Below, piece by piece: positions 1 to 64,000 of a stretch of 64,000 nt of DNA. Position 1 is the first letter of the stretch. Each line of letters begins with the position of its first letter. Position numbers and translations under genes: made by a program. Origin of the DNA: Candidatus Melainabacteria bacterium 17Bon1m (lineage in GTDB: Bacteria; Cyanobacteriota; Vampirovibrionia; Obscuribacterales; Obscuribacteraceae); assembly GCA_032128875.1 (NCBI GenBank), contig JAVLKG010000008.1, positions 96,001 through 160,000 of the forward strand, written 5' to 3'. Below the pieces are notes generated by a model, which saw only the letters and a list, made by a program, of their open reading frames with translations, did no database searches and was not told the origin of the DNA.

Positions 1-1056
1 GGTTCCGTCGGCCTTGGCCTTCACGGGCTTGCTCTTGTCGCCGCCGACGAACACCTGGTAGTACTCGTTCTTGAGCACCTTCGGGTCGGGCAGCGTGTCG
101 ATCACACCGTCCTTGATGGCCTGGTCGATCACCTTGTTCGGGTCCGGAACCCGGTAAAGGGTCTTGACCTGAACGGCCTTGCCGGTACCGGCCGGCGCAG
201 CGAAGTGCAGCAGGTTGCGGTTGTAGACAACCTCACCCGTCTTGGCGTGCACCAGGAAGCCCCAGAGCACACGCGGCTCGCCGACCGACAGCTTGACCTC
301 GTAGACGGGGTCGAACGTGTCTTCGTGAGCCGAGAACACCAGATTGACCTCGTTGTTGCTGCGGTCGACAACCTTGCGGTTCTCGGCGATCAGCTGCGTG
401 AGGCGGCCGGTGTTCAGCGCCGACAGGTCGATGTTGGCGATGGCCTGGTTGAGCTTGACGCCCGCCAGCTTCTCGCCCAGAGGCGACTGCTTCTGCGCTT
501 CTTCCTTCGCCAGGTCAGCCTTGGCGAGGATTTCGGCGAGAGCCGTCTTGGCGTTCGCGATCGCCTGAGCGCGCGTGGTCAGCTTGCCGAGGGTGGACGG
601 CTTGCTGCCATGGCGCAGGGTGTTCACGATCTGGTAGACCGTGCCATCCTTGCCCATGTGCACGTGCACATAACCGGCGCGAACCGGAACCGCAGTGCGA
701 CGGCTCTTGACCGTGTGCACCTGGTTGAAAGCGACGCGATAGCCGAACGGGAACTCTTCCACCTTGGGGGCGGAGATTTCGCAGGTCGACAGCTCGAGCA
801 GCTTGGCGATCTTGTTGTTGCGGATGGTGCGCAGCGCGTGACCCTTGGGGTCATTGGCGAAGCGCGAAGTCGACAGCCCCTTGGCGGAAGAGGTGCTGAT
901 GATGCGGACGGAGCCCGTGTCGTGGAAGTCCACTTCGAGCGAAGCGTCGTTGGCCTTCAGCTGTTCGACGATGTTGACGAGAGCCTTCTTCGGTTCACGG
1001 GATTCCGTGACCTCGCTGGCGCCCGTCGGAGGTACGAGGTGATTGTGAATAATCAT
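1..1056 (-). CDS. M4/M36 (thermolysin/fungalysin-like) metallopeptidase precursor, N-terminal part; runs off the left edge
   Basis: Not in the ORF track. My translation from ATG 1056 (AAGGAG at 1064-1069) is open to base 1. It has an FTP-propeptide-like segment (YRVAFNQV..PVRAGYVHVHMGKDGTV) and a PepSY-like segment (VYEVKLSVGEPRVLWGFLVHAKTGEVVYNRNLLHF). No HExxH lies within the window. Confidence 0.7.
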   Translation of the reverse strand, partial: MIIHNHLVPPTGASEVTESREPKKALVNIVEQLKANDASLEVDFHDTGSVRIISTSSAKGLSTSRFANDPKGHALRTIRNNKIAKLLELSTCEISAPKVEEFPFGYRVAFNQVHTVKSRRTAVPVRAGYVHVHMGKDGTVYQIVNTLRHGSKPSTLGKLTTRAQAIANAKTALAEILAKADLAKEEAQKQSPLGEKLAGVKLNQAIANIDLSALNTGRLTQLIAENRKVVDRSNNEVNLVFSAHEDTFDPVYEVKLSVGEPRVLWGFLVHAKTGEVVYNRNLLHFAAPAGTGKAVQVKTLYRVPDPNKVIDQAIKDGVIDTLPDPKVLKNEYYQVFVGGDKSKPVKAKADGT

Positions 1057-1389
1057 AGTCATGCTCCTTATGGCGGCATAGGTCGACCCCGGTCGACATC
1101 TGCACGCGCGTTGATGCACTCGTTCTTGCAAGGGAACGAGCGCGGGTTTTGCTGATGTCGACTGACAGGTACCTTCGTTGCCGGGGACAACGCAGGTAAG
1201 ACCTTAGGGGTCTGTTTAACAGCGTCTTGCAAACGCAGGTCTTTTCTTTCGAGCCGTTTTTGGAAAGCCGTCTCGAATCTTTCGACTCTGCAAAGTCGAA
1301 GTAACTACTGCTTCCGTCGGGTGGACGGGGTTTTTAGTTCAGTTAGTTGAAGACTCCATTTGCAGAAAAGAAAGTGAAAAGATGCCTTG

Positions 1390-1419
1390 AATTTAGTAAT
1401 CGGAGCGACTTAAAAGCAA
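1390..1419 (-). promoter_or_regulatory. Putative sigma70-type promoter TTGCTT-N18-TAAATT for the peptidase
   Basis: -35 at 1414-1419 and -10 at 1390-1395, just upstream of a folded leader. Confidence 0.45.
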
Positions 1420-1904
1420 TGGCTTCGCTAAGGCCCTGAGCCATAGCCTAGAGCTATTAGAGCGACATTTCGGGCGCGCCCGTCATAAGACTTACGTTGA
1501 AAATCCGCCGCATATCGGGCGCGACAGCAAAGAGATATACATTACGCACCTCTGCCACCGCAGTTAGCGGGGGTGCAAGAGTCGAAACCGGTCGTTGGAA
1601 TTAACAAATCTAAGAGCTTGCTAATCTGGCGCGCGCTAGGGCAACCCTTACCGGATTCGGGAAAACCACAGAATGAAAAACCTAGCAGAGCCGCGCTGAT
1701 GATTGCAGGCACTAAAACGGCGCAAAATCCGTAAAGTAATGCAAAACGGGGGTTTTCGGTCAAAAAGCTAGCGGAAATTAGCGCTCGCTCATCTGCAATA
1801 AATGTAAGAGGCCTAGATAAGTGCGCGCGCGAACTCTCTTAGATCACCTGATCTCCGCTCATGAAATTCAAAAGCATTACTAGTTCACGTTTTGTACAAA
1901 AGGC

Positions 1905-1934
1905 TTGCTTGACAAGTATCGAATTTCTTAGTCT
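1905..1934 (+). promoter_or_regulatory. Putative promoter TTGCTT-N18-TAGTCT
   Basis: AGGCTTGCTT at 1901 is identical to 59401; precedes the 1941-2414 structured leader. Confidence 0.45.
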
Positions 1935-1940
1935 CAGATC

Positions 1941-2414
1941 ACATTCACTTCTACTTCTTGCAAAAAACGGACAAGACAAGCCCTTAAATCAATCCAGGTC
2001 TCAGCTTCCAGCTAAAACATCCGGCACTCATGTGCTTGGGACAAAAACGAACCTGGTGTGGCGACGAATCCGTGTGAGCAAGAGAAAGTGGTGTTTCGAA
2101 GTATGACGCGTTCGCTGTTCTTCTCCGACTGTCTGTCCAGGTGGAGAACAACTTCGAATCGTCTAAACGCATGGACGTCTTAGCACAACTAATGAACGCG
2201 CGAGTGTTCATCAGTGGTGCGGACTAAAGTGCCCTTCTCAATTCCACAGCAACAACGAGTTGGACTGATGTCGCCTAGCAAACGACTGATGTTGCAGCTC
2301 TTTCTTGCTGAACGTGCGTTTGAGAGGACAGTCTCAAGCGCGGATGCATCGGTAGAACAATCTTGATTGTTCCGCATGACGGAGCTTGCTTCGCCAATGC
2401 GGGAAAGGAGACCT
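1941..2414 (+). ncRNA. Large structured 5' leader / candidate cis-regulatory RNA
   Basis: Nested stems (CCAGGT/ACCTGG, TGGCGA/TCGCCA, ATCCGTGT/GCGCGGAT, GCGA-tetraloop hairpin at about 2183-2220); the 5' end can pair with the SD. Confidence 0.5.
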
Positions 2415-2894
2415 ATGTCGAAAGTTCCAGTAAACCTGCTTCCCGCCAGCGTGCAAACCCTGGTGGAACGCCTCACGGCCGCCGGTTTCACTGTCGTCAG
2501 CGCCACCACCGGCAACGGCCGGAGGAATCTTGGCGATGACAGTGAGCCCACCGCCGCCGAGCGCGCAGAAGCCACTCGTCGCGATGAGCTGATCGTCCTG
2601 CAGGACATGCCGCTCGACGTGCTCGACATCACGCATGTGAGGTTGACGCGTCGGCAGAGCTTCGAGACCTGCACGATCGAGTTCACCCCCTCGAGCCTGA
2701 AAGTGAGCGAGCAAGCCGATTCGACGCCCGTCGTCGTTTCGCTGCCCGCTCACTGGCCGGCTGCCTGTCGCGCAGGTGCCCAGGCGATTGCCGCCCTCGG
2801 GTACTCGCGACGCGGCGACTCGCTGACGTTCATCAAGGGAAATCGCACCACCGATGGGCCGGATGGCATCTCGGTGGGATTCAGCTGGTGCTAA
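2415..2894 (+). CDS. Hypothetical protein
   Basis: AAGGAG RBS before ATG 2415; strong GC3 bias; no recognised motif. Confidence 0.75.
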   Translation: MSKVPVNLLPASVQTLVERLTAAGFTVVSATTGNGRRNLGDDSEPTAAERAEATRRDELIVLQDMPLDVLDITHVRLTRRQSFETCTIEFTPSSLKVSEQADSTPVVVSLPAHWPAACRAGAQAIAALGYSRRGDSLTFIKGNRTTDGPDGISVGFSWC

Positions 2895-3130
2895 ACCACC
2901 ATCTGGAGCGGTTTCTATCGGGGCGCTTAGAAGGGCACCCCAAACCCGACCAAGTGTGAGCCAACACTAAGACGGGTGCCCGTCTCGTGTTCAGACGTTC
3001 TGAACACGAGCGGGCGCTAGACCGTCTCGCATAGTTCGTGTAACGACGCTGCGAAACGGCTCCTTCCATCGAAAAGCTGCTTGCCATCTCAGGCGGCAGT
3101 TCTAAAGCTCAAAAATGAAGGAGCTCAAAA

Positions 3131-3898
3131 ATGAACGAATCTGTAGCCAAGCTGTTCGAAGGCTGGCGTCCCAAGGTCATCTTCTGGGATATGTGGATGA
3201 CCCTCGGGATGAGCCATTGCCGCGAACCAATCGGAGAAGCACAGGTGATCTTGTCACCTATGCAGCTGCCAATCGGTGCCAACCGGCACCCGATTCCGAC
3301 TGGTGACTTCCTTCGCTTCTGTTTGACGAACCCGACCGCTGACGAGACCCTCTTTGCAGAGGAAGCCTCGGCAACGTTCGGCTGGGATCTGGACACGCGT
3401 CGCCTCGATGCGTTCCGGACTCTCATCGGCAAAGAGAAAAACTGCATCGCCCTTTTCCCAGAAGTTCAGGAAGTCCTGGACTTCGTGCAGTCGCTGGGAT
3501 TCCGCCAGGGCATCATCAGTAACCTCTGGGCGTTCCCGTCCGGTCGTCTGTTTACCGACACTGTCCTCAGTCGGTACTTCACTCGGCAGGACATCATCTG
3601 TTCCTTCGAAGTTCGGCATCCGAAGCCGGACCGAGAAATCTTCGACGAAGCGTGCAGACGCTTCGGCGTTCGTCCCGATGAATGCCTGATGATTGGCGAC
3701 AATCTGACGGCAGACATCAAAGGCGCGCTGGCTTGCGGCATGAAGGCGGCGCTCATCGATCGGCAAATGAACGTGGATCCGGCCGAACTCGTCGCTCTTA
3801 GCGAAGACGGGTTCCCGCCGGTCCTGTACATGACCGACCTGAAAGCGCTCGAGAAGTATCTCGCCTTGTGCCCTGTCAGTGGCGGTTGGCGCGCATAG
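3131..3898 (+). CDS. HAD-superfamily hydrolase (IA)
   Basis: Motif I variant IFWDMWMTL, motif II IISN, KPDREIF, IGDNLTADIKGA. Confidence 0.9.
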   Translation: MNESVAKLFEGWRPKVIFWDMWMTLGMSHCREPIGEAQVILSPMQLPIGANRHPIPTGDFLRFCLTNPTADETLFAEEASATFGWDLDTRRLDAFRTLIGKEKNCIALFPEVQEVLDFVQSLGFRQGIISNLWAFPSGRLFTDTVLSRYFTRQDIICSFEVRHPKPDREIFDEACRRFGVRPDECLMIGDNLTADIKGALACGMKAALIDRQMNVDPAELVALSEDGFPPVLYMTDLKALEKYLALCPVSGGWRA

Positions 3899-4004
3899 CG
3901 CTCCGCATTCTGTAGGCATTAGCCACATCGTCCGTTCGGGGCGCGCGCACTGCTCAATCCGGGCAGCTGTGCGCGTCCCCACCTAACGAGAAGGATGGTA
4001 TACC

Positions 4005-5465
4005 ATGTCAACTCAGTTCTATTATCCGAGCGACGGAGAGTTTCTCCCTCCGGCTCTGCTCCGGTGGCTGGAAGAAGGGCGCCGTCCGCGTGCCCGACTG
4101 AAGGCCTCCCACGAAGACTTCGTGGTGGAGGAAGAGAGCCTCGATGGGATCCGCTTCACGGCTGACACCGTGAGCAATCTCTCCGCCGCGCAGATCGCGA
4201 ACGCCTCGACGCCGACGCGCTTCATCCAGATCAAAGTGGTGAAGCGTGGTCTGACGACGGGGCACACGGAGCACTTGCTCAGGTCCAAGCTCAGGGACCA
4301 GGGCTGCGAGGTGCGCATCACGTATGCCGGCAACAAGGACAGGACCGCGGAAACCGCTCAGGGCATGCGCATCGAGTTCAAGAGCTACCCGGAGGGTTCC
4401 GACCCGATGGAGCTCGTGAAGCGGCTGTGCAAGCCCCACAAGCTCAACGGACGTGACTGGTTCATCATGGACCCGCTCTACGTCCAGGGTCCTCTGAATC
4501 TGGGCGCCCTCAAGGGCAACCACTTCAAGATCCGCCTCATCGTTCCCGGCATGAACTCGCAGATGATCACGAGCTACCTCAGCGAGAAGGTCAGCAAGCT
4601 GGAGGCGCACAACTGGCGCTTTCCCAACGCCTACGGCAAACAGCGCCGCGGTCGTTGCCAGACCAATGACCTCCTCGGGTACGCCTTCCTGCAGCTGGGT
4701 CCTCTGGCTGCTTTCCGGATGTGCCTGACTCTCGGCGCCCCGGACGAGTCCGACTTCGCCAAGGAAGTGCGTGCCGCACTGGCGAAGTGCTGGGAAGAAT
4801 TCGAAGAGGCACGCAACCGTGGTGCACAACTCGGAGAGCAGTTCTCGCACTTCGAGGATATGCACCAGATCCTGATGTACGGGCCGAACCGTCAGCGTTG
4901 GGGTGAGGATCAGAAGGAGCCGGTTCACGTCCGCGTGAACATGCCCATCGAGTTCTCGCTCGTCACGCAGGCGGCGACGCATCGTTGCCTCGATGAGGTG
5001 GCCATGAAGCTGCCCCGCGAGTTCTCACTCTGGATCGGCGCCATCCAGGCGTACTGGTACAACCAGAGTCTCCTGAAGGTGCTCGAAGGGTCGCTTGTCC
5101 TGCCGGAAGGCGTGAACGAGATCCCGCTCATGGTCAACAAGCCACGGGCGGTCGAGTTCTACGGCAAGTACTTCCCCCAGGCACTGCCGGGCGACTACAA
5201 CCGGAAGAAGCAGCGCATCTTCCGGCTCTACAACCGCGTTGCCAGACGGTACTTCGAGCCGTTCAGCGCGGGTCCGGTGCGCTCGGTCTTCGCCCAAGTC
5301 AGTGACTTCGGGTTCAAGGCGGGGAACGAGGAAGTGCTCATCGAGAACATGCTCCCTTCGGGCTCGTTCGAGACGACCTTCCTGTCGATGTTCTTCGACC
5401 TGGATTCCGACTACAACGGCAAGGCCACGGCTGAAGGAGCGGTGTTCGCTCTGGAGGCCGAGTAG
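4005..5465 (+). CDS. truD: TruD/Pus7-family tRNA pseudouridine synthase (long, divergent)
   Basis: LKASHEDFVVEE, YAGNKD (catalytic Asp), GALKGNHFKIRL, FPNAYGKQR, AIQAYWYN, LPSGSF. Confidence 0.85.
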   Translation: MSTQFYYPSDGEFLPPALLRWLEEGRRPRARLKASHEDFVVEEESLDGIRFTADTVSNLSAAQIANASTPTRFIQIKVVKRGLTTGHTEHLLRSKLRDQGCEVRITYAGNKDRTAETAQGMRIEFKSYPEGSDPMELVKRLCKPHKLNGRDWFIMDPLYVQGPLNLGALKGNHFKIRLIVPGMNSQMITSYLSEKVSKLEAHNWRFPNAYGKQRRGRCQTNDLLGYAFLQLGPLAAFRMCLTLGAPDESDFAKEVRAALAKCWEEFEEARNRGAQLGEQFSHFEDMHQILMYGPNRQRWGEDQKEPVHVRVNMPIEFSLVTQAATHRCLDEVAMKLPREFSLWIGAIQAYWYNQSLLKVLEGSLVLPEGVNEIPLMVNKPRAVEFYGKYFPQALPGDYNRKKQRIFRLYNRVARRYFEPFSAGPVRSVFAQVSDFGFKAGNEEVLIENMLPSGSFETTFLSMFFDLDSDYNGKATAEGAVFALEAE

Positions 5466-5666
5466 TCCATCGAGTCAGTGCCGACGTCTGTGCCAGGGCG
5501 AAGCTCGAAGCGCAGACGAAGGCGTCGACTAGGTGAGGCTGTTGCAGCAGCTTGGGGGGTTAGCGGTGCGAACTGCGCCTCCCAGGCTGAAACAGCAGCG
5601 AAAACGGTGGTGGCACAGTGCCATCACCGGCGGTGTTCTCAACATCAACTGAAAGGGCACGACTTT

Positions 5667-6008
5667 ATGGTGTTCATCATTCTGACCGGTGGCAAGAGCA
5701 AGCGGCTCAAGGGCAAGCGCGGGGGCGACAAGTTCGACTCCAACGCTCGCGGCCGCGCCGAGGACAAGCGTTTCCACCGCGAGTGCAAGCTCGCCGCGGA
5801 GCGCAAGGCCTTCCGGCGCGAGGCGCGCATCCAGGACTCGGTGTTCGAGCCGGTCGCCTACGCGACCAGCTCGGCGTCGGGCATGGACAAGCCCAAGAGC
5901 CGGGACTCCTTCGTGACGGAGGACGGCGGCACGCGCGTGACCATCCGCTACAACGCGGACGGCATGGCGGTGTCGGCGTTCATCCGTCCGGTGGGGTCCC
6001 GCCGCTAG
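5667..6008 (+). CDS. Small basic hypothetical protein
   Basis: GAAAGGG RBS, ATG 5667, extreme GC3 bias, K/R-rich. Confidence 0.7.
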   Translation: MVFIILTGGKSKRLKGKRGGDKFDSNARGRAEDKRFHRECKLAAERKAFRREARIQDSVFEPVAYATSSASGMDKPKSRDSFVTEDGGTRVTIRYNADGMAVSAFIRPVGSRR

Positions 6009-6114
6009 CTCGAACTATCGGGCTGCATTCCGGCTCCCGGCGGCGCAAGCCGTCGGGGGCTGGTCGGCAGTGCAGGGTGATACTCATGATCGAATGTCCA
6101 TCTAGGAGAAAGCC

Positions 6115-6348
6115 ATGAACGATCAACGTGATCCTCGCCAGCGTCAGCTTGCGAACGGAACGTCATTCAAGGCTCGTCTGTGTCCGGGGTTATTCGCAGC
6201 CACGTCGCTCATCGAAGCGGCCAAAGGCATCAGCGACCACGGCAACAGCAGCGAGAGTGACGACATCGGCGGCGGCAACAACAACATGCCGGCAGCCTAT
6301 CCGACACGCCACGAATCGGTCAGCGTCTACGACCTGATGACGGCGTAA
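6115..6348 (+). CDS. Small hypothetical protein
   Basis: AGGAGA RBS; same codon style as its neighbours. Confidence 0.55.
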   Translation: MNDQRDPRQRQLANGTSFKARLCPGLFAATSLIEAAKGISDHGNSSESDDIGGGNNNMPAAYPTRHESVSVYDLMTA

Positions 6349-6444
6349 CAAGAAGGGGACGGGTCGCAGTTCCCTAACAAAGGGGCGGGCAGCGTTTAGC
6401 CAACTGAACAACAGTTGGTTGGCGCTGCCCGTCCTACAGCGGCC

Positions 6445-6520
6445 AGACTGGCGTCCGGAAGGGGTTTTCATTCGAGTCATCGAACGATTTCCTCCCCTTA
6501 CCGGCACGTCAGTCTTTTTT
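6445..6520 (+). terminator. Long hairpin followed by a U-run, closing the 2415-6348 operon
   Basis: AGACTGGCGT-CCGG-AAGGGG...CCCCTT-CCGG-ACGTCAGTCT-TTTTT. Confidence 0.55.
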
Positions 6521-6929
6521 GCGCGCTTCTACTATTTCACACAGTATACCATAGAACGACATAGCCATGCCGTTTTTCGAAGCATCATCAACTTTCTGCC
6601 GAAGGCAGTCTGCTGCCACCACGATGATTTTATTCTCCGCAGGCGGCAGAAGAACAATAGAACACCTGGCTACTCATCAGACTCTCAATCGTTTCCAGCA
6701 CCCACAGATCTATGCAGATTTCAGACTGTGTGCAATAGTAGTGATATCCGTGCACGGATTTCCAAGCTAAGAAGAAGCAGTCACATTCAAGTTTTCGCGC
6801 TAACACCGCTCTTTTGAGAGCGGTTGCCCGCCATTAGAGCTTTTCAGATTTTAGTTCGGCAAATCATGTGACCCCGCTTCAAAGTGGCTCGAAGAGCTGT
6901 TTCGAGCAGGTCTCACCAGGTATGTCATC

Positions 6930-8081
6930 TTGAAGTCAAATTCTGCACTGGCATTAGCCACCACAATCTGCATCTTATTAAGCGCCTTCCAGGGCTCGGC
7001 TCGACCGGTTTTTTCTGCGACTGAAACAGACGCAAAAAGCGAAAGCAGAACAAGCTCAAAGGCCGCTTTCTTCGCACGCAAACAAGCCGAGGAAGCGTTC
7101 GAGCAGCAATATGAACGCGTCTGGCAACTGGCCGCGCAAAACTTCCTATACGAAGATAGACTGCGCAATTTCGACAACTGGAGAGACAAGTACAAGGGCA
7201 AGATCCACTCTGCACGCGACTATGACAGCGCCTGTACAGCCATGCTCGACTATCTGAATGACGAATACACTTTCTTTCGCGACATCCATTCGACTGGTGA
7301 GCGCAAGACGGAATCAACTGCGCGCAATGTTGTCACTGCAAAAACGTTCAAGAATTCAATCGGCTACATAAAAATCCGCACCTTTAGCGCGCGCGCATGC
7401 GTAGACGAAACACGCAACGCACTCAAACAATTCTCCTTGCAGCGAGCTCTCATTCTCGACTTGAGAGACAACTGGGGAGGCAGTATCGATGACGCTTTCG
7501 CCATCTTCCAAATGCTTGCGGACGCAGGTGACTTCGTCAAAATGGTTGGACGCGAGGACGCCATCGGTTATAGCGAGACGCTCTCCGTAGAGCCACAGCA
7601 GGCTGTAAAAGCGCGCGACGGAGACCTCGTTGTCTTAAGCAGAGAAGCATGTATTGCCCCGCAGATACCGATACTTGTACTAGTCAATGGCGAATCAAAG
7701 TCAGCCGCCGAGATGCTTGCCGGTGCTCTCAAGGACAATGGACGAGCAGCTCTCATCGGTGAAAAAACATTTGGCAAGGGTGTCGTGCAGCAGGTTTGGG
7801 AGTTCGACAACGGAACATCGGTGAAAATCACCTCAGCTCGTTTTTTCCGCCCCTCCGGCTTGCCCATCCAAGGAGTCGGTCTGGCACCAGATGTAAGAGT
7901 GACAGTCAGCCGAGCTTCGGACGCACAGTTGCAGCGCGCCATTCAAATGGCCTTCAACAATTCTCAAAAGCACATCGCCCATCGCCCCGGCCCATCCTTC
8001 ACAAAAGACGCTCAGCATGCGGCTTTCCATCACACAAGCGCGCCCTTTGCCATCAAACAATCGGCCGCAGGCAATCGCTGA
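6930..8081 (+). CDS. S41-family (CtpA-like) C-terminal processing protease, secreted, without PDZ
   Basis: Signal peptide; IGYIKIRTF, ILDLRDNWGG, LVNGESKSAAEMLAGALKD, GEKTFGKG. Confidence 0.9.
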   Translation: MKSNSALALATTICILLSAFQGSARPVFSATETDAKSESRTSSKAAFFARKQAEEAFEQQYERVWQLAAQNFLYEDRLRNFDNWRDKYKGKIHSARDYDSACTAMLDYLNDEYTFFRDIHSTGERKTESTARNVVTAKTFKNSIGYIKIRTFSARACVDETRNALKQFSLQRALILDLRDNWGGSIDDAFAIFQMLADAGDFVKMVGREDAIGYSETLSVEPQQAVKARDGDLVVLSREACIAPQIPILVLVNGESKSAAEMLAGALKDNGRAALIGEKTFGKGVVQQVWEFDNGTSVKITSARFFRPSGLPIQGVGLAPDVRVTVSRASDAQLQRAIQMAFNNSQKHIAHRPGPSFTKDAQHAAFHHTSAPFAIKQSAAGNR

Positions 8082-8484
8082 CAGCGAGATTAAACGGCGG
8101 TTCAAACTTCGTACATTGCGTTACAACGCGCTTTCTTAGCTGCTTCTCACCACACCTAGCGGAGCAGATCGAGGCGCCGGATCTGGTGCTTCAGGAAGAT
8201 CGAACCACTACCTTGACAATTATTTAGCTGATTCTGGCAGAAACAGTATTGGTGTCACCATTTAGTTTTGCTTGGCTGTACTTACATCTTTCCACCTCAT
8301 CAAAATAAACACCAGGCAACAAAGCACCAGAACCGTCCTCTCATAGACACCTCTCTCATGCTCATTCAGCGACATCCAATCGCCGGACGAGCAACCGCTT
8401 TGAAAAACTGCCGAATAAACCCCGGCGTTCGCGTAATGCAACTGCCGGATATGATGCATCACTCATCTAGAAGGAAGACTTCCG

Positions 8485-9267
8485 ATGATCATTCTGCAAA
8501 CTCTAAAGTGGCTTGCCATCACCGCCGGCGCTGCGATTGCCGCTGTTCCGGTTTTGCTGGCTATCGCGGTTTGGGCGCTCCTGATTCTCGCTGAGAGCTG
8601 GCACTACAAGCTGTCTCGCTATCGGGCCTTGAAAGCGCTCGAAGATGTCCGCGCACTGAAGGCCCGATTCGCCAAGGCGATTTCGGCTCCCGGACTCAGC
8701 AATCCGCTGATGCGTGGTTTTAGCATTCCGCTCAATCGTTTCGAGAAAGCGCTTGCCACTCTCGAATCCCGCGTCGAAGCGCTCGAGCACGCCAACGATG
8801 TTCGTCACGGACCCCACACTCGCAGCGAATGGAAATACCTTCGCCGAGATGTGAAACGCGTCGTGCGCCGCGGCAAGCAGCTCGAGTACTACCTGGAAGC
8901 GCCTGATGCACGCGATGGCATCTGGCCGTTTGTCGACGATCACACGGCAATCTACGCCGACAACAACTACGAACGTTTCGTGCCTTCACCGGTTCCGGTA
9001 CCCGTTTCTGCGGCTGGTCCCGCTCGCCTGACGCACCGGCCGCACCATGCGCATCGCAACTTCGGCATCGGGCGCGGCGCGCTTGTCGAAGATGTGATGC
9101 CTTCGCTGGAAGAGCGTCGGCAGGCTCAGGCTGCTGTACTTGCCGACAACCCCTCGGTGACCGTACTGCAACCGGTGGTGCGTTCGCAAGTCGCCGTCGG
9201 CGTATACGACAAGAATGGCGTGGTCGTGCCGTTCCGCCGACCGCACAAGATCGACGTGAAAGCGTAA
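8485..9267 (+). CDS. Hypothetical protein with an N-terminal membrane anchor
   Basis: GAAGGAAG RBS; hydrophobic N-terminus followed by a coiled-coil-like segment. Confidence 0.7.
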   Translation: MIILQTLKWLAITAGAAIAAVPVLLAIAVWALLILAESWHYKLSRYRALKALEDVRALKARFAKAISAPGLSNPLMRGFSIPLNRFEKALATLESRVEALEHANDVRHGPHTRSEWKYLRRDVKRVVRRGKQLEYYLEAPDARDGIWPFVDDHTAIYADNNYERFVPSPVPVPVSAAGPARLTHRPHHAHRNFGIGRGALVEDVMPSLEERRQAQAAVLADNPSVTVLQPVVRSQVAVGVYDKNGVVVPFRRPHKIDVKA

Positions 9268-9527
9268 AACGATCGCAAGATCCGGGGAAGTGGGCCAATG
9301 GGTCCGCCGTGTGCGGAGCAAACGCACTGGTCTTCTTCTCCGGATCTGCCAAAGCTCGCAAGCGTCTTGTTCCATCTGCTTGCGAGTCGAATAGGAAACA
9401 CGCTCTGCGCTCGCGTCTCACGGGTTCAGCAAAAGCCTGGCACCGCCGGGTTTTTGACATGCGTCATTTCGCCCTGCTCGCCTCATCCGGAGGATTTTCT
9501 ACGGAACAACAACAGGGAAATAAAAAC

Positions 9528-10037
9528 ATGAGACAAGTGAAGTTCATCGCCACGGCGCTCGTCGTGGCACTTTCGACCATTGCCACTCCCGCTGCCTTGG
9601 CTGCGGACAATATGGACATCACGATTGAGGTGGGTAAACCCCTCAAATACCTGAAGCCCATCACCGACGACAAGCCCGCGAAGCTCAACGGCATCGCGGA
9701 TTTGACGAAGGACGGCAAGGTCAAGAAGCCCAACTTCGAGCCATTCACAGTGGCGAAGAAGACAATCACCGGAACCAACTATTCGACGAAACCCGGCGAC
9801 TTCATCATCGCCGAAAAAGGCTCCTACGTATGGGCCGAGAAAGGCTCGCACGTCGAAGCGATGGCTGGTTCCGTCGTCATCGCCATGGGTGGAACAGTCA
9901 CTGCCCATGCCGGTTCGCGCGTTGATGCGTATGACGGCAGCAAAGTCATCGCCAAATCGGGTTCTACCGTCGTTACGGAGAACGCGTCGTTGGTGACGGC
10001 TGAGCCCGGCGCCACAGTGATTGTCGAAATCGAATAG
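9528..10037 (+). CDS. Secreted protein with approx. 8-residue VxAxxGS repeats (beta-solenoid-like)
   Basis: Signal peptide MRQVKFIATALVVALS..AALA; repeats VWAEKGS/VEAMAGS/VTAHAGS/VDAYDGS/VIAKSGS. Confidence 0.8.
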   Translation: MRQVKFIATALVVALSTIATPAALAADNMDITIEVGKPLKYLKPITDDKPAKLNGIADLTKDGKVKKPNFEPFTVAKKTITGTNYSTKPGDFIIAEKGSYVWAEKGSHVEAMAGSVVIAMGGTVTAHAGSRVDAYDGSKVIAKSGSTVVTENASLVTAEPGATVIVEIE

Positions 10038-10095
10038 GGCACGGCAACAACTTTAGCCCGGTGCAATTCCGCACCGGTTTGAAAAGGAGCAATCC

Positions 10096-10323
10096 ATGCG
10101 TCTTGAAGTCACACCGAAGGAACCCTGGCACATCCGCATCAAGGATAACGGCAAGGTCGTCCTCGACAAGGTCCTCGAAGCCGGCGTCGCCCACGTCGTC
10201 GAAACCGCAGCGCCCGCATGCGGCACGACCGAAGCGTTTCTCGTCGAAGGCGACGATGAGATGCTGATCGGCAGCGCCGAGTACGGTGCGTGCCCGGACG
10301 AAGGCGAACAGGCGAAGTCCTGA
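10096..10323 (+). CDS. Small acidic hypothetical protein
   Basis: AAGGAG RBS; codon bias. Confidence 0.7.
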   Translation: MRLEVTPKEPWHIRIKDNGKVVLDKVLEAGVAHVVETAAPACGTTEAFLVEGDDEMLIGSAEYGACPDEGEQAKS

Positions 10324-10622
10324 CGCTCTGAGATAGCGGCGCTCTAGAATTCATTCTGGACGTCGTCGCCTCTCTCAAGGGGCAGGGGATGTGGTCTAAC
10401 AGCCATGTCCCCTGCTTCTTCTGGCTGTCTTCAAAGGAAAGGCACATGCGTGTGCTTTTCCTTTGCAGACACTCCGTCTGCAGGAGATGCCCAGAGCATC
10501 TTCTTTCCGCGGGTTACTGACTGCTCCAACAGCAATGAAAAAAACATTGGGGTATTGAGGAATCCGCACATCACCACCGGAATGCTGCAGTAATGCACGC
10601 ATTCCCAAGCAAGGATGAAACT

Positions 10623-11018
10623 ATGTCCTTCAAGTGCGGTTGGCAGGCAGGCGGCTTCTTCGCCGTCTACATCGGCGTTATCGCCTTCGTGATTCGCATC
10701 ATCTTCGGCGACCACACGCTGGCACAAGCAGGAACCGAAGCGTTGACGGTCGGGCTCTACAGCGCGACCCTCTACACGCTCGGGTACTACCTCGGCGGCG
10801 CGATCTTCGAGCTGCGGTATCTGCTCTTCATCGTCGCCGGAGCGGTCGGCATGTGGCTCCTCGGCGACCACATGAATGCCGTCTACGCGGCAAGCTTCAC
10901 GTCCACGTTCTTCCTGGCGGTCTACACCGGGTTGGCGGGGCTGATGGCTTTCCTCGGCGTCGACGACCAACATGGCGAAGCCTACATGAACTGGCTGGCT
11001 GCGAACGACATGCTCTAA
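10623..11018 (+). CDS. Small integral membrane protein (approx. 4 TM)
   Basis: AAGGA RBS; hydrophobic segments. Confidence 0.75.
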   Translation: MSFKCGWQAGGFFAVYIGVIAFVIRIIFGDHTLAQAGTEALTVGLYSATLYTLGYYLGGAIFELRYLLFIVAGAVGMWLLGDHMNAVYAASFTSTFFLAVYTGLAGLMAFLGVDDQHGEAYMNWLAANDML

Positions 11019-11171
11019 GCATGTGAGCGGCAGTTAGTTTGTGGGGAAACGGTTGGACTGGAGAAGCTCATCAAGAGCTCGTCTTCACTCCACCGTTTCT
11101 TTTTCAAAAACCGCAATGACATGCCATAGTAGAACCTTGAAAAAGGAGATATAGATGGATGAAAGTGGCGT

Positions 11172-11675
11172 TTATTTCTTGCGCTTGTAGTTGGCGGACA
11201 TGATTTGCGTCCACTTACCATCCGCACCTTGCAAACGCGAACGCAGAATGCGATTGTCGTCGTCGACAATCTCGATAATGTCCTGATAGTTCAGCTCTTT
11301 GCCTTCGTTTTCAAAGTCAGGTCCTACGGTGCTCAATGTCAAAACCTTCTTGTCTGCATCGAGTTCACCCTGATAGACCCACATGTTGGTCATCATCGAA
11401 CCAACCCAACTGCCCACAAAGTGCTTCTTCTTCGGGTCGTATCCGAGAGTCATTCTAGTCAGACCTGAACCCTCAGGCGACTTCATCTCACCCTCAGCGA
11501 TCATCCAGAAGTCACCAACTGCTCGAACTGTTTCATGTCCAGTGCTCTTGCTGGCCGGTTGCTCAGGACCCATATGGCATTCGCCTTCAATAGTCCAATC
11601 GCCGACCAGCTTCAACAGCCACTTGTGCTCCTCTTCCGGCTGCGGCGGCGTCCACTTCTTTTCTTCATCAGCCAT
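11172..11675 (-). CDS. DUF1579-family protein
   Basis: PQPEEEHKWLLKLVGDW..MTLGYDPKKKHFVGSWVGSM signature. Confidence 0.85.
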   Translation of the reverse strand: MADEEKKWTPPQPEEEHKWLLKLVGDWTIEGECHMGPEQPASKSTGHETVRAVGDFWMIAEGEMKSPEGSGLTRMTLGYDPKKKHFVGSWVGSMMTNMWVYQGELDADKKVLTLSTVGPDFENEGKELNYQDIIEIVDDDNRILRSRLQGADGKWTQIMSANYKRKK

Positions 11676-11979
11676 GTCGGGTACCTCGTGATGTCATTCG
11701 CGAACCGCATATAATCGCGGTTTCAACAGGTTATCTCTTTCAGAACAGGGAGTCCAAACGTTCATTCTATCCGCCTGAAAGTTGGCGAAAGTCATTAGGG
11801 CGAGCCAAGTTTACGAAGGTTTTCTTCGCGAACCTTTCCCACCCTCTGCTACTGCGCATAGTACAAATATGTTTTAAAGGAAACGAGCCTGGCATCACGA
11901 TTGCCGAAGCAATTGCAATGACCAGGTCGTTTCCAAAACTCAACTCGAACGCGTTCGACAGTTACAACGCGTTCAAAAC

Positions 11980-12912
11980 CTATAGCGCGTTCGACATCTC
12001 GTAGAGATCGTCGGCGAGCTTTTCGATCTTGGCGCGGTCAGCGACCTTTGCCAGCCACTGCGCGGGAATCGCATCGACACCCAGATAAGCGCCGGCGATC
12101 TGACCGTAGATGGCTGCCGTCGTATCCGCATCGTCGCCGAGATTGGCGGCGAGCAGACAGCCGGTTTTGAAGTCGTCCGATTTGTAGAATGCCCACAAAG
12201 CGGCTTCCAGAGCCTTCGCCGCGTAGCCGCTGCCTTTGATTGTCGGCGGCTCGTTCGTCTTGAACGAACCACCAGCAATCTCGGCAATCTCCTTGCACAG
12301 CGGGAACTTGTCCCAGTAGCCAGGCTCCGGACCGTAGTTGGCGCCGAGGAGAGTTTCCTTGCTCTCGCCGTTGAGCGCCCCAACGATAATCGCTGCCATG
12401 TAGCGGCAAGCGTCGACGGCGACGGTGGCACCATGAGTGGTGCGCGAACTTTCTGCGGACTTCTCGACAGCGTTGGCGGCGTCATTGAAGTACACCAGCG
12501 GAACTGGCGCCAAGCGCATGATCGAGCCGTTGCCGGCCGTGTACGGATCGGTAGAACCGGCGTACGGATTGCTGCCGTTTTTCTCGAATTTGGCGAGCGC
12601 TGCGCTGACGGTATTGCCGATGTCGAAGCATTCGCCGTTGCTGCTCATGTAGCCTTCGCGCCACCAGCGAACGTAGCGTTCCATCTGGTCTTTGGCGTCG
12701 AAGCCGAAACACTCGATAAGGCTAGCCGCCAGGCAAAGCGCCATCGAGGTGTCGTCAGTCCATTCGCCGGCCTTGAGTTTGAACGGACCGCCGCCGACCA
12801 TGTCGGAGATGGGTTCGAACGTGCCGGGCGGCATGAACTCGAGCGTGGTGCCTACCGCATCGCATGCAGCAAGACCAAGCATTGCACCGCGGAATCGTTT
12901 CTTTAGACGCAT
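11980..12912 (-). CDS. ADP-ribosylglycohydrolase (DraG/ARH family)
   Basis: GLAACDAVG, WTDDTSM, AGNGSIMR, GDDADTTAAIYGQIAGA. Confidence 0.95.
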   Translation of the reverse strand: MRLKKRFRGAMLGLAACDAVGTTLEFMPPGTFEPISDMVGGGPFKLKAGEWTDDTSMALCLAASLIECFGFDAKDQMERYVRWWREGYMSSNGECFDIGNTVSAALAKFEKNGSNPYAGSTDPYTAGNGSIMRLAPVPLVYFNDAANAVEKSAESSRTTHGATVAVDACRYMAAIIVGALNGESKETLLGANYGPEPGYWDKFPLCKEIAEIAGGSFKTNEPPTIKGSGYAAKALEAALWAFYKSDDFKTGCLLAANLGDDADTTAAIYGQIAGAYLGVDAIPAQWLAKVADRAKIEKLADDLYEMSNAL

Positions 12913-13123
12913 TGATTCATCCCTGATTCAATTGGTTTGCGTTTCGGGTGAGGTTGGCCCAAAGCGTTTGCGCGACGCACCAATTATGGCAGATGCGTCA
13001 TGCGAACGAGTGGGGATTGCGACAGGGAGCGGACCTCCAGATGGAATCCATCGCACCGCATTGCTGCAGCGCAACTTCATCCACTTTCGAGATCCGCTCC
13101 CGCGCAATGATGTCCAGTGCTGA

Positions 13124-14173
13124 TTACTCAGCAGCGACCGGCTGAGCAGGCGTCGCAGCCTGGAACGCCTTCTTATCCTCTTCCGTGAGGAGAGTGAAAG
13201 CGGGGTCGGACAGGAAGCGAACCGGCATAATCGGATCGAGCATGCCGGTGCCAAGGCCGAGCAGACCCGTTCCGTAGCGGTTGGTCTTCACGCCGAGGCG
13301 GGCGTACAGCTCCAGGCATGCGCCGATGCAGGTCCAGTGACTGGCTGCGCGGCGGCCGGTGAAAAGACCGAACCAGTCGTAACCGGTGACGGTCAGCTTG
13401 CTCTTGATCCAGTTTTTCGCGAAGCCAGGCAGCGGAACATACCGCAGCACCTTGTCGCGCGTAGCACGAGCTTCCTGACGCCAGCGGTCGTTCTCCTTGA
13501 GCATGACGCGGCAGAGCTTCGGCATCAGCTCGAGCTCTTCGGCAGTGAGCGGATGATTGAGCCGCATGACCACGTAGTGACCGCGGCTTTCCGGCTTGCG
13601 CGTAAGAACCTCGACGCGGTTGAACACCGTGCCGTGTTCCATATACGAGCTGAAAGCCATGAGCTTGCCGTCTTCCTGCAGCACCACCACTTCGCCGTGA
13701 CCAACCGATTCATGCAAGCGAGTGGCGATGCGGCCGGAGGTGAGGATGAGGTCGCCGGGGCGCAGCACTTCCTTGGGTGGGTTGATCCAGGTGCCCTTCG
13801 GCAGCGGTCCGTGCCCCTTAGTCATGTACTGCTTGCGGTTGCGCCGGTAGAGCGCATAGACACCGCCCCAAGCGAGAAGCTCGGCTACGGCAGCGATGAG
13901 AATCGACTGCGAATCGGTGCTGTAAACCGCCAGACCCGCCAGCGCCAAACCTGTCCACATGGGCAGGAGCACCTTGAGGCGGGAGAAAAGATCGAAGTAG
14001 GTCGTGAACAGCTGGCGCATGCCGAGCACCGTGAGGGCGAGCCAGAAACCGCTCACCGCCAGGCAACTCAGACTAAACTCCCAGCTCAGACCACCGTGGA
14101 ACCACAGCCAGGTCATGTAGCCCAACAGAATGTAGGACGACTGACCAGCGAACTTCATGATGCGATAGAACAT
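13124..14173 (-). CDS. Membrane protein with a permuted NlpC/P60 (YiiX-like) papain-fold domain
   Basis: 3-4 N-terminal TM helices; LRPGDLIL, GHGEVV (His), YDW, WTCIG (Cys), PIMP. Confidence 0.7.
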   Translation of the reverse strand: MFYRIMKFAGQSSYILLGYMTWLWFHGGLSWEFSLSCLAVSGFWLALTVLGMRQLFTTYFDLFSRLKVLLPMWTGLALAGLAVYSTDSQSILIAAVAELLAWGGVYALYRRNRKQYMTKGHGPLPKGTWINPPKEVLRPGDLILTSGRIATRLHESVGHGEVVVLQEDGKLMAFSSYMEHGTVFNRVEVLTRKPESRGHYVVMRLNHPLTAEELELMPKLCRVMLKENDRWRQEARATRDKVLRYVPLPGFAKNWIKSKLTVTGYDWFGLFTGRRAASHWTCIGACLELYARLGVKTNRYGTGLLGLGTGMLDPIMPVRFLSDPAFTLLTEEDKKAFQAATPAQPVAAE

Positions 14174-14378
14174 AGGAAACTTCTTCCTGCGCTTTCGCGC
14201 GTTTGTTTAGCAGAGTGGCGGAGCGCCGCTCTGCAAGGAAACACACATAGATTCGTGGCGTTCCTTTGTTTTGAACCTCAGGCAGGGCGACACCGCATTC
14301 GGTGCAACCCTTATGCGTGACAAGGAAAAGGGCAGCGGTTTTGACCGCTGCCCTTGCCTCAAACTATTGATTCATCAC

Positions 14379-14403
14379 GGTCGACGCATGGCGTCGACCC
14401 TAC
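14379..14403 (-). repeat. GTAG-type REP palindrome
   Basis: Reverse strand reads GTAGGGTCGACGCCATGCGTCGACC. Confidence 0.65.
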
Positions 14404-14431
14404 AAATAAGCGCTCGCGTCCCTGCGACTGT

Positions 14432-15259
14432 TTACCTTGCGACCCAGCCGCCGTCCATCACCATCGTTTGACCGGTGATGTTAGCTGCCGCAGGTCCGGC
14501 AAGGAAAACAGCCATTTCGCCGATTTGATCGACCTCGGTGAAGCGCTTGCTAGGTTGCTTTTCTTCGAGCAGTTTCACTGTTGCTTCTTCAATCGAGATG
14601 CCGTTCTTCGCAGCGAGCGCCTCAATCTGTTTCTCCACAAGCGGGGTGCGAACCCAGCCCGGGCAGATGGCGTTGGCAGTGATGCCGTTTTCTGCATTCT
14701 CGAGCGCCACCACTTTGGTGAGCCCGACAATGCCGTGCTTGGCGGCGACGTAAGCAGCCTTCTCGGCTGAGGCAACCAAACCGTGCACGGACGCGATATT
14801 GATGATGCGCCCGAATCCGCCTTCCTTCATCTTAGGCAGCGCCGCCTTCATGGCATGAAATGCTGCGCTCAGATTGATGGCGATGATTTGATCCCACTTC
14901 TCGGCCGGGAAGTCTTCGAGGCGGGAAGTATGCTGGATGCCGGCATTATTGACGAGAATGTCTACGCCGCCGAACAAGTCGGAGGCGTAGTCGATCATGT
15001 CGACGATGTCGGCAGGATTTTGCATGTTGGCGGCGTGGTACTGAACCTCGACACCATGCTCATCGGCGAGTGCCTGGCGAGTCTTTTCGACCTCAGCCGC
15101 ATCACCCAGTCCGTTGAGCAAAACTGAAGCACCGTTTCTGGCGAACGCCTTGGCGATCCCCAGACCAATGCCGCTCGTGGAGCCGGTGACAATCGCCACC
15201 TTGCCTGCAAGCGGACGCGTGTCCGTCGTGGACTTCGCTGCTTTGGTTTTGCGTGCCAT
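14432..15259 (-). CDS. bdhA: 3-hydroxybutyrate dehydrogenase (SDR)
   Basis: TGSTSGIG, NNAGIQH, SVHGLVASAEKAAYVAAKHG, ICPGWVRTPLVEKQI, LLEEKQPS. Confidence 0.93.
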   Translation of the reverse strand: MARKTKAAKSTTDTRPLAGKVAIVTGSTSGIGLGIAKAFARNGASVLLNGLGDAAEVEKTRQALADEHGVEVQYHAANMQNPADIVDMIDYASDLFGGVDILVNNAGIQHTSRLEDFPAEKWDQIIAINLSAAFHAMKAALPKMKEGGFGRIINIASVHGLVASAEKAAYVAAKHGIVGLTKVVALENAENGITANAICPGWVRTPLVEKQIEALAAKNGISIEEATVKLLEEKQPSKRFTEVDQIGEMAVFLAGPAAANITGQTMVMDGGWVAR

Positions 15260-15452
15260 TTCAGTCTCTCTATCTGATGTTTGAACCATGACTTACCTGC
15301 TCAAAGGAAAAAACTCTTGCCTCGCGACATGGAGTCGCGGCTGCGATGACCTTGCGAGTTAATCGCAGCAAGCATACGCTTTAATTTTGCGGTCACTATG
15401 AACCGCGCGTTTGCTTTTGGCAAGAGTTTCTATTTAAGCGGGCGTCACCATC

Positions 15453-16331
15453 TCACTGAGCAGCCGCCTCGGTTTCCGGCTTGGGAAGCCGTCCTTTGGC
15501 GATCGCATCGGTGAGAACCGAATGTGCGGTTTTGTAACCATCCGCGATCATTCGTTCGCACGTTTCAGCAGAGACACCGAAATTCAAACCCGCCACATCC
15601 GGCAGACCGCAATCGACAACGATGTGCAGATTGGGGTCGACGACACGCCGATGTCCGGCGATCGGGAAGTAGAGCTCGCGCATGTGGAAGTACCAATCGA
15701 TCGGATACTTCACTTCACGCGGAAGTTCAGAGGCAGGCTTGAGCGTGCTCACGATGGCAGGTGCCGTCGAGAAACACGTCGGGTTGTAGTGGAAGAGCGC
15801 GCCGTCGGCGAGAAGCCGCATGCGAGCCCCGTCTTGATACCACTTCGGGCGCAGCACCGAAGGCAACGCGCAAGAAGCGGTGAGCGCAGTAGCCAGATCG
15901 TAATCTTCACCTTCGAAGACCACGGGCTCCTGAGCGATAAGGTCGAACGCAACGATCTTGAGCTGCTTATTCGGCTTGAGACCGAACTCGCGGACCATCT
16001 CGCGCATCGGCTGAGTGAGGTCCACCGGACCACCAATCATGACCGAGAGCGGGTCGCCCCAGGAAAGAGCGCTGATGATCATGCCCATGTTCATGCGGTT
16101 GCCCAGCCCCCGGTGGAAAACGCGCGTCAATTCCTCGACGCCGTAACCATTGGTGACAAAGGCAGCGATGATGGAGCCGACCGAGGCACCAGTAACGGTG
16201 CCAACGGGAATACCCAGCTCCTCAATTACCTTCCAGACTCCGATGTGTCCAAAGCCCTTAACGCCGCCGGCGCCAAGAACAACGTCTACTCGTTCGCCCG
16301 GTTGGCGAGACTTGTTTGTGCAAGTAACCAT
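15453..16331 (-). CDS. Patatin-like phospholipase/esterase
   Basis: LGAGGVKG, GASVG nucleophile elbow, ADGA; AAGGAG RBS before ATG 16331. Confidence 0.9.
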   Translation of the reverse strand: MVTCTNKSRQPGERVDVVLGAGGVKGFGHIGVWKVIEELGIPVGTVTGASVGSIIAAFVTNGYGVEELTRVFHRGLGNRMNMGMIISALSWGDPLSVMIGGPVDLTQPMREMVREFGLKPNKQLKIVAFDLIAQEPVVFEGEDYDLATALTASCALPSVLRPKWYQDGARMRLLADGALFHYNPTCFSTAPAIVSTLKPASELPREVKYPIDWYFHMRELYFPIAGHRRVVDPNLHIVVDCGLPDVAGLNFGVSAETCERMIADGYKTAHSVLTDAIAKGRLPKPETEAAAQ

Positions 16332-16451
16332 GTAGATCTCCTTTCGGATTCTAGTGATTAGATTCAAGGGTAACGGGCAATTATTGAGCCTCCTTCTACC
16401 CTGACTATTTGCAAGAAAACGCACGCACGAACACCATTGTCCGCGCGTGCG

Positions 16452-16475
16452 GTAGGGGCGGCATTAATGCCGCCC
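16452..16475 (+). repeat. GTAG-type REP palindrome
   Basis: GTAGGGGCGGCATTAATGCCGCCC. Confidence 0.6.
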
Positions 16476-16544
16476 GCCGATGCCTTAGGAAAAGCAGGCG
16501 AGCCGCCTGCGGTTCCCCTAAACGAGAGAGAAAGAGACAGCGCC

Positions 16545-17915
16545 TCAGTACAGCGTGCGCTCCGTGAAGTTGAAACCGGTCACTTTCAGTGCCGGCATCA
16601 CAGCCGTCGGCGCTTCCTCACCGGAGGTACGACCCTCGGCAGACAGAGCCTGAATGCTGTTCAGCATCTCGATGATGCTGACATTGAAGCGCATGTTCTT
16701 GATGCCGCACTTCACCTTGCCGTTCTCGATGAGGAATGTGCCGTCCTGAGTCAGTCCGGTGATCAGCATCGTGGTCGGGTCGACTTCGCGGACATACCAG
16801 ACGCGCGTGACGAGAATGCCGCGGTCAGTGGATTTGATCATCTCCTCCACGGACGAGTCGCCGCCCTTCATCACCATGTTCATCGGGTAGTCCCCCATGG
16901 CGCTCGGCTCGGAGAGCCCGTGTCCGGTGCATTCGCACTTGAGCGCCTTGGCGCTGCGACGACCGTACACGAAATTCTTCACCACGCCATCTTCGACAAG
17001 AGCCAGGCTCTGTCGCGGCAGACCTTCACCGTCGAACGGCTGACCCGACTGATCCTTGTGATTGACGTCATCCCAGAAGGTGACGTTCTCACCGAAGACC
17101 TTCTTGCCGAGCTTGCCGAGCAAGCACGACAATTTGTCGACATGGCTCGTGCCGGCGAACGCGTACCAGAGCTGCCCGATCATATCGAGTGCAGCAGCCG
17201 GTTCGAGAATCACCGTGTACTTGCCGGGGTCGACTTCCTGCGGGTTGGCTGACAAGGCAGCTTTGGCAGCGGCTGTCTCTGCGAGTTGCTGCACGTCGAT
17301 ATCCGACGCTTTCACCGCTTGAGCTTTCACCCAGCCGGACGAGTCAGGCGCTGTCATCGTGATCGAGCACTCCGCCGAGGTTTCGCGGTGGTACACGAAG
17401 TGTCCCGCCGAGTTGCCGAGCGCGGAGTATGTCTCACCAGACGCATAGACGCCTGACGCAATAAGCTTCTTGGCGTTGGCGACATCGATGACCTTGCGCA
17501 CTTCGCGAGCGCGGTCCATTGCCGACATCTTCGCCGTCTTGCTGTCGAATCGGCTCACTGCCTTAGTCTTCTTGCCAGCCCTGCCCGACTTGCCATTGGA
17601 CTTCGGCTTCACAATCGGCTGCAGGCCCTCGTCCTTTTCCAGGAGTTTGACCGCAACGATGGCGTTGTCGATCAGTGCCTTGACCGCTTTGTCGGTGAGG
17701 TCGTCACCGTTGAGCCGGGCCTGACGTCCCTTGAGAAGAACACGCACCGAAATCGCTTCGGTGGTCGGAGCCTGGTTTTGCGTCATGCCGTTTTGGGCGA
17801 AACGCGACGTGGCGATGTTCGAGCCGTTGATGGTCACTTCGATGCCGTCGACTTTGCGTCGAGCGTAGCGGATGGCGCCGTCGATGATCTTCTTTGCTTT
17901 TGCTTCGTTGATCAT
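16545..17915 (-). CDS. pmbA: TldE/PmbA-family protein
   Basis: PGKYTVILEP, PFDGEG, TGHG, TGLTQDG, NMRFN; no HExxxH; 4-nt overlap with tldD. Confidence 0.88.
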   Translation of the reverse strand: MINEAKAKKIIDGAIRYARRKVDGIEVTINGSNIATSRFAQNGMTQNQAPTTEAISVRVLLKGRQARLNGDDLTDKAVKALIDNAIVAVKLLEKDEGLQPIVKPKSNGKSGRAGKKTKAVSRFDSKTAKMSAMDRAREVRKVIDVANAKKLIASGVYASGETYSALGNSAGHFVYHRETSAECSITMTAPDSSGWVKAQAVKASDIDVQQLAETAAAKAALSANPQEVDPGKYTVILEPAAALDMIGQLWYAFAGTSHVDKLSCLLGKLGKKVFGENVTFWDDVNHKDQSGQPFDGEGLPRQSLALVEDGVVKNFVYGRRSAKALKCECTGHGLSEPSAMGDYPMNMVMKGGDSSVEEMIKSTDRGILVTRVWYVREVDPTTMLITGLTQDGTFLIENGKVKCGIKNMRFNVSIIEMLNSIQALSAEGRTSGEEAPTAVMPALKVTGFNFTERTLY

Positions 17916-19501
17916 TTCGCACCTCCTTGCGCATCGGATTTGCCATCGGCGGTTCCAGCGCCAGCCGAACCGGCACCAACCGAACCAGCACCAGCCGAAC
18001 CGGCGTCAGACTTGTTCGCATCTGACGTTTCCGCATTCGGCGTTTCCGCATCTGACGTGGCGATGCCCACTTGCACGTTACGGAAACGCGCGGGAGCAGC
18101 ACCGTGACCGGTCCACATGGTCTGCATCGGCTGACCTTTTCCGCAATTGGGAACGCCCCAATTGACGTACTCTTCGACCGAGCAGATGGCGTCGCACGAA
18201 TTCCAGAACTCAGGCGTGATGCCGCTGTAGCTGGGATTCTTGAACATGCGACCGAGCTTGCCGTCCTTAATCTCCCAGGCAGCCTCGCAACTGAACTGGA
18301 AGTTGTAGCGGCGCCCGTCTATGGACCACGACTTGTTGATGTCGAAGAGATAACCGTCCTTCGTGTCCTTGATCAGGTCCTCGAGACTGCCTGCATTGCC
18401 TGGCAGAAGCGAGATGTTGGTCATGCGAATGATCGGCGCATACGCGTAGGATTCGGCGCGCATGGCGCCGCCGGATTCACTGAGACCGACCAGGTGAGCG
18501 GTGTCACGCGAACTCAAGTAGCCCGCGAACATGCCTTCCTTGACCAGATACGTCCGCTTGGCGCGCACGCCCTCGTCGTCGAAGCCGAATGAACCAAGCC
18601 CCGTCGGCTCCGTCGCATCAGCAACGAGATTGACGAGGGGCGAGCCGTACTGCAGGTGCCCCAGCTTCTCGGGGGTGAGAAAGCTGAAACCGGCGAAGTT
18701 GATCTCCCAGCCAAGGGCACGATCGAGTTCGCTCGGGTGACCGCAGGACTCGTGAATCTGCAGTCCCAACTGGCTGCCCGTCAGGATGATGTCCTTCTTC
18801 TCCTTGGGCATGGAAGGCGCCGTCAGCAGTTGCACAGCCTCTTCGGCAATGCGCTGCGCATGGTCCTTGATGGGCCAGCGGTTGATGATTTCCCAGCCGG
18901 CGAGCTCGTACTGCCCACCGAATGAGTTCGGCCACGAACGCCGCTGGCGGTCATGGTCGTCTGTGGCATTGGCTTCGATACCGATGCCGGAGCGAATGCT
19001 CGTCTGCTTGATGCGGCTGCCTTCCGAAGACGCGAAGTATTTCTCCTCGCGAATGAAAGACAGAGAGCCGCCCGCCAGAGTCACGCCTTTGACGGCGAGC
19101 ATCACTTTGGCGCAGTCGAAGAGCAGTGCCAGCTTCTCTTCGGTCGAAACCGTGAACGGATCAACCAGATGCGGCGAAACCCACTCTGCGACGTAAGCCG
19201 GCTCGTGAGCCAGCTTGACGGGTTCGGCAAGGCAGGTCGCTGAGGCGCGAGCGACCTTGACTGCTTCCTTGACGGCTTTGGCAATCGCCTTCTTGGTCAG
19301 CGTCTGGGTTGAGGCAAAGCCCCAACCGCCACCGGCGATGACTCGAACACCGAGGCCGGAAGACGTGCCTTGATTGAACTCAGCAACAGTCAGGTCTTTG
19401 GTCTGAATGTGCTGATACTTTTGATCGATGATACGCACGTCAACGTAGGTAGCACCTTCGTGCTTACCGACGTCGAGCGCGTACTCAGCTAGTGACTTCA
19501 T
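17912..19501 (-). CDS. tldD: TldD metalloprotease
   Basis: HESCGHPSELDR, FDDEG, RMTN, NCGKGQPMQ; low-complexity C-terminal tail. Confidence 0.92.
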   Translation of the reverse strand: MKSLAEYALDVGKHEGATYVDVRIIDQKYQHIQTKDLTVAEFNQGTSSGLGVRVIAGGGWGFASTQTLTKKAIAKAVKEAVKVARASATCLAEPVKLAHEPAYVAEWVSPHLVDPFTVSTEEKLALLFDCAKVMLAVKGVTLAGGSLSFIREEKYFASSEGSRIKQTSIRSGIGIEANATDDHDRQRRSWPNSFGGQYELAGWEIINRWPIKDHAQRIAEEAVQLLTAPSMPKEKKDIILTGSQLGLQIHESCGHPSELDRALGWEINFAGFSFLTPEKLGHLQYGSPLVNLVADATEPTGLGSFGFDDEGVRAKRTYLVKEGMFAGYLSSRDTAHLVGLSESGGAMRAESYAYAPIIRMTNISLLPGNAGSLEDLIKDTKDGYLFDINKSWSIDGRRYNFQFSCEAAWEIKDGKLGRMFKNPSYSGITPEFWNSCDAICSVEEYVNWGVPNCGKGQPMQTMWTGHGAAPARFRNVQVGIATSDAETPNAETSDANKSDAGSAGAGSVGAGSAGAGTADGKSDAQGGAK

Positions 19502-19873
19502 GGGATACCTTCCTGTGCAATATGCACGCGAGCACCAATTACACCATGACGCGGGCAGCAAGTCTCGCTTGTAAACCAGGCGTGACAAGGCTTTGCACCG
19601 CGCAATCGTGAAACTTCTGCTGCTCGCTCGTAGATAGAACTTGCCGTGCATTGTGTACGACAAGGAACTTTCAAAAGCCCTTGCGCAGTTTCGATTCGTC
19701 GAGAACCGGCGCAAGGCATCGTCAACACTTCATCCAGACGCCCTAGAGTTCTGAGAACAATCAATTCGTGTGGTATCCGTCCTCTCTCGAGGAATCTAGG
19801 TATAAGTGGAGACGAGCACGAATAGTTAGTTTACGGAAATTACTTGGGGCTGGAAGAAATGAGGAGTGTTTAA

Positions 19874-19903
19874 AATTTAGGAGTTCGGTCGTGTATGTAC
19901 CAA
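19874..19903 (-). promoter_or_regulatory. Putative promoter TTGGTA-N18-TAAATT for the tldD operon
   Basis: Same -10 and spacer as the promoter at 1390-1419. Confidence 0.4.
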
Positions 19904-20107
19904 GTGTTGTGATTTCATTTGAATTCAAAAATACTAATAGGTAACCAATCTCATAAAGCGGTAAGGTTGGAACAGCACACAGGGAGCCAGTCGCCAAGCG
20001 ATCGCTAAAACCCTGCACAGAAGCGGTGTTTTCGTTAGTCGATAGCGCAGCTTTCGCAAAATCGCTCAAAAGAGCCCTCCATCAGACCCTCCGATTCACA
20101 TCAGCCT

Positions 20108-20292
20108 CATCCACTCCGAAAAATTCCGGTTTTTCGGAGTGGATGGAAAAGCGCCAAAACGCAGTATGCATCCACATCTCGCCACACAGCGGTTGTCAAC
20201 AGGCACACTTAGCGCGGATTGACGACACCCATTTTTAGCGGGTTTCGAGACTTTCATGCACTCCGAAAAACACCGAAATTTCGGAGTGCATG
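20108..20292. repeat. Two related 38-bp palindromes, 147 bp apart
   Basis: CATCCACTCCGAAAAA-ttccgg-TTTTTCGGAGTGGATG (20108-20145) and CATGCACTCCGAAA-N10-TTTCGGAGTGCATG (20255-20292). Confidence 0.9.
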
Positions 20293-20439
20293 GACGAGCC
20301 CCAAAATCGACTCCCATGCTCTATGCAAGAGGAGACGCCAGTCAGCGACTAAAAACGCTAGGCGCCACATGTGCATTGATGGGCGCGCTCCTTTTCGGAG
20401 CATGCCTACTCACAAAAGACAAAACTGAAAGCGAAGGCT

Positions 20440-21921
20440 CTAGTACGCCTTAGCAAAAATCGCTTTCTGCTTAGTCGCCTTGCCCGTGTAGAAGCACTTT
20501 CCTTCAGCATGGTTCTGATTGAAGGGAATGCAGCGCACGGTGGCTTTGGTCTCTTCTTTGATCTTGCCTTCGTCGTCGCTTGAGCCGGCGAAATAAGCCT
20601 CGAAGAAGCCGCCTTTCTTATCGACAAGCTTCTTGAACTCGTCATAAGAAGCCACTTCAGTGGTCATTTCTTTTCTGTAGGCAAGAGCGCGTTCAAAGAT
20701 TGCTTTTTGAACTTCAACGAGCAAGTTGTTAACGTAATCTGCGATGCCATCTTGGCTTACGTCGCGAACTTTGGTTCCATCGTGACGTTTCGCCACCTCG
20801 ACAACATTTTTCTCGCAGTCTTTAGGACCAATGTTGAGGCGAACAGGCACACCCTTTTGCTCCCAGTGATTGAACTTGAATCCAGGGGTGTGATTGTCTC
20901 TGTCGTCGAGTTTTACGCGCACTCCGGCATCTTTGAGAATGCCTTCGATCTTCTGGCAGCGCTCGATGACCAAAGTTTTTTCCGCATCTTGTTTGTAGAT
21001 AGGAACGATAACAACTTGAATCGGTGCGATTTTCGGAGGCAGAATCAAACCTTTGTCGTCGCCATGGCCGAGCACGAGCGCACCGACCAAACGAGTTGAA
21101 ACACCCCAGCTAGTCTGCCATGCGTGCTCCAATTGACCTTCTTGATTCTGGAATTGAATCTCGAAGGCCTTGGCAAAATTTTGTCCCAGGAAATGCGATG
21201 TCCCAGCCTGGAGAGCCTTTCCATCGCGCATCAAAGCTTCGATGCAATAGGTTTGAACAGCACCGGCAAAACGTTCGCGCTCGGTTTTCTCACCCGTCAA
21301 AACAGGCAAAGCCAGCCACTCTTCAGCAAGGACGCGGTAGACTTCCAGCATCTTTTTGGCTTCTTCTTGAGCTTCCTCAGAAGTTGCGTGCGCTGTGTGA
21401 CCTTCTTGCCAGAGGAATTCCATCGTGCGCAGGAAAAGGCGTGTACGCATTTCCCAGCGAACAACGTTTGCCCATTGATTGATCAAAAGCGGCAAATCAC
21501 GCCACGATTGGACCCACTGAGCAAACATATAGTTGATGATTGTTTCTGAAGTCGGGCGTACAATAAGCGGCTCTTCCAGCTTCTTTCCGCCGCCATGAGT
21601 GACGATTGCGCACTCTGGAGCAAAGCCTTCGACGTGCTCTTTTTCCTTGGTTAGGAACGATTCGGGAATGAACATCGGGAAGTAAGCGTTCTGGTGACCA
21701 GTGTCTTTAATCATTTTGTCCAGCGCGCGCTGAATGTTTTCCCAGAGAGCATAGCCATACGGTCTGATGACCATGCAGCCTTTCACCGGCGAGTAGTCGG
21801 CGAGTTCAGTCTGCTGAATGGTTTGCGTGTACCACTTAGCCTTGTCTGAGTCTTTGTCCTCATCGCCCAGAACATCTGCCGGATCGTTGTTCTTTTGCTC
21901 GATGTTCTCTTTTACTTCCAT
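20440..21921 (-). CDS. proS: Proline--tRNA ligase (archaeal/eukaryotic type, no editing insertion)
   Basis: RPTSET, QWANVVRWEMRTRLFLRTMEFLWQEGHT, QAGTSHFLGQNF, SWGVSTR, C-terminal FAKAY. Confidence 0.98.
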   Translation of the reverse strand: MEVKENIEQKNNDPADVLGDEDKDSDKAKWYTQTIQQTELADYSPVKGCMVIRPYGYALWENIQRALDKMIKDTGHQNAYFPMFIPESFLTKEKEHVEGFAPECAIVTHGGGKKLEEPLIVRPTSETIINYMFAQWVQSWRDLPLLINQWANVVRWEMRTRLFLRTMEFLWQEGHTAHATSEEAQEEAKKMLEVYRVLAEEWLALPVLTGEKTERERFAGAVQTYCIEALMRDGKALQAGTSHFLGQNFAKAFEIQFQNQEGQLEHAWQTSWGVSTRLVGALVLGHGDDKGLILPPKIAPIQVVIVPIYKQDAEKTLVIERCQKIEGILKDAGVRVKLDDRDNHTPGFKFNHWEQKGVPVRLNIGPKDCEKNVVEVAKRHDGTKVRDVSQDGIADYVNNLLVEVQKAIFERALAYRKEMTTEVASYDEFKKLVDKKGGFFEAYFAGSSDDEGKIKEETKATVRCIPFNQNHAEGKCFYTGKATKQKAIFAKAY

Positions 21922-22153
21922 GACTTGAATACTCCCAGGGAAAATGCACGAAATGCGCCGGAAATCGCACGAAATTCGAAAAGTGCAAAACAGTGCGACA
22001 TAGTACTAAAAGTACGAAGGGTTCAGTATATATCACGCGCGGGCGAGCAAAAGGCTCAACTGCGGCTAAAGCAATACTTTGTATACTGTTAGAGCTGAAT
22101 CAAAGTGGCTCATGCGAAGTCAACAACATCAGCCGTTTGAAAGGTCCCCTGTA

Positions 22154-23116
22154 ATGCAACTGACCGGCGAGCTGTCTAAGGTCTCACTGCCCAATCTTTT
22201 GCAGCTAGTGCGCAACGGTGCATTGACGGGGAAATTCGGCTTGCTGCAGGGCGCAAAAACTGCAACTGTGCTGATAGAAGACGGCTCAATCGTCCATGCG
22301 GAAGCTGACGCATTACTGGGAAGGGAAGCGCTTTTCGAGCTTTTCCTCTGGCTCTCCGGCACCTTTTCTTTTATCGAAATCGATTCCGTGGACGACCACG
22401 AACGCTCTATTAATCCTGAAGATCCAGAGGAAACCACTGACAAGCTCATTCGCGAAGGCCAACACTACGCGGAACAAAAGCGCTTTCTCGACCAACTTCG
22501 CATCTCCGGACAATCGGTCCTCAGCCCGGTAAGAGATGCGCGCCCGCCAAAAATGACAGATTCAGCACAGCAGTTGCTGGCAAATTTCGACGGCAGGCAG
22601 CCACTTAGCGCCATACTCGCGCGCCTCACGTTGACTCGCCGCCAACAAATCCAATCTCTCGCCACCTTGCTTTCCGAAGGTATTTGCGTCGTTGTAGAAC
22701 CGCAAGAGCTGGATAGCATGTCGCAGATTCAGCTGCCTGACTGGGTTATTGCAAGACTAAGACAAGACAATCCCGACATTGCTCAAGCGATTGTGGACAT
22801 GGTTGTCTGGAGCGATCGCGTCAAATGCTGGATGTATCAAGCCGATGCTGATTTTGAACGCATCAAAGGCTTGCTCGAAAAAAATCAAAAAACACGAATG
22901 ATTGAAGATGACTATTACAAAGGCGAGAGCGCGGAAAACATTGGAAACATGGGAACTTCAGGAAGTCCAGGAATTTCAGGAAGTTCAGGAAGCTCGGGAA
23001 GCTCTCTTAATGAGGATTTGAGCATTACACCTTTCGGTGAGGTAGCTCAACCTTCACAAACCAAAACCAGTGGTCGCAGTCAAGCGCGCCGCCCTTCAAA
23101 AGACGTCGAATTTTAG
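22154..23116 (+). CDS. DUF4388 (PatA-N-like) domain protein
   Basis: LTGELSKVSLPNLLQLV..TG..DGSIVHA..GREALFELFLWLSGTFSF. Confidence 0.85.
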   Translation: MQLTGELSKVSLPNLLQLVRNGALTGKFGLLQGAKTATVLIEDGSIVHAEADALLGREALFELFLWLSGTFSFIEIDSVDDHERSINPEDPEETTDKLIREGQHYAEQKRFLDQLRISGQSVLSPVRDARPPKMTDSAQQLLANFDGRQPLSAILARLTLTRRQQIQSLATLLSEGICVVVEPQELDSMSQIQLPDWVIARLRQDNPDIAQAIVDMVVWSDRVKCWMYQADADFERIKGLLEKNQKTRMIEDDYYKGESAENIGNMGTSGSPGISGSSGSSGSSLNEDLSITPFGEVAQPSQTKTSGRSQARRPSKDVEF

Positions 23117-23172
23117 TACGATGGATTCCTGCCGCCAGGCTCTATAGGGGCCGCATGGCGGCGACCCTACAA

Positions 23173-23976
23173 TTAGCCTTTCGGAGCGGCTTGTGCGAGG
23201 GTTCGCACTCTTTCTACGTCGACCGGATTTTCCACCAAACCCTGCCGCTTGAGCGACGATCCGACGATGACGCCGTCGGCAACTGAAAGAATTTCTTTGA
23301 CATTACCATTCGTGCAGCCGCTTCCACAAAACAATGGCGTATCTGGAAGTGCTTCACGCACAGCGTTAAAATCTGCCATGTCTGGTGCCGAACCGGTTGC
23401 CGTGCCGCTTACGATTAAACCGTCAGCCAAACCGCGCTTGACTGTATCTTTGGCGATGAGCTTGATATCCGCATCAGCAGTGAGCGGGCTGGCATGCTTC
23501 ACGAGCACGTCTGCCAGGATTTTGACGTCTTTGTTCGCCATCAATTGACGGCGATAAAGGTGCAAAGCATGGGCGTCTCCTTCGATAATCCCTTGATCTG
23601 TGACCATTGCCCCCGAAAGCACATTGACTCGAATGAACTTCGCACCAGTCGTGGCGGCCACAGCCAGAGCAGTCAGTCCATCGTTGCGCAATACGTTGAC
23701 GCCGACAGGCAAATCGCTGATCGCCATAACGCGTTTCACTACAAGAGCCATCGCACAAGCTGTGGCAGTATCGACTTTTCCCTTGGTAAAAGGCGCGTCA
23801 AAAAAGTTTTCCACGATAATCGCATTGACACCACCGGTGGTGAGTGCGGCCGCTTCCTGTTCAGCGCGAAGCATTACTTGTTCTAGATGACCATCGAAGC
23901 GCGATGAGCCCGGCAAGGGCATCAAATGAATTACACCAATTATTGGCTTGGTTGTGCCGAAAAGCTCATCGAGCAT
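23173..23976 (-). CDS. btpA: BtpA/SgcQ-family protein
   Basis: IGVIHLMPLPGS, VENFFDAPF, GVNVLRND, FIRVN, ADVLVKHA, IVSGTATG. Confidence 0.92.
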   Translation of the reverse strand: MLDELFGTTKPIIGVIHLMPLPGSSRFDGHLEQVMLRAEQEAAALTTGGVNAIIVENFFDAPFTKGKVDTATACAMALVVKRVMAISDLPVGVNVLRNDGLTALAVAATTGAKFIRVNVLSGAMVTDQGIIEGDAHALHLYRRQLMANKDVKILADVLVKHASPLTADADIKLIAKDTVKRGLADGLIVSGTATGSAPDMADFNAVREALPDTPLFCGSGCTNGNVKEILSVADGVIVGSSLKRQGLVENPVDVERVRTLAQAAPKG

Positions 23977-24776
23977 GTTTAGTCCCCGGTTTGTATGAAC
24001 AGCTGAATGCATCACTGAATAGATTCCTGAGTTACTGACGAGAAATGCTGACGAGAAAAACTAACCAGATTCCTCAACTACTAAATTGGATTTGCCTACT
24101 TTAACAGGTGCGTTTTTCGAGCTTGGAAAGATCTCTTTTCAACCACAAATTGACAGCAAAAGCACAAATACCAAAAGCCTCAAAAACCGGGATGTCATTA
24201 GATCGGCAAGCCCGCAGAAGAAGCATCAGACGCTCTTTCCAGAACCATAGCGCTAGCGCGTTTGATTGTAACTACTGGACCGCCTCAACCCACAATTCCC
24301 ACAACTACTTGAAATCCAGCATCTTAAGCAGAGCTCAAGAGTCTCAAAGCGAGAAGTTACGCGCGCGGTGCAAAGTGTTTCATATGCGAACTTCGCTAAG
24401 TGTATGTCGCCCAAAACCTATGCCAGTCGTGCGTTTTGAGCAAATTATTGACATCCGTTTTTGAGCACTACTTTTTAGAAATCCGCATCGAATGGCAGCT
24501 TCGAGCTTCTGACAACCTTGGCTTATAAGGAGCTTTCTGCAGAGTGCTCTGAAGATGTTTCCACTCTTAAAAGCTATGAAGCCGCGCGTTCTTGAACAGC
24601 ACATAGCTCTTTTTCTACTTTTGACTCCTGCCCTTCCTTCCAACACCTGTGAGACCCTAGACAACCCGAGCAACTGCTCCACCCCCTTGTGAGTCACCCC
24701 TGGAAATTCGCCATCCGCGCGAACTTCCTACTCACCGTCTAGGCTCGCTTGAATTCAGAAGCAACTCACTTCGTGA

Positions 24777-25130
24777 ATTGCTTCTTTAGGTCACCACCCC
24801 CGCCATTTCGTGCTGCCAAATTTACGCGCGAATTCTTCCAGTCTCGAATTTCGGAAGGCAGAGAGACTGTTACTTGCCACGCTTGTCGCCAGGTCCTTTT
24901 TCGGCTGTTGTTTGCAGTCGACGGTGACACGTAGCTGGGTGGGAAATGGCGCTGTTCCGGCACGAACAGTTCCTATCGGGGCGTTCTCCATGGTGGAAGC
25001 GCCGTTCTTAACCAGCACTGCCGGTGGTGCCGCTCTTCGGTGGACGGACATTCATGTCGTCCGCGAGGAGTAGCACAGCGTTCCAAACACCGGTAGCTGC
25101 AAACCTCATCATGAAAGAGGAGCAATAAAA
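24777..25130 (+). ncRNA. Structured 5' leader of the orphan-ftsH-rseP operon
   Basis: Stems CGCCATTTC/GAAATGGCG, CAGTCTC/GAGACTG, CTGCCGGTG/CACCGGTAG; 11-bp anti-SD pairing. Confidence 0.5.
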
Positions 25131-25703
25131 ATGGAAATCAACAACATCCAGAAGCTGAAAGGCTTCACCATCAGGGCTTTGAAGTGCTACATCAAGGCTC
25201 TCGAACTCGGCGAAGGCGTGCGTGTCTCTCAGCGTGCGTTCCGTTACGAGTTGTCCGCCGACGGTCTCACTGCCCGCGTCATCCGCACTGCGGACGGCAG
25301 CGAAGTCGAAGGCACCAAGCGTACGATCGAAGAGTGGGCCAAGGTCGGCAAGCCGGCTCGGCTCGGACTCATCGGTCTCAAGGCGAAGAAGCGTGATCTG
25401 CGTGAGCAGGGCGCCCGGGTGATGTTCGACCTGAACGTCATCACCGGAGAAGCCGGTCTCACCCGTGACGGCGAGCGCATCAGCAAGTTGCCCGTGTCGG
25501 GCAGCGACGAGCTGATGGACGCTCCCACGACCATCGAAGGCTGGGCCGAGCTCGGTCGCTCCGTCGAGAAGCCGCTTTTCGAGCAGCTCAAGGCTGCCCG
25601 TGAGTGGGGGATCAAGGACGCCGAACAGAAGGTCTGGGACGAAATGGTCGAGCTGGGCATCGTTCGCGAAAAGAACGAAGCCGGCGACTCCGTCCAGGCG
25701 TAA
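25131..25703 (+). CDS. Hypothetical protein with an internal duplication
   Basis: GAGGAG RBS; TIEEWAKVGK and TIEGWAELGR halves. Confidence 0.8.
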   Translation: MEINNIQKLKGFTIRALKCYIKALELGEGVRVSQRAFRYELSADGLTARVIRTADGSEVEGTKRTIEEWAKVGKPARLGLIGLKAKKRDLREQGARVMFDLNVITGEAGLTRDGERISKLPVSGSDELMDAPTTIEGWAELGRSVEKPLFEQLKAAREWGIKDAEQKVWDEMVELGIVREKNEAGDSVQA

Positions 25704-25927
25704 GTCATCACCAGTCCGCTCCCAAGCTGGATAGATCTGTAGTCCGCACAGAACTCACTTAGACGCCGCCTGCAAGCGGTTTCGCGCAGGAGTTTTGTGC
25801 ATGCCGAACCGCGCCGCCAGACGACCTTTTCGAGGTTGCCCTGGATCGCGGACAGAGTCCCAGTTCTAAGAGCCCCACAGTTTGCAGGAACCGCGAGTGT
25901 TTCTGCTCAACAATAACGAGGCTACCT

Positions 25928-28096
25928 ATGGACAAAAAGTCCTTCAAGTGGTTCGGGTGGATTGCCTTTGGATTGCTGCTCGTGTTTGCATTCACATCGT
26001 TGAACAACAACGGTGCGAACTCGCAGAACGGTCAGGCCAATCCGGCGACCCCCACGACCATCACGTTTTCCGATGCTCAGACGACGATTCGCGACAGCGC
26101 GTCGACGATCAAGAGCGTCACCCTCCTCAAGTCTCCGCAGGGGACTGTGCGGGAGGCCATCATCGAGCGTACCGACGGCAGCCGCCAGCAGGTGGTTGTC
26201 CCCGGTGAAGCCGGCGCCGAACGCCTGCTGACCGCGCTCAGCGATTCCAAAGTCACGCACGTTGCCGAAGAGCCGAAGGAGGCTTCCGGTTGGTCCGCAT
26301 TCGGCGGAACGCTGCTCAGCATCGGCATGATGATTCTGCCTCTCATCTTCATCTTCTGGCTGTTCAGCCGGATGCAGGGTGGCGGGGGCATTCAGCGCCA
26401 GATCGGGCAGTCGGGTGCCAAGAAGATCGAGCCTTCGACCGACTCCAAGACGTTTGCTGACGTCGCTGGTGCGGAAGAGGCGAAGCGGGAGTTGATGGAA
26501 ATCGTCGACTTCCTGCGCGATCCTTCCGAGCTGCGCGAAATCGGTGGCAAGCCGCCCAAGGGCGTGCTGCTCATCGGTGACCCCGGCAACGGCAAGACGC
26601 TGATCGCCAAGGCAGTCGCGGGTGAAGCGAAGGTTCCGTTCTTCGCCATCTCCGGCTCGCAGTTCGTCGAGATGTTCGTCGGCGTGGGTGCGTCCCGCGT
26701 GCGCGAATTCTTCGACACTGCCCGCAAGCATTCGCCTGCGGTTCTCTTCATCGACGAAATCGACGCGGTCGGTCGCCAGCGCGGCTCCGGCGTCGGTGGC
26801 GGCAACGACGAGCGCGAACAGACGCTCAACCAGCTGCTGGTCGAGATGGACGGCTTCACGCCGAACACCTCGCTGGTGGTCATCGCTGCCACGAACCGTC
26901 CGGACGTCCTCGACCCCGCGCTTCTGCGTCCGGGCCGTTTCGACCTCCAGGTGCTTGTGGATCACCCCGACGTTGTCGGGCGTGAAGAGATCATCAAGAT
27001 CCACGTCCGCAAGAAGAAGGTCGGCAAGGACTTCTCCGCGAAGGTGCTGGCTGAGCTCACTCCGGGCTTCTCCGGCGCTCAGCTGGAAGGTCTGACCGAC
27101 CAGGGCGCGCTCGTTGCTCTGCGCCGCATCCGTGCGCTCCGCAAGGAAGCGCGCAAGGGCGGCATGAGCGAAGGCGAAGTGAAGAAGAACTTCCCGTTCG
27201 AAGTCAGCATGGCGGACTTTGCCGAAGGCATCGACCGCGTGCAGATGGGTCCGGCGAAGGAAGGTCGCGCTGCCCGCATGTCCGAGAAGGACATGAAGAA
27301 CACCGCTTACCACGAAGTCGGCCACGCCTGGATTTCCCAGGTCATGCACGACCTCGACAAGGGCGGTGATCCGGTCGCGAAGATCACGATCGTGCCGCGT
27401 GCTCGCGCGCTGGGTTACACGCAGTCGCTCCCGAAGGGCGACCGCTACAACTACACGCGTGACGAGCTGCTGGCTCGCATCATGATGGCGATGGGTGGTC
27501 GCGTTGCTCAGGAGATCTTCCTGAACACCGTCGACACCGGCGCTCAGAACGACTTCGTCCAGGCGAAGAACATCGCCTTCCGCATGGTCACCGAGTTCGG
27601 CATGTCCGACCTCGGCCCGATCTCCGTCTCTGAAGGCGGGCAGTCTCCGTTCCTCGGTCGCCAGATGGCGATGGGTTCGGATGCCGGTCCCGAGCTGAAG
27701 AACAAGATCGACGCGGAGTGGGTGAAGATCGTGAACGAGTGCTACCGCGCCACGCACGAGATCATCGGCCGTGACAAGGAGGCGTTCATCCGCGTCTCCG
27801 AAGCGCTGCTCAAGAAGGAGACGCTGCTCGGCGACGAGTGGCTGGCTCTGTACAAGGGCTCGGAATGCGCCACTTGCGGTGAGGAAGTCGTCGAGAAGGC
27901 GATGGAGCACTGCGTGACCGGCGACTGCACCGACCCGATCGCTCCCGCGAAGGCTCAGCCGGCTGCGGAAGTGGTTGTGGCGAAGCCGGAAGGCGATGCT
28001 GCCGTTGCGAAGCCGGAAGGCGACGCCGCTGCTGCGAAGCCGGAAGGTGACGCTGCTGCTGCCAAGCCGGAAGGCGACGGTAGCGAGAGCAAGTAA
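25928..28096 (+). CDS. ftsH: ATP-dependent zinc metalloprotease FtsH
   Basis: 2 TM, Walker A GDPGNGKT, Walker [35 protein letters not shown]. Confidence 0.97.
27980..28080 (+). repeat. 27-nt coding tandem repeat (AKPEGDAA[A/V]) x approx. 4 in the FtsH tail
   Basis: GC(G/C)AAGCCGGAAGG(C/T)GA repeated with period 27. Confidence 0.9.
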
Positions 28097-28518
28097 GTGC
28101 CTCGTAGGGGGTGACCTAGTGTTGCCCCCGCGCCAGGCGCTTATGCGCGACACACTCAGGTAGGGCTGGGCACCACATTCGGTGATCAGTCCTTCCTGCC
28201 CGACGGCTCACAAAGCCGTTCGGGCAAAACGCAGCGGGAGTCAAAGCCCGGGCTGTGGCCGCTTGAGATAAGCAATCTCATAAACCGCGATGCTCGCATT
28301 GCGGAAGCCGACGGTAAGAAATCGGCGAACAACAATCTGTGGAACCCTGCAATTTGCGCAGGTTCCTCATGTCCTCACGCCTGCTCCGGCAGCCGTGGTT
28401 GCAACTCTCAACGGGAGCATTCCCGAACCAATTACGGTGGTTTTCACCGGCTGCTTGGCGCACACAGAGTGCCTTGCAGGAAATGAAGCGCTGACGCGCT
28501 TTTTTGGAGTAACTAAAC

Positions 28519-29658
28519 ATGACCGACATCATGTCCATGGTCACAGCCGGCTTCAACATCGGTGGCATTGCCGCGATGATTGCGGGTCTGGCTGTGCTCA
28601 TCATCGTTCATGAATTTGGGCACTGGCTCGCAGCTCAGATGCTCGGGTTCAAGACGCCCATCTTCAGCATCGGTTTCGGCAAGCCGTTCTTCGTCCTCGG
28701 ACGCTGGCGCGACACCGAGTTCCGCATCACACCCTGGCTGCTCGGCGGCTATGTGGCTCTGCCCGAAATGGGCGACGAGTCCAGCGCCAAGGAGTTCATG
28801 AAGGCCAACGGTCTGGAAACGCAAGGCTTCGTCTACCAGCGCAAAGCCATTTGGCGGCGCGCTATCGTAGCGGTCGCCGGCGTGACCATGAACATCCTGC
28901 TCGCGGTCGTCCTCTTGTTCGGCATGTTTGCCACCAAGGGCGTTCCGACGCAGGAAGCCGTTCCCAACACCGTCGTCATCTACAATGTCGACGCCAACAA
29001 CACGACCATCGCTCGCGACGCCGGCCTTCAGGGCGGCGACCGCGTCGTCACCATCGGCGGTCACAACGTGACTACCGTCGACGACGTGCGCAACAACCTG
29101 GCTTCGCATCCGTCGCAGCCGGTCGTTGTCGTAATCGAGCGCAATGGTCAGAACGTCACCGTCACGCTCACCCCGACTTCCGAAGGGAAAATCGGCGTGG
29201 CCATGGGTCCGCAGATCCGCAACACCTACAAGGAAGTGTCCGTCGGCGAGGCTGCGAAGCTCTCGGTTGTCGGCACCTACAACGGTGTGACGGGCATTCT
29301 GCATGGGCTCGGCATGATGGTCGGCATCGTCGAGAAGCCGGCCAATCTGCCTGACGGCGCCACTGACGTTCATGCCATCGTCGGCATCGTCAGCTACGGC
29401 GCGGACATGTTCGCACAGGGCTTTGCGCCCTTCGTCATGTTCCTCGTCATGATCAGCCTCAACCTGGCCGTGTTCAACCTGCTGCCCATCCCCATCTTGG
29501 ACGGTGGTCACCTGGTGTTCCTGGCACTCGAGAAGGTGCGCGGCAGGCCGCTGTCTCCTCAGACGCAGGGGCTGCTGTACCAGATCTTCTTCTTCCTGTT
29601 CATGGCCCTGCTCGCCTTCGGCTTGTGGAACGACTTCACGAAGCCCATCGGCAAGTAA
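28519..29658 (+). CDS. rseP: RseP-like M50 intramembrane metalloprotease with PDZ
   Basis: HEFGH, FSIGFG, LGGYV, AGLQGGD PDZ, NLLPIPILDGG. Confidence 0.95.
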   Translation: MTDIMSMVTAGFNIGGIAAMIAGLAVLIIVHEFGHWLAAQMLGFKTPIFSIGFGKPFFVLGRWRDTEFRITPWLLGGYVALPEMGDESSAKEFMKANGLETQGFVYQRKAIWRRAIVAVAGVTMNILLAVVLLFGMFATKGVPTQEAVPNTVVIYNVDANNTTIARDAGLQGGDRVVTIGGHNVTTVDDVRNNLASHPSQPVVVVIERNGQNVTVTLTPTSEGKIGVAMGPQIRNTYKEVSVGEAAKLSVVGTYNGVTGILHGLGMMVGIVEKPANLPDGATDVHAIVGIVSYGADMFAQGFAPFVMFLVMISLNLAVFNLLPIPILDGGHLVFLALEKVRGRPLSPQTQGLLYQIFFFLFMALLAFGLWNDFTKPIGK

Positions 29659-29807
29659 CGCCAAGACGGAAAGCAGTCCGCTCTGGTCGTCCGTGAGCAA
29701 CGCAAACGCTGCCCGTAAAAAGGCGGCGTTTGCGTTCTCAAACTTAACCGCGGTGTAAATGCCGCACTACATGCGCTGCGAAAAACGACAGCGCAGTGGG
29801 GAATACC

Positions 29808-30047
29808 ATGCAAGAATTTCTGCATGCCAGTTGGCCTGTTCTGGCGATAATTTTCGTCCTCTCGGCATCGATTACGATGTTCTCCAAGCAGATCGCGGAC
29901 TTCCTGTTCGCTCCGAAACCGGGTGGTCATCCGCTCGTTCAGGTGTTCAAGCTCATGGCTTACATGATGACTTGGATCTTCTTGCCCATCGCAACTGCGG
30001 TGGTCGCCTTGATGAGCCTCATCGCTCTCATTGGCGCCTTTGCATAG
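29808..30047 (+). CDS. Small 2-TM membrane protein
   Basis: GGGGAA RBS; two hydrophobic helices. Confidence 0.65.
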   Translation: MQEFLHASWPVLAIIFVLSASITMFSKQIADFLFAPKPGGHPLVQVFKLMAYMMTWIFLPIATAVVALMSLIALIGAFA

Positions 30048-30859
30048 CCAAGGACGCATTGGCCTGAGCGTTTCCTGTGCGCCGGTTGGATACACGATGA
30101 AAGTCGTGTGTCCCGCCTGCGCATCTGGAAACGTCTCTTTTTGCGGCCGCCTTACTACTCTCTTTAGTATATTTATTCAATTCGTAGATGTTTCAACCCC
30201 CCACTGCTTTACAATGAAAGGAAGCGAACACTCCTACGCACCGTATTTGGTGCTCCGCCGATAATCCTTATGACAGACGAAAAGGACAATAAGAGGCTCA
30301 TTGGCGTCGGGCCAATTGAGCTAAGAGAGAGTCCTTTCTATTCTTGTTGAACTCAGAAAGAAGAAGAAGAAGAAGTTATAACTGGTTTGCTCGAATTCTT
30401 TGTCACCCAAACCACTCCATCTTCCTCAAACAATTTCGAATCGTTTTTGTCTCATTAAAACTGGTTTGCGATTTAATCAAACCTCTGAAGACTCGCACAT
30501 CGAGCGCATCTACGCGTGAGTCGTGCGATGTTCGCCAAATTATTGCAGTAAAAACCGCAATGAAAACGATGAAAAGTTCAAACAAATACTTGGTTTTGCC
30601 TGTTGCCAAGAGGTACGTTCTTAGTACACCTTTTCTCCCTTTTGCACACCCGGACAATCAACAAACACAGACAAAACAGCACTATCCGCTGAATGTACGT
30701 CGAACAATGCGTTCGACAGTCGCCCACCGATTTCACCGCCACCCCCGCTTGAAAGACAAACTGGCTTGCCAAGCCGGTTTGTGCACAACTTAGCGCAAAC
30801 AGCACAAGAAGTCTCACATCAAATCTCTCCGGCAAGACCGGAAGAAAGAGAAACCGACA

Positions 30860-31051
30860 ATGGCTTTCCACAAGCAGCGTGACCGCCGTTCCACCAACAC
30901 TCTGGCGCAGAGCGAGCCGCTCACGGGGCGCGGCGACGACCAGTTCAACCAGTTCGAACAGCTGGCGGAGGAAAACGAAAGCCACAAGGCGAGCCGTCGC
31001 GACCGGCGCCTGAACAAGCGGCTCTACAAGCGCGACCCCTACGCCGAGTAA
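30860..31051 (+). CDS. Small charged hypothetical protein
   Basis: Strong GC3 bias; first gene of the array. Confidence 0.65.
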   Translation: MAFHKQRDRRSTNTLAQSEPLTGRGDDQFNQFEQLAEENESHKASRRDRRLNKRLYKRDPYAE

Positions 31052-31119
31052 GCACGCGCAGAGACACGCGGCAAACAGTTTCGACAAACGAGTTCATCAA
31101 AAACGCCAGGAGACAACAA

Positions 31120-31503
31120 ATGATCGCAGTCGATAACGCAAAGCTCTACGCGAAATTCATCGCAGCGGTGGAACTACTGTCATCGCTCGATCACACGCTG
31201 GCAGACGCGCGCGCATCCGTCACCAACATGGCGTGGCCCGAGGAGCACGGCAAGTTTCGCTTCTTCTATGACGAAATTGGCACAGCGACCAATCTACACA
31301 AGGCCGCTCACAACGCCATGCTGTCCTCGGCGTCGAACCTGCTCACCAGCAACACAATTGAGACGTTCTTCGTCCTGACGCGCGATGCCTGTCAGCGCGC
31401 TTTCGCGGCGCTGGAATTCGCAAATCGCGAAATCGGCAACTACTACACGAAATATCTCGATGTTTTCAAGGAAGCCGTCGAGAAGACCGAGAAGTTTCAG
31501 TAA
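31120..31503 (+). CDS. Hypothetical helical protein (paralog of 35106-35483)
   Basis: AGGAG RBS; AVELL..W..L..AA.N....TFF pattern shared. Confidence 0.8.
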   Translation: MIAVDNAKLYAKFIAAVELLSSLDHTLADARASVTNMAWPEEHGKFRFFYDEIGTATNLHKAAHNAMLSSASNLLTSNTIETFFVLTRDACQRAFAALEFANREIGNYYTKYLDVFKEAVEKTEKFQ

Positions 31504-31558
31504 CTGTAACTCCTGCTTTCACCAGCATCAGAAGCTACTTTCAATCAAGGACAATGAA

Positions 31559-31948
31559 ATGCTCGGACACGCCGGTCACATCAACGCTCGTTTGCTGGCA
31601 GCTCTCAACGCGCTCGCCACCCGCCGCGAGCACATCCGTGTCGAAGCAATTGTGGTTCGCTCCTTCCGCAAGGACTTCGGCGCCGACAAAGAGGGTCTGC
31701 TGGAAGCTCTCCTGGAGCTGCTCGAGGCGTACACTTTCGAGCCGTGGAAGCATCAGTTGCCGAGCGGACTCGGACACATCTGCATCGTCATCCACCGTCT
31801 CATCAGCGAGATCTACCAGCACGACGCGGTGGCGCGAGTCGCGAAATATCGGCGCGCGGTTCAATATCTCGAAGTTCACGGTCACGAGTGGGCATCCGCC
31901 TTCCACGCCGTCGCCGACTACGTCGAACGGCAGAACAAGAGGGCTTAA
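31559..31948 (+). CDS. Hypothetical helical protein
   Basis: AAGGA RBS then MLGHAGH; codon bias. Confidence 0.7.
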   Translation: MLGHAGHINARLLAALNALATRREHIRVEAIVVRSFRKDFGADKEGLLEALLELLEAYTFEPWKHQLPSGLGHICIVIHRLISEIYQHDAVARVAKYRRAVQYLEVHGHEWASAFHAVADYVERQNKRA

Positions 31949-31979
31949 GCAAAACTTGCAGACGGTGCCAGAGAGGCAA

Positions 31980-32267
31980 ATGTATATGGACAATTCACGC
32001 AAGGTGCAGGGAAGAACAATCGGCGAGCGGTTCGAAACAGCTCGCGAGCTTTTGATCCCGGACACAGTGGAAGCGGCGCAGCGGGCGATTGAAGAACTCA
32101 CCCCGACCCTCGGACGAACTTGCGGCATCAGCGAGTTCCAGACGCTCGCCGACTTGCTCTCCAGGGCGTACATCATCACGCGCGAACTGCCGTTGGCGCG
32201 GCAGTGGCTGCAGTATGCACCGACGCAGCCCGGCCGCGCCGACATTCGGAGCTCTGCAAGCCGCTGA
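31980..32267 (+). CDS. Hypothetical helical protein
   Basis: GAGAGG RBS then MYMDNSR. Confidence 0.6.
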   Translation: MYMDNSRKVQGRTIGERFETARELLIPDTVEAAQRAIEELTPTLGRTCGISEFQTLADLLSRAYIITRELPLARQWLQYAPTQPGRADIRSSASR

Positions 32268-32310
32268 ATAAGACACAACAAAAAAACTCAAGCCAGAAAG
32301 GATTTTCGCC

Positions 32311-32628
32311 ATGCAGACTTCAGGAATCGTTTCCCTCATCCTCCTCGGCGTCATCGGGCTGGGCGCGTTCAAGGTGTGGCGCGTGCTCGTGACGCTCTTC
32401 AGCAAGCCGTTCTCGACGCCCAACTTGCCGAAGATTCGCAAGGTCGCGTTCCTCATCGTGGCACTCCTCGTCGTCTCGATGCTGACGCCGTTCCTCCTGC
32501 CGTTCAACTCCACGCTGCGTCTCGTCATCTACGGCGCCTACGCGCTCTTCGCCGTGCTGGGGCTCAGCCAGATCTGGGACTGGGTGAACGGGCTGCGCAG
32601 TCGAGGCAACGCGAAGAACACGAAGTAA
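32311..32628 (+). CDS. 3-TM membrane protein
   Basis: AAAGGA RBS; hydrophobic helices. Confidence 0.75.
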   Translation: MQTSGIVSLILLGVIGLGAFKVWRVLVTLFSKPFSTPNLPKIRKVAFLIVALLVVSMLTPFLLPFNSTLRLVIYGAYALFAVLGLSQIWDWVNGLRSRGNAKNTK

Positions 32629-32739
32629 GCACCAGAAACAAAGCCGGCTTGCACGTGCCAGTTTCATCGGCACTTGCAAACTGGTTTCGCACTAACGCAA
32701 ACGCAGTCTAGTCAAAAACCTCAAAAAATAGGTGCAATC

Positions 32740-32976
32740 ATGTTACAAGCACTCGTTACCCTGTGGTGGCTCTTCGCAGCGGGATTCGTTCTCGGCGCCG
32801 TTTTCGCGTTTGCGCCGAGCTTCGGCAGCCACGGCAGCATCAACAGAGGCAACCACTGGACGAAGAATGCCTCCAACGCAGCCGGGGACCTCTTCGGCGT
32901 CTTAATCGGCGCGGTGCTGATGTTCTTTTGCGGCATCCTGCTCGTAATCTGCGGGATCGCAGCGCTGTTGTCATAG
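32740..32976 (+). CDS. 2-TM membrane protein
   Basis: AGGTG RBS then MLQALV. Confidence 0.65.
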   Translation: MLQALVTLWWLFAAGFVLGAVFAFAPSFGSHGSINRGNHWTKNASNAAGDLFGVLIGAVLMFFCGILLVICGIAALLS

Positions 32977-33137
32977 CAGCAAGGCCCGCTCGAAAGCACA
33001 GCAAAAGAACGCCACTTCTTTTACTCTCCATGCGCCGGGAATCACCTCCGGCGCTTGGAGAATTTCGACGACTGCAGAACTGACGCTCGAGTACTCCGGC
33101 GCAGTCAGCAGCCAGCAGTAGTAGAGAAGAAAACAAA

Positions 33138-33806
33138 ATGACCATGCGCACCCGCACCTACCTCAAGGAAAGTGGACTTGCGGTTCTCCAGGGCGTGATT
33201 GCCGGACGTCTGCAGTTTGCAGAAACCGGCTCATACGTTGCTTCCATCTACCAGACGACCGACGAGAGACTCGTCGAGATCGCGCGCGACTTGTACACCA
33301 AGGAGCCGGTTACTAACACTGCCTTGATTCCTGCCATTGCAGCGGCGCATTACTTGCTCATCTTGCAGGGGTCGGAGGATCAGTGGCGCTACGATTTGCG
33401 CCTCAGGCAAGCGCTTAACAGCACAGAAGGCTACGTCGAAATCGCAGTCACGAAGGCCAGAGAAAAGAAGGAGCGACTGAGCGACATCCGCTGCGTGCTG
33501 GCGGAGTTCTTGCGCGGGGAGATCGATAAGCCCAGCATGAAGTACGCCTGCGCACTTCTCGGTGAATCCTACATGCTGGAGGACGACTTCGAGTGTGCGT
33601 TCTTCTGGCTGAAACTCGCACATGCCGGTCCCTACGGTTCGACGCAACACATGCTGGACAAGTCGGCGGCAAGAGTAGCGGAAAACCGCGAGCGTGGCTT
33701 GGAGCCACAGATTCGTTCGAGCAGCGAAGGATACCGCTACCGCCCGTTGAAGCGCGCAGAGAGAGAAGAACGCCGCCGCAAGAACGCCGCAAAGAGAGCC
33801 CAGTAG
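33138..33806 (+). CDS. Hypothetical protein with a TPR-like motif (paralog of 33823)
   Basis: RTRTYLK..ALLGESY....FECAFFWLKLAHAGPY..EGYRYRPL. Confidence 0.8.
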   Translation: MTMRTRTYLKESGLAVLQGVIAGRLQFAETGSYVASIYQTTDERLVEIARDLYTKEPVTNTALIPAIAAAHYLLILQGSEDQWRYDLRLRQALNSTEGYVEIAVTKAREKKERLSDIRCVLAEFLRGEIDKPSMKYACALLGESYMLEDDFECAFFWLKLAHAGPYGSTQHMLDKSAARVAENRERGLEPQIRSSSEGYRYRPLKRAEREERRRKNAAKRAQ

Positions 33807-33822
33807 ACAGCAGAATACGACA

Positions 33823-34485
33823 ATGAATACCCACACTCGCACCTACATCAAGCTGGACGGAATGCCGGTTCTCGCGCGCCTGATTCGCGAGAATCTCGTC
33901 GCGTTCGAAACCGAGTTTCGCTACTTGGAAGCTCTCTATCGGTTTCACCGAGACGAAGGCTTCTGCCAAGGTCAGCTTCCGGTCGAGGAAATCAGGCGTT
34001 CAGTTTTCGAAGCTGAATATCTGGTTTTCGTTCAGGCAATCGAAAACGACTGGCGCAAGCGCGAGACAAGGTTCTTCAGCATGGAATGTCTTGTGGAAAC
34101 CCAGCGCACCAAAGAGCGAGAAAGAGCGCAGAGAGTTTCAGACGTGCAGAGCTTGATGGCGGCACTGATGGAAACTCCGCTCAATGAGCGCGACACGAAG
34201 CATGTCGCCGCGCTGCTTGGGCGAAGCTTCCATCTCGCTGGAGAGTACGAATCCGCTTACTTCTGGCTGCAGATGGCAGAAGACGGACCGTACTCTTTCA
34301 TTCCGGACTCGCTCAAGATGGCTAAGGAGTTCTCCTCGGGCAAAACGAAGATGCAGCAGACCAATGAGGGGTGGCAATACGAACCACTCTCGGACTGTGA
34401 CAAAGAGTTGATTCTTCGTGCGCGGCGTCGACGGGAAATGCAAGTAAAGGACGAAGAGCGCAGGAACGCAATCTGGCACGAGTAG
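33823..34485 (+). CDS. Hypothetical protein with a TPR-like motif (paralog of 33138)
   Basis: HTRTYIK..ALLGRSF....YESAYFWLQMAEDGPY..EGWQYEPL. Confidence 0.8.
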   Translation: MNTHTRTYIKLDGMPVLARLIRENLVAFETEFRYLEALYRFHRDEGFCQGQLPVEEIRRSVFEAEYLVFVQAIENDWRKRETRFFSMECLVETQRTKERERAQRVSDVQSLMAALMETPLNERDTKHVAALLGRSFHLAGEYESAYFWLQMAEDGPYSFIPDSLKMAKEFSSGKTKMQQTNEGWQYEPLSDCDKELILRARRRREMQVKDEERRNAIWHE

Positions 34486-34541
34486 GCGGTGGCTTGAAGT
34501 AAAGAACAAAAACAGCTAATGCAACTTTCGAAAGAGTGAAG

Positions 34542-35024
34542 ATGGACAACGACACCACAACCGCTCCAAAGAACGAAGTGAACAACGAACAAGAACAGGA
34601 ACAGGCACGGGTGAACCGGCGGCAGTGGCTCAGACTGGCGAAAATGGGGATGTCCGATTTCGCCAACGAGTACGCGACGGAGACTGCGCAATGGACTCCG
34701 GGAATGCATCGCTCCATCCCAAAGGTGGTAGAAGCGCGTAAAACGCTGATGCAGGTTGCGGCACCGATCGCCAATCTCCCGGAAGAATCTCACATGTGGA
34801 GCGAGTGCGTTGCGCTAATCGCCGACTCGTTCTTCTACGAAAACCGCTACACCGAAGCGCTCGCGCTCTACGAACTAGTCAAAGACAGGCTGTTGACCGA
34901 CAAGACCTTGATGGACAGCCTCCGTCGCTACGCAGACGCACACTTCGCCGCCGGCATGTTCAAAGAAGCAGCTCTGCTCTATCGCGAAGTGATCGTCAAA
35001 GAGGTGGCGGAACAACTGCTGTAG
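34542..35024 (+). CDS. TPR-like protein
   Basis: IADSFFYENRYTEALALY / YADAHFAAGMFKEAALLY. Confidence 0.75.
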   Translation: MDNDTTTAPKNEVNNEQEQEQARVNRRQWLRLAKMGMSDFANEYATETAQWTPGMHRSIPKVVEARKTLMQVAAPIANLPEESHMWSECVALIADSFFYENRYTEALALYELVKDRLLTDKTLMDSLRRYADAHFAAGMFKEAALLYREVIVKEVAEQLL

Positions 35025-35105
35025 CGCGCTCCTCCGGACAGTCACAATCAGCGCATCGAAACAGCCAACTCAGCAAAAAAGCCAACGTCGACAAAGGATC
35101 AAAAC

Positions 35106-35483
35106 ATGTACGCAATCGAATCGCCCGAAGTCTGGAGCAAGCTAACCGCCTCTGTCGAACTGCTCGCCAAGGTCAAGAACACTGGCACCTACGAAGGATA
35201 CGCAGGTCTGCAGTGGTCGCTCACCGACCGCCAGCACTACGAAAGTCTCGTGGATTCTTCGCAAAAGTATTCTCACCTGGCCGCCGTGGCCATGGAGGGC
35301 GCCGCGCGCAACATGCTGCCGAAGGAGGGCGTCGACACGTTCTTCGCACTCGTCGTCAAAGCGGTGGAGACGCGGCTGGAAGGATTCGAATTCTACATCG
35401 CGATGCACGGAGAAATTCACAGCATGATCCGCGACCGAAAGACGCTTCAGGAGTCGTTGAGCGCGGTCCGCAAGTTCGAATAA
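35106..35483 (+). CDS. Hypothetical helical protein (paralog of 31120)
   Basis: AAAGGA RBS; ends KFE versus KFQ in the paralog. Confidence 0.8.
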   Translation: MYAIESPEVWSKLTASVELLAKVKNTGTYEGYAGLQWSLTDRQHYESLVDSSQKYSHLAAVAMEGAARNMLPKEGVDTFFALVVKAVETRLEGFEFYIAMHGEIHSMIRDRKTLQESLSAVRKFE

Positions 35484-35791
35484 CGAGTAGTGCGTCCGCA
35501 ACCAGAGTAGCGTTTCGGATAGTCTACAAACAGCGAACATCCCAACAGCAAAGTCGGATTACTGCTCGGACAGAGTAGCCGTCCGGCTTTGCTAGCGAAC
35601 TACAATCAAACTGCTTTTTGAAGCAGTCTCTACTACCTGCTTTAATAGATACAACAACAAAAAACAAGCTGAGCACCAAATACGACACCAACGCCCAGGG
35701 GTGGATACGATGTAGTTGCATTTGCGCAATTTCCATCGTATCCACCCTGACGTCTGTTCAAATCAAGTCAGCGAACCTGATTCAAATCCGC

Positions 35792-36388
35792 TCAGCGAGC
35801 CTTCGCCAAGACGAAGTTGAAAGTTCCTTTCTGCACGACTCCGGAAGCGGGAACCGCCGGATTGAGACGCACGACCAACTCCGGCAGGAAGAAGTCGTCG
35901 CCGGGGATGTCCAGCTTGTTCTGCTCGTCATCTTCGAAGTAGAGCTGCGTGGTCAGCGTCCTGTAGCCCTTCGCCTCCACGACGACGTGGATGTGAGCAG
36001 GACGCCAGAGATTGTAGCCGTCGTCGAAGTAGTTGCCGGGACGCAGGATGTTGAACGCGTAACCACCCGACTTGTCGGAGATGATCCGACCGCGATACTT
36101 GTGGTCTTTGAGCGCGATCGGCTTCGGACTGCCGTCGTCGTTCTGGTTGTCGTAACGACCCGAAGGATCGGCGACCCACACAGACACGGTTGCATCGGCA
36201 ATCGGTTTACCGTCGCGAGCTACGACCTGCCCGCTGATGCTGATTTCTTCGCCGGCGGTTCCTGCAGGGAAAAGGCTGCTCTGCAGTTTGGCATTGGCGA
36301 TGAAATATGGTCCTAGCACTTGCCCCGCGGTGAGGGGAAAGCGGCGATCCAGGAGCTTGGGCTTGGGAACACTTGCTTTCTTTGCCAT
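35792..36388 (-). CDS. Intradiol ring-cleavage dioxygenase-like protein
   Basis: GPYF, VWVADPSGRYD, RPGNY, WRPAHIH, LTTQLYF. Confidence 0.9.
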   Translation of the reverse strand: MAKKASVPKPKLLDRRFPLTAGQVLGPYFIANAKLQSSLFPAGTAGEEISISGQVVARDGKPIADATVSVWVADPSGRYDNQNDDGSPKPIALKDHKYRGRIISDKSGGYAFNILRPGNYFDDGYNLWRPAHIHVVVEAKGYRTLTTQLYFEDDEQNKLDIPGDDFFLPELVVRLNPAVPASGVVQKGTFNFVLAKAR

Positions 36389-36543
36389 TGTTGTTTTCTC
36401 TTTGTCGCTTGCAGTTCCAACCCACAGCCAAAACGGCGCGTCCGTGCGCCGTTTCACATTGAGAAGACCGATGTTTTTGCACCGGTCTGGCTGTGGCTGT
36501 GAGTCGAACTACTGACGTTTTGGTCGCGAGTGCGACCGGTGAA

Positions 36544-36960
36544 TCACCTGGTGGTGACTTGGTTCGGGTCGGACACCGGGGGTTTGCCGGAACCCGATGC
36601 GATAGCACCGTCACCGGCGTAGCGCTTCTTCACCTCGTCGGCAGCCCAGTCGACGCCGGTTTTCAACGCGCCCTTGGCTTTGTTGAAGATGTAGTTGCGC
36701 ATGAAATTGACGATGAACCCGACGCCGAAGACCAGCGCAGAGATGATGTAGACGGCGGTCGCTACGCCGGCATAACCAGCGTAAAAGTGCAGCGCCCATC
36801 CACCGACTGCCAGCACAATCGCACCCACCATCAGGAGTTTGGCGATGATGCCGGCGACACGATACGGGCCGACCTTCGTTAGAGCGAATTCGGCAGTCTT
36901 CTCGACAGCGCCGTCAGCGGCATACTGAGCAGCTTTGCCGGACAATTTCTTCCAGTCCAT
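36544..36960 (-). CDS. 2-TM membrane protein
   Basis: GAGGAA RBS; hydrophobic helices. Confidence 0.7.
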   Translation of the reverse strand: MDWKKLSGKAAQYAADGAVEKTAEFALTKVGPYRVAGIIAKLLMVGAIVLAVGGWALHFYAGYAGVATAVYIISALVFGVGFIVNFMRNYIFNKAKGALKTGVDWAADEVKKRYAGDGAIASGSGKPPVSDPNQVTTR

Positions 36961-37094
36961 TCGCATTTCCTCGGGCATCTTGCATGCCCATTAGAATGAA
37001 GGAGAGCCCCCACAATCGGCAGAGATGTGACTGTAAGGGCAATGCATGGCATCGCCCCTACAGCGTGGGGACTGGGTTTAGTGTTGACGCGTCG

Positions 37095-37538
37095 TTAGTG
37101 CTGCTTGTGCAGCAGGTCCAGCAAGCGCTCCAGCTCATCTGCGTCGGCACGCGCACCATTCTGCCCGTTGACGTGCTTGCCGTCGAGGACGAACACGAAA
37201 GCGGGAGTGCGCAGCGCGCCGTTCGCCAGCGCCAGAGGGAGATTCTCCACATGCGCTGTGTTGATGGCCACGACCTTGACGTCGTAGGCGTTCCTCCAGG
37301 CGAAATCCTTGACGATTTTCAGCTGAGCTTCGTCGCCGGCGGAGTTCTTTTCCTGGCGATAGAAGTAGATGAGAACCGGCTTGGCGCCCTGGACGTTTTC
37401 GACTTCCTGCTCGTACGAGAAGAGGTCGACGTTGGTCACCTGACCGTGCTGCTGGCGATAGGTGTAGTCCTTGTGGAAAAGGAAGCCACCCACGCCGACG
37501 GCGATCAGGACCAGGATTGCGATGATGCTTCGATTCAT
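37095..37538 (-). CDS. Anchored thioredoxin-fold protein lacking CxxC
   Basis: KPVLIYFY..KVVAIN..RTPAFVFVLDGK topology with cis-Pro loop; no Cys. Confidence 0.7.
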   Translation of the reverse strand: MNRSIIAILVLIAVGVGGFLFHKDYTYRQQHGQVTNVDLFSYEQEVENVQGAKPVLIYFYRQEKNSAGDEAQLKIVKDFAWRNAYDVKVVAINTAHVENLPLALANGALRTPAFVFVLDGKHVNGQNGARADADELERLLDLLHKQH

Positions 37539-37670
37539 GTTTTTTCTCCGAATCGTTAGGACAGCATTCGACAGAGTTATGACCGCTTGCGGCTGTCACC
37601 CAAGCGACCCTCTTTGTTTGGACAACGTCTGCAAGAAAAGTTCAGACGGTGGCGACCTTCGCCTTTGCCG

Positions 37671-38408
37671 CTAATTACCGATGCTGCCGATGATGGCAAC
37701 CGCGACGAACATCTCGGGACAGGCGATCAGCGCGATGGCGAAGCCGATGGCCACGACGACAACGAACGCGTAGAGAATCATCATCTTGGTGAACTGCCAG
37801 AAGGACAGGTGAGCGATGATGGTTTGCTCCTTCACCTCGACGGAGCTGAGGAACATGCGCGCCATCTGCCCCTTGAACGTGTCGGGCAGCTTGTAGACAG
37901 GCATGCGCTCCAGCGTAAATTCAGCAGACTTCTGCACCATGCTGTTAACCAGCTCGGCGCCTGCCTTCACGAGTTCGTCCTTATTGGCGAGCACCTTCGG
38001 GCTCGATACCCATTTCTCGACGAAGTTGTCGAGCCTGGTGGCGACGCTCTCTCCGTTGGTCTTCACGTCGACGAGCTTGAGCTCATCCGGCTTGAAGTGG
38101 AAAGTGCCGTCCAGGCTGTTGTAGGTGAGAGTGCCCTTGGTTTCAGCCTTGACGACGAATTCGGTCTTCATCTTCTTCGCCGAAGCGACGATGACGAGTC
38201 CGATTTTGTCGCCGGTCAAGTCCAGGGCAACGGAGTGGATGACGACGTCCTTCTTCGTGGTGAAGGGCATCTTCACGTCGATCTTCTGTTGGACTTCCGC
38301 CTGGCCCATCTTCACTTCGTGCAAGCCGAAGATATTCCAGGCAATGCCCGCAACGCCGATGAGGAGTGCGATGACGACCGCGCTCCAGGCAAATTTGCGT
38401 TTTGACAT
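37671..38408 (-). CDS. Membrane-anchored protein, DUF1439-like
   Basis: N- and C-terminal TM; QAEVQQKIDVKMPF..LERMPVYKL..VEVKEQTIIAHL. Confidence 0.6.
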   Translation of the reverse strand: MSKRKFAWSAVVIALLIGVAGIAWNIFGLHEVKMGQAEVQQKIDVKMPFTTKKDVVIHSVALDLTGDKIGLVIVASAKKMKTEFVVKAETKGTLTYNSLDGTFHFKPDELKLVDVKTNGESVATRLDNFVEKWVSSPKVLANKDELVKAGAELVNSMVQKSAEFTLERMPVYKLPDTFKGQMARMFLSSVEVKEQTIIAHLSFWQFTKMMILYAFVVVVAIGFAIALIACPEMFVAVAIIGSIGN

Positions 38409-38856
38409 ATGAGTAGACCTCGAGATTGGTATGCCGACGATGTCGGCGGAAAAGCGTGGAAACGTCTGCATCAAGTCAAACGTGCACGCGCCAGCGACAC
38501 CATGCCGCTGAGGAGAGTCGAGATTTCGAGTTGGAGGAGGATGGAGCTTTTTAAACGCTCTTTCTTGTTGTGGGGTTAGAAACCGGAATTACAGTAAAGA
38601 CCTATCAAGAGTTCTTGACCAAGGACTACATAAGAACGTCCTATGTTGCACGGGATAAACATACTCAGCGCGCAGGAAAACTCCTCAAACCCCAACCACT
38701 ATGGGCTTCACAGCAGGGCGGAAGGTTCAGGATAAACACACGCACATCAAGAAAAAGCGTTAATGATGACTGCCTGCGGTAGCGACGCTCGTGCGAGCGC
38801 AGACTGTCCTGGAAAAAGTGATAGCCACTTAGCTTTTCCGGTCTTCTTCAATCTGG

Positions 38857-40563
38857 CTAGTCTTTGGCGGTCAACTGGTCTTCTGCGGCAATCTCGATGA
38901 CAGACCAACTGCCCGTGATTAAGCCGGTCGCCTTGTCGTTGAGTTTTTGCGCTTCGTCGTGTCGGTTATTGGTCGTCAACAGGTCGGCGTAGTTTTTCTT
39001 GATACGAATAGTATCCGGATGGTCTTCACCGAGCGTTTTCTTTCTCACCGCCAAGCCGCGCTGGTAACAGTGTTCTGCCTCACGATACTTACACTGAATG
39101 TGATACAGCGTAGCCAGGTTGTGCAAACTTGTCGCCACGTCAGGGTGGTCTTTACCGTGCGCGCTCTCATAGATTTTTGCAGATTCTTCTGCAAACTCTT
39201 CAGCTTCCCTGTAGTGACCTTGCATATAATGCAGCTTCGCAAGCGTGTTTGCGGCAGATGCGACTAGAGGATTTGCCGCCCCAAGTGCCTCCTTCTTCAG
39301 CTTGAATGAGCGCCGGAAATGAGGTTCTGCCAGGTAAAACTTCTCTTGCCGGCAAAGCACTTCACCCAAACTATCCAGGCTGTACGCCAATCTCTGAGCA
39401 TTGCCCGTAACCTTTTCAGCAACTTTTACAGCGCCGTACCAAGAACGCTCGGCACTTTCAAAATCGCCTTTGGTCGTCTGAGCCTCAGCTTCCATACGGG
39501 TTTTGTTCCACACCTCATCAAGGTTTTTCATGGTCTGCGTAATGCGAGCATTGACGTTTTGCATATTCGCAGGCGGTGGAACTTTCACCTGCGGCACAAA
39601 CTGATTGTTGGTTGCAAACTCTCGCTTGTCCAGCTGCCCCGGCTGCGGTGTGCCCGAGGGCATAACAATCGGCGCGGTACTAGCGACTGGAACACTTGCT
39701 TGAGCTGCCGGCGGAACAATTGCTCCCCCAGCTCTTCCACTCAAAATCGATGCGGGTTGCGGAGTTGCAGCAACCGCTGGTGCAGCTACGGATTTCGGCG
39801 GAGCAACCGGCTGCGTAGTTTGATTTTGATTGAAAACAATCGGCGCTTTCTGCTGCGCAGACAATGCGACCGAGGGAGGAATGCTCTGCGGAGTCAGACT
39901 TGGTGGGCGCGGTGGAGCCTTGGTTTCGTTGACAGACAAAGCTGGCTGGCTCTGCGAAATCGTGGCAGGCGAAGGCGGCGGTGGTGGTGGTGCAGAAGTA
40001 GTTGCAGAAGTAGTTGCAACAGTCGGTGCATCTCCATTGCTGCCTTGAGTATTCGTCTGACCCGGCTGTCCCCAACGTCCTGTCTTAATAGACTCGGCAC
40101 AGCGCTTGATGTACTCAGCTTGATCGGCACGGTGAGTAGCATGCAGCAAGTCAGCGTAGTCATCCATAATGCGGGCAAGCTCTGGATGGTTAGAACCCAG
40201 CCACTTCATCATGACGGTCGTAACCTGCTTGTAGAGCGGTTCTGCCAGACCAAGTTTTTGTTCGTAATGGTAAAGGTTTGCAAGTCGGTAGCTTACGCAG
40301 GCGGTCTTGAAGTGATCCGGCCCGACTGTATTTTGATACAAAAGCAGTAAACGCCGTGCGTGTGCTTCAACTTGACCAAACTGCCCAGCATACCAGTTAG
40401 CCTCAACTAGCTGTTCAAGCGTGTTTGCAAGACGCGAATCCTTGTCGCCAAATCTCTCCGCTTCGGCCAGAGCCCCGAAAAAACACTGCTCGGCTTGCTT
40501 AAAATTGCCCTCTCTCAGAGCATCATTTCCGGCATCAAAAAGTTTCCGCCACTCCTGATCCAT
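38857..40563 (-). CDS. Kinesin-light-chain-type TPR protein with a Pro/Ala-rich linker
   Basis: Repeated GxDHPDVATSLHNLA.LY..Q.KY.EAE..Y motifs in two blocks. Confidence 0.9.
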   Translation of the reverse strand: MDQEWRKLFDAGNDALREGNFKQAEQCFFGALAEAERFGDKDSRLANTLEQLVEANWYAGQFGQVEAHARRLLLLYQNTVGPDHFKTACVSYRLANLYHYEQKLGLAEPLYKQVTTVMMKWLGSNHPELARIMDDYADLLHATHRADQAEYIKRCAESIKTGRWGQPGQTNTQGSNGDAPTVATTSATTSAPPPPPPSPATISQSQPALSVNETKAPPRPPSLTPQSIPPSVALSAQQKAPIVFNQNQTTQPVAPPKSVAAPAVAATPQPASILSGRAGGAIVPPAAQASVPVASTAPIVMPSGTPQPGQLDKREFATNNQFVPQVKVPPPANMQNVNARITQTMKNLDEVWNKTRMEAEAQTTKGDFESAERSWYGAVKVAEKVTGNAQRLAYSLDSLGEVLCRQEKFYLAEPHFRRSFKLKKEALGAANPLVASAANTLAKLHYMQGHYREAEEFAEESAKIYESAHGKDHPDVATSLHNLATLYHIQCKYREAEHCYQRGLAVRKKTLGEDHPDTIRIKKNYADLLTTNNRHDEAQKLNDKATGLITGSWSVIEIAAEDQLTAKD

Positions 40564-41098
40564 TGGTCAGCGCCCCACGACGAAACATGACTACCCGAGT
40601 CTCCGGATAATTCATTCCCCATATTGATAAGAGATCTCACCTTAGCAAGTATTTTTTTTCAAGAATTAGTTTTATCAACCGTTTTGGGAAAGGATGCCTA
40701 TAACATTTTCGCTCCGTAGAAAGCATAATTCTCGCCCATCCCAAGCGCACCATATTTGATACCATCTTTCGGCAAATTTAGACAACAGGAACTAGTGGTG
40801 AGAACGTTGCCCGCGGAAATAGAATAATTTGCGTGAAACGGTCTTCGCGAACATCATAGTGAATCGCAATGCAATGCATTAATCGGTAAATTTCCGAGGA
40901 ATTTTCTCGGTTTTCTTTCTGATTTGAGGGAATTACCCAGGTTTTTCCCTCACCCGGTTTGTCCAAACACTCTGACATACAATAGTAGACAAGCGGGATA
41001 AAACGAGAGCGTAGAGGCTTTCGCCCCTACGCCCCGTAGCCTGCTTAGCAGTCAGTCAAGCGATGCCGGCAGAAACGCGTTTGGCGCGCAACTGTGGC

Positions 41099-41698
41099 TT
41101 AACGCTCGACGCGCTGATAGCAGCCCTTGCTGTCGGTGTAGCCGTAGCAGAGCCGCTCGGTGCACCACGTCGCAGTAACGACGCGCGTCACCGTAATGGG
41201 CACCTGGCGAATGCTGTAGACAGGCACATCGACACGCACCATGACGTAGCGTCCGCACTGACGATCCCAACGGCGTTCCCAACCTTCGGTGTAGCCGCTG
41301 ATGTAGCGCTCGTCACGGTAGCCGACGATCTCGGTGACGGTCACCTGGATCGGGTCGTGGCAGGGCGGCTGAACAACGACGACGGGCGGCGGGCACGGCG
41401 CAGGGACAACGACAACAGGAGGCTCGCAACGCGGCGCGGGCAGGATGACGACGGGCGGGCGGCGGTCCCAACGGTCATTGTGACCCCAGCGATCATTGCG
41501 ATCCCGGCGATCATTACGGTCCCAACGGTCATTGCGACCGTGGCGATCGCGGTCACCGACGCCAATCCGCACGGAGAAGCCGTCGCGGCCGGAGCCGACA
41601 CTGACGCCGACGCCGACGCGCACGTCCTGGGCAGAGGCGGGGCTCGAAAAGCCAAAGCCGAGGACAGCAGCACAGGCCAACAGGGTGATGGTCTTCAT
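41099..41698 (-). CDS. Secreted protein with RNDRWD and PPVVV low-complexity repeats
   Basis: Signal peptide MKTITLLA..PASA; AAGGA RBS. Confidence 0.75.
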   Translation of the reverse strand: MKTITLLACAAVLGFGFSSPASAQDVRVGVGVSVGSGRDGFSVRIGVGDRDRHGRNDRWDRNDRRDRNDRWGHNDRWDRRPPVVILPAPRCEPPVVVVPAPCPPPVVVVQPPCHDPIQVTVTEIVGYRDERYISGYTEGWERRWDRQCGRYVMVRVDVPVYSIRQVPITVTRVVTATWCTERLCYGYTDSKGCYQRVER

Positions 41699-41939
41699 AG
41701 GATTTCTTCCTTTTGGAACGCGTTTTTGCGTTCCTTTTTTCGAACGCTGAACGCGTTCAGGACCGCAACAAGTGCGTCCCTTCGTTAGTTGCGCAAAGCA
41801 CAACTACCCCAATCGCTTTGAGCACGCCGAATTCCAATCCCAACAACCGAAGGTTGCTGTTACAAGATTGAATTCCGTCGAAGCGGGCTGTGTCTTCTGG
41901 GTTTACGGTCTCAAAAGCTAAAGCGGAGGGGTAATTCGG

Positions 41940-41969
41940 ATTCTTAGTCACATCGCTTTACGATGTCAA
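41940..41969 (-). promoter_or_regulatory. Putative promoter TTGACA-N17-TAAGAA(T)
   Basis: Perfect -35; immediately precedes the folded leader 41699-41935. Confidence 0.5.
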
Positions 41970-42110
41970 GAAGCCGTAACGCAGGAATGGGCGTTTTCGA
42001 AGCGCTATTGGAAAAGACCGGCAGGACAATAGATAGCGCAACTAGCGTTTCTTCTAAGAAACCTCAAAACCCGCTATTCTTGCCACTTTTCTGTCACTTT
42101 TCCTGCAGAA

Positions 42111-43136
42111 TTAGTGGAGCTGACTAACCGGCTCGCGACGACGTGTCAACCGTTCTTCAGCCTTTGTGCGCAGTTCCGCTACCGTGTTACTCAAAATCTT
42201 GTCGCCTCGACTGGCTTTGTTGCAACATGCCAAACACTCCTCGTACTTGCCCTGCGCAAAATAAGACTGCGCTTTCAGGTAATTCGCTCGATTATTGTTG
42301 GGCTGAAATTTCAGCAGTTTGTCGAGCGCTTCGATTGCCTCATCATGCAGGTCCATTTGCTGAAAAGCCTGCGCTTGCAAGTCGTATGCCTCGCCGCGAT
42401 CGAAATGTTCCACTGCAAAATCCTGGTCCGAAAACTTCATCAACTTTCTGATTTCTTCAAGCGCCAGACCGGGTTTTTTATGCGCCAGATGCTCGCCTGC
42501 GTTTTGCAAAAGCCCTGACACCGGGTGGTCGTGCCGCGTCAGCACTGCAGGTGACACTGAACCTTTACCGATCACTTCTTGCAATTTGTTGCTCTTGGAC
42601 ATGCGCAACTCGCGCTTGTAATTGCGAATGTCACCTTCCTGCCTGTAGATATTTGCCAGATTCCAGTGCGCAAGCTTGTTGCCCGGCTCCATCTCAACCA
42701 CGCGCATGTAGTCGCGAAAGGCGTGCTTGCTGTCTTTGAGCTCTAGATAACACTTGCCGCGCATCTCATAAGGTTTTGCGAGCGTGGGCTCCAGCTTAAT
42801 TTGCCTTGTGCAATCAAGAATCGCCTTTTGATAGTCCTTGAGCTGCATGTAGGTTTTGGCGCGATAGTAATAGAGCGCGACCACATCGGGTCTGTCGCGC
42901 AGGCAGATGTTCAGCAACTTGAGGCAATTGTCGAACTTGCCCAGCGCCTCCAGCTTTTGATATTCAGCGATACAACGTTCCGGCGCCATCGAGCCAAGCG
43001 TCTTGGGAATATGAGGCCACAGGCGCGAGTTGTCGTGCGGCTGGTTTGCTTGCGCGGGGAGGAAAACGCAAAGAGCCGACGCAAGAGCGAGGGCGGATGG
43101 TGTTTTTCTCGAAACGCTGTAAGTGAAAGTGGACAT
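42111..43136 (-). CDS. Secreted TPR protein
   Basis: Signal peptide; multiple 34-aa TPRs. Confidence 0.85.
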   Translation of the reverse strand: MSTFTYSVSRKTPSALALASALCVFLPAQANQPHDNSRLWPHIPKTLGSMAPERCIAEYQKLEALGKFDNCLKLLNICLRDRPDVVALYYYRAKTYMQLKDYQKAILDCTRQIKLEPTLAKPYEMRGKCYLELKDSKHAFRDYMRVVEMEPGNKLAHWNLANIYRQEGDIRNYKRELRMSKSNKLQEVIGKGSVSPAVLTRHDHPVSGLLQNAGEHLAHKKPGLALEEIRKLMKFSDQDFAVEHFDRGEAYDLQAQAFQQMDLHDEAIEALDKLLKFQPNNNRANYLKAQSYFAQGKYEECLACCNKASRGDKILSNTVAELRTKAEERLTRRREPVSQLH

Positions 43137-43280
43137 GACTTTGGTAGATGGGGCAGCTCTATTTTTGTGCCACTTAGATCTCTAAAGCACTCGTAGCAAG
43201 AGGAAATTCGCCAGCTTCTACTATTTCTTTTAATAACAAAAGCACCAAAACGAAAGGCTAGAGAAGCCTCTCAAATCGAA

Positions 43281-43300
43281 GAAACGGGCGTACCCGTTTC
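43281..43300 (-). repeat. UNCG-capped hairpin, copy 1
   Basis: GAAACGGG-TACG-CCCGTTTC on the sense strand. Confidence 0.8.
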
Positions 43301-43332
43301 CTCCACTTTGGGAAAACCTAGAGCTGATGCGC

Positions 43333-44169
43333 TCAGATGCTGACTGCCCACTCGGCAATCTGCGTCAGAGTCGATTCGCCGCCGGTCTTCGGAGTCGACG
43401 CGCCCCAGGCGATGGCGTGTGCGACCACCTTCGGGAAAACATCGACGATGTCGGACGAACGCGCGTAATTGCGACCGGAGATGACAGCATTCGCGATGCT
43501 GGCATTGAGCACGTTGTGGGCGACACGAGGGCTGGCACCGAGTCCGAAGGTGGGCATGATGCCGATGCTGACTCGCTCCATGAACTCGACCGTGTCGGGA
43601 CGAGTGCCGCGAATAGCCTTGTTGATGCGGTTCGTGAAGGCCTCGTCGATGCTGTCGAGAATCTCGGCGTGCGCGGCGCGCATGTAGGCGATGTTGTCGG
43701 GGTTGAGCCCGTCAGCATCGATTACCGTGTCGAGCAACGCTTTGGCTGCCGACGGAGAATGCGAGCGCAGATCGAGCGAAACGACCAGACGACAGCGTAC
43801 GCTCTCGGGCAATTCCGTGCCCGCAAGCAGCATGACCACGTGAGCGCTCATCTTCGAATCGTCGACCGCGATGGCATTGACGATGTGGCAGAGCGGGTCG
43901 ACCGAGGTGATGACGTTGATGGCCTTGCCGTCGTAGGCGCGGCACAACGTGCGATTCGGAAGCGACCGTTCGACAAACGACGAAGCCTCGACAGCCTGCC
44001 AGCGCAGATCGTCGTCGAGGAATTTCACCCAGCCGGGACCGGGGCAAGCAGGAACATCGCGCTCTTCGCCAGTGACCACCAGTAACGGCTGGTTGGTGAC
44101 CAAGGAAAGAAGGAGGGCATGGCGCACGGATGCAGTCTTCATGACGTCTTCAGCGACAGACGTGAACAT
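43333..44169 (-). CDS. Degenerate MoxR-like AAA+ protein (no Walker A)
   Basis: ELPESVRCRL; lid GASPRVAHNVLNASIANAVISGRNYARSSDIVDVFPKVVAHAI. Confidence 0.7.
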   Translation of the reverse strand: MFTSVAEDVMKTASVRHALLLSLVTNQPLLVVTGEERDVPACPGPGWVKFLDDDLRWQAVEASSFVERSLPNRTLCRAYDGKAINVITSVDPLCHIVNAIAVDDSKMSAHVVMLLAGTELPESVRCRLVVSLDLRSHSPSAAKALLDTVIDADGLNPDNIAYMRAAHAEILDSIDEAFTNRINKAIRGTRPDTVEFMERVSIGIMPTFGLGASPRVAHNVLNASIANAVISGRNYARSSDIVDVFPKVVAHAIAWGASTPKTGGESTLTQIAEWAVSI

Positions 44170-44257
44170 TCACAGTCCTCCCGGGACATGTTGCGGAGCA
44201 GGGAAAAGCTCCTGGGAATCAAAGTCTATGAAGGTAGTCGTGCAGTCTGGTCGAACT

Positions 44258-44281
44258 GGGAAACGGGCGGACCCGTTTCCC
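44258..44281 (-). repeat. UNCG-capped hairpin, copy 2
   Basis: GGGAAACGGG-TCCG-CCCGTTTCCC. Confidence 0.8.
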
Positions 44282-44313
44282 TTTCGCGAAAGCAGGTGTG
44301 AAGTACCGCCGAC

Positions 44314-45126
44314 TCAGTCGTTGAGCGACCACTCGGCGATCTGCGTCAGAGCCTGACGATAGCCTTTCGTCGGGGCTCCGTCCCAGTTGATGCGGTGGGC
44401 GATGACCGACTCGACGAGGCGGACGACGTCCTCCTTGCCGAACTCGGTTTCACCACGAACAGCAGCGGCCGCGCAGCTGACGTGGAAGAGGTCGTGGTAG
44501 CAGCGGTCCGAGGGACCGTTGCCGAACGACGTCGCGAAGCCAGCCTTGACGCGCTTGCCTTGCGGCTCGGTGCCTTCCTTGAGGGAATGCACGAGGTCAC
44601 CGATTTGCTGGCGGAAGCGATTGCCCAGGCGAGCGGCGGTGCCGGCGTATGCCTTCAGCTTGAAGATGGCTTCGTCGCTGAACTCCGGACCTTCGGTCAG
44701 GAAGTTGATCAGCTCCACCACCGCAGCCGGCGGCAGACTGGTGGACAGCGAGATGCAGGCGCGTTCGCGGAAGCCGTAGGGAAGCGGCGGAACTCTGTCC
44801 GAGCGAATGTCGAGCAACACGGACTGGCCGAAGGGGGCCTCGGGCTGTGCCGGCAGGTCGTCGTAGTTGGTGACGATGCCGATCTTCTTGCCGAGCAGTT
44901 CGCGGTCGAGGTAACGCGGCTGGGACGCCGAGGTGTCGTCGGCCCGGACCATCTGGTGCGCGAAGTTGCGATTCAGGATGATCTTATTCGGCTTGTCCAG
45001 CACATACGGGACGGAGCCTGCGCTGCCGGTCTCGATGTGGACGGACTTGTCGGTGATCATCGCGATCAGAAGCAGACCCTTGAGTGCACGGGCGCTGGTG
45101 ATGAACTGAGAAGTAGTGTTGTACAT
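44314..45126 (-). CDS. Degenerate MoxR-like AAA+ protein (paralog of 43333)
   Basis: PLPYGFRER; lid GPSDRCYHDLFHVSCAAAAVRGETEFGKEDVVRLVESVIAHRI; shared LTQIAEW end. Confidence 0.7.
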   Translation of the reverse strand: MYNTTSQFITSARALKGLLLIAMITDKSVHIETGSAGSVPYVLDKPNKIILNRNFAHQMVRADDTSASQPRYLDRELLGKKIGIVTNYDDLPAQPEAPFGQSVLLDIRSDRVPPLPYGFRERACISLSTSLPPAAVVELINFLTEGPEFSDEAIFKLKAYAGTAARLGNRFRQQIGDLVHSLKEGTEPQGKRVKAGFATSFGNGPSDRCYHDLFHVSCAAAAVRGETEFGKEDVVRLVESVIAHRINWDGAPTKGYRQALTQIAEWSLND

Positions 45127-45184
45127 ACTTGCAGTCTCCATGGACTTTGTTGAACAGGATGGTTTCTTTGAGGGATATGCAAGC

Positions 45185-45210
45185 GGGGAGACGGGCGAAC
45201 CCGTAACCCC
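45185..45210 (-). repeat. UNCG-capped hairpin, copy 3
   Basis: GGGGttACGGG-TTCG-CCCGTctCCCC. Confidence 0.75.
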
Positions 45211-45244
45211 TATTCGTTAGCGGGCGAGCAAAACCCGCTTCAGC

Positions 45245-45913
45245 TCAGGCGAAGCGCTTGGCGTCGTCGGCGTCCATGATGACGTGCACGGAGGGCGTGC
45301 CGCCGGTCGGACGGAAGAAGAGCTGCGCGACGTGGTTGCCGGCGGCGTCGAAGAGCTTGCTCACGAACACGTTGTCCGTGTTGCGGAACTCCCAGCCGGC
45401 GGGCAGGATGACGTCGTTGTACTGGTAGCGCTCGCCGACGAACCGGACGCCCAGCTCGACGAGACGCTCGCGACCGCCTTCGTTGATGCGACGCGCCAGA
45501 CCGAAGGTGCGCACGCCGTCGGAAACGACCGGAGCCGGTGCGCTGCGCTCGGCGGTGAAGGCGGGGACCACGTCGGCAGCAGCCATCGGGTCGTCCTCCG
45601 TGAGGAAGACGTGGATGGAGCCGCAGCCGCCGGCGGGCTTGTAGAAGATCTTGGCGATCATCTTGCCGTCGGCGTCGAAGAGGCGCTTCTGCCAGGGGCT
45701 GACGCCGGAGTCGCGGATTTCCCAGCCGGCCGGCACTTCGCACTCGGCGAACTGGAAGGCGCGGATCGCATAGGCCTTCTCGCCTTCGGCGGTGAGCTTG
45801 GCGCCCAGCGCGAAGAGCTTGTCCCAGCCGCCTTCGTTGGCGCGCACCGGGAAGGAGAGGATGGTGGCGCCAGCGGTGGCGGCGGCGGCAATGGCGATAG
45901 CAGTGTTGGTCAT
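45245..45913 (-). CDS. Hypothetical protein with a tandemly duplicated domain
   Basis: VPAGWEIR..LFDADG..AKIFYKP / LPAGWEFR..LFDAAG..AQLFFRP. Confidence 0.85.
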   Translation of the reverse strand: MTNTAIAIAAAATAGATILSFPVRANEGGWDKLFALGAKLTAEGEKAYAIRAFQFAECEVPAGWEIRDSGVSPWQKRLFDADGKMIAKIFYKPAGGCGSIHVFLTEDDPMAAADVVPAFTAERSAPAPVVSDGVRTFGLARRINEGGRERLVELGVRFVGERYQYNDVILPAGWEFRNTDNVFVSKLFDAAGNHVAQLFFRPTGGTPSVHVIMDADDAKRFA

Positions 45914-46064
45914 ATCAGAACCCTTCGAAGTTGAGTTGACTTGAATTGAAGACGACGAAGCGTCAGCGGCTCAGTGAGCAGCTTCCGCTTCCATTGCAGG
46001 CACGTTTCGGTGAACGCCCGTAGGCGGTCACCCATGGTCGGAAGCCGGGCAGCCGGAGAGCTGC

Positions 46065-46400
46065 TCAGTTATCTTTCAAAAAACCCTGCCGTTCCCATTC
46101 GAGAACCTCTTCACGAGGAAAACCGTGCTCCAAGTGGAGCAGGGCACGGTTGCTGGTCTCGATCGGAACGTCCAGTTTCACACAGCGGCGCCGGTGATGC
46201 TCGGAATACGCTTCCTCCACTGTCGTTTCCTTCGGCATGCCGTATTGGCGAGCGAGTAAACCGGCGTACACGATACGCATGTCCGCGCCCCACTCGCGCA
46301 ACTTCTCGCCAGTAGGACAAAGTGGCTTGAGCGCCCGCTCAAGCTCTGCTCCAGAAAGTTGCTTTTGCGGTCCGAGAATCCTGTCGATGATGTTCTGCAT
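46065..46400 (-). CDS. Hypothetical protein
   Basis: GAAGGA RBS then MQNIID. Confidence 0.65.
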   Translation of the reverse strand: MQNIIDRILGPQKQLSGAELERALKPLCPTGEKLREWGADMRIVYAGLLARQYGMPKETTVEEAYSEHHRRRCVKLDVPIETSNRALLHLEHGFPREEVLEWERQGFLKDN

Positions 46401-46471
46401 TGCGCAGTTCCTTCTGCTTGAGAATTTCAAAACGGCAACTATTTGCCGTTCTGCCTCATTTGTGCAGTCGG

Positions 46472-47035
46472 TCAGTCGGAGCTGTCGGCGCCCCACTTGG
46501 CGAAGTCGATGCGATGCCAGAGCCCGGTGCGCTCCAGCAAGGCGACGACCTCATCGTAGCTGCGAATCTTGTCGGATTCGTTGTTGATGCAGGCACGCGC
46601 ACCCGAGTAGTCGCCGCGCCGCAGGCTGTGGACGACCGTGCGGACGCAGCTGATGCCGCGCCCTTCGTTCGCCTTCGACTGTAACTCGTCGAGTTTGTCG
46701 GCGAGCGCCTTCGCCTCGTCGATGTAGACGAGACGCGGGATGCGCACCTCCTCGCCCTCGGGATAGTGATACTCGAGCACGACACCGGCGAGTTCCAACG
46801 AGACACGCTCGTCGCAAAACTCGGACTCGTCATGCGGAGCGATTTCCAGAAGGCTCGCCTGAGCGCACTGGCGATAGCCTTCCGGCTTGGCGCGCAGATA
46901 CTGCATCACCACCGCGCCGACGATGCGCTCGCTGGCGTTGACGATGATAACGGCAGTACCATTGCCACCTTCGCCGCGGCAACGCACGGCGAAAGTCTTG
47001 CGAGCGTTTTTATCGGGACGATCCGATTTCGACAT
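46472..47035 (-). CDS. Hypothetical protein
   Basis: AAGGAG RBS then MSKSDR. Confidence 0.75.
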   Translation of the reverse strand: MSKSDRPDKNARKTFAVRCRGEGGNGTAVIIVNASERIVGAVVMQYLRAKPEGYRQCAQASLLEIAPHDESEFCDERVSLELAGVVLEYHYPEGEEVRIPRLVYIDEAKALADKLDELQSKANEGRGISCVRTVVHSLRRGDYSGARACINNESDKIRSYDEVVALLERTGLWHRIDFAKWGADSSD

Positions 47036-47116
47036 CTCATTCTCCTTGGAGAGACGCACAAGGGGGCGAGGTGCCCCCTTGCACAGGTTGTGGCGGAAAC
47101 GCGTCCGGCAGCCGAA

Positions 47117-48217
47117 CTAGGCCGCCTTGCGGAGCCGATGGATGAGGTCCTCGTAGGCGCGGACCTTCTCCTTCAGGTCGGCAGCCTGCGCCGCCAGAGC
47201 CAGCTCGTTGGTCTCGAGCTCGCCCATGATCGCCACCGCGCGATCGACCTCCTCGACCGAGTAGGCGAAGTGGCGGGCCATCTCGGCGTCGCTCTTCGCG
47301 TTCTTGGCCGCCTCGAACTCGGCATTCACCGCGGTGCGGCGCGTGTCGAGATCGTCCTTGATGACGGCGAGATGCGAGTTCGCCTCGGCGTCCTCGGCCT
47401 TGCCGTCCTTCGCGTAGCGCTGCTTGAGACGCCCATAGGAGAGCGTGTCGAGCTGGAGCTGCTGCTTGGCCGCGGTGGCGGCGTCGAAGCGCTTCTTCGC
47501 CGCAACGAACTCGACCGCCGCCTCGCGATCGCGCTCGCTCACGCCCTTCAGGTCCGCCGCGAGCTTGTTGTTGCTCTCCTTGAACCCGTCGATGGCCACG
47601 AGCACCGCACGCATCTGGTAGGCGAGCGCGACGGCATTGCTGTCGGCGAGACCGGCGCGCTGGGCGAACGCGAACTGCACGTTGCCGAGGTCGACCTTGG
47701 CGATGGGCGTGAGCCAGGCGGTGGCCTGCTCGTACGCATCGCCGCCGGGCGCGAAGATGTAGCCCTGCTCGAACATCTTCTCGGCGACGGGGTCCGCGGG
47801 CGGGGTCTCGGTCGAGGGACCGAAGGACCACACGCGCGGCGCCTCGTTGTGCGAACGGTCGTCGCGCTTCGAGCGGTCACCGTTGTGGCGATCGCCCTTG
47901 TTGCGGTCGTTGCCCTTGCGCTTCCCGTTGTTGCCCTTGCCGTGCTGGTCCTTGCGGTCCTGCGAGGTGTTGGGCTTGCCGGCGGCGACGGGGCTCTGGT
48001 AGTCGGCGGGCTGCTCGACCTTCTCGATGCACGTCAGGAAGAACACCGTCTTGGTCGGGTTCTCGCCGCGGATGAAGACGCGCCAGAACTCGCCGGCGTT
48101 GGGCTGCGAGCTGCGCTTGTCGGGGAACGCGATGCGACCCTGAACGCGAGCCTCGGACTTCACACCGCGGTCGGCGGCAACGAAACGCACAACGAAGGAG
48201 TTATTCGGCTGAGTCAT
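47117..48217 (-). CDS. Hypothetical protein: small N-terminal beta domain, basic low-complexity linker, long coiled coil
   Basis: GGAGG RBS; extreme GC3; heptad-rich C-terminus. Confidence 0.8.
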   Translation of the reverse strand: MTQPNNSFVVRFVAADRGVKSEARVQGRIAFPDKRSSQPNAGEFWRVFIRGENPTKTVFFLTCIEKVEQPADYQSPVAAGKPNTSQDRKDQHGKGNNGKRKGNDRNKGDRHNGDRSKRDDRSHNEAPRVWSFGPSTETPPADPVAEKMFEQGYIFAPGGDAYEQATAWLTPIAKVDLGNVQFAFAQRAGLADSNAVALAYQMRAVLVAIDGFKESNNKLAADLKGVSERDREAAVEFVAAKKRFDAATAAKQQLQLDTLSYGRLKQRYAKDGKAEDAEANSHLAVIKDDLDTRRTAVNAEFEAAKNAKSDAEMARHFAYSVEEVDRAVAIMGELETNELALAAQAADLKEKVRAYEDLIHRLRKAA

Positions 48218-48823
48218 AGTAGCCTCCATATCGGTTCATCAGAACCAGGGGTTCAATAGCAGCGCTTCGCGAACGCGAAACACTCGACGCCCAACTTGTT
48301 TCCAAAGCCAAAAACAATCAGTTTCCCAGCACTTGTGTCACTCCGCTGCAGCAACTGCTGCAAGGAAAGTGGCACGAATAAGCGCTGAGGAAGTGATTTA
48401 GACTTGCGTCTTTTAATTTCTGGCGAAAGGAAATAGATGAGTACTTTTAGAAGAACATGAGAGCCGTATAAGATCCTATGAAGTTGGACGTTACAAACAT
48501 TCTTAACGCCGCGTAATAATATTCGACAGGTAAGGCTACCTTGCCTTTCAGGACGCGCGGGTGGCACTTTTGGTGCATCTCAAAACTTTTCTTCGACCTC
48601 AGAGAGTTGCTACAGAGGCCATTTCTTCAAAGACTCTTGAGTTGAACACTGTTCGCGCAACTTGAAGTGGATCTCATTTTTCGATCAAAGTGGTCCAGCA
48701 CTAGATCTAATTCGCGAAACTAGCGTCCACGATTTTGTTATCCACTCTCATACAATGCAATTGAAGTTCATTTGAAACGCGTTCGAACGGCACTGCGGTT
48801 TTCACTAATGATGCGGTTTTTGC

Positions 48824-49132
48824 TCACGAATTGTTCACGGTCGATTCACGCCTTGCAACATACTTTTGCGAACGGTCAGGGAGATTCTCTCGAGATTTTT
48901 CTTCCTGCATAACCTTTTCTCTCATTCGCGTTTCTTCCTTCCAGACCCTATCTCCATAAACCGCAACGGTCGAAATTGACCGCAACTTTTTCTTGCACTC
49001 GTTTGTCGCCAACCGAAATAGCGCGCGGCTGCATTGAGATGCAACATCAGCCGAATGCCGGTGGACACTGAACCACTCTTTCATGACTGCGGCTGTGTCG
49101 CAGTCGTCTTCAACAATCAAAATTTTCGCCAT
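48824..49132 (-). pseudogene. Truncated response-regulator receiver remnant
   Basis: MAKILIVEDD..VMKEWF..HSADVA, then similarity is lost before the phospho-Asp. Confidence 0.45.
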
Positions 49133-49290
49133 GCTCAGATCCTGTGCGCCTCGCGTGGCAACGTCGCGACAGCTGCTACATGGTTTAGTACAGGCATTCA
49201 AAACAGAAAGACGGGAAAAGTCCACGAAGCTCTCGCCTCGTAGACTAATCTCCCGCCTTCTGCCGCCAGCTGCGAACAGAAGCTTAAGGC

Positions 49291-49893
49291 TTACGCCTTT
49301 TCCAGCGCTTCGCGCACCAGGTCTTGCATCATGTCGCCGAGGCGAGCCCAGACCTGTTCTTTCTGCTCATCGGTGAGGCCGTCCCACCACATCGCTTCGC
49401 CGGCAAGGAATGCGGCCGACGGTGGCTCGCCGTTTTTCACAGCGGTGACCACACGCGCCAGTCCGGCGGTGGTGTTGTCGTGAACGTACTGGCGCTGATT
49501 TTCGCTGAGCCCCGCCCACCAGGCTTTGTCTTCATCGAAGACGAAACCTTCAGGAAGTGGCTCTCCGCGCAGAACAGCGTCGACGACTTCACGGATGCGA
49601 GCGCCGCCGACCAGACCGGAGAAGCGGAAGGTTCGCCCGTCTTCGAGTGCCACGTAACCGGTCCACTGCTTGGACACGGGCGTGAGCTCGAGACCGTGGC
49701 CGCAACACGCATTGAGCGTGCCGGGCAGATTGGCAATGCACGGGTCTTGCTGACCCGATGAACATTTGACATTGCAGCCCGCGCACGCGCGCAAGTTGGC
49801 TGCATCGACAAGCACGCCGTCGGCTTGATAGACGACGCCGTGATCAGTTTCTTCGATGACGTGACCGAAGAGAGTATCGACCTTGAACAGCAT
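49291..49893 (-). CDS. Hypothetical Cys/His-motif protein
   Basis: CAGC..DPCIANLPGTLNACCGHG; duplicated WWxGLxxxQ at the C-terminus. Confidence 0.8.
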   Translation of the reverse strand: MLFKVDTLFGHVIEETDHGVVYQADGVLVDAANLRACAGCNVKCSSGQQDPCIANLPGTLNACCGHGLELTPVSKQWTGYVALEDGRTFRFSGLVGGARIREVVDAVLRGEPLPEGFVFDEDKAWWAGLSENQRQYVHDNTTAGLARVVTAVKNGEPPSAAFLAGEAMWWDGLTDEQKEQVWARLGDMMQDLVREALEKA

Positions 49894-49994
49894 AGTCGGT
49901 TTCCCTGTACTTGTTTTGCGAAAGGAAACGGCAAAAGAGCCGGGGTCACCAAATGACTGGTAACGCCCGGCTCTCCGCCTACGATTGCTCCGGA

Positions 49995-50702
49995 CTACTC
50001 CGGCACGTGAACGTCGAGGTCAACGATCACGCGCTCGCCAAGTTCGGCGAGCACTTTGTTCTCCAACACATATTCGCGCACTCCGCGCTGACCATCATGA
50101 CGATGGGTGTAACCATCGCCTGAGAACAGCTCGGTGAGCCGAACGGTGTGATAGAGGAAACGCCTGACGGCAAGAGCGTCGCCCTTGCTTTCCAACAGTC
50201 GCGCCACGGTCATGAAGAGCGGGTCTTTCTGACCGGCGGCATGCACCTCAGCGAAGCTAAAACCGGCTCGCTTCTGCCATTCGGCAAAAGAAGTTTTCTT
50301 CAGCTCGCGGGCAGCGGCATCGACCAGATGTTTTACTTCCGGATAATGCTCGCCGACCGAGGCCAGGACACCATTCCAGGTGGCTGACCGCATGCCCTTC
50401 TGGCGGCGGAATACGACGAGGCTGAACTTGGTTCCGGCAACGACCTCACGCTCGATGTACTCGGCCGTGTGACCAAGTTCGAGCAGCATGTCGAAGCCGT
50501 TTTTGCCAAGCAAGCGCTCGATTCCGCTCGGCCCCATGACCATGGTGACGCGTCTGTCGCGCTCCTCGGCAAGTACCACTGGAGTCTTGCTGCGCGAGCG
50601 GACAAGCCGCGCATACAAGTTTCTCAGCTTGGCCTTCTTGCCGTCGGAACGCTGGCGTTTATCTCCTCCAAGAACCAGTCGTTCGATGGACTTTTGTCTC
50701 AT
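49995..50702 (-). CDS. Hypothetical protein (possible ADP-ribosyltransferase-like fold)
   Basis: AGGAGA RBS; C-terminal LFSGDGYT..GVREYV. The fold assignment is speculative. Confidence 0.75.
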   Translation of the reverse strand: MRQKSIERLVLGGDKRQRSDGKKAKLRNLYARLVRSRSKTPVVLAEERDRRVTMVMGPSGIERLLGKNGFDMLLELGHTAEYIEREVVAGTKFSLVVFRRQKGMRSATWNGVLASVGEHYPEVKHLVDAAARELKKTSFAEWQKRAGFSFAEVHAAGQKDPLFMTVARLLESKGDALAVRRFLYHTVRLTELFSGDGYTHRHDGQRGVREYVLENKVLAELGERVIVDLDVHVPE

Positions 50703-50830
50703 TTTGGTTCTCCTGACTCGGACGATCGAAAAGGAGGAAACGCGCAGCAGAAGCCGGACGCCGCCGAGCAACCCGACCTTGCGGTCAAGCTGTTCGAGCA
50801 ACCCCCGGCGCTGCGCAGAAATAGTGACGA

Positions 50831-52102
50831 CTACTTGCCGCCGGCAGTGGAAGCAGCTTCGGCCGGTTTGACCGGCGCGATCACTTCCATGAAAACGGGC
50901 AGGTGGTCGCTGAAGTCCTTCGTCCAGAAGAGCAGGTCGCGCTTCAAAGTCGGGAATGCCGGGATCCAGCATTGCACCGTGAGCCCGTCCATGCCCTTCG
51001 TGAAGAAGCCGTCGAACTGCCCGCTTTCGTTGCGGAACTGGTACGACGGGCGACCGTCGACGACGGGCTCCAGCTTGAAGCCGTAGTCGAAGAGAGGTTT
51101 GGTCTCGGTGGTCGTCGCCTTCTCGAGTGCGGCATTGAAGTCGCCGCCCATGATGATCTTCGTGGTAGGAAGATCCGCGACCGAGTAGTCGACCGCCGGA
51201 CGCGTTTTCTTCGGCGCACCGCCCGTGGTAGCAGCCGAATCGGCAGCTTCCGACTTCGCCTGCCCCGCAGTCGGCGCCTTGCGACGCTGATACGGCGACT
51301 TCTCGGCCTGGCGCTTGAACTCCTCCACCATCTGCTTGTTCGAGAACTCGCGAATGGGGCGGGTCGCATCAGGACCGCCGACGTTGGACTTGGTGTGCAC
51401 GTTGACGAAGTCGTAGACCTCGCCGGTCAGCGTATCCAGCACGCGTTGCTGGATGGCGGGACGCAGCGTGTACTTGAACTCGGGATGACCAGGCACCTCG
51501 AGCAAGTAGTCGTGGTAAACCGCCTTCTTGCCGACGTACTCCAGGCGCGGATGCAGCAACATGCCGCACGCCTGCTCGCGATTGTTGCGATGGCTGGCGC
51601 AAACGCCGTAGCCCGCCGCTTTCGCGATCACCTTGAGCGCGTCGATATTGGTCTCCTGGAAGAGCACGATGTGAGCGCGCTTCACCAGTTCGACCAGAGA
51701 GTCGACGATGCGAGTCGCCTTGTCCTTGGTGAGCAGGTAACCGTTGAAGCTGACCACGACGAGGTTGCCCTCGTAGGTGACGAGCGGACGCTCGCCGATC
51801 ATCTTCATCACGACTTCCTTCACCTGCGCCGGGGACGCAGGCACCCAGGGACGACGACCGCCGGGCTTTTTGGTCTCGCCCGTTTCGTTGTCGAATTCAC
51901 CGCCGGCCTTGCTGGCGATGACGGCTTGCGCAAGCGGATTGCCGGCGGCGGCGAGCTTGGCGATTTCCGCCAGAGTCTCATTCGCCCAGGGCAGCCGATT
52001 GGCTTGAATGCAGGCATCCAGAAGCGCAATCTGCGTCTTCAGGTCACCCGACGTCTTGACGAGAGCATCGCGGACGGCGTCCGCTGTTTCAGATTTGCTC
52101 AT
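50831..52102 (-). CDS. Endonuclease/exonuclease/phosphatase (EEP) family protein
   Basis: VSFN, LFQET, NVHTKS, MGGDFNA, FSDHLPV. Confidence 0.88.
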   Translation of the reverse strand: MSKSETADAVRDALVKTSGDLKTQIALLDACIQANRLPWANETLAEIAKLAAAGNPLAQAVIASKAGGEFDNETGETKKPGGRRPWVPASPAQVKEVVMKMIGERPLVTYEGNLVVVSFNGYLLTKDKATRIVDSLVELVKRAHIVLFQETNIDALKVIAKAAGYGVCASHRNNREQACGMLLHPRLEYVGKKAVYHDYLLEVPGHPEFKYTLRPAIQQRVLDTLTGEVYDFVNVHTKSNVGGPDATRPIREFSNKQMVEEFKRQAEKSPYQRRKAPTAGQAKSEAADSAATTGGAPKKTRPAVDYSVADLPTTKIIMGGDFNAALEKATTTETKPLFDYGFKLEPVVDGRPSYQFRNESGQFDGFFTKGMDGLTVQCWIPAFPTLKRDLLFWTKDFSDHLPVFMEVIAPVKPAEAASTAGGK

Positions 52103-52190
52103 TGACAGTCTCCAATTTCTGGGTGCGCTGTGGCGCGCACCCTCTAGAGCCGCTCTGCGATAAGCTCTGCAGGCGGTTCGACACCCTTCT

Positions 52191-52243
52191 GCAGGGGCGG
52201 CGCAAGCGCCGCCCTGTCAGGGAGCCGCATGCGGCTCCCCTAC
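52191..52243. repeat. Inverted REP doublet
   Basis: GCAGGGGCGGCGCAAGCGCCGCCC plus TCAGGGAGCCGCATGCGGCTCCCCTAC (27 nt identical to 56856-56882). Confidence 0.85.
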
Positions 52244-52261
52244 GAAGGCGAAGAGATGGAA

Positions 52262-53398
52262 TCAAGCGACCTTGAGCTGGCCGCTCGTCTCCAAATGCTT
52301 GCGGAATTTCTGGCACACAGTCTTGTGGTACTGCGTGCAGTCTTCCGCGGGAACCAGCCCGTAGAGGTAAGCGAGCTGCTCCTTCTTGGTCGGCTTGTCG
52401 GTGACAGCCATGAGGGTGGCGACGATTTTGTCGGCGTCATCCTTGACCTCGAAAGGCAGGTCGGCGAACTTCTCTTCGAGCTTTCCTTCAAGCACGCGGA
52501 GCATGATGTAACGCGGATTGAGCTTCTCCTGGATCATCTTGCCGATGTATCCAGCGCACTTGTACTTGACCCGACGGTCAGGCCAGCGCACGACGAAGCC
52601 CTCCTTGTTCTCGAACTCGGGGCGCTTGACGAAAGCCTTGAGCTCATCGATCGACTTGAACTGCCAACGCTCCACGACGCGCAATCCGAGCGTGCCGCCG
52701 ATTTTCGTCAGGTCGTTGTAGTCGAGGTCGAGCAGAGTCCGCTTGCTGTAAGCAGCCAAAAGACAAAACTCCACCTTCCCGGCGTAGTCGAGGATGACCT
52801 GAGTTTCGGGATGGATGAACTCGGCAAGGACGGTCATACCCTTGGGGAACGAATCAGCCCACTCATCCTGCTTTTCAGCGAGGATTTCGTTGGCGATCTG
52901 AGCAGACTTGCTCTCGAACGAACCGCGGGTGGTGGCAATCACCCGGCCGCGATAGTGGAAGATAATCGCAAGGTGCCCATCTTCCTTCACCATCACTTCG
53001 AACGGACCATCGGGCAGGTCCTTGGTTTCGGCGTGCTCGCCGACGTTGAAGAATTTGGGGAAGGGGAAGGCAACGAGCGTGCCACGGCGATCGAAGACGA
53101 TGCCGCGGCAGAGCCGAATCGCTGGCGTCCAGCCGTGCTCGAAAGCATGCAGCGTGACGTGAGCGACTTCGGTGTAGTTGAGTCCGACAAGCGGAAGCTC
53201 GCGATGGAAGAACGGTCGGATCAAGCTGGTGACGGAAGGCATTCCCGTCTCACGCTTGTAGCCGAGGCACTGAGCCATGAACTTTTCGTTCGCAGGGACG
53301 CGCTTCCATTCGTTCCAGTCCTTGGGGCTGGAGACACGATCAGAGACGAGACGAGCGACGAAAGCCTTGAGCTGCTTGAGAGATTCTTTGGTGGTCAT
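52262..53398 (-). CDS. T4 Rnl1-type ATP-dependent RNA ligase
   Basis: CRGIVF, PFPKFFNVGE, KEDGHL (motif I), TRGSF, AEFIHP..VILDY, EGFVVR, RVKYK. Confidence 0.9.
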   Translation of the reverse strand: MTTKESLKQLKAFVARLVSDRVSSPKDWNEWKRVPANEKFMAQCLGYKRETGMPSVTSLIRPFFHRELPLVGLNYTEVAHVTLHAFEHGWTPAIRLCRGIVFDRRGTLVAFPFPKFFNVGEHAETKDLPDGPFEVMVKEDGHLAIIFHYRGRVIATTRGSFESKSAQIANEILAEKQDEWADSFPKGMTVLAEFIHPETQVILDYAGKVEFCLLAAYSKRTLLDLDYNDLTKIGGTLGLRVVERWQFKSIDELKAFVKRPEFENKEGFVVRWPDRRVKYKCAGYIGKMIQEKLNPRYIMLRVLEGKLEEKFADLPFEVKDDADKIVATLMAVTDKPTKKEQLAYLYGLVPAEDCTQYHKTVCQKFRKHLETSGQLKVA

Positions 53399-53630
53399 TG
53401 CGTGTATTCCTTGTGTTTCACGAGTCCGGCTGAAAGCCGAACGAAATTGCGCCCCCGCTTTTTGGCGGAGGGTGCGAAATGCCGATACCCGAATCACAAA
53501 CTGCACAGACCAAACACGCACAAACGGCCGCACACACACTTCCTCAGAAGGCGCATGTTTCCGGTGGGACGTAGGCTGGAATTACAGTTTCAGTGACTCG
53601 TATCGGCTAAGGAATTCTTGAATAGATAGG
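53399..53630 (-). ncRNA. Structured 5' leader of the RNA ligase operon
   Basis: Approx. 125-nt imperfect hairpin (GCCGATAC/GTATCGGC, GAGTCAC/GTGATTC, AAACTGTA/TGCAGTTT) inside an anti-SD stem. Confidence 0.55.
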
Positions 53631-53635
53631 TCTTG

Positions 53636-53665
53636 ACCCTACGCGCGAAGAAGTGCGTCAATCAA
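53636..53665 (-). promoter_or_regulatory. Putative promoter TTGATT-N18-TAGGGT
   Basis: Same geometry as 1905-1934. Confidence 0.45.
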
Positions 53666-53855
53666 GCAACTAAATAGTGATTTGAAAGTTATGCTGGCTA
53701 AAAATTTAGATCTCTTAGCTAGATTTATTCTTTAACGCCCGACATTTTTCTTCGCTTTAGCTTATCGAAGCCAATAAACCAAGCACCCGAGCCAGGACCA
53801 CTGGCTTTCGAGAGCAAGTTTTTAGTAATTCATATAAGGGCAAAAAATATGTTGC

Positions 53856-53894
53856 AAAAAATAAGCGACCTTGCGTCAACTCTGCAAGGTCGCT
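53856..53894 (-). terminator. Rho-independent terminator
   Basis: AGCGACCTTGC/GCAAGGTCGCT stem followed by a U-rich tail on the minus strand. Confidence 0.65.
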
Positions 53895-54044
53895 GAAAAC
53901 GTAGGAGGCAAGCGGTTCTGTCTCTATACGGACGGAAATGATTTCGATTTACCGATTCCGCAAGCACGACCGCTTCCCTCTAAAAGAGATTGAAACAGGT
54001 CAGAACTGTGCCCACGTTTTTATGGTTTTAAGACTGGCGCTCAA

Positions 54045-54191
54045 CTAGGCCACATCTCGGCCGGTGGCCATCTGGAAGATGAACAAGATGCCGCAAAGTA
54101 CGAGCAAGCCGTGAATAAAGCTGCCGCCTACATGGCTCAACAAGCCAATAAGCCAAACTGCCAACAAAATGGTGATCAATGTATAAAGCAT
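54045..54191 (-). CDS. lmo0937-family small membrane protein (48 aa)
   Basis: MLYTLITILLAVWLIGL..GGSFIHGLLVL..TGR; GGAGG RBS. Confidence 0.85.
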   Translation of the reverse strand: MLYTLITILLAVWLIGLLSHVGGSFIHGLLVLCGILFIFQMATGRDVA

Positions 54192-54663
54192 TAAATGGAA
54201 CCTCCGGTGTTTCAATCTCTCGTCTGCTGTGAGGACTGGAGAGCATCTCGGAAGTTCCCTATCCACTTTTTGGCGGCAAACACATACCGCTTTCAGGCTT
54301 GCCAGGAAGTTTAATGTGAGAAAGCACCGGAATGGCAGTCAAAACGCTTGTTGACGGACAATCGCCCATTGTTCGCGTGCCGCCGAAAGTTTAGCTTTGA
54401 ATTATCTCTTTCCTTCAATCTCGCGACGGATTCCTGCACAAGTTCACGCCCTGAAACCCTTGCACTTAAATACTTTCGGCACTGACGCCGAATATTGAAC
54501 AAGGTCCTCAGAAAAATGAACGGTCGGCACAAATCGTCCATGTAATTTGTGCAAGTGCTGGTATCCATTTGAATGCTGCGCGAAGGCGATGGAATGCCGG
54601 TTCGAGATAACACTCGAACCTAATCTTTATGCAAGAGCCGGAAATTCCGGCAGTAAGGACGTT

Positions 54664-56814
54664 ATGAGCAACCTTGAACATCGTGAAGAAAATGGCGGTG
54701 CGAATCTCACACCGCCAGAAGCCAACCAACCGCAATCGTGGCCCAAGAAAGTACTGATGTACTGCATCGTACTGCCCCTGGTGCTCTTCTGGGAGACAAC
54801 CAAAGGACTCTACAAACGCACCTATGAGAACGCCGAGACCGGCGCCGCCAACTTGATGAATCTCTTCATCGGCGTTGTCCTCTCTCTCATCGCCGGCATC
54901 TGTATGGGCTACAAAATGGGCTGGAGTGCCACTCCCGCTCCTCTCACCACCTGGCTTTCAGCAGCCGTCGGCGCCGGTGCCGCGATGTTTTTCTATGGAT
55001 GGACCTTATCGAATGTGGTGGTGTTCAAGTACGTTTCCAGAGGGTCCAAATGGCTCTGGCAAAGGGTCAACATCTCCGGCCAAGAGTATGAGGCAAACCC
55101 AGAAGGGCTGAACAACCCGGCCTGGTTGTCCTCATTCCTTATCCTGGCAGCCAGAGTGGTGATCATGATGCTGACAGTCGCTGTTGTTTATATGTTCGTG
55201 GTGCACGTCCAGGGACATCAAAACATCTACGGCGTGCTCGGCTATTTGATAGGGTTTGCTTCAGTCGTCGTCGGCTTGGTTGCGGTGATCTTTATCATCC
55301 TGTGGACAGGGCGCAACATCGGCGGATTCTTGGCATTCCTGATGATGGTCTTCATCCTTCTCATGATGATCTTCAACTGGACAGACACGGTATCGTTATT
55401 GGTGGCACCCTATAACGGTCTGACGGCGGCAAAGTGGGGCGGTTGGGGCTTCCTTCCCGGACTTGTCCTCGGCGGAGTCGCCGGCGTCCTTTTTGCAAGA
55501 TTGTTGTGGAAACTGCTGAAAGCGTTCGGCGTTCCGCTGATTGCTGTCATATGCAGCGCAGCCGGCACTTACTTCCTTTTGCCTGCAACAACTGCATGGC
55601 TGAACGGCTTTGCTCACCGTCCATTCGACGCGGCGCTCGTACCTTACATGGCGGCGGTTGTGGAATTCTTCGTACTGGTCGGGTACGTTTTTCCGATCTT
55701 ACACATCGGCATAACGCACTCGCTCAAACATCTGGAGAACATCACAAAGCTGATGGACTCGGTGTATCAAGAGGAAGAAGGCGGATATCGCGAATTCTTC
55801 TTGATGGTCCTTACGCTTGCCGCAACGCTGGCAGTCGTTTGGTATACGCCCTCGCTGCTTCTTGCCTATGTTGTTACTAAAGCATGGCAGGCATACGCAA
55901 TCACAGCGGTCATCGGCATCGGCGCCTACACGCTCGGCGGAAGCTGGCTGTTGCGAATAGGTGTATTGCCATTCGCAATGGTCTGCGCTGCCGCCTTCGG
56001 CTTCCAGGTATACGACGATTGGAATGCGCATGATCTCTGGTTTGGCATCGGCGGCGCCATCATTGTCGGCGTCATCGGTGCAGCCGCGACCATCGCCATC
56101 ACCTTCCCGCTCGCATATATTCTCATCCGCAAATCAACCGAAGGTTGGCTCGCCTCGGCGCTGCGCAACCCGCTGGTCAATCTCCATACCCGTATCTGTG
56201 ACGGCATCGCCCGTTTTGTCACAGAATTCTTCCGGGCGGCACGCAACACTTACGGCGATGCAACGCCTTTCCGCGAGACCTTCCAGCAACTCGCCAACAT
56301 CGCTTTCACGGTTGCCGCCACTTACGCCTCCTGGAGCCTTGTGACGATCTACGGATTTGCTCTCTGGCTGGGGATTGTCATCATGGCGGCAATCTTCGTC
56401 CTTGCCTATACTCTTGTCGGTCAACTCTTCAAGAAAAAGGGCAACGGCTATCTCGGGCTGCTCGCCGCCATTGTAGGTGGTGTCTACATCGGCATCATCG
56501 TGCACGGCGCACAGCCGCTCGGCTACTGGCTCTCCGTTCCTGGTGCGCTGATCGGCGCAGCTCTGACGGCGGGCGCGTTTTTCCCGTGGGCATATCTGTT
56601 CTTGCGCTTAGCACTGAATGCGCTATCACAAGAAAAATGGTTGCACCCAGCGCTGGTCAACGCTCACTCAACGGTCTGGAACCGTTTTGCCAACCTCCGG
56701 GAGGACTTCCTCAAGACCTACCGGCAGGTGCGCGATTCGGTGACTCTCATGAAGGAAAACTTCTGGCGCACGTATGAAGAAATGCGCGCGCAGATCTTCA
56801 AAAACCGGAAGTAG
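54664..56814 (+). CDS. Large polytopic membrane protein with internal repeats
   Basis: Many TM helices; recurring (T/V)Y(E/Q/G)..RE.F and FP.(A/L)(Y/H) units. Confidence 0.8.
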   Translation: MSNLEHREENGGANLTPPEANQPQSWPKKVLMYCIVLPLVLFWETTKGLYKRTYENAETGAANLMNLFIGVVLSLIAGICMGYKMGWSATPAPLTTWLSAAVGAGAAMFFYGWTLSNVVVFKYVSRGSKWLWQRVNISGQEYEANPEGLNNPAWLSSFLILAARVVIMMLTVAVVYMFVVHVQGHQNIYGVLGYLIGFASVVVGLVAVIFIILWTGRNIGGFLAFLMMVFILLMMIFNWTDTVSLLVAPYNGLTAAKWGGWGFLPGLVLGGVAGVLFARLLWKLLKAFGVPLIAVICSAAGTYFLLPATTAWLNGFAHRPFDAALVPYMAAVVEFFVLVGYVFPILHIGITHSLKHLENITKLMDSVYQEEEGGYREFFLMVLTLAATLAVVWYTPSLLLAYVVTKAWQAYAITAVIGIGAYTLGGSWLLRIGVLPFAMVCAAAFGFQVYDDWNAHDLWFGIGGAIIVGVIGAAATIAITFPLAYILIRKSTEGWLASALRNPLVNLHTRICDGIARFVTEFFRAARNTYGDATPFRETFQQLANIAFTVAATYASWSLVTIYGFALWLGIVIMAAIFVLAYTLVGQLFKKKGNGYLGLLAAIVGGVYIGIIVHGAQPLGYWLSVPGALIGAALTAGAFFPWAYLFLRLALNALSQEKWLHPALVNAHSTVWNRFANLREDFLKTYRQVRDSVTLMKENFWRTYEEMRAQIFKNRK

Positions 56815-56828
56815 ATCCTTCCACAAAG

Positions 56829-56968
56829 GTAGGGGAAGCGCATGCGCTTCCCTGCTCAGGGAGCCGCATGCGGCTCCCCTACACTCGTAAGGGGTCGGCG
56901 CTCCCCTACACTCGTAAGGGGTCGGCACTCCCCTAAACTCGGAAGGGAGTCGAGCATGCGGCTCCCTT
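56829..56968. repeat. REP cluster plus a 27-bp tandem repeat (x approx. 3)
   Basis: GTAGGGGAAGCGCATGCGCTTCCC, an inverted REP, then CTCCCCTACACTCGTAAGGGGTCGGC(G/A) at 56874, 56901 and degenerate at 56928. Confidence 0.9.
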
Positions 56969-57143
56969 CCTTTTTGAAAAACAGCTACTACACGTTTTAA
57001 TATCAACCGGTAACGCTTTGATAACAACTTCTCCCTAAGTTTTCCCTATCTTGGCAGTAGCCGCCGATTCAGATTCGCGGTGGCAAACATCTTTCGATTA
57101 TCGGATTCTCAAGCGACACGCTCGCTTTCACGGAGCAACTTAA

Positions 57144-57728
57144 ATGGCTATTCATGAGAGTTTTGCCTTTCATCCACAACCCGACGAAGCTTTGCATTCG
57201 ACCCCTCAATGGCATTTAGAACTCCAGCAAGACGCACAACAGAAGCGCAATCCGGGCACGGTTGTTGAACGCGCAGCCGAACAAACAGTAGATCAGGCGC
57301 GAAGAACCGTAGAACAAGGGGCACGTCAAACGGTTAGAGAAACCCAACAAAATGTCAAAGCGGCGCGCGAACGTGCAGAAATCGCAACATTCCTTGTGCT
57401 GAATTTCGACCAGATAGATGGTTCAAACCGCACCAAAACTCGAGACGGGAAGATTACCCGCAACGAGATAATCGACTTTAGAAAAGATCATTCAACATCG
57501 CTAACATCAAATGAATTGCGAACTCTCGATGTGGCGTCTCGTGATTTCGCAACGCAGATCGGTCGCGGAAAGACCGGGGTTAATAGGGCGGATATAGAAA
57601 CATACAAGGTCTCACCACCTGTCATAATTCGTCGACCAACTCAAGCAGAAGACGAAGGTCTCGACGACAAAATCAAAGACAAAGCAAAAGGAATTTGGAA
57701 AGGAATTCGCAGACGCGTAGGCGACTAG
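57144..57728 (+). CDS. Hypothetical protein with a degenerate EF-hand-like motif
   Basis: GGAG RBS; NFDQID..DGKITRNEI. Confidence 0.7.
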   Translation: MAIHESFAFHPQPDEALHSTPQWHLELQQDAQQKRNPGTVVERAAEQTVDQARRTVEQGARQTVRETQQNVKAARERAEIATFLVLNFDQIDGSNRTKTRDGKITRNEIIDFRKDHSTSLTSNELRTLDVASRDFATQIGRGKTGVNRADIETYKVSPPVIIRRPTQAEDEGLDDKIKDKAKGIWKGIRRRVGD

Positions 57729-57778
57729 CCTCCCAAATCGAACTACCGCGCAATTGTTTTAACCGGTAAACGCAAAAA

Positions 57779-59047
57779 TTAGGAAAACGGCGTCGTGACA
57801 ATACGACAGTAAGGAAGCGCTTTGCGAAGTAAATCCAAACCTCGCTCGCTAACCTTTGTTTGCGCAAGGTTTAACTCAGCAAGATTATCCATCTCGGCAA
57901 GTGTTTCCACTGCCGCATCAGTAATTTTCGTGCTGAAAAGATTGAGGCGAACTAGTTTTCTCAATCTCTTCAATGATGGTATGGATGCATCAGTAACGCG
58001 GGTTTCCACCAACCAAAGAGCTTTCAGCCCAAGAAGTTTTTCCAGCGAAATAACACCATAGTCACCCACCTTAGTATCGTTGAGCGAGAGAAGTTCGAGC
58101 CTGTGAAGCGGCTCCAATCCCTTAAGGAAGTCATCTCTGACTCCGGTATCAGCCATCCATAAACTGTCGATGGCAGGGAGTTTTCCGATTGATGCAAGCC
58201 CGGCAGCAGTCAACGGCAAACGGCAGATGCAGAGCATTTCCAGATGTTTCAAGGACTCGATCCACTTCATGTCCTTGCCTGCCACCTTAGTGTTGGAGAG
58301 GCAAAGTCTTTCCAGACACGAAAACTTACTCAGCGCTGCGGCAGTTTTATCATTTACCCTGGTGTCTTCCAAGTGCAAATTGGTAATCGGCAAACCGGAA
58401 AGCGACTCGAATGCTTTTCCCTCGAAAGGGCAGCCATCCAAACGCAACTCTTTAAGAGTCGAAAGCCCTTTCAATTCTTTGACGGCATCATCATTGATGC
58501 GGGTTTCATCAAAGTGCAAAACCTCGAGAGCCTTCATTCCGGCGATCACTTTGATACCACTTTTGGTGACAGTGGTTCCGGCGAGTTTCAAAATCTTGAG
58601 ATTCTGCAACCCCTGCAATTGCCGCAATCCGAAGTCAGTTACTTCAGTGTGTCCCAGATCCAGTTCTTCGAGTTCTGAAAGTTGTGCGACGTGATGCAGT
58701 GCATCATCACCAATGTCCGTGCCGCCCAATAGAAGGCGTTTCAACCCGGTAAGCCCACTGATGTTTTTCAGCTCAGCCGGTTTGACACGGGTGCACGTGA
58801 AATTGAGAGAGCGCAAATCATCCGCTGCGAGCTGTTTTAGCGGTTCCAGATTTTCTGAGGCCGTCCAGCTGACCATCAAATCCAGAGGCTTTTCATACGG
58901 CGCAGAAACATCGCCCGCGGCTTCAGAGTAAAACTCCTCGACACCGCGTTCATCGGTCGTGTACAAGTGTCCGAAAGAAGTGTCCGCGGGAAAGCGGATT
59001 ATTCTGCCGTCTTTGTTGTTTGAAGTTTGCGCCTTCGCCTCAGGCAT
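57779..59047 (-). CDS. Leucine-rich repeat protein (24-aa repeats)
   Basis: LxxLxLxxTxVTDxGLxxL repeated more than 10 times. Confidence 0.93.
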   Translation of the reverse strand: MPEAKAQTSNNKDGRIIRFPADTSFGHLYTTDERGVEEFYSEAAGDVSAPYEKPLDLMVSWTASENLEPLKQLAADDLRSLNFTCTRVKPAELKNISGLTGLKRLLLGGTDIGDDALHHVAQLSELEELDLGHTEVTDFGLRQLQGLQNLKILKLAGTTVTKSGIKVIAGMKALEVLHFDETRINDDAVKELKGLSTLKELRLDGCPFEGKAFESLSGLPITNLHLEDTRVNDKTAAALSKFSCLERLCLSNTKVAGKDMKWIESLKHLEMLCICRLPLTAAGLASIGKLPAIDSLWMADTGVRDDFLKGLEPLHRLELLSLNDTKVGDYGVISLEKLLGLKALWLVETRVTDASIPSLKRLRKLVRLNLFSTKITDAAVETLAEMDNLAELNLAQTKVSERGLDLLRKALPYCRIVTTPFS

Positions 59048-59404
59048 CGAAAACCCCAGAGAGCCCGTATCCCAGTATCCAATAGATTACACGCCAGTCG
59101 GTAACTCGCGCAAAATAGATGTTCCCGGCAGGATGGAAAACATCTCTCTTGATTCGATGTTTTTTCCAGGAAGAAAAACAGACACGCGCCAGGTGCTATT
59201 GGGGGGGGCTGCAAGAGAAGCAATCTGAAACGCGCTTAAGGCGCCAGGCTACGACCTTAGCGGGGCTAAGAAACGATGCCAAGACCTCCTAGCGACGACG
59301 CGCTAGGTTTTAACTGCCAATTAAGCGTTGTTCAGGTCGCCCATTTAATAAGCTTTCGAAGAGTTATTGCGTCCAAGACCTTAGCAGACAACTGGTTACA
59401 AGGC

Positions 59405-59433
59405 TTGCTTCCAAGGCCATTCTTCTTCAGGGT
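59405..59433 (+). promoter_or_regulatory. Putative promoter TTGCTT-N17-CAGGGT
   Basis: AGGCTTGCTT shared with 1901; AGGGT shared with 53636. Confidence 0.35.
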
Positions 59434-59700
59434 GAAACTATTGTTTTCCACTCTCTGCACTTAAGTTTTGCTGCTCTAAAACTCCTGAACGTCTAATACC
59501 CGTTCATCTCGATGTTTTTACTTCACCCCAGGAGTGAAGGGCGGCTGCTTGCGTGCTTGGTGAACAGTTCCGGAGATGCGAAATGGCTTCGTGTCTCTGT
59601 TCAATCACGCCCGAATTTCGCCTGGAAAGCGCGCTGCGCTCTCAGGCCGAAGGCGGGCGAATGTAACCACGGGAGATTCTCTCCCACTAGGAGTCTACGT

Positions 59701-60903
59701 ATGGAGAAACTGATTGGTTTACTAGGCATCGGACTGATTCTGGGTCTGGCCGTGCTGCTGTCCAACAACCGCCGCCACATCAACTGGCGTCTGGTTGTGA
59801 CCGGCATCGTCATCCAGGTCTTCTTTGCCTTCCTGATCCTGAAGGTGCCCTTCGTCAGGGGCATCTTCGACTCCCTCGGCAACGGCGTTCAGAACCTTCT
59901 GGATTCCGCCAAAGAGGGCGTCGCATTCGTGGCCGGCGATGAGCTTGCGAAGTCGAAGTTCATCTTCGCGCTCGTCATCGGCGGATCTATCGTTTTCGTG
60001 GGCGCGCTCACCAACCTGCTCTACCACTTCGGCATCTTGCAGAAGATCGTAAAGGGCCTCGGTTGGGCGCTGCGCAAGTCGATGCGCATCAGCGGTGCAG
60101 AAGCGCTGTCCGCCGGCGCCGAGGTCTTCCTCGGTCAGGTGGAATCGCAGCTGCTCATCTCGCGTTACATCAAGACGGTGACACAGTCCGAGCTCTTGGG
60201 CATCATGGCTTGCGCCATGGCGACCATCTCCGGCTCGGCGCTTGTCGCCTACGTCAGCCTCGGCATCGACCCGACTTACCTGCTCATGGCTTCGTTCATG
60301 ACTGCGCCCTCAGCGCTCGTCGTTGCGAAGATCATTGTGCCGGAGACGGACCCCAGCGCTCTCACGCGCGAAGTTGAGTTGGCCGACGAGCGTACCTCGG
60401 TGAACTTCATCGACGCGCTTGCCGACGGTGCTCAGCAGGGTGCCAAGGTCGCTGCCAACGTGATGGTGATGCTCGTCGCGTTCATCGCCGCGGTGGTGCT
60501 GTTCAACAAGGTGCTCGTTGGTCTGGGCTCGCCCTGGACGCTGCAGCAGATGGTCGGCTGGGCTTTCACGCCGGTCGCATACTTGCTCGGCATTCCCTGG
60601 GACGAAGCGGTCCGCGTCGGTCCGCTGCTCGGCACAAAGACCATCCTCAACGAGTTCATCGCTTACGTCGACCTCTCTGCCATGCAGAAGGGTGCCGAGG
60701 CGTTGTCGGCTCGCACGCTCATGATCACGACGGTCGCGCTCTGCGGCTTCGCGAATCTGGCGTCCATCGCCATCAACATCGGCGGGCTCACCGCGATGGC
60801 TCCCGAGCGCAAGAGCGACATCGCTCGCATGGGCTTCAAGGCACTGGTCGCAGCCACGCTGGCAAGCTGGCTGACGGCGGCGCTGGCTGGGTTGCTCATG
60901 TGA
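59701..60903 (+). CDS. nupC: CNT-family nucleoside transporter (NupC/NupG)
   Basis: LSNNRRHINWR, FLGQVE, MATISGS, KTILNEFIAY, LCGFAN. Confidence 0.93.
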   Translation: MEKLIGLLGIGLILGLAVLLSNNRRHINWRLVVTGIVIQVFFAFLILKVPFVRGIFDSLGNGVQNLLDSAKEGVAFVAGDELAKSKFIFALVIGGSIVFVGALTNLLYHFGILQKIVKGLGWALRKSMRISGAEALSAGAEVFLGQVESQLLISRYIKTVTQSELLGIMACAMATISGSALVAYVSLGIDPTYLLMASFMTAPSALVVAKIIVPETDPSALTREVELADERTSVNFIDALADGAQQGAKVAANVMVMLVAFIAAVVLFNKVLVGLGSPWTLQQMVGWAFTPVAYLLGIPWDEAVRVGPLLGTKTILNEFIAYVDLSAMQKGAEALSARTLMITTVALCGFANLASIAINIGGLTAMAPERKSDIARMGFKALVAATLASWLTAALAGLLM

Positions 60904-61117
60904 GTCTAACCACGACTGACGGCAGAGAACGACCAACTGGTCTGCAGTAACGTGCGGACTCGATTGCTCGCTCTCGAAAACGCGGAGCCGGGTGTTTCCA
61001 CTGCTGGAGGCATCCGGCTCTGCGCGCCGTCGCGGTCACTTTCTGTGTTCCGTTTCCCGCGTTGGCATGCGGTCCAAATCCGCAGCCAGCGTTAAACCTC
61101 AACCTGAGGGCCTCAAT

Positions 61118-61729
61118 ATGATCTGTTATTCGATCATCGCAAAGCGAGGAATCATCACGACCCACGCGTCGATGCATGGTCCCTACGCTGTGGAAGTCGT
61201 CTTCGACGCCTATCCAAAACCTCAGCTGGGCATCGTCGCCCAGCTCGATGAAGACACGTATTACGTTCAGGTCGGCGACAAGCGCGTGCCGGTTTCGGCT
61301 GCGCTGGTAACGTCCGATGCGGTCGAGGCTGCCGACGACCGCGGCTTGCTGATGCGCATCACGCGCGCGGCAGTGCACATCAATCGCTCCGGCGACATGG
61401 AGCTGATTCCGGCGGATCCCGACGACCACAACGTCCTCCTGCTGATCGACGTCAGCAGCGGACAGTACGGCGCCGTCGCCTTCGACGTGCCCAACGGCTT
61501 CGCAGTCGTCGAGCGCGGACACCAGAACTACAAGACACTGCAAGGCGAAGAAGAGGTCATTCTCGTCTCGCTCAACCGCGGCGAAACTCTCACTGCCAAG
61601 CGCAGCGAGAAGAAGTACATCTGGTTCGGCAAGAGCGCCGTCGAAGAGACGCTCACCTTCTCGCTCGATCCCGATTTGCACTGCACTCGGCGACTGGCTT
61701 CCCAAGCTGGTTACGAGCGCGTGTTCTGA
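61118..61729 (+). CDS. Hypothetical beta-rich protein
   Basis: GAGGG RBS; GC3 bias. Confidence 0.75.
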   Translation: MICYSIIAKRGIITTHASMHGPYAVEVVFDAYPKPQLGIVAQLDEDTYYVQVGDKRVPVSAALVTSDAVEAADDRGLLMRITRAAVHINRSGDMELIPADPDDHNVLLLIDVSSGQYGAVAFDVPNGFAVVERGHQNYKTLQGEEEVILVSLNRGETLTAKRSEKKYIWFGKSAVEETLTFSLDPDLHCTRRLASQAGYERVF

Positions 61730-61853
61730 GTGGGCTGACTGAGAAGGAACGGAATTTGCCAGAGCGTCAACAAAAAAGCAGTGAGCGAAGCGCGGACAGT
61801 GAGGACTTCAACAAACGTTGGATAACCTCGCTGTCCGCCATTCCTCCTTCTTT

Positions 61854-61884
61854 CAAGACCGCGATTTCCGCCGGTCTTGTTTTT
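61854..61884 (+). terminator. Rho-independent terminator
   Basis: CAAGACC..GGTCTTG-TTTTT. Confidence 0.6.
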
Positions 61885-61960
61885 CTACACATTTCTACTC
61901 ACCAATATAGTACAAATTCTTCGAGCGAGCAAAACCGTGATGAACAGCCCAAATGCATGC

Positions 61961-62671
61961 CTACTTCTTCGGCGGCCAGTCTTTGTTCCACAAGATTGTT
62001 TTGGCAGCGAACTGAACAGTCTGTAAATTAGTTCTGAAATCGGGCTCTTGTGCAATAAACTCAATGCAAGCCGGCAGAGGTTCTCTAACTTTCGGATCAA
62101 TCGAGTCTGAGTTGTCGTAAATAAGTGCCCACCCTTTGAGCTCCTTCACATCAGTGTTGTCGAACGCAACTTCCTCTTTTGCATCTGCAATATATTCGCA
62201 CTCAATTACTTTGCGACCGTTCCAATCAATCAACTTTGCTGACGTAAGTGAAAGAACTCCGCTGTGGAGTGCCTGTGATATTAAAGCCTTAAGCACGGTA
62301 TCATCAAGGTTTGGCAAAGAACCTTTCTGATACAACACGCTCCTCATCAGCCTTCCCTCTTCAGGAATGCCTCTTCCTCCGGAACAATAGAAGCGCAGGA
62401 GCACTTTAGCATTGTCTTTCGGCGTATACAGATGCCCATGCTGCCCGGGCACAGCACCCAAGGCCTTCTGGCTTTCCTCCCAGCCACGGGGCAAGCTAAA
62501 CGAGATGACTGCGGGTATGGGATGCGGAATTTTCTGACACCAAATACGTTCATCCACAATCTTCACCTTGCTCTTTCCACTTGCGGCAATAAACTTTTCT
62601 GCTTGTTTGTAGACGCGCCTGTGAACAGTCTTCTGTTCAACGAGGTGGGCATCAGGATTATCAAAATTCAT
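61961..62671 (-). CDS. Hypothetical protein, possibly PsbP/DcrB-like fold
   Basis: ISFSLPRGWEE..IDWNGRKVI..IEFIA..TILW pattern; fold is inference. Confidence 0.65.
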   Translation of the reverse strand: MNFDNPDAHLVEQKTVHRRVYKQAEKFIAASGKSKVKIVDERIWCQKIPHPIPAVISFSLPRGWEESQKALGAVPGQHGHLYTPKDNAKVLLRFYCSGGRGIPEEGRLMRSVLYQKGSLPNLDDTVLKALISQALHSGVLSLTSAKLIDWNGRKVIECEYIADAKEEVAFDNTDVKELKGWALIYDNSDSIDPKVREPLPACIEFIAQEPDFRTNLQTVQFAAKTILWNKDWPPKK

Positions 62672-62687
62672 CGGTTATTTCCGTTTG

Positions 62688-64000
62688 CTACTTGTGATAC
62701 TTGTTGCAAAAATTGCGCATCCACTTTAGAAACTTGCTCGCATCCTTATCATCGGAATGATTCTGATACCACAGTTTGGCATAAGTATCATTTGGATGCG
62801 AATTCACCCAGTCTTTCATTGCAGTCTGAGGATGAGCCACTGAGTCCGCTGCTAGTTTGCCGAACCAATCGTTTTTGGCAAACGCGAAACCATTAGGCAA
62901 ATCAATCCATTTTTGAACGTTCGATATATCAGTCAAATAACTCGCATTTTGCTTTGTCCGAACGGAAGCAGCATTTGAAGCCAAGACTTCAACTGAAACA
63001 TTTTCCATATCTGATTTCTTAGACCAAGTGTTGTCCAATGAGCAGTGCGAGCCATCCTCGCTAATCGTTGGCAAATTAACGAAGTGAAAGCCGTGTCCCC
63101 AATCCTTTCTGCCATACGTGTTAAGCCACGATGTACACAACGGTTCCATGTCCGATTTGCAGCTAATTATCGGCGGCCACTGCCCCATGTCCTTTACAGC
63201 CAAAAGTTTGGCAGAGAGTTCGCTTCCGTTCCGAACTTTCACAAATGCAGTATTGGTTTCCTCAATCTCAATGGCAGCGTCATACTTGCGATCATAATTT
63301 CCATTGCTGGGAGTAAGCGGCCATCCTATTACTACAAAGCCTGCTTCTCTGACTCCGACAATTTTTGCGTTTATATCTCCAAGATGTTCAGCTTTCAGTT
63401 CGGGCAAATCTTCGCCTACCAATTCTGTTCTTTTTAACTCACCGGGATACTTGATGAAACAACTCTTCCCATAACCCTCGGTGTAGCTCGCACCCGGACT
63501 TGCATATTGCAAGCCTATGTTGACCGCAGCAACATCGAAAAGCTTTGATGCATAACCACGCAGAGCGCTGTTATCGCCTTTATAAGGCGGATGCTTGGCT
63601 GCCTCATCATCCGGCAAAAGCGTTGCTCCGCGCGGATTGGTCAACGCGGACAAATCTAGATTGCCATTTCGTCCCGGACAGATTCCGGTCTGAAAAACAC
63701 CTGCCACCAACTTTGATACCGCTGCAGGATCACGCCAATATTCCCGAACTTGCAATGCCTCTACCTGACACGTGATGCGATAACCTTGATCCACAGAGGT
63801 TGGCTCTGCACAATGATGCAATACTTCTTCTGCAAGACGTACGCGAAAAGAAGTATCTGACGGATTTAACTGTTTTCCCTTCAAAATAGAGTCTGGAAAA
63901 AGGGTTGACTCTTTCTCTAAGATTGCAGATACGTTGTTCATTGTTTCGGCTATCTCTTTCACGGCAGCATCAGGGTCTTTGGCTGTTCGTGTGAGATAGT
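62688..64000 (-). CDS. C-terminal part of a large protein with a papain-like Cys-His-Asn domain; 5' end outside the window
   Basis: Frame stays open to the right edge (YLTRTAKDPDAAVKEI..); VDQGYRITC, GFHFV, LDNTW. Confidence 0.7.
   Translation of the reverse strand, partial: YLTRTAKDPDAAVKEIAETMNNVSAILEKESTLFPDSILKGKQLNPSDTSFRVRLAEEVLHHCAEPTSVDQGYRITCQVEALQVREYWRDPAAVSKLVAGVFQTGICPGRNGNLDLSALTNPRGATLLPDDEAAKHPPYKGDNSALRGYASKLFDVAAVNIGLQYASPGASYTEGYGKSCFIKYPGELKRTELVGEDLPELKAEHLGDINAKIVGVREAGFVVIGWPLTPSNGNYDRKYDAAIEIEETNTAFVKVRNGSELSAKLLAVKDMGQWPPIISCKSDMEPLCTSWLNTYGRKDWGHGFHFVNLPTISEDGSHCSLDNTWSKKSDMENVSVEVLASNAASVRTKQNASYLTDISNVQKWIDLPNGFAFAKNDWFGKLAADSVAHPQTAMKDWVNSHPNDTYAKLWYQNHSDDKDASKFLKWMRNFCNKYHK

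What the first reader, a model, noticed from the sequence alone, without database searches (positions are those of the whole stretch)
1057..61117. Recurring architecture: long, fully folded leaders/spacers closed by a stem that locks the downstream Shine-Dalgarno
Seen in sequence: upstream of most GC3-rich genes lie 130-470 nt non-coding stretches made almost entirely of nested stems, with G-U pairs and GNRA/UNCG loops on the sense strand. In at least 7 cases a segment upstream, usually near the 5' end, can pair with the SD/start region: 1948-1962 with 2398-2410; 3058-3066 with 3117-3125; 5473-5482 with 5656-5664; 10350-10357 with 10612-10619; 24777-24787 with 25116-25126 (11 bp); 53609-53615 with 53406-53412; 59481-59487 with 59688-59694. 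The leaders share no obvious primary sequence and precede unrelated genes, so this is not one riboswitch family. Inference: a genome-wide class of translationally silenced, nuclease-protected mRNAs, for example stored for a life-cycle switch and opened by a helicase, temperature or processing. I know of no named system with this layout.
Basis: partly seen in the sequence, partly recalled or inferred. Interest (0 to 1): 0.8.

Follow-up and report, generated by a model that had tools for sequence, protein, structure and literature searches.

The report
Conserved RNA hairpins flanking GC3-rich genes

Summary
Partly confirmed. The spacers fold far better than dinucleotide shuffles: window mean z -1.6, and 36% of 163 windows fall below -2. 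The structure acts at the RNA level. G-U pairs and GNRA/UNCG loops favour the gene-sense strand. The consensus fold is stronger on the sense strand in 20 of 23 tandem spacers aligned with genus relatives, with compensatory changes.

The link to GC3-rich genes holds genome-wide. Their 3' flanks have mean z -3.6 and their true 5' leaders -1.9, against -1.1 and -0.6 for ordinary genes. These genes form a roughly 1.3 Mb compartment that 4 of 12 genus genomes lack.

The SD lock is not supported. Six of the seven pairings are chance-level and not conserved. Genome-wide tests are null. Only 3058-3066/3117-3125 survives, invariant in 6 of 6 genomes.

Long hairpins cluster about 30-50 nt after stops, and no Rho was found. 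Three spacers hold conserved multi-helix RNAs with no Rfam match. One of them (28157-28281) covaries strongly across 11 genera.

The parts
2895..3130 (+). Conserved multi-helix leader of the HAD-hydrolase gene (start 3131), called 'element A'. It includes an invariant 8-bp helix between 3058-3066 (anti-SD-like) and the SD at 3117-3125, which encloses a variable hairpin.
   Evidence: z -4.6 and -5.3. In 6 genomes there are 68 consensus pairs, 10 with changes on both sides, and the anti-SD/SD helix is 6/6 invariant. Covariance model R2 finds it only in the 6 genus genomes it was built from, out of 104 family genomes, one copy each. No Rfam hit.
3899..4004 (+). HAD-to-TruD spacer. A roughly 20-bp covarying hairpin sits between invariant flanks.
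   Evidence: z -3.85 on the sense strand against -0.82 on the antisense. Consensus energy in 5 genomes is -38.2 sense against -25.4 antisense, with 8 of 31 pairs changed on both sides.
5466..5666 (+). Hairpin array directly after the TruD stop codon. The last hairpin (about 5605-5629) and a short local helix next to the SD are conserved.
   Evidence: z -5.6 sense against -0.95 antisense. Fold. Alignment of 6 genomes. Consensus energy -32.3 against -14.1.
6009..6114 (+). Single long hairpin between two small ORFs.
   Evidence: z -4.5 sense against -0.7 antisense. Consensus energy -40.9 against -20.6 in 4 genomes.
6349..6570 (+). Two long hairpins after the stop at 6348. The second is followed by a run of T, so it looks like a terminator.
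   Evidence: z -5.4 and -4.7. Fold.
10324..10622 (+). Array of 4-5 hairpins. The first (about 10378-10420, roughly 50 nt after the stop) and the last (before the start at 10623) are conserved with compensatory changes. The middle ones come and go among relatives.
   Evidence: z -9.5. Fold. Alignment of 5 genomes.
24789..25130 (+). Ultra-conserved multi-helix leader of a 190-aa gene of no known family (start 25131), which is followed by ftsH.
   Evidence: In 7 genomes there are 103 consensus pairs at -110.5 kcal/mol, 11 with changes on both sides, and several invariant G-U pairs on the + strand. Indels are not multiples of 3. BLAST finds nothing in 75 family genomes of 36 other genera. Covariance model R3 finds it only in 7 genus genomes, one copy each.
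28157..28281 (+). 'Element B', a conserved small structured RNA motif in the ftsH-to-M50-protease spacer. A second invariant block follows at 28309-28329, and a short hairpin plus T-run lies at about 28488-28505, immediately before the M50 SD.
   Evidence: Alignments. Model R1 hits 26 of 104 family genomes in 11 of 37 genera, mostly one copy each. In the 21-sequence alignment 92% of cells are paired against 67.6% in shuffles (0 of 500 shuffles reach it), 33 of 39 pairs change on both sides, and slid controls give 39-49%. No Rfam hit.
29659..30197 (+). Hairpins after the M50 stop codon and after the next small ORF.
   Evidence: z -4.6 and -5.8. Consensus energy -39.3 against -29.6. Perfect stems at 29699-29736 and 30088-30113.
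11830..15452 (-). Stop-proximal hairpins of four minus-strand genes, in the spacers 11830-11979, 12974-13123, 14174-14431 and 15290-15452. The last spacer forms a domain closed by a long stem that ends next to the RBS of the SDR gene.
   Evidence: z of -5.6 to -6.7 on the - strand. Consensus energies favour the - strand. Closing stem of 15290-15452. RBS less accessible than in 25 of 25 shuffles.
43183..43332 (-). Hairpins directly after the stop codon of the gene at 43333-44169.
   Evidence: z -6.4 on the sense strand against -2.0 on the antisense. Fold.
59400..59701 (+). Structured leader of the nucleoside-transporter gene (start 59702). A conserved hairpin at 59671-59685 has a 3' arm that is SD-complementary and sits 2 nt before the SD at 59688-59694.
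Evidence: z -3.4 and -3.6. Alignment of 6 genomes.

Best explanation
The spacers carry genuine RNA structures that are selected on the sense transcripts of a distinct GC3-rich gene compartment in a Melainabacteria/Obscuribacterales genome. They are of mixed kinds.

(a) The commonest kind is one or several long hairpins, 12-20 bp and often without a U-tract, placed about 30-50 nt after a stop codon. I infer that these define and protect mRNA 3' ends, acting as termination or exonuclease blocks, in an organism where no Rho was found.

(b) There are also gene-specific, single-copy, long 5' leaders with invariant cores and covarying stems, at 2895-3130, 24789-25130 and 59400-59701. I infer that these are cis-regulatory RNAs. 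A few have a local or mid-range helix over the SD (3131, 5667, 15289) or a terminator-like hairpin just before the SD (28519).

(c) At least one conserved small RNA motif, 28157-28281, occurs in many genera in changing gene contexts.

Shown: the structure excess, the strand specificity, the positions, the conservation and covariation, and the link to the compartment. Inferred: the roles in termination, stability and regulation.
For: Structure excess.

Position: the density of long hairpins per kb is 1.49 in convergent gaps, 0.69-0.81 in tandem gaps and 0.29 in divergent gaps. The median distance from stop to hairpin is 31-53 nt, and 324 of 470 tandem-gap hairpins lie nearer the stop than the next start. 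Hairpin presence tracks the GC3 of the upstream gene (standardised logit 0.40) and not the downstream gene (0.02). There are 0.27 hairpins per 3' end for GC3-rich genes against 0.11 for ordinary genes.

RNA level: G-U bias, tetraloop bias, and a consensus fold stronger on the sense strand in 20 of 23 aligned tandem spacers, with pairs changed on both sides (my count from its table).

No Rho: the best hit scores 34.6 bits against a cut-off of 509 in a genome that is 93% complete. A paper passage says cyanobacteria lack Rho homologues and that conserved stem-loops mark 3' ends regardless of Rho (PMC13613805, passages seen).

True 5' leaders are also structured: z -1.91 in divergent gaps, where the median divergent gap is 844 nt for GC3-rich pairs against 210 nt for ordinary pairs.

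Conserved elements.
Against: No usable transcript data exist. The 'RNA' runs hold the region as 6-25 kb contigs of flat depth, like the DNA run.

Only 19% of the stop-proximal hairpins of GC3-rich genes are followed by at least 5 T in 9 bases, against 34% for ordinary genes. Classical intrinsic termination is therefore not shown.

Ordinary genes of the same Rho-less genome have much weaker 3' structure (z -1.1), so the absence of Rho cannot be the whole reason.

The cores of leaders A and 24789-25130 are invariant. That shows constraint, but it says nothing for or against the drawn helices.

The relatives are few (3-8 per spacer) and are not independent of one another.

Gene calls and start codons come from my own crude caller, and each z rests on only 15-30 shuffles.
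Confidence: 0.6

Rival explanations
1. The leaders are closed by a stem between a 5' segment and the SD/start region, so that a whole class of mRNAs is kept translationally silent until it is opened.
For: One case fits: 3058-3066 pairs with the SD of 3131, invariant in 6 of 6 genomes and present in the consensus fold. Its RBS is less open than in 92% of shuffles. The leader of 15289 is closed by a long stem that ends at the RBS, and its RBS is less open than in 25 of 25 shuffles. 12.9% of 139 GC3-rich genes have an RBS partner better than at least 95% of shuffles, where about 9.5% is expected with 20 shuffles and ordinary genes show 8.4%.
Against: Six of the seven claimed duplexes are matched by 69-100% of shuffled leaders, and their arms are not conserved or not compensated. 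There is no RBS occlusion in 26 of 28 window genes. The genome-wide duplex tests are null (including the 5'-end/RBS closing test, z -0.16). Most long hairpins are next to stop codons.
Confidence: 0.05
2. Most of the structure is regulatory and serves neither termination nor stability. On this view the spacers are a collection of many unrelated, undiscovered riboswitches, attenuators, thermosensors or small-RNA genes.
For: Three elements have invariant cores several helices long, in the style of an aptamer. A hairpin plus T-run sits right before the SD of the M50 gene, downstream of element B. True 5' leaders of GC3-rich genes are structured and long. Element B keeps its structure in other gene contexts.
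Against: Many spacer hairpins are simple, come and go between close relatives (spacer 10324-10622), and sit within about 50 nt of a stop codon, including in convergent gaps where no downstream gene exists to be regulated. There is no ligand, no family recurrence (single copy) and no Rfam match.
Confidence: 0.2
3. These are DNA-level palindromes, for example REP/MITE-like mobile repeats, protein-binding or recombination sites, or by-products of template-switch mutation, with no function in RNA.
For: Six of 48 gaps carry short dispersed repeats with 26-119 further copies in the genome. Both strands fold better than shuffles. GC3-rich coding sequence is also slightly over-structured on both strands (z -0.83 and -0.60).
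Against: 41 of 48 gaps are unique in the genome. G-U pairs and GNRA/UNCG loops are biased to the sense strand. Consensus folds favour the sense strand in 20 of 23 spacers. Compensatory changes keep the pairing while the sequence drifts.
Confidence: 0.07
4. This is an artefact. Either composition contrast between GC-rich genes and AT-richer spacers produces it, or contigs of a second organism were binned into this genome.
For: GC3-rich genes are concentrated on some contigs (C8 57%, C13 61%, C7 44%) and nearly absent from others (C1, C2, C4, C6 at 1-2%). Two rpoB-like loci exist. Estimated contamination is 4.5%.
Against: Dinucleotide shuffles control for composition, and covariation is independent of it. 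GC3-rich and ordinary domains are joined within single contigs: C5 is rich over 0-200 kb and ordinary over 205-603 kb, and C3 and C12 show the same pattern. Eight separately assembled species of the genus carry the syntenic region.
Confidence: 0.05

Closest known systems
Rho-independent (intrinsic) terminators, including U-tract-poor 'I-shaped' and tandem-hairpin forms described in Rho-poor or GC-rich bacteria (the latter recalled from memory, from no call)
   Same: A G+C-rich stem-loop on the sense strand a few tens of nt after the stop codon. Enriched at convergent gene ends. The organism lacks a detectable Rho.
   Different: The stems are unusually long (12-20 bp), often come in arrays of 2-5, and only 19% are followed by a T-rich tail. 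They are strongly concentrated on one gene compartment and not spread genome-wide.
REP/BIME-type extragenic palindromes that stabilise upstream mRNA against 3' exonucleases (E. coli; recalled)
   Same: Extragenic hairpins downstream of genes, with mRNA 3' protection as the plausible role.
   Different: REPs are a repeated sequence family. Here 41 of 48 gaps are unique sequence, and orthologous hairpins evolve by compensatory change.
Riboswitches, attenuators and RNA thermometers with SD-sequestering or terminator expression platforms
   Same: Long conserved 5' leaders with invariant cores and covarying stems. There is an invariant anti-SD/SD helix (element A) and a hairpin plus T-run before an SD (28488-28505).
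   Different: No match to any of 4227 Rfam families. Each leader is single-copy and limited to part of one genus. No ligand or signal is known. SD pairing is not a general feature.
Conserved 3' stem-loops at bacterial transcript ends irrespective of Rho dependence (PMC13613805; passages read)
   Same: The paper reports conserved stem-loops at primary 3' ends across lineages and notes that cyanobacteria lack Rho homologues.
   Different: That work concerns general 3' ends. It does not, in the passages I saw, describe a compartment-specific excess or long structured 5' leaders, and Melainabacteria are not mentioned (0 occurrences).

Membership tests
Intrinsic (Rho-independent) terminator | Stable G+C-rich stem-loop on the sense strand shortly after the stop codon | tested here: met
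   Median stop-to-hairpin distance is 31 nt in convergent gaps and 53 nt in tandem gaps. Density is highest in convergent gaps. Sense-strand bias.
Intrinsic (Rho-independent) terminator | U-tract directly after the stem | tested here: not met
   Only 19% of 139 stop-proximal hairpins of GC3-rich genes have at least 5 T in the next 9 bases, against 34% of 303 for ordinary genes. Some individual cases do have it (6349-6570, about 28488-28505).
Intrinsic (Rho-independent) terminator | Transcripts end at the hairpin | not testable with these tools
   The RNA-labelled runs are held only as long flat-depth contigs.
REP/BIME or MITE-like repeated palindromes | Many near-identical copies dispersed in the genome | tested here: not met
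   41 of 48 gaps have no second blastn hit in the 7.55 Mb genome. Six gaps hold short repeats with 26-119 other copies.
Known riboswitch, leader or sRNA families (Rfam 15) | Covariance-model match at or near the gathering score | tested here: not met
   0 hits at gathering score. At E<=5 there are 3 chance-level eukaryote-type or weak hits, none in the elements. None in 28050-28560. No tRNA or tmRNA.
Riboswitch (generic) | Conserved structured aptamer followed by an expression platform (SD-sequestering helix or terminator) upstream of the regulated gene | tested here: inconclusive
   Element A has a conserved core plus an invariant anti-SD/SD helix. Element B is followed by a hairpin plus T-run before the SD, but it occurs in other contexts elsewhere. 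No ligand is known.
   26 of 28 window genes show no occlusion against shuffles. Genome-wide tests are null. Six of seven claimed duplexes are at chance level.

The most novel reading that the evidence does not exclude
A chromosomal compartment of roughly 1.3 Mb with GC3 about 0.73, present in only part of an Obscuribacterales genus, runs under its own post-transcriptional regime. Its genes have very long spacers (median divergent gap 844 nt against 210 nt). They are systematically bracketed by conserved, covarying 5' and 3' RNA structures that the rest of the same genome lacks. This would give unusually stable or conditionally used mRNAs. The compartment also harbours several RNA families not yet described, including element B, which is conserved across at least 11 genera.
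Probability: 0.25. Interest if true: 0.75.

Novelty: new variant of a known kind. Interest (0 to 1): 0.5.

Why it matters
It replaces an attractive but unsupported mechanism, SD locking of stored mRNAs, with a tested picture of conserved sense-strand RNA structures. These lie mainly at 3' ends, with a minority of long regulatory-looking leaders.

Two things deserve follow-up. The first is the sharp contrast within one genome between a GC3-rich compartment with hyper-structured, long UTRs and the ordinary remainder. This offers a natural experiment on how mRNA ends are defined and stabilised in a Rho-less, uncultured cyanobacterial relative. The second is three RNA elements with no Rfam family. 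One of them has strong covariation across genera and is ready to be described as a new motif.

Tried and rejected
(1) Expression data. One run search and one lay were made. The three runs labelled RNA hold 21001-41000 as 6-25 kb contigs of flat depth across both strands, like the DNA run of the same sample. No transcript start, end or level can be read from them.

(2) Rfam at permissive thresholds found nothing relevant.

(3) The consensus promoter/terminator scan of 24016-30100 was at or below the shuffle expectation. It also missed the short hairpin plus T-run before the M50 gene.

(4) BLAST of the 24780-25135 leader against 80 family genomes found only 2 genus relatives. Covariance models of element A and of the 24789-24947 core found only their training genomes. 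No extra covariation could therefore be gained.

(5) NCBIfam and Pfam give no family for 10 small or hypothetical proteins downstream of leaders.

(6) The test for codon periodicity against G007 found no hidden genes in five long gaps (1156-2414, 24016-24700, 30048-30859, 6349-6929 and others). Four further gaps could not be aligned.

(7) GC3-rich as a 'highly expressed' class was rejected. EF-Tu has GC3 0.60, GroEL 0.54 and rpoB 0.60, against a class mean of 0.73.

(8) Literature. 'Melainabacteria' plus 'riboswitch' gave 4 papers, none on this topic by title (listing only). In PMC11347177 only a reference-list hit was seen.

(9) Scripts produced nothing useful. One search failed on a wrong frame and was corrected.

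(10) The apparent RBS occlusion at 49893 partly reflects my own mis-annotation. The 'upstream' sequence includes the 3' end of a conserved ORF at 49995-50972 on the - strand.


Full report
MATERIAL AND CAVEATS. The window is contig C8:96001-160000 of a 7.55 Mb, 35-contig assembly with 50% G+C. CheckM-type figures are 93% complete and 4.5% contaminated. Record titles of close relatives call them Candidatus Melainabacteria or Obscuribacterales MAGs. This agrees with an earlier scan note that calls the genome a non-photosynthetic cyanobacterial lineage. No gene finder was available. I called genes with a codon-usage log-odds caller trained on the genome's own long ORFs: 56 genes in the window and 5650 in the genome. 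I checked window genes with Pfam. These calls are crude, and at least one window gene was mis-called (49995-50972 on the - strand).

IS THE STRUCTURE REAL? Yes. I folded 163 intergenic 150-nt windows against 30 dinucleotide shuffles each. Mean z was -1.64 on the + strand and -1.51 on the - strand, with 36% and 33% of windows below -2. For 201 coding windows mean z was -0.88 with 18% below -2. MFE folds show series of 12-20 bp near-perfect, independent hairpins. The sequences are not repeats. 41 of 48 gaps have no second blastn hit in the genome, and six carry short dispersed repeats. Rfam finds nothing, and ARAGORN finds no tRNA or tmRNA.

WHERE DOES IT SIT? In the window, the most negative z values lie immediately after stop codons. 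Convergent gaps are structured at both ends and unstructured in the middle. For the genome-wide picture I ran a perfect-stem finder, requiring stems of at least 11 bp, at most 2 wobble pairs and loops of 3-10 nt. Hairpin density per kb was 1.49 in convergent gaps, 0.69-0.81 in tandem gaps and 0.29 in divergent gaps. The median distance from stop to hairpin was 31 nt in convergent and 53 nt in tandem gaps. 324 of 470 tandem-gap hairpins lie nearer the stop than the next start. In tandem gaps, hairpin presence depends on the GC3 of the upstream gene (standardised logit 0.40) and not the downstream gene (0.02).

The more sensitive z-score test shows that true 5' leaders, taken from divergent gaps where no 3' end can interfere, are also structured in the GC3-rich class. 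Mean z is -1.91 (49% below -2, n=82) against -0.62 (n=243) for ordinary genes. The 3' flanks give -3.60 (75% below -2, n=123) against -1.11 (n=246). Spacers of this class are also long. The median divergent gap is 844 nt against 210 nt, and the median convergent gap is 298 nt against 104 nt.

IS IT RNA OR DNA? RNA, on the gene-sense strand.
- Hairpins that need G-U pairs are 122 sense to 54 antisense in ++ gaps, and 133 to 58 in -- gaps.
- GNRA/UNCG tetraloops are 54 of 345 on the sense strand against 14 of 345 on the antisense (p 1e-6).
- Eight species of the genus carry the syntenic region at about 78-89% identity.
- Of 44 spacers of at least 80 nt, 27 could be aligned with 2-7 relatives. 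In 20 of the 23 tandem ones the RNAalifold energy is more negative on the gene-sense strand, with many pairs changed on both sides (alignments).

THE SD LOCK. All seven pairings can be written, but such pairings are expected by chance. Shuffled leaders give the RBS an equal or better partner in 100%, 10%, 99%, 100%, 69%, 100% and 100% of 300 shuffles. In relatives:
- The upstream arm of claim 3 lies in a segment that three genomes lack.
- The arm of claim 4 is deleted in three of four relatives.
- The arm of claim 5 is the 3' side of a variable local hairpin.
- Claims 6 and 7 show uncompensated changes and are not in the consensus fold.
- Claim 1 was not checked in relatives.
- Claim 2 stands. 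An 8-bp helix between 3058-3066 and the SD of the HAD gene is invariant in 6 of 6 genomes and encloses a variable hairpin.

RBS accessibility (-15 to +3, partition function, 25 shuffles of the upstream 180 nt) is not reduced in 26 of 28 window genes. The exceptions are 15289, whose leader is closed by a long stem ending at the RBS, and 49893, which is partly an annotation artefact. Genome-wide, the tests give the following.
- 207 GC3-rich genes: native best duplex -15.01 kcal/mol, against -15.07 with other leaders of the same class and -14.99 with the gene's own shuffled leader.
- 139 GC3-rich genes with 130-500 nt leaders: z -0.12 for the RBS against the whole leader, and z -0.16 for the 5' end against the RBS end.

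A recurring SD-locking stem is therefore not supported. A small minority of individual cases may be real.

INDIVIDUAL CONSERVED ELEMENTS.

(A) 2895-3130, upstream of the HAD gene. It has 68 consensus pairs, 10 with changes on both sides, and it is limited to six genus genomes, one copy each.

(B) 28157-28281, between ftsH and an M50 protease gene. A covariance model finds it in 26 of 104 family genomes (11 of 37 genera), mostly once per genome. In a 21-sequence alignment 92% of cells pair against 67.6% in shuffles (0 of 500 shuffles reach it), and 33 of 39 pairs change on both sides. Controls with slid partners give 39-49%. That alignment is fitted to the model, which favours the structure. 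Its gene context varies. FtsH and/or M50 lie within 1.5 kb in 5 of the 19 further hit loci examined (L144-L162), and in none of the other 14. In two genera it precedes a roughly 155-aa gene and a RapZ C-terminal-domain gene. It may be an independent small RNA.

(C) 24789-25130, upstream of a 190-aa gene of no family that precedes ftsH. It has 103 consensus pairs, long invariant blocks, invariant G-U pairs on the + strand, and indels that are not multiples of three. It was found only in seven genus genomes.

THE GENE CLASS. GC3 averages 0.536, but 626 genes have GC3 of at least 0.62, with a class mean of 0.73. They are clustered. On C8, C13, C7, C19, C18 and C15 they make up 37-61% of genes, while on C1, C2, C4 and C6 they make up 1-2%. 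The first 200 kb of C5, the first 110 kb of C3 and the first 30 kb of C12 are rich and are joined to ordinary sequence on the same contigs. They are not the highly expressed set: EF-Tu has GC3 0.60, GroEL 0.54 and rpoB 0.60. The window region was not found in G005, G009, G010 or G011, where G011 is 93% complete in 20 contigs. The window's archaeal-type ProRS is a second copy that G011 and G005 lack. The compartment is therefore accessory within the genus.

MECHANISM. Shown: conserved sense-strand structures next to stop codons and in 5' leaders of one gene compartment, and no detectable Rho. Inferred: the stop-proximal hairpins end and/or protect transcripts, and the long leaders regulate their genes. 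A paper reports conserved 3' stem-loops irrespective of Rho and states that cyanobacteria lack Rho homologues (PMC13613805, passages only). Several points count against a simple terminator reading. Only 19% of these hairpins have a T-rich tail. Ordinary genes in the same genome are far less structured. I could obtain no transcript data.

VERDICT. The proposed mechanism is not supported as a class. The components are known kinds: terminator or stabiliser hairpins, structured leaders and a small RNA motif. The compartment-specific concentration and three unclassified RNAs are new. Two literature searches and three look-ups in the scan's earlier findings turned up no prior description.

Noticed in passing
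genome contigs C5:1-200000, C3:1-110000, C12:1-30000, and most of C7, C8, C13, C15, C18, C19: GC3-rich genes (GC3>=0.62, class mean 0.73) form large domains that are joined to ordinary-GC3 sequence on the same contigs. The window region was not found in four of twelve genus genomes. The origin of this roughly 1.3 Mb accessory compartment is unknown.
   Followed up: partly
window 20440-21921 (-): The prolyl-tRNA synthetase here is of the type with the ProRS-C_1 domain, and it is a second copy. A different class-II ProRS-like gene sits on C1:41900-42352. G011 and G005 have only the latter.
   Followed up: partly
genome C9:262157-265288 (-) and C10:30269-33421 (+): There are two rpoB-like loci (ORFs of 1180 and 1615 aa), both with GC3 0.60. 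This could be a paralogue, a split or fused form, or contamination.
   Followed up: no
window 1156-2414: A 1.26 kb stretch without a called gene keeps its length in four relatives (1186-1284 nt) and is 81% identical to G007. It has no codon periodicity, and its folding z is near 0. It may be a conserved non-coding region, a decayed gene or an unstructured RNA.
   Followed up: partly
window 14174-14431, 16425-16544, 19715-20439, 36979-37094, 52103-52261, 56815-57143: Short (about 25-60 bp) dispersed repeats with 26-119 further copies in the genome sit in these gaps. They form a REP-like family distinct from the unique hairpins.
   Followed up: no
L147:1501-2597 (G109) and L148:469-1617 (G099): In two other genera the element-B RNA motif lies upstream of a roughly 155-aa gene of no family and a gene for a RapZ C-terminal domain. 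RapZ is an RNA-binding adaptor in enterobacteria (recalled). This hints at a link to RNA metabolism.
   Followed up: partly
window 50831-53397 (-): A T4 Rnl1-like RNA ligase gene lies next to an endonuclease/exonuclease/phosphatase-family gene. This could be an RNA repair pair. The RNA ligase gene (start 53397) has its own long conserved leader.
   Followed up: no
window 21001-41000 in runs X2-X4: Runs recorded as transcriptomic RNA-Seq contain contigs of up to 137-181 kb and cover both strands at flat depth. They behave like DNA libraries.
   Followed up: no
window 49995-50972 (-): This 325-aa ORF of no family shows a codon-like substitution pattern in relatives and is probably a real gene. 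My caller replaced it with a dubious 79-aa ORF on the other strand.
   Followed up: partly
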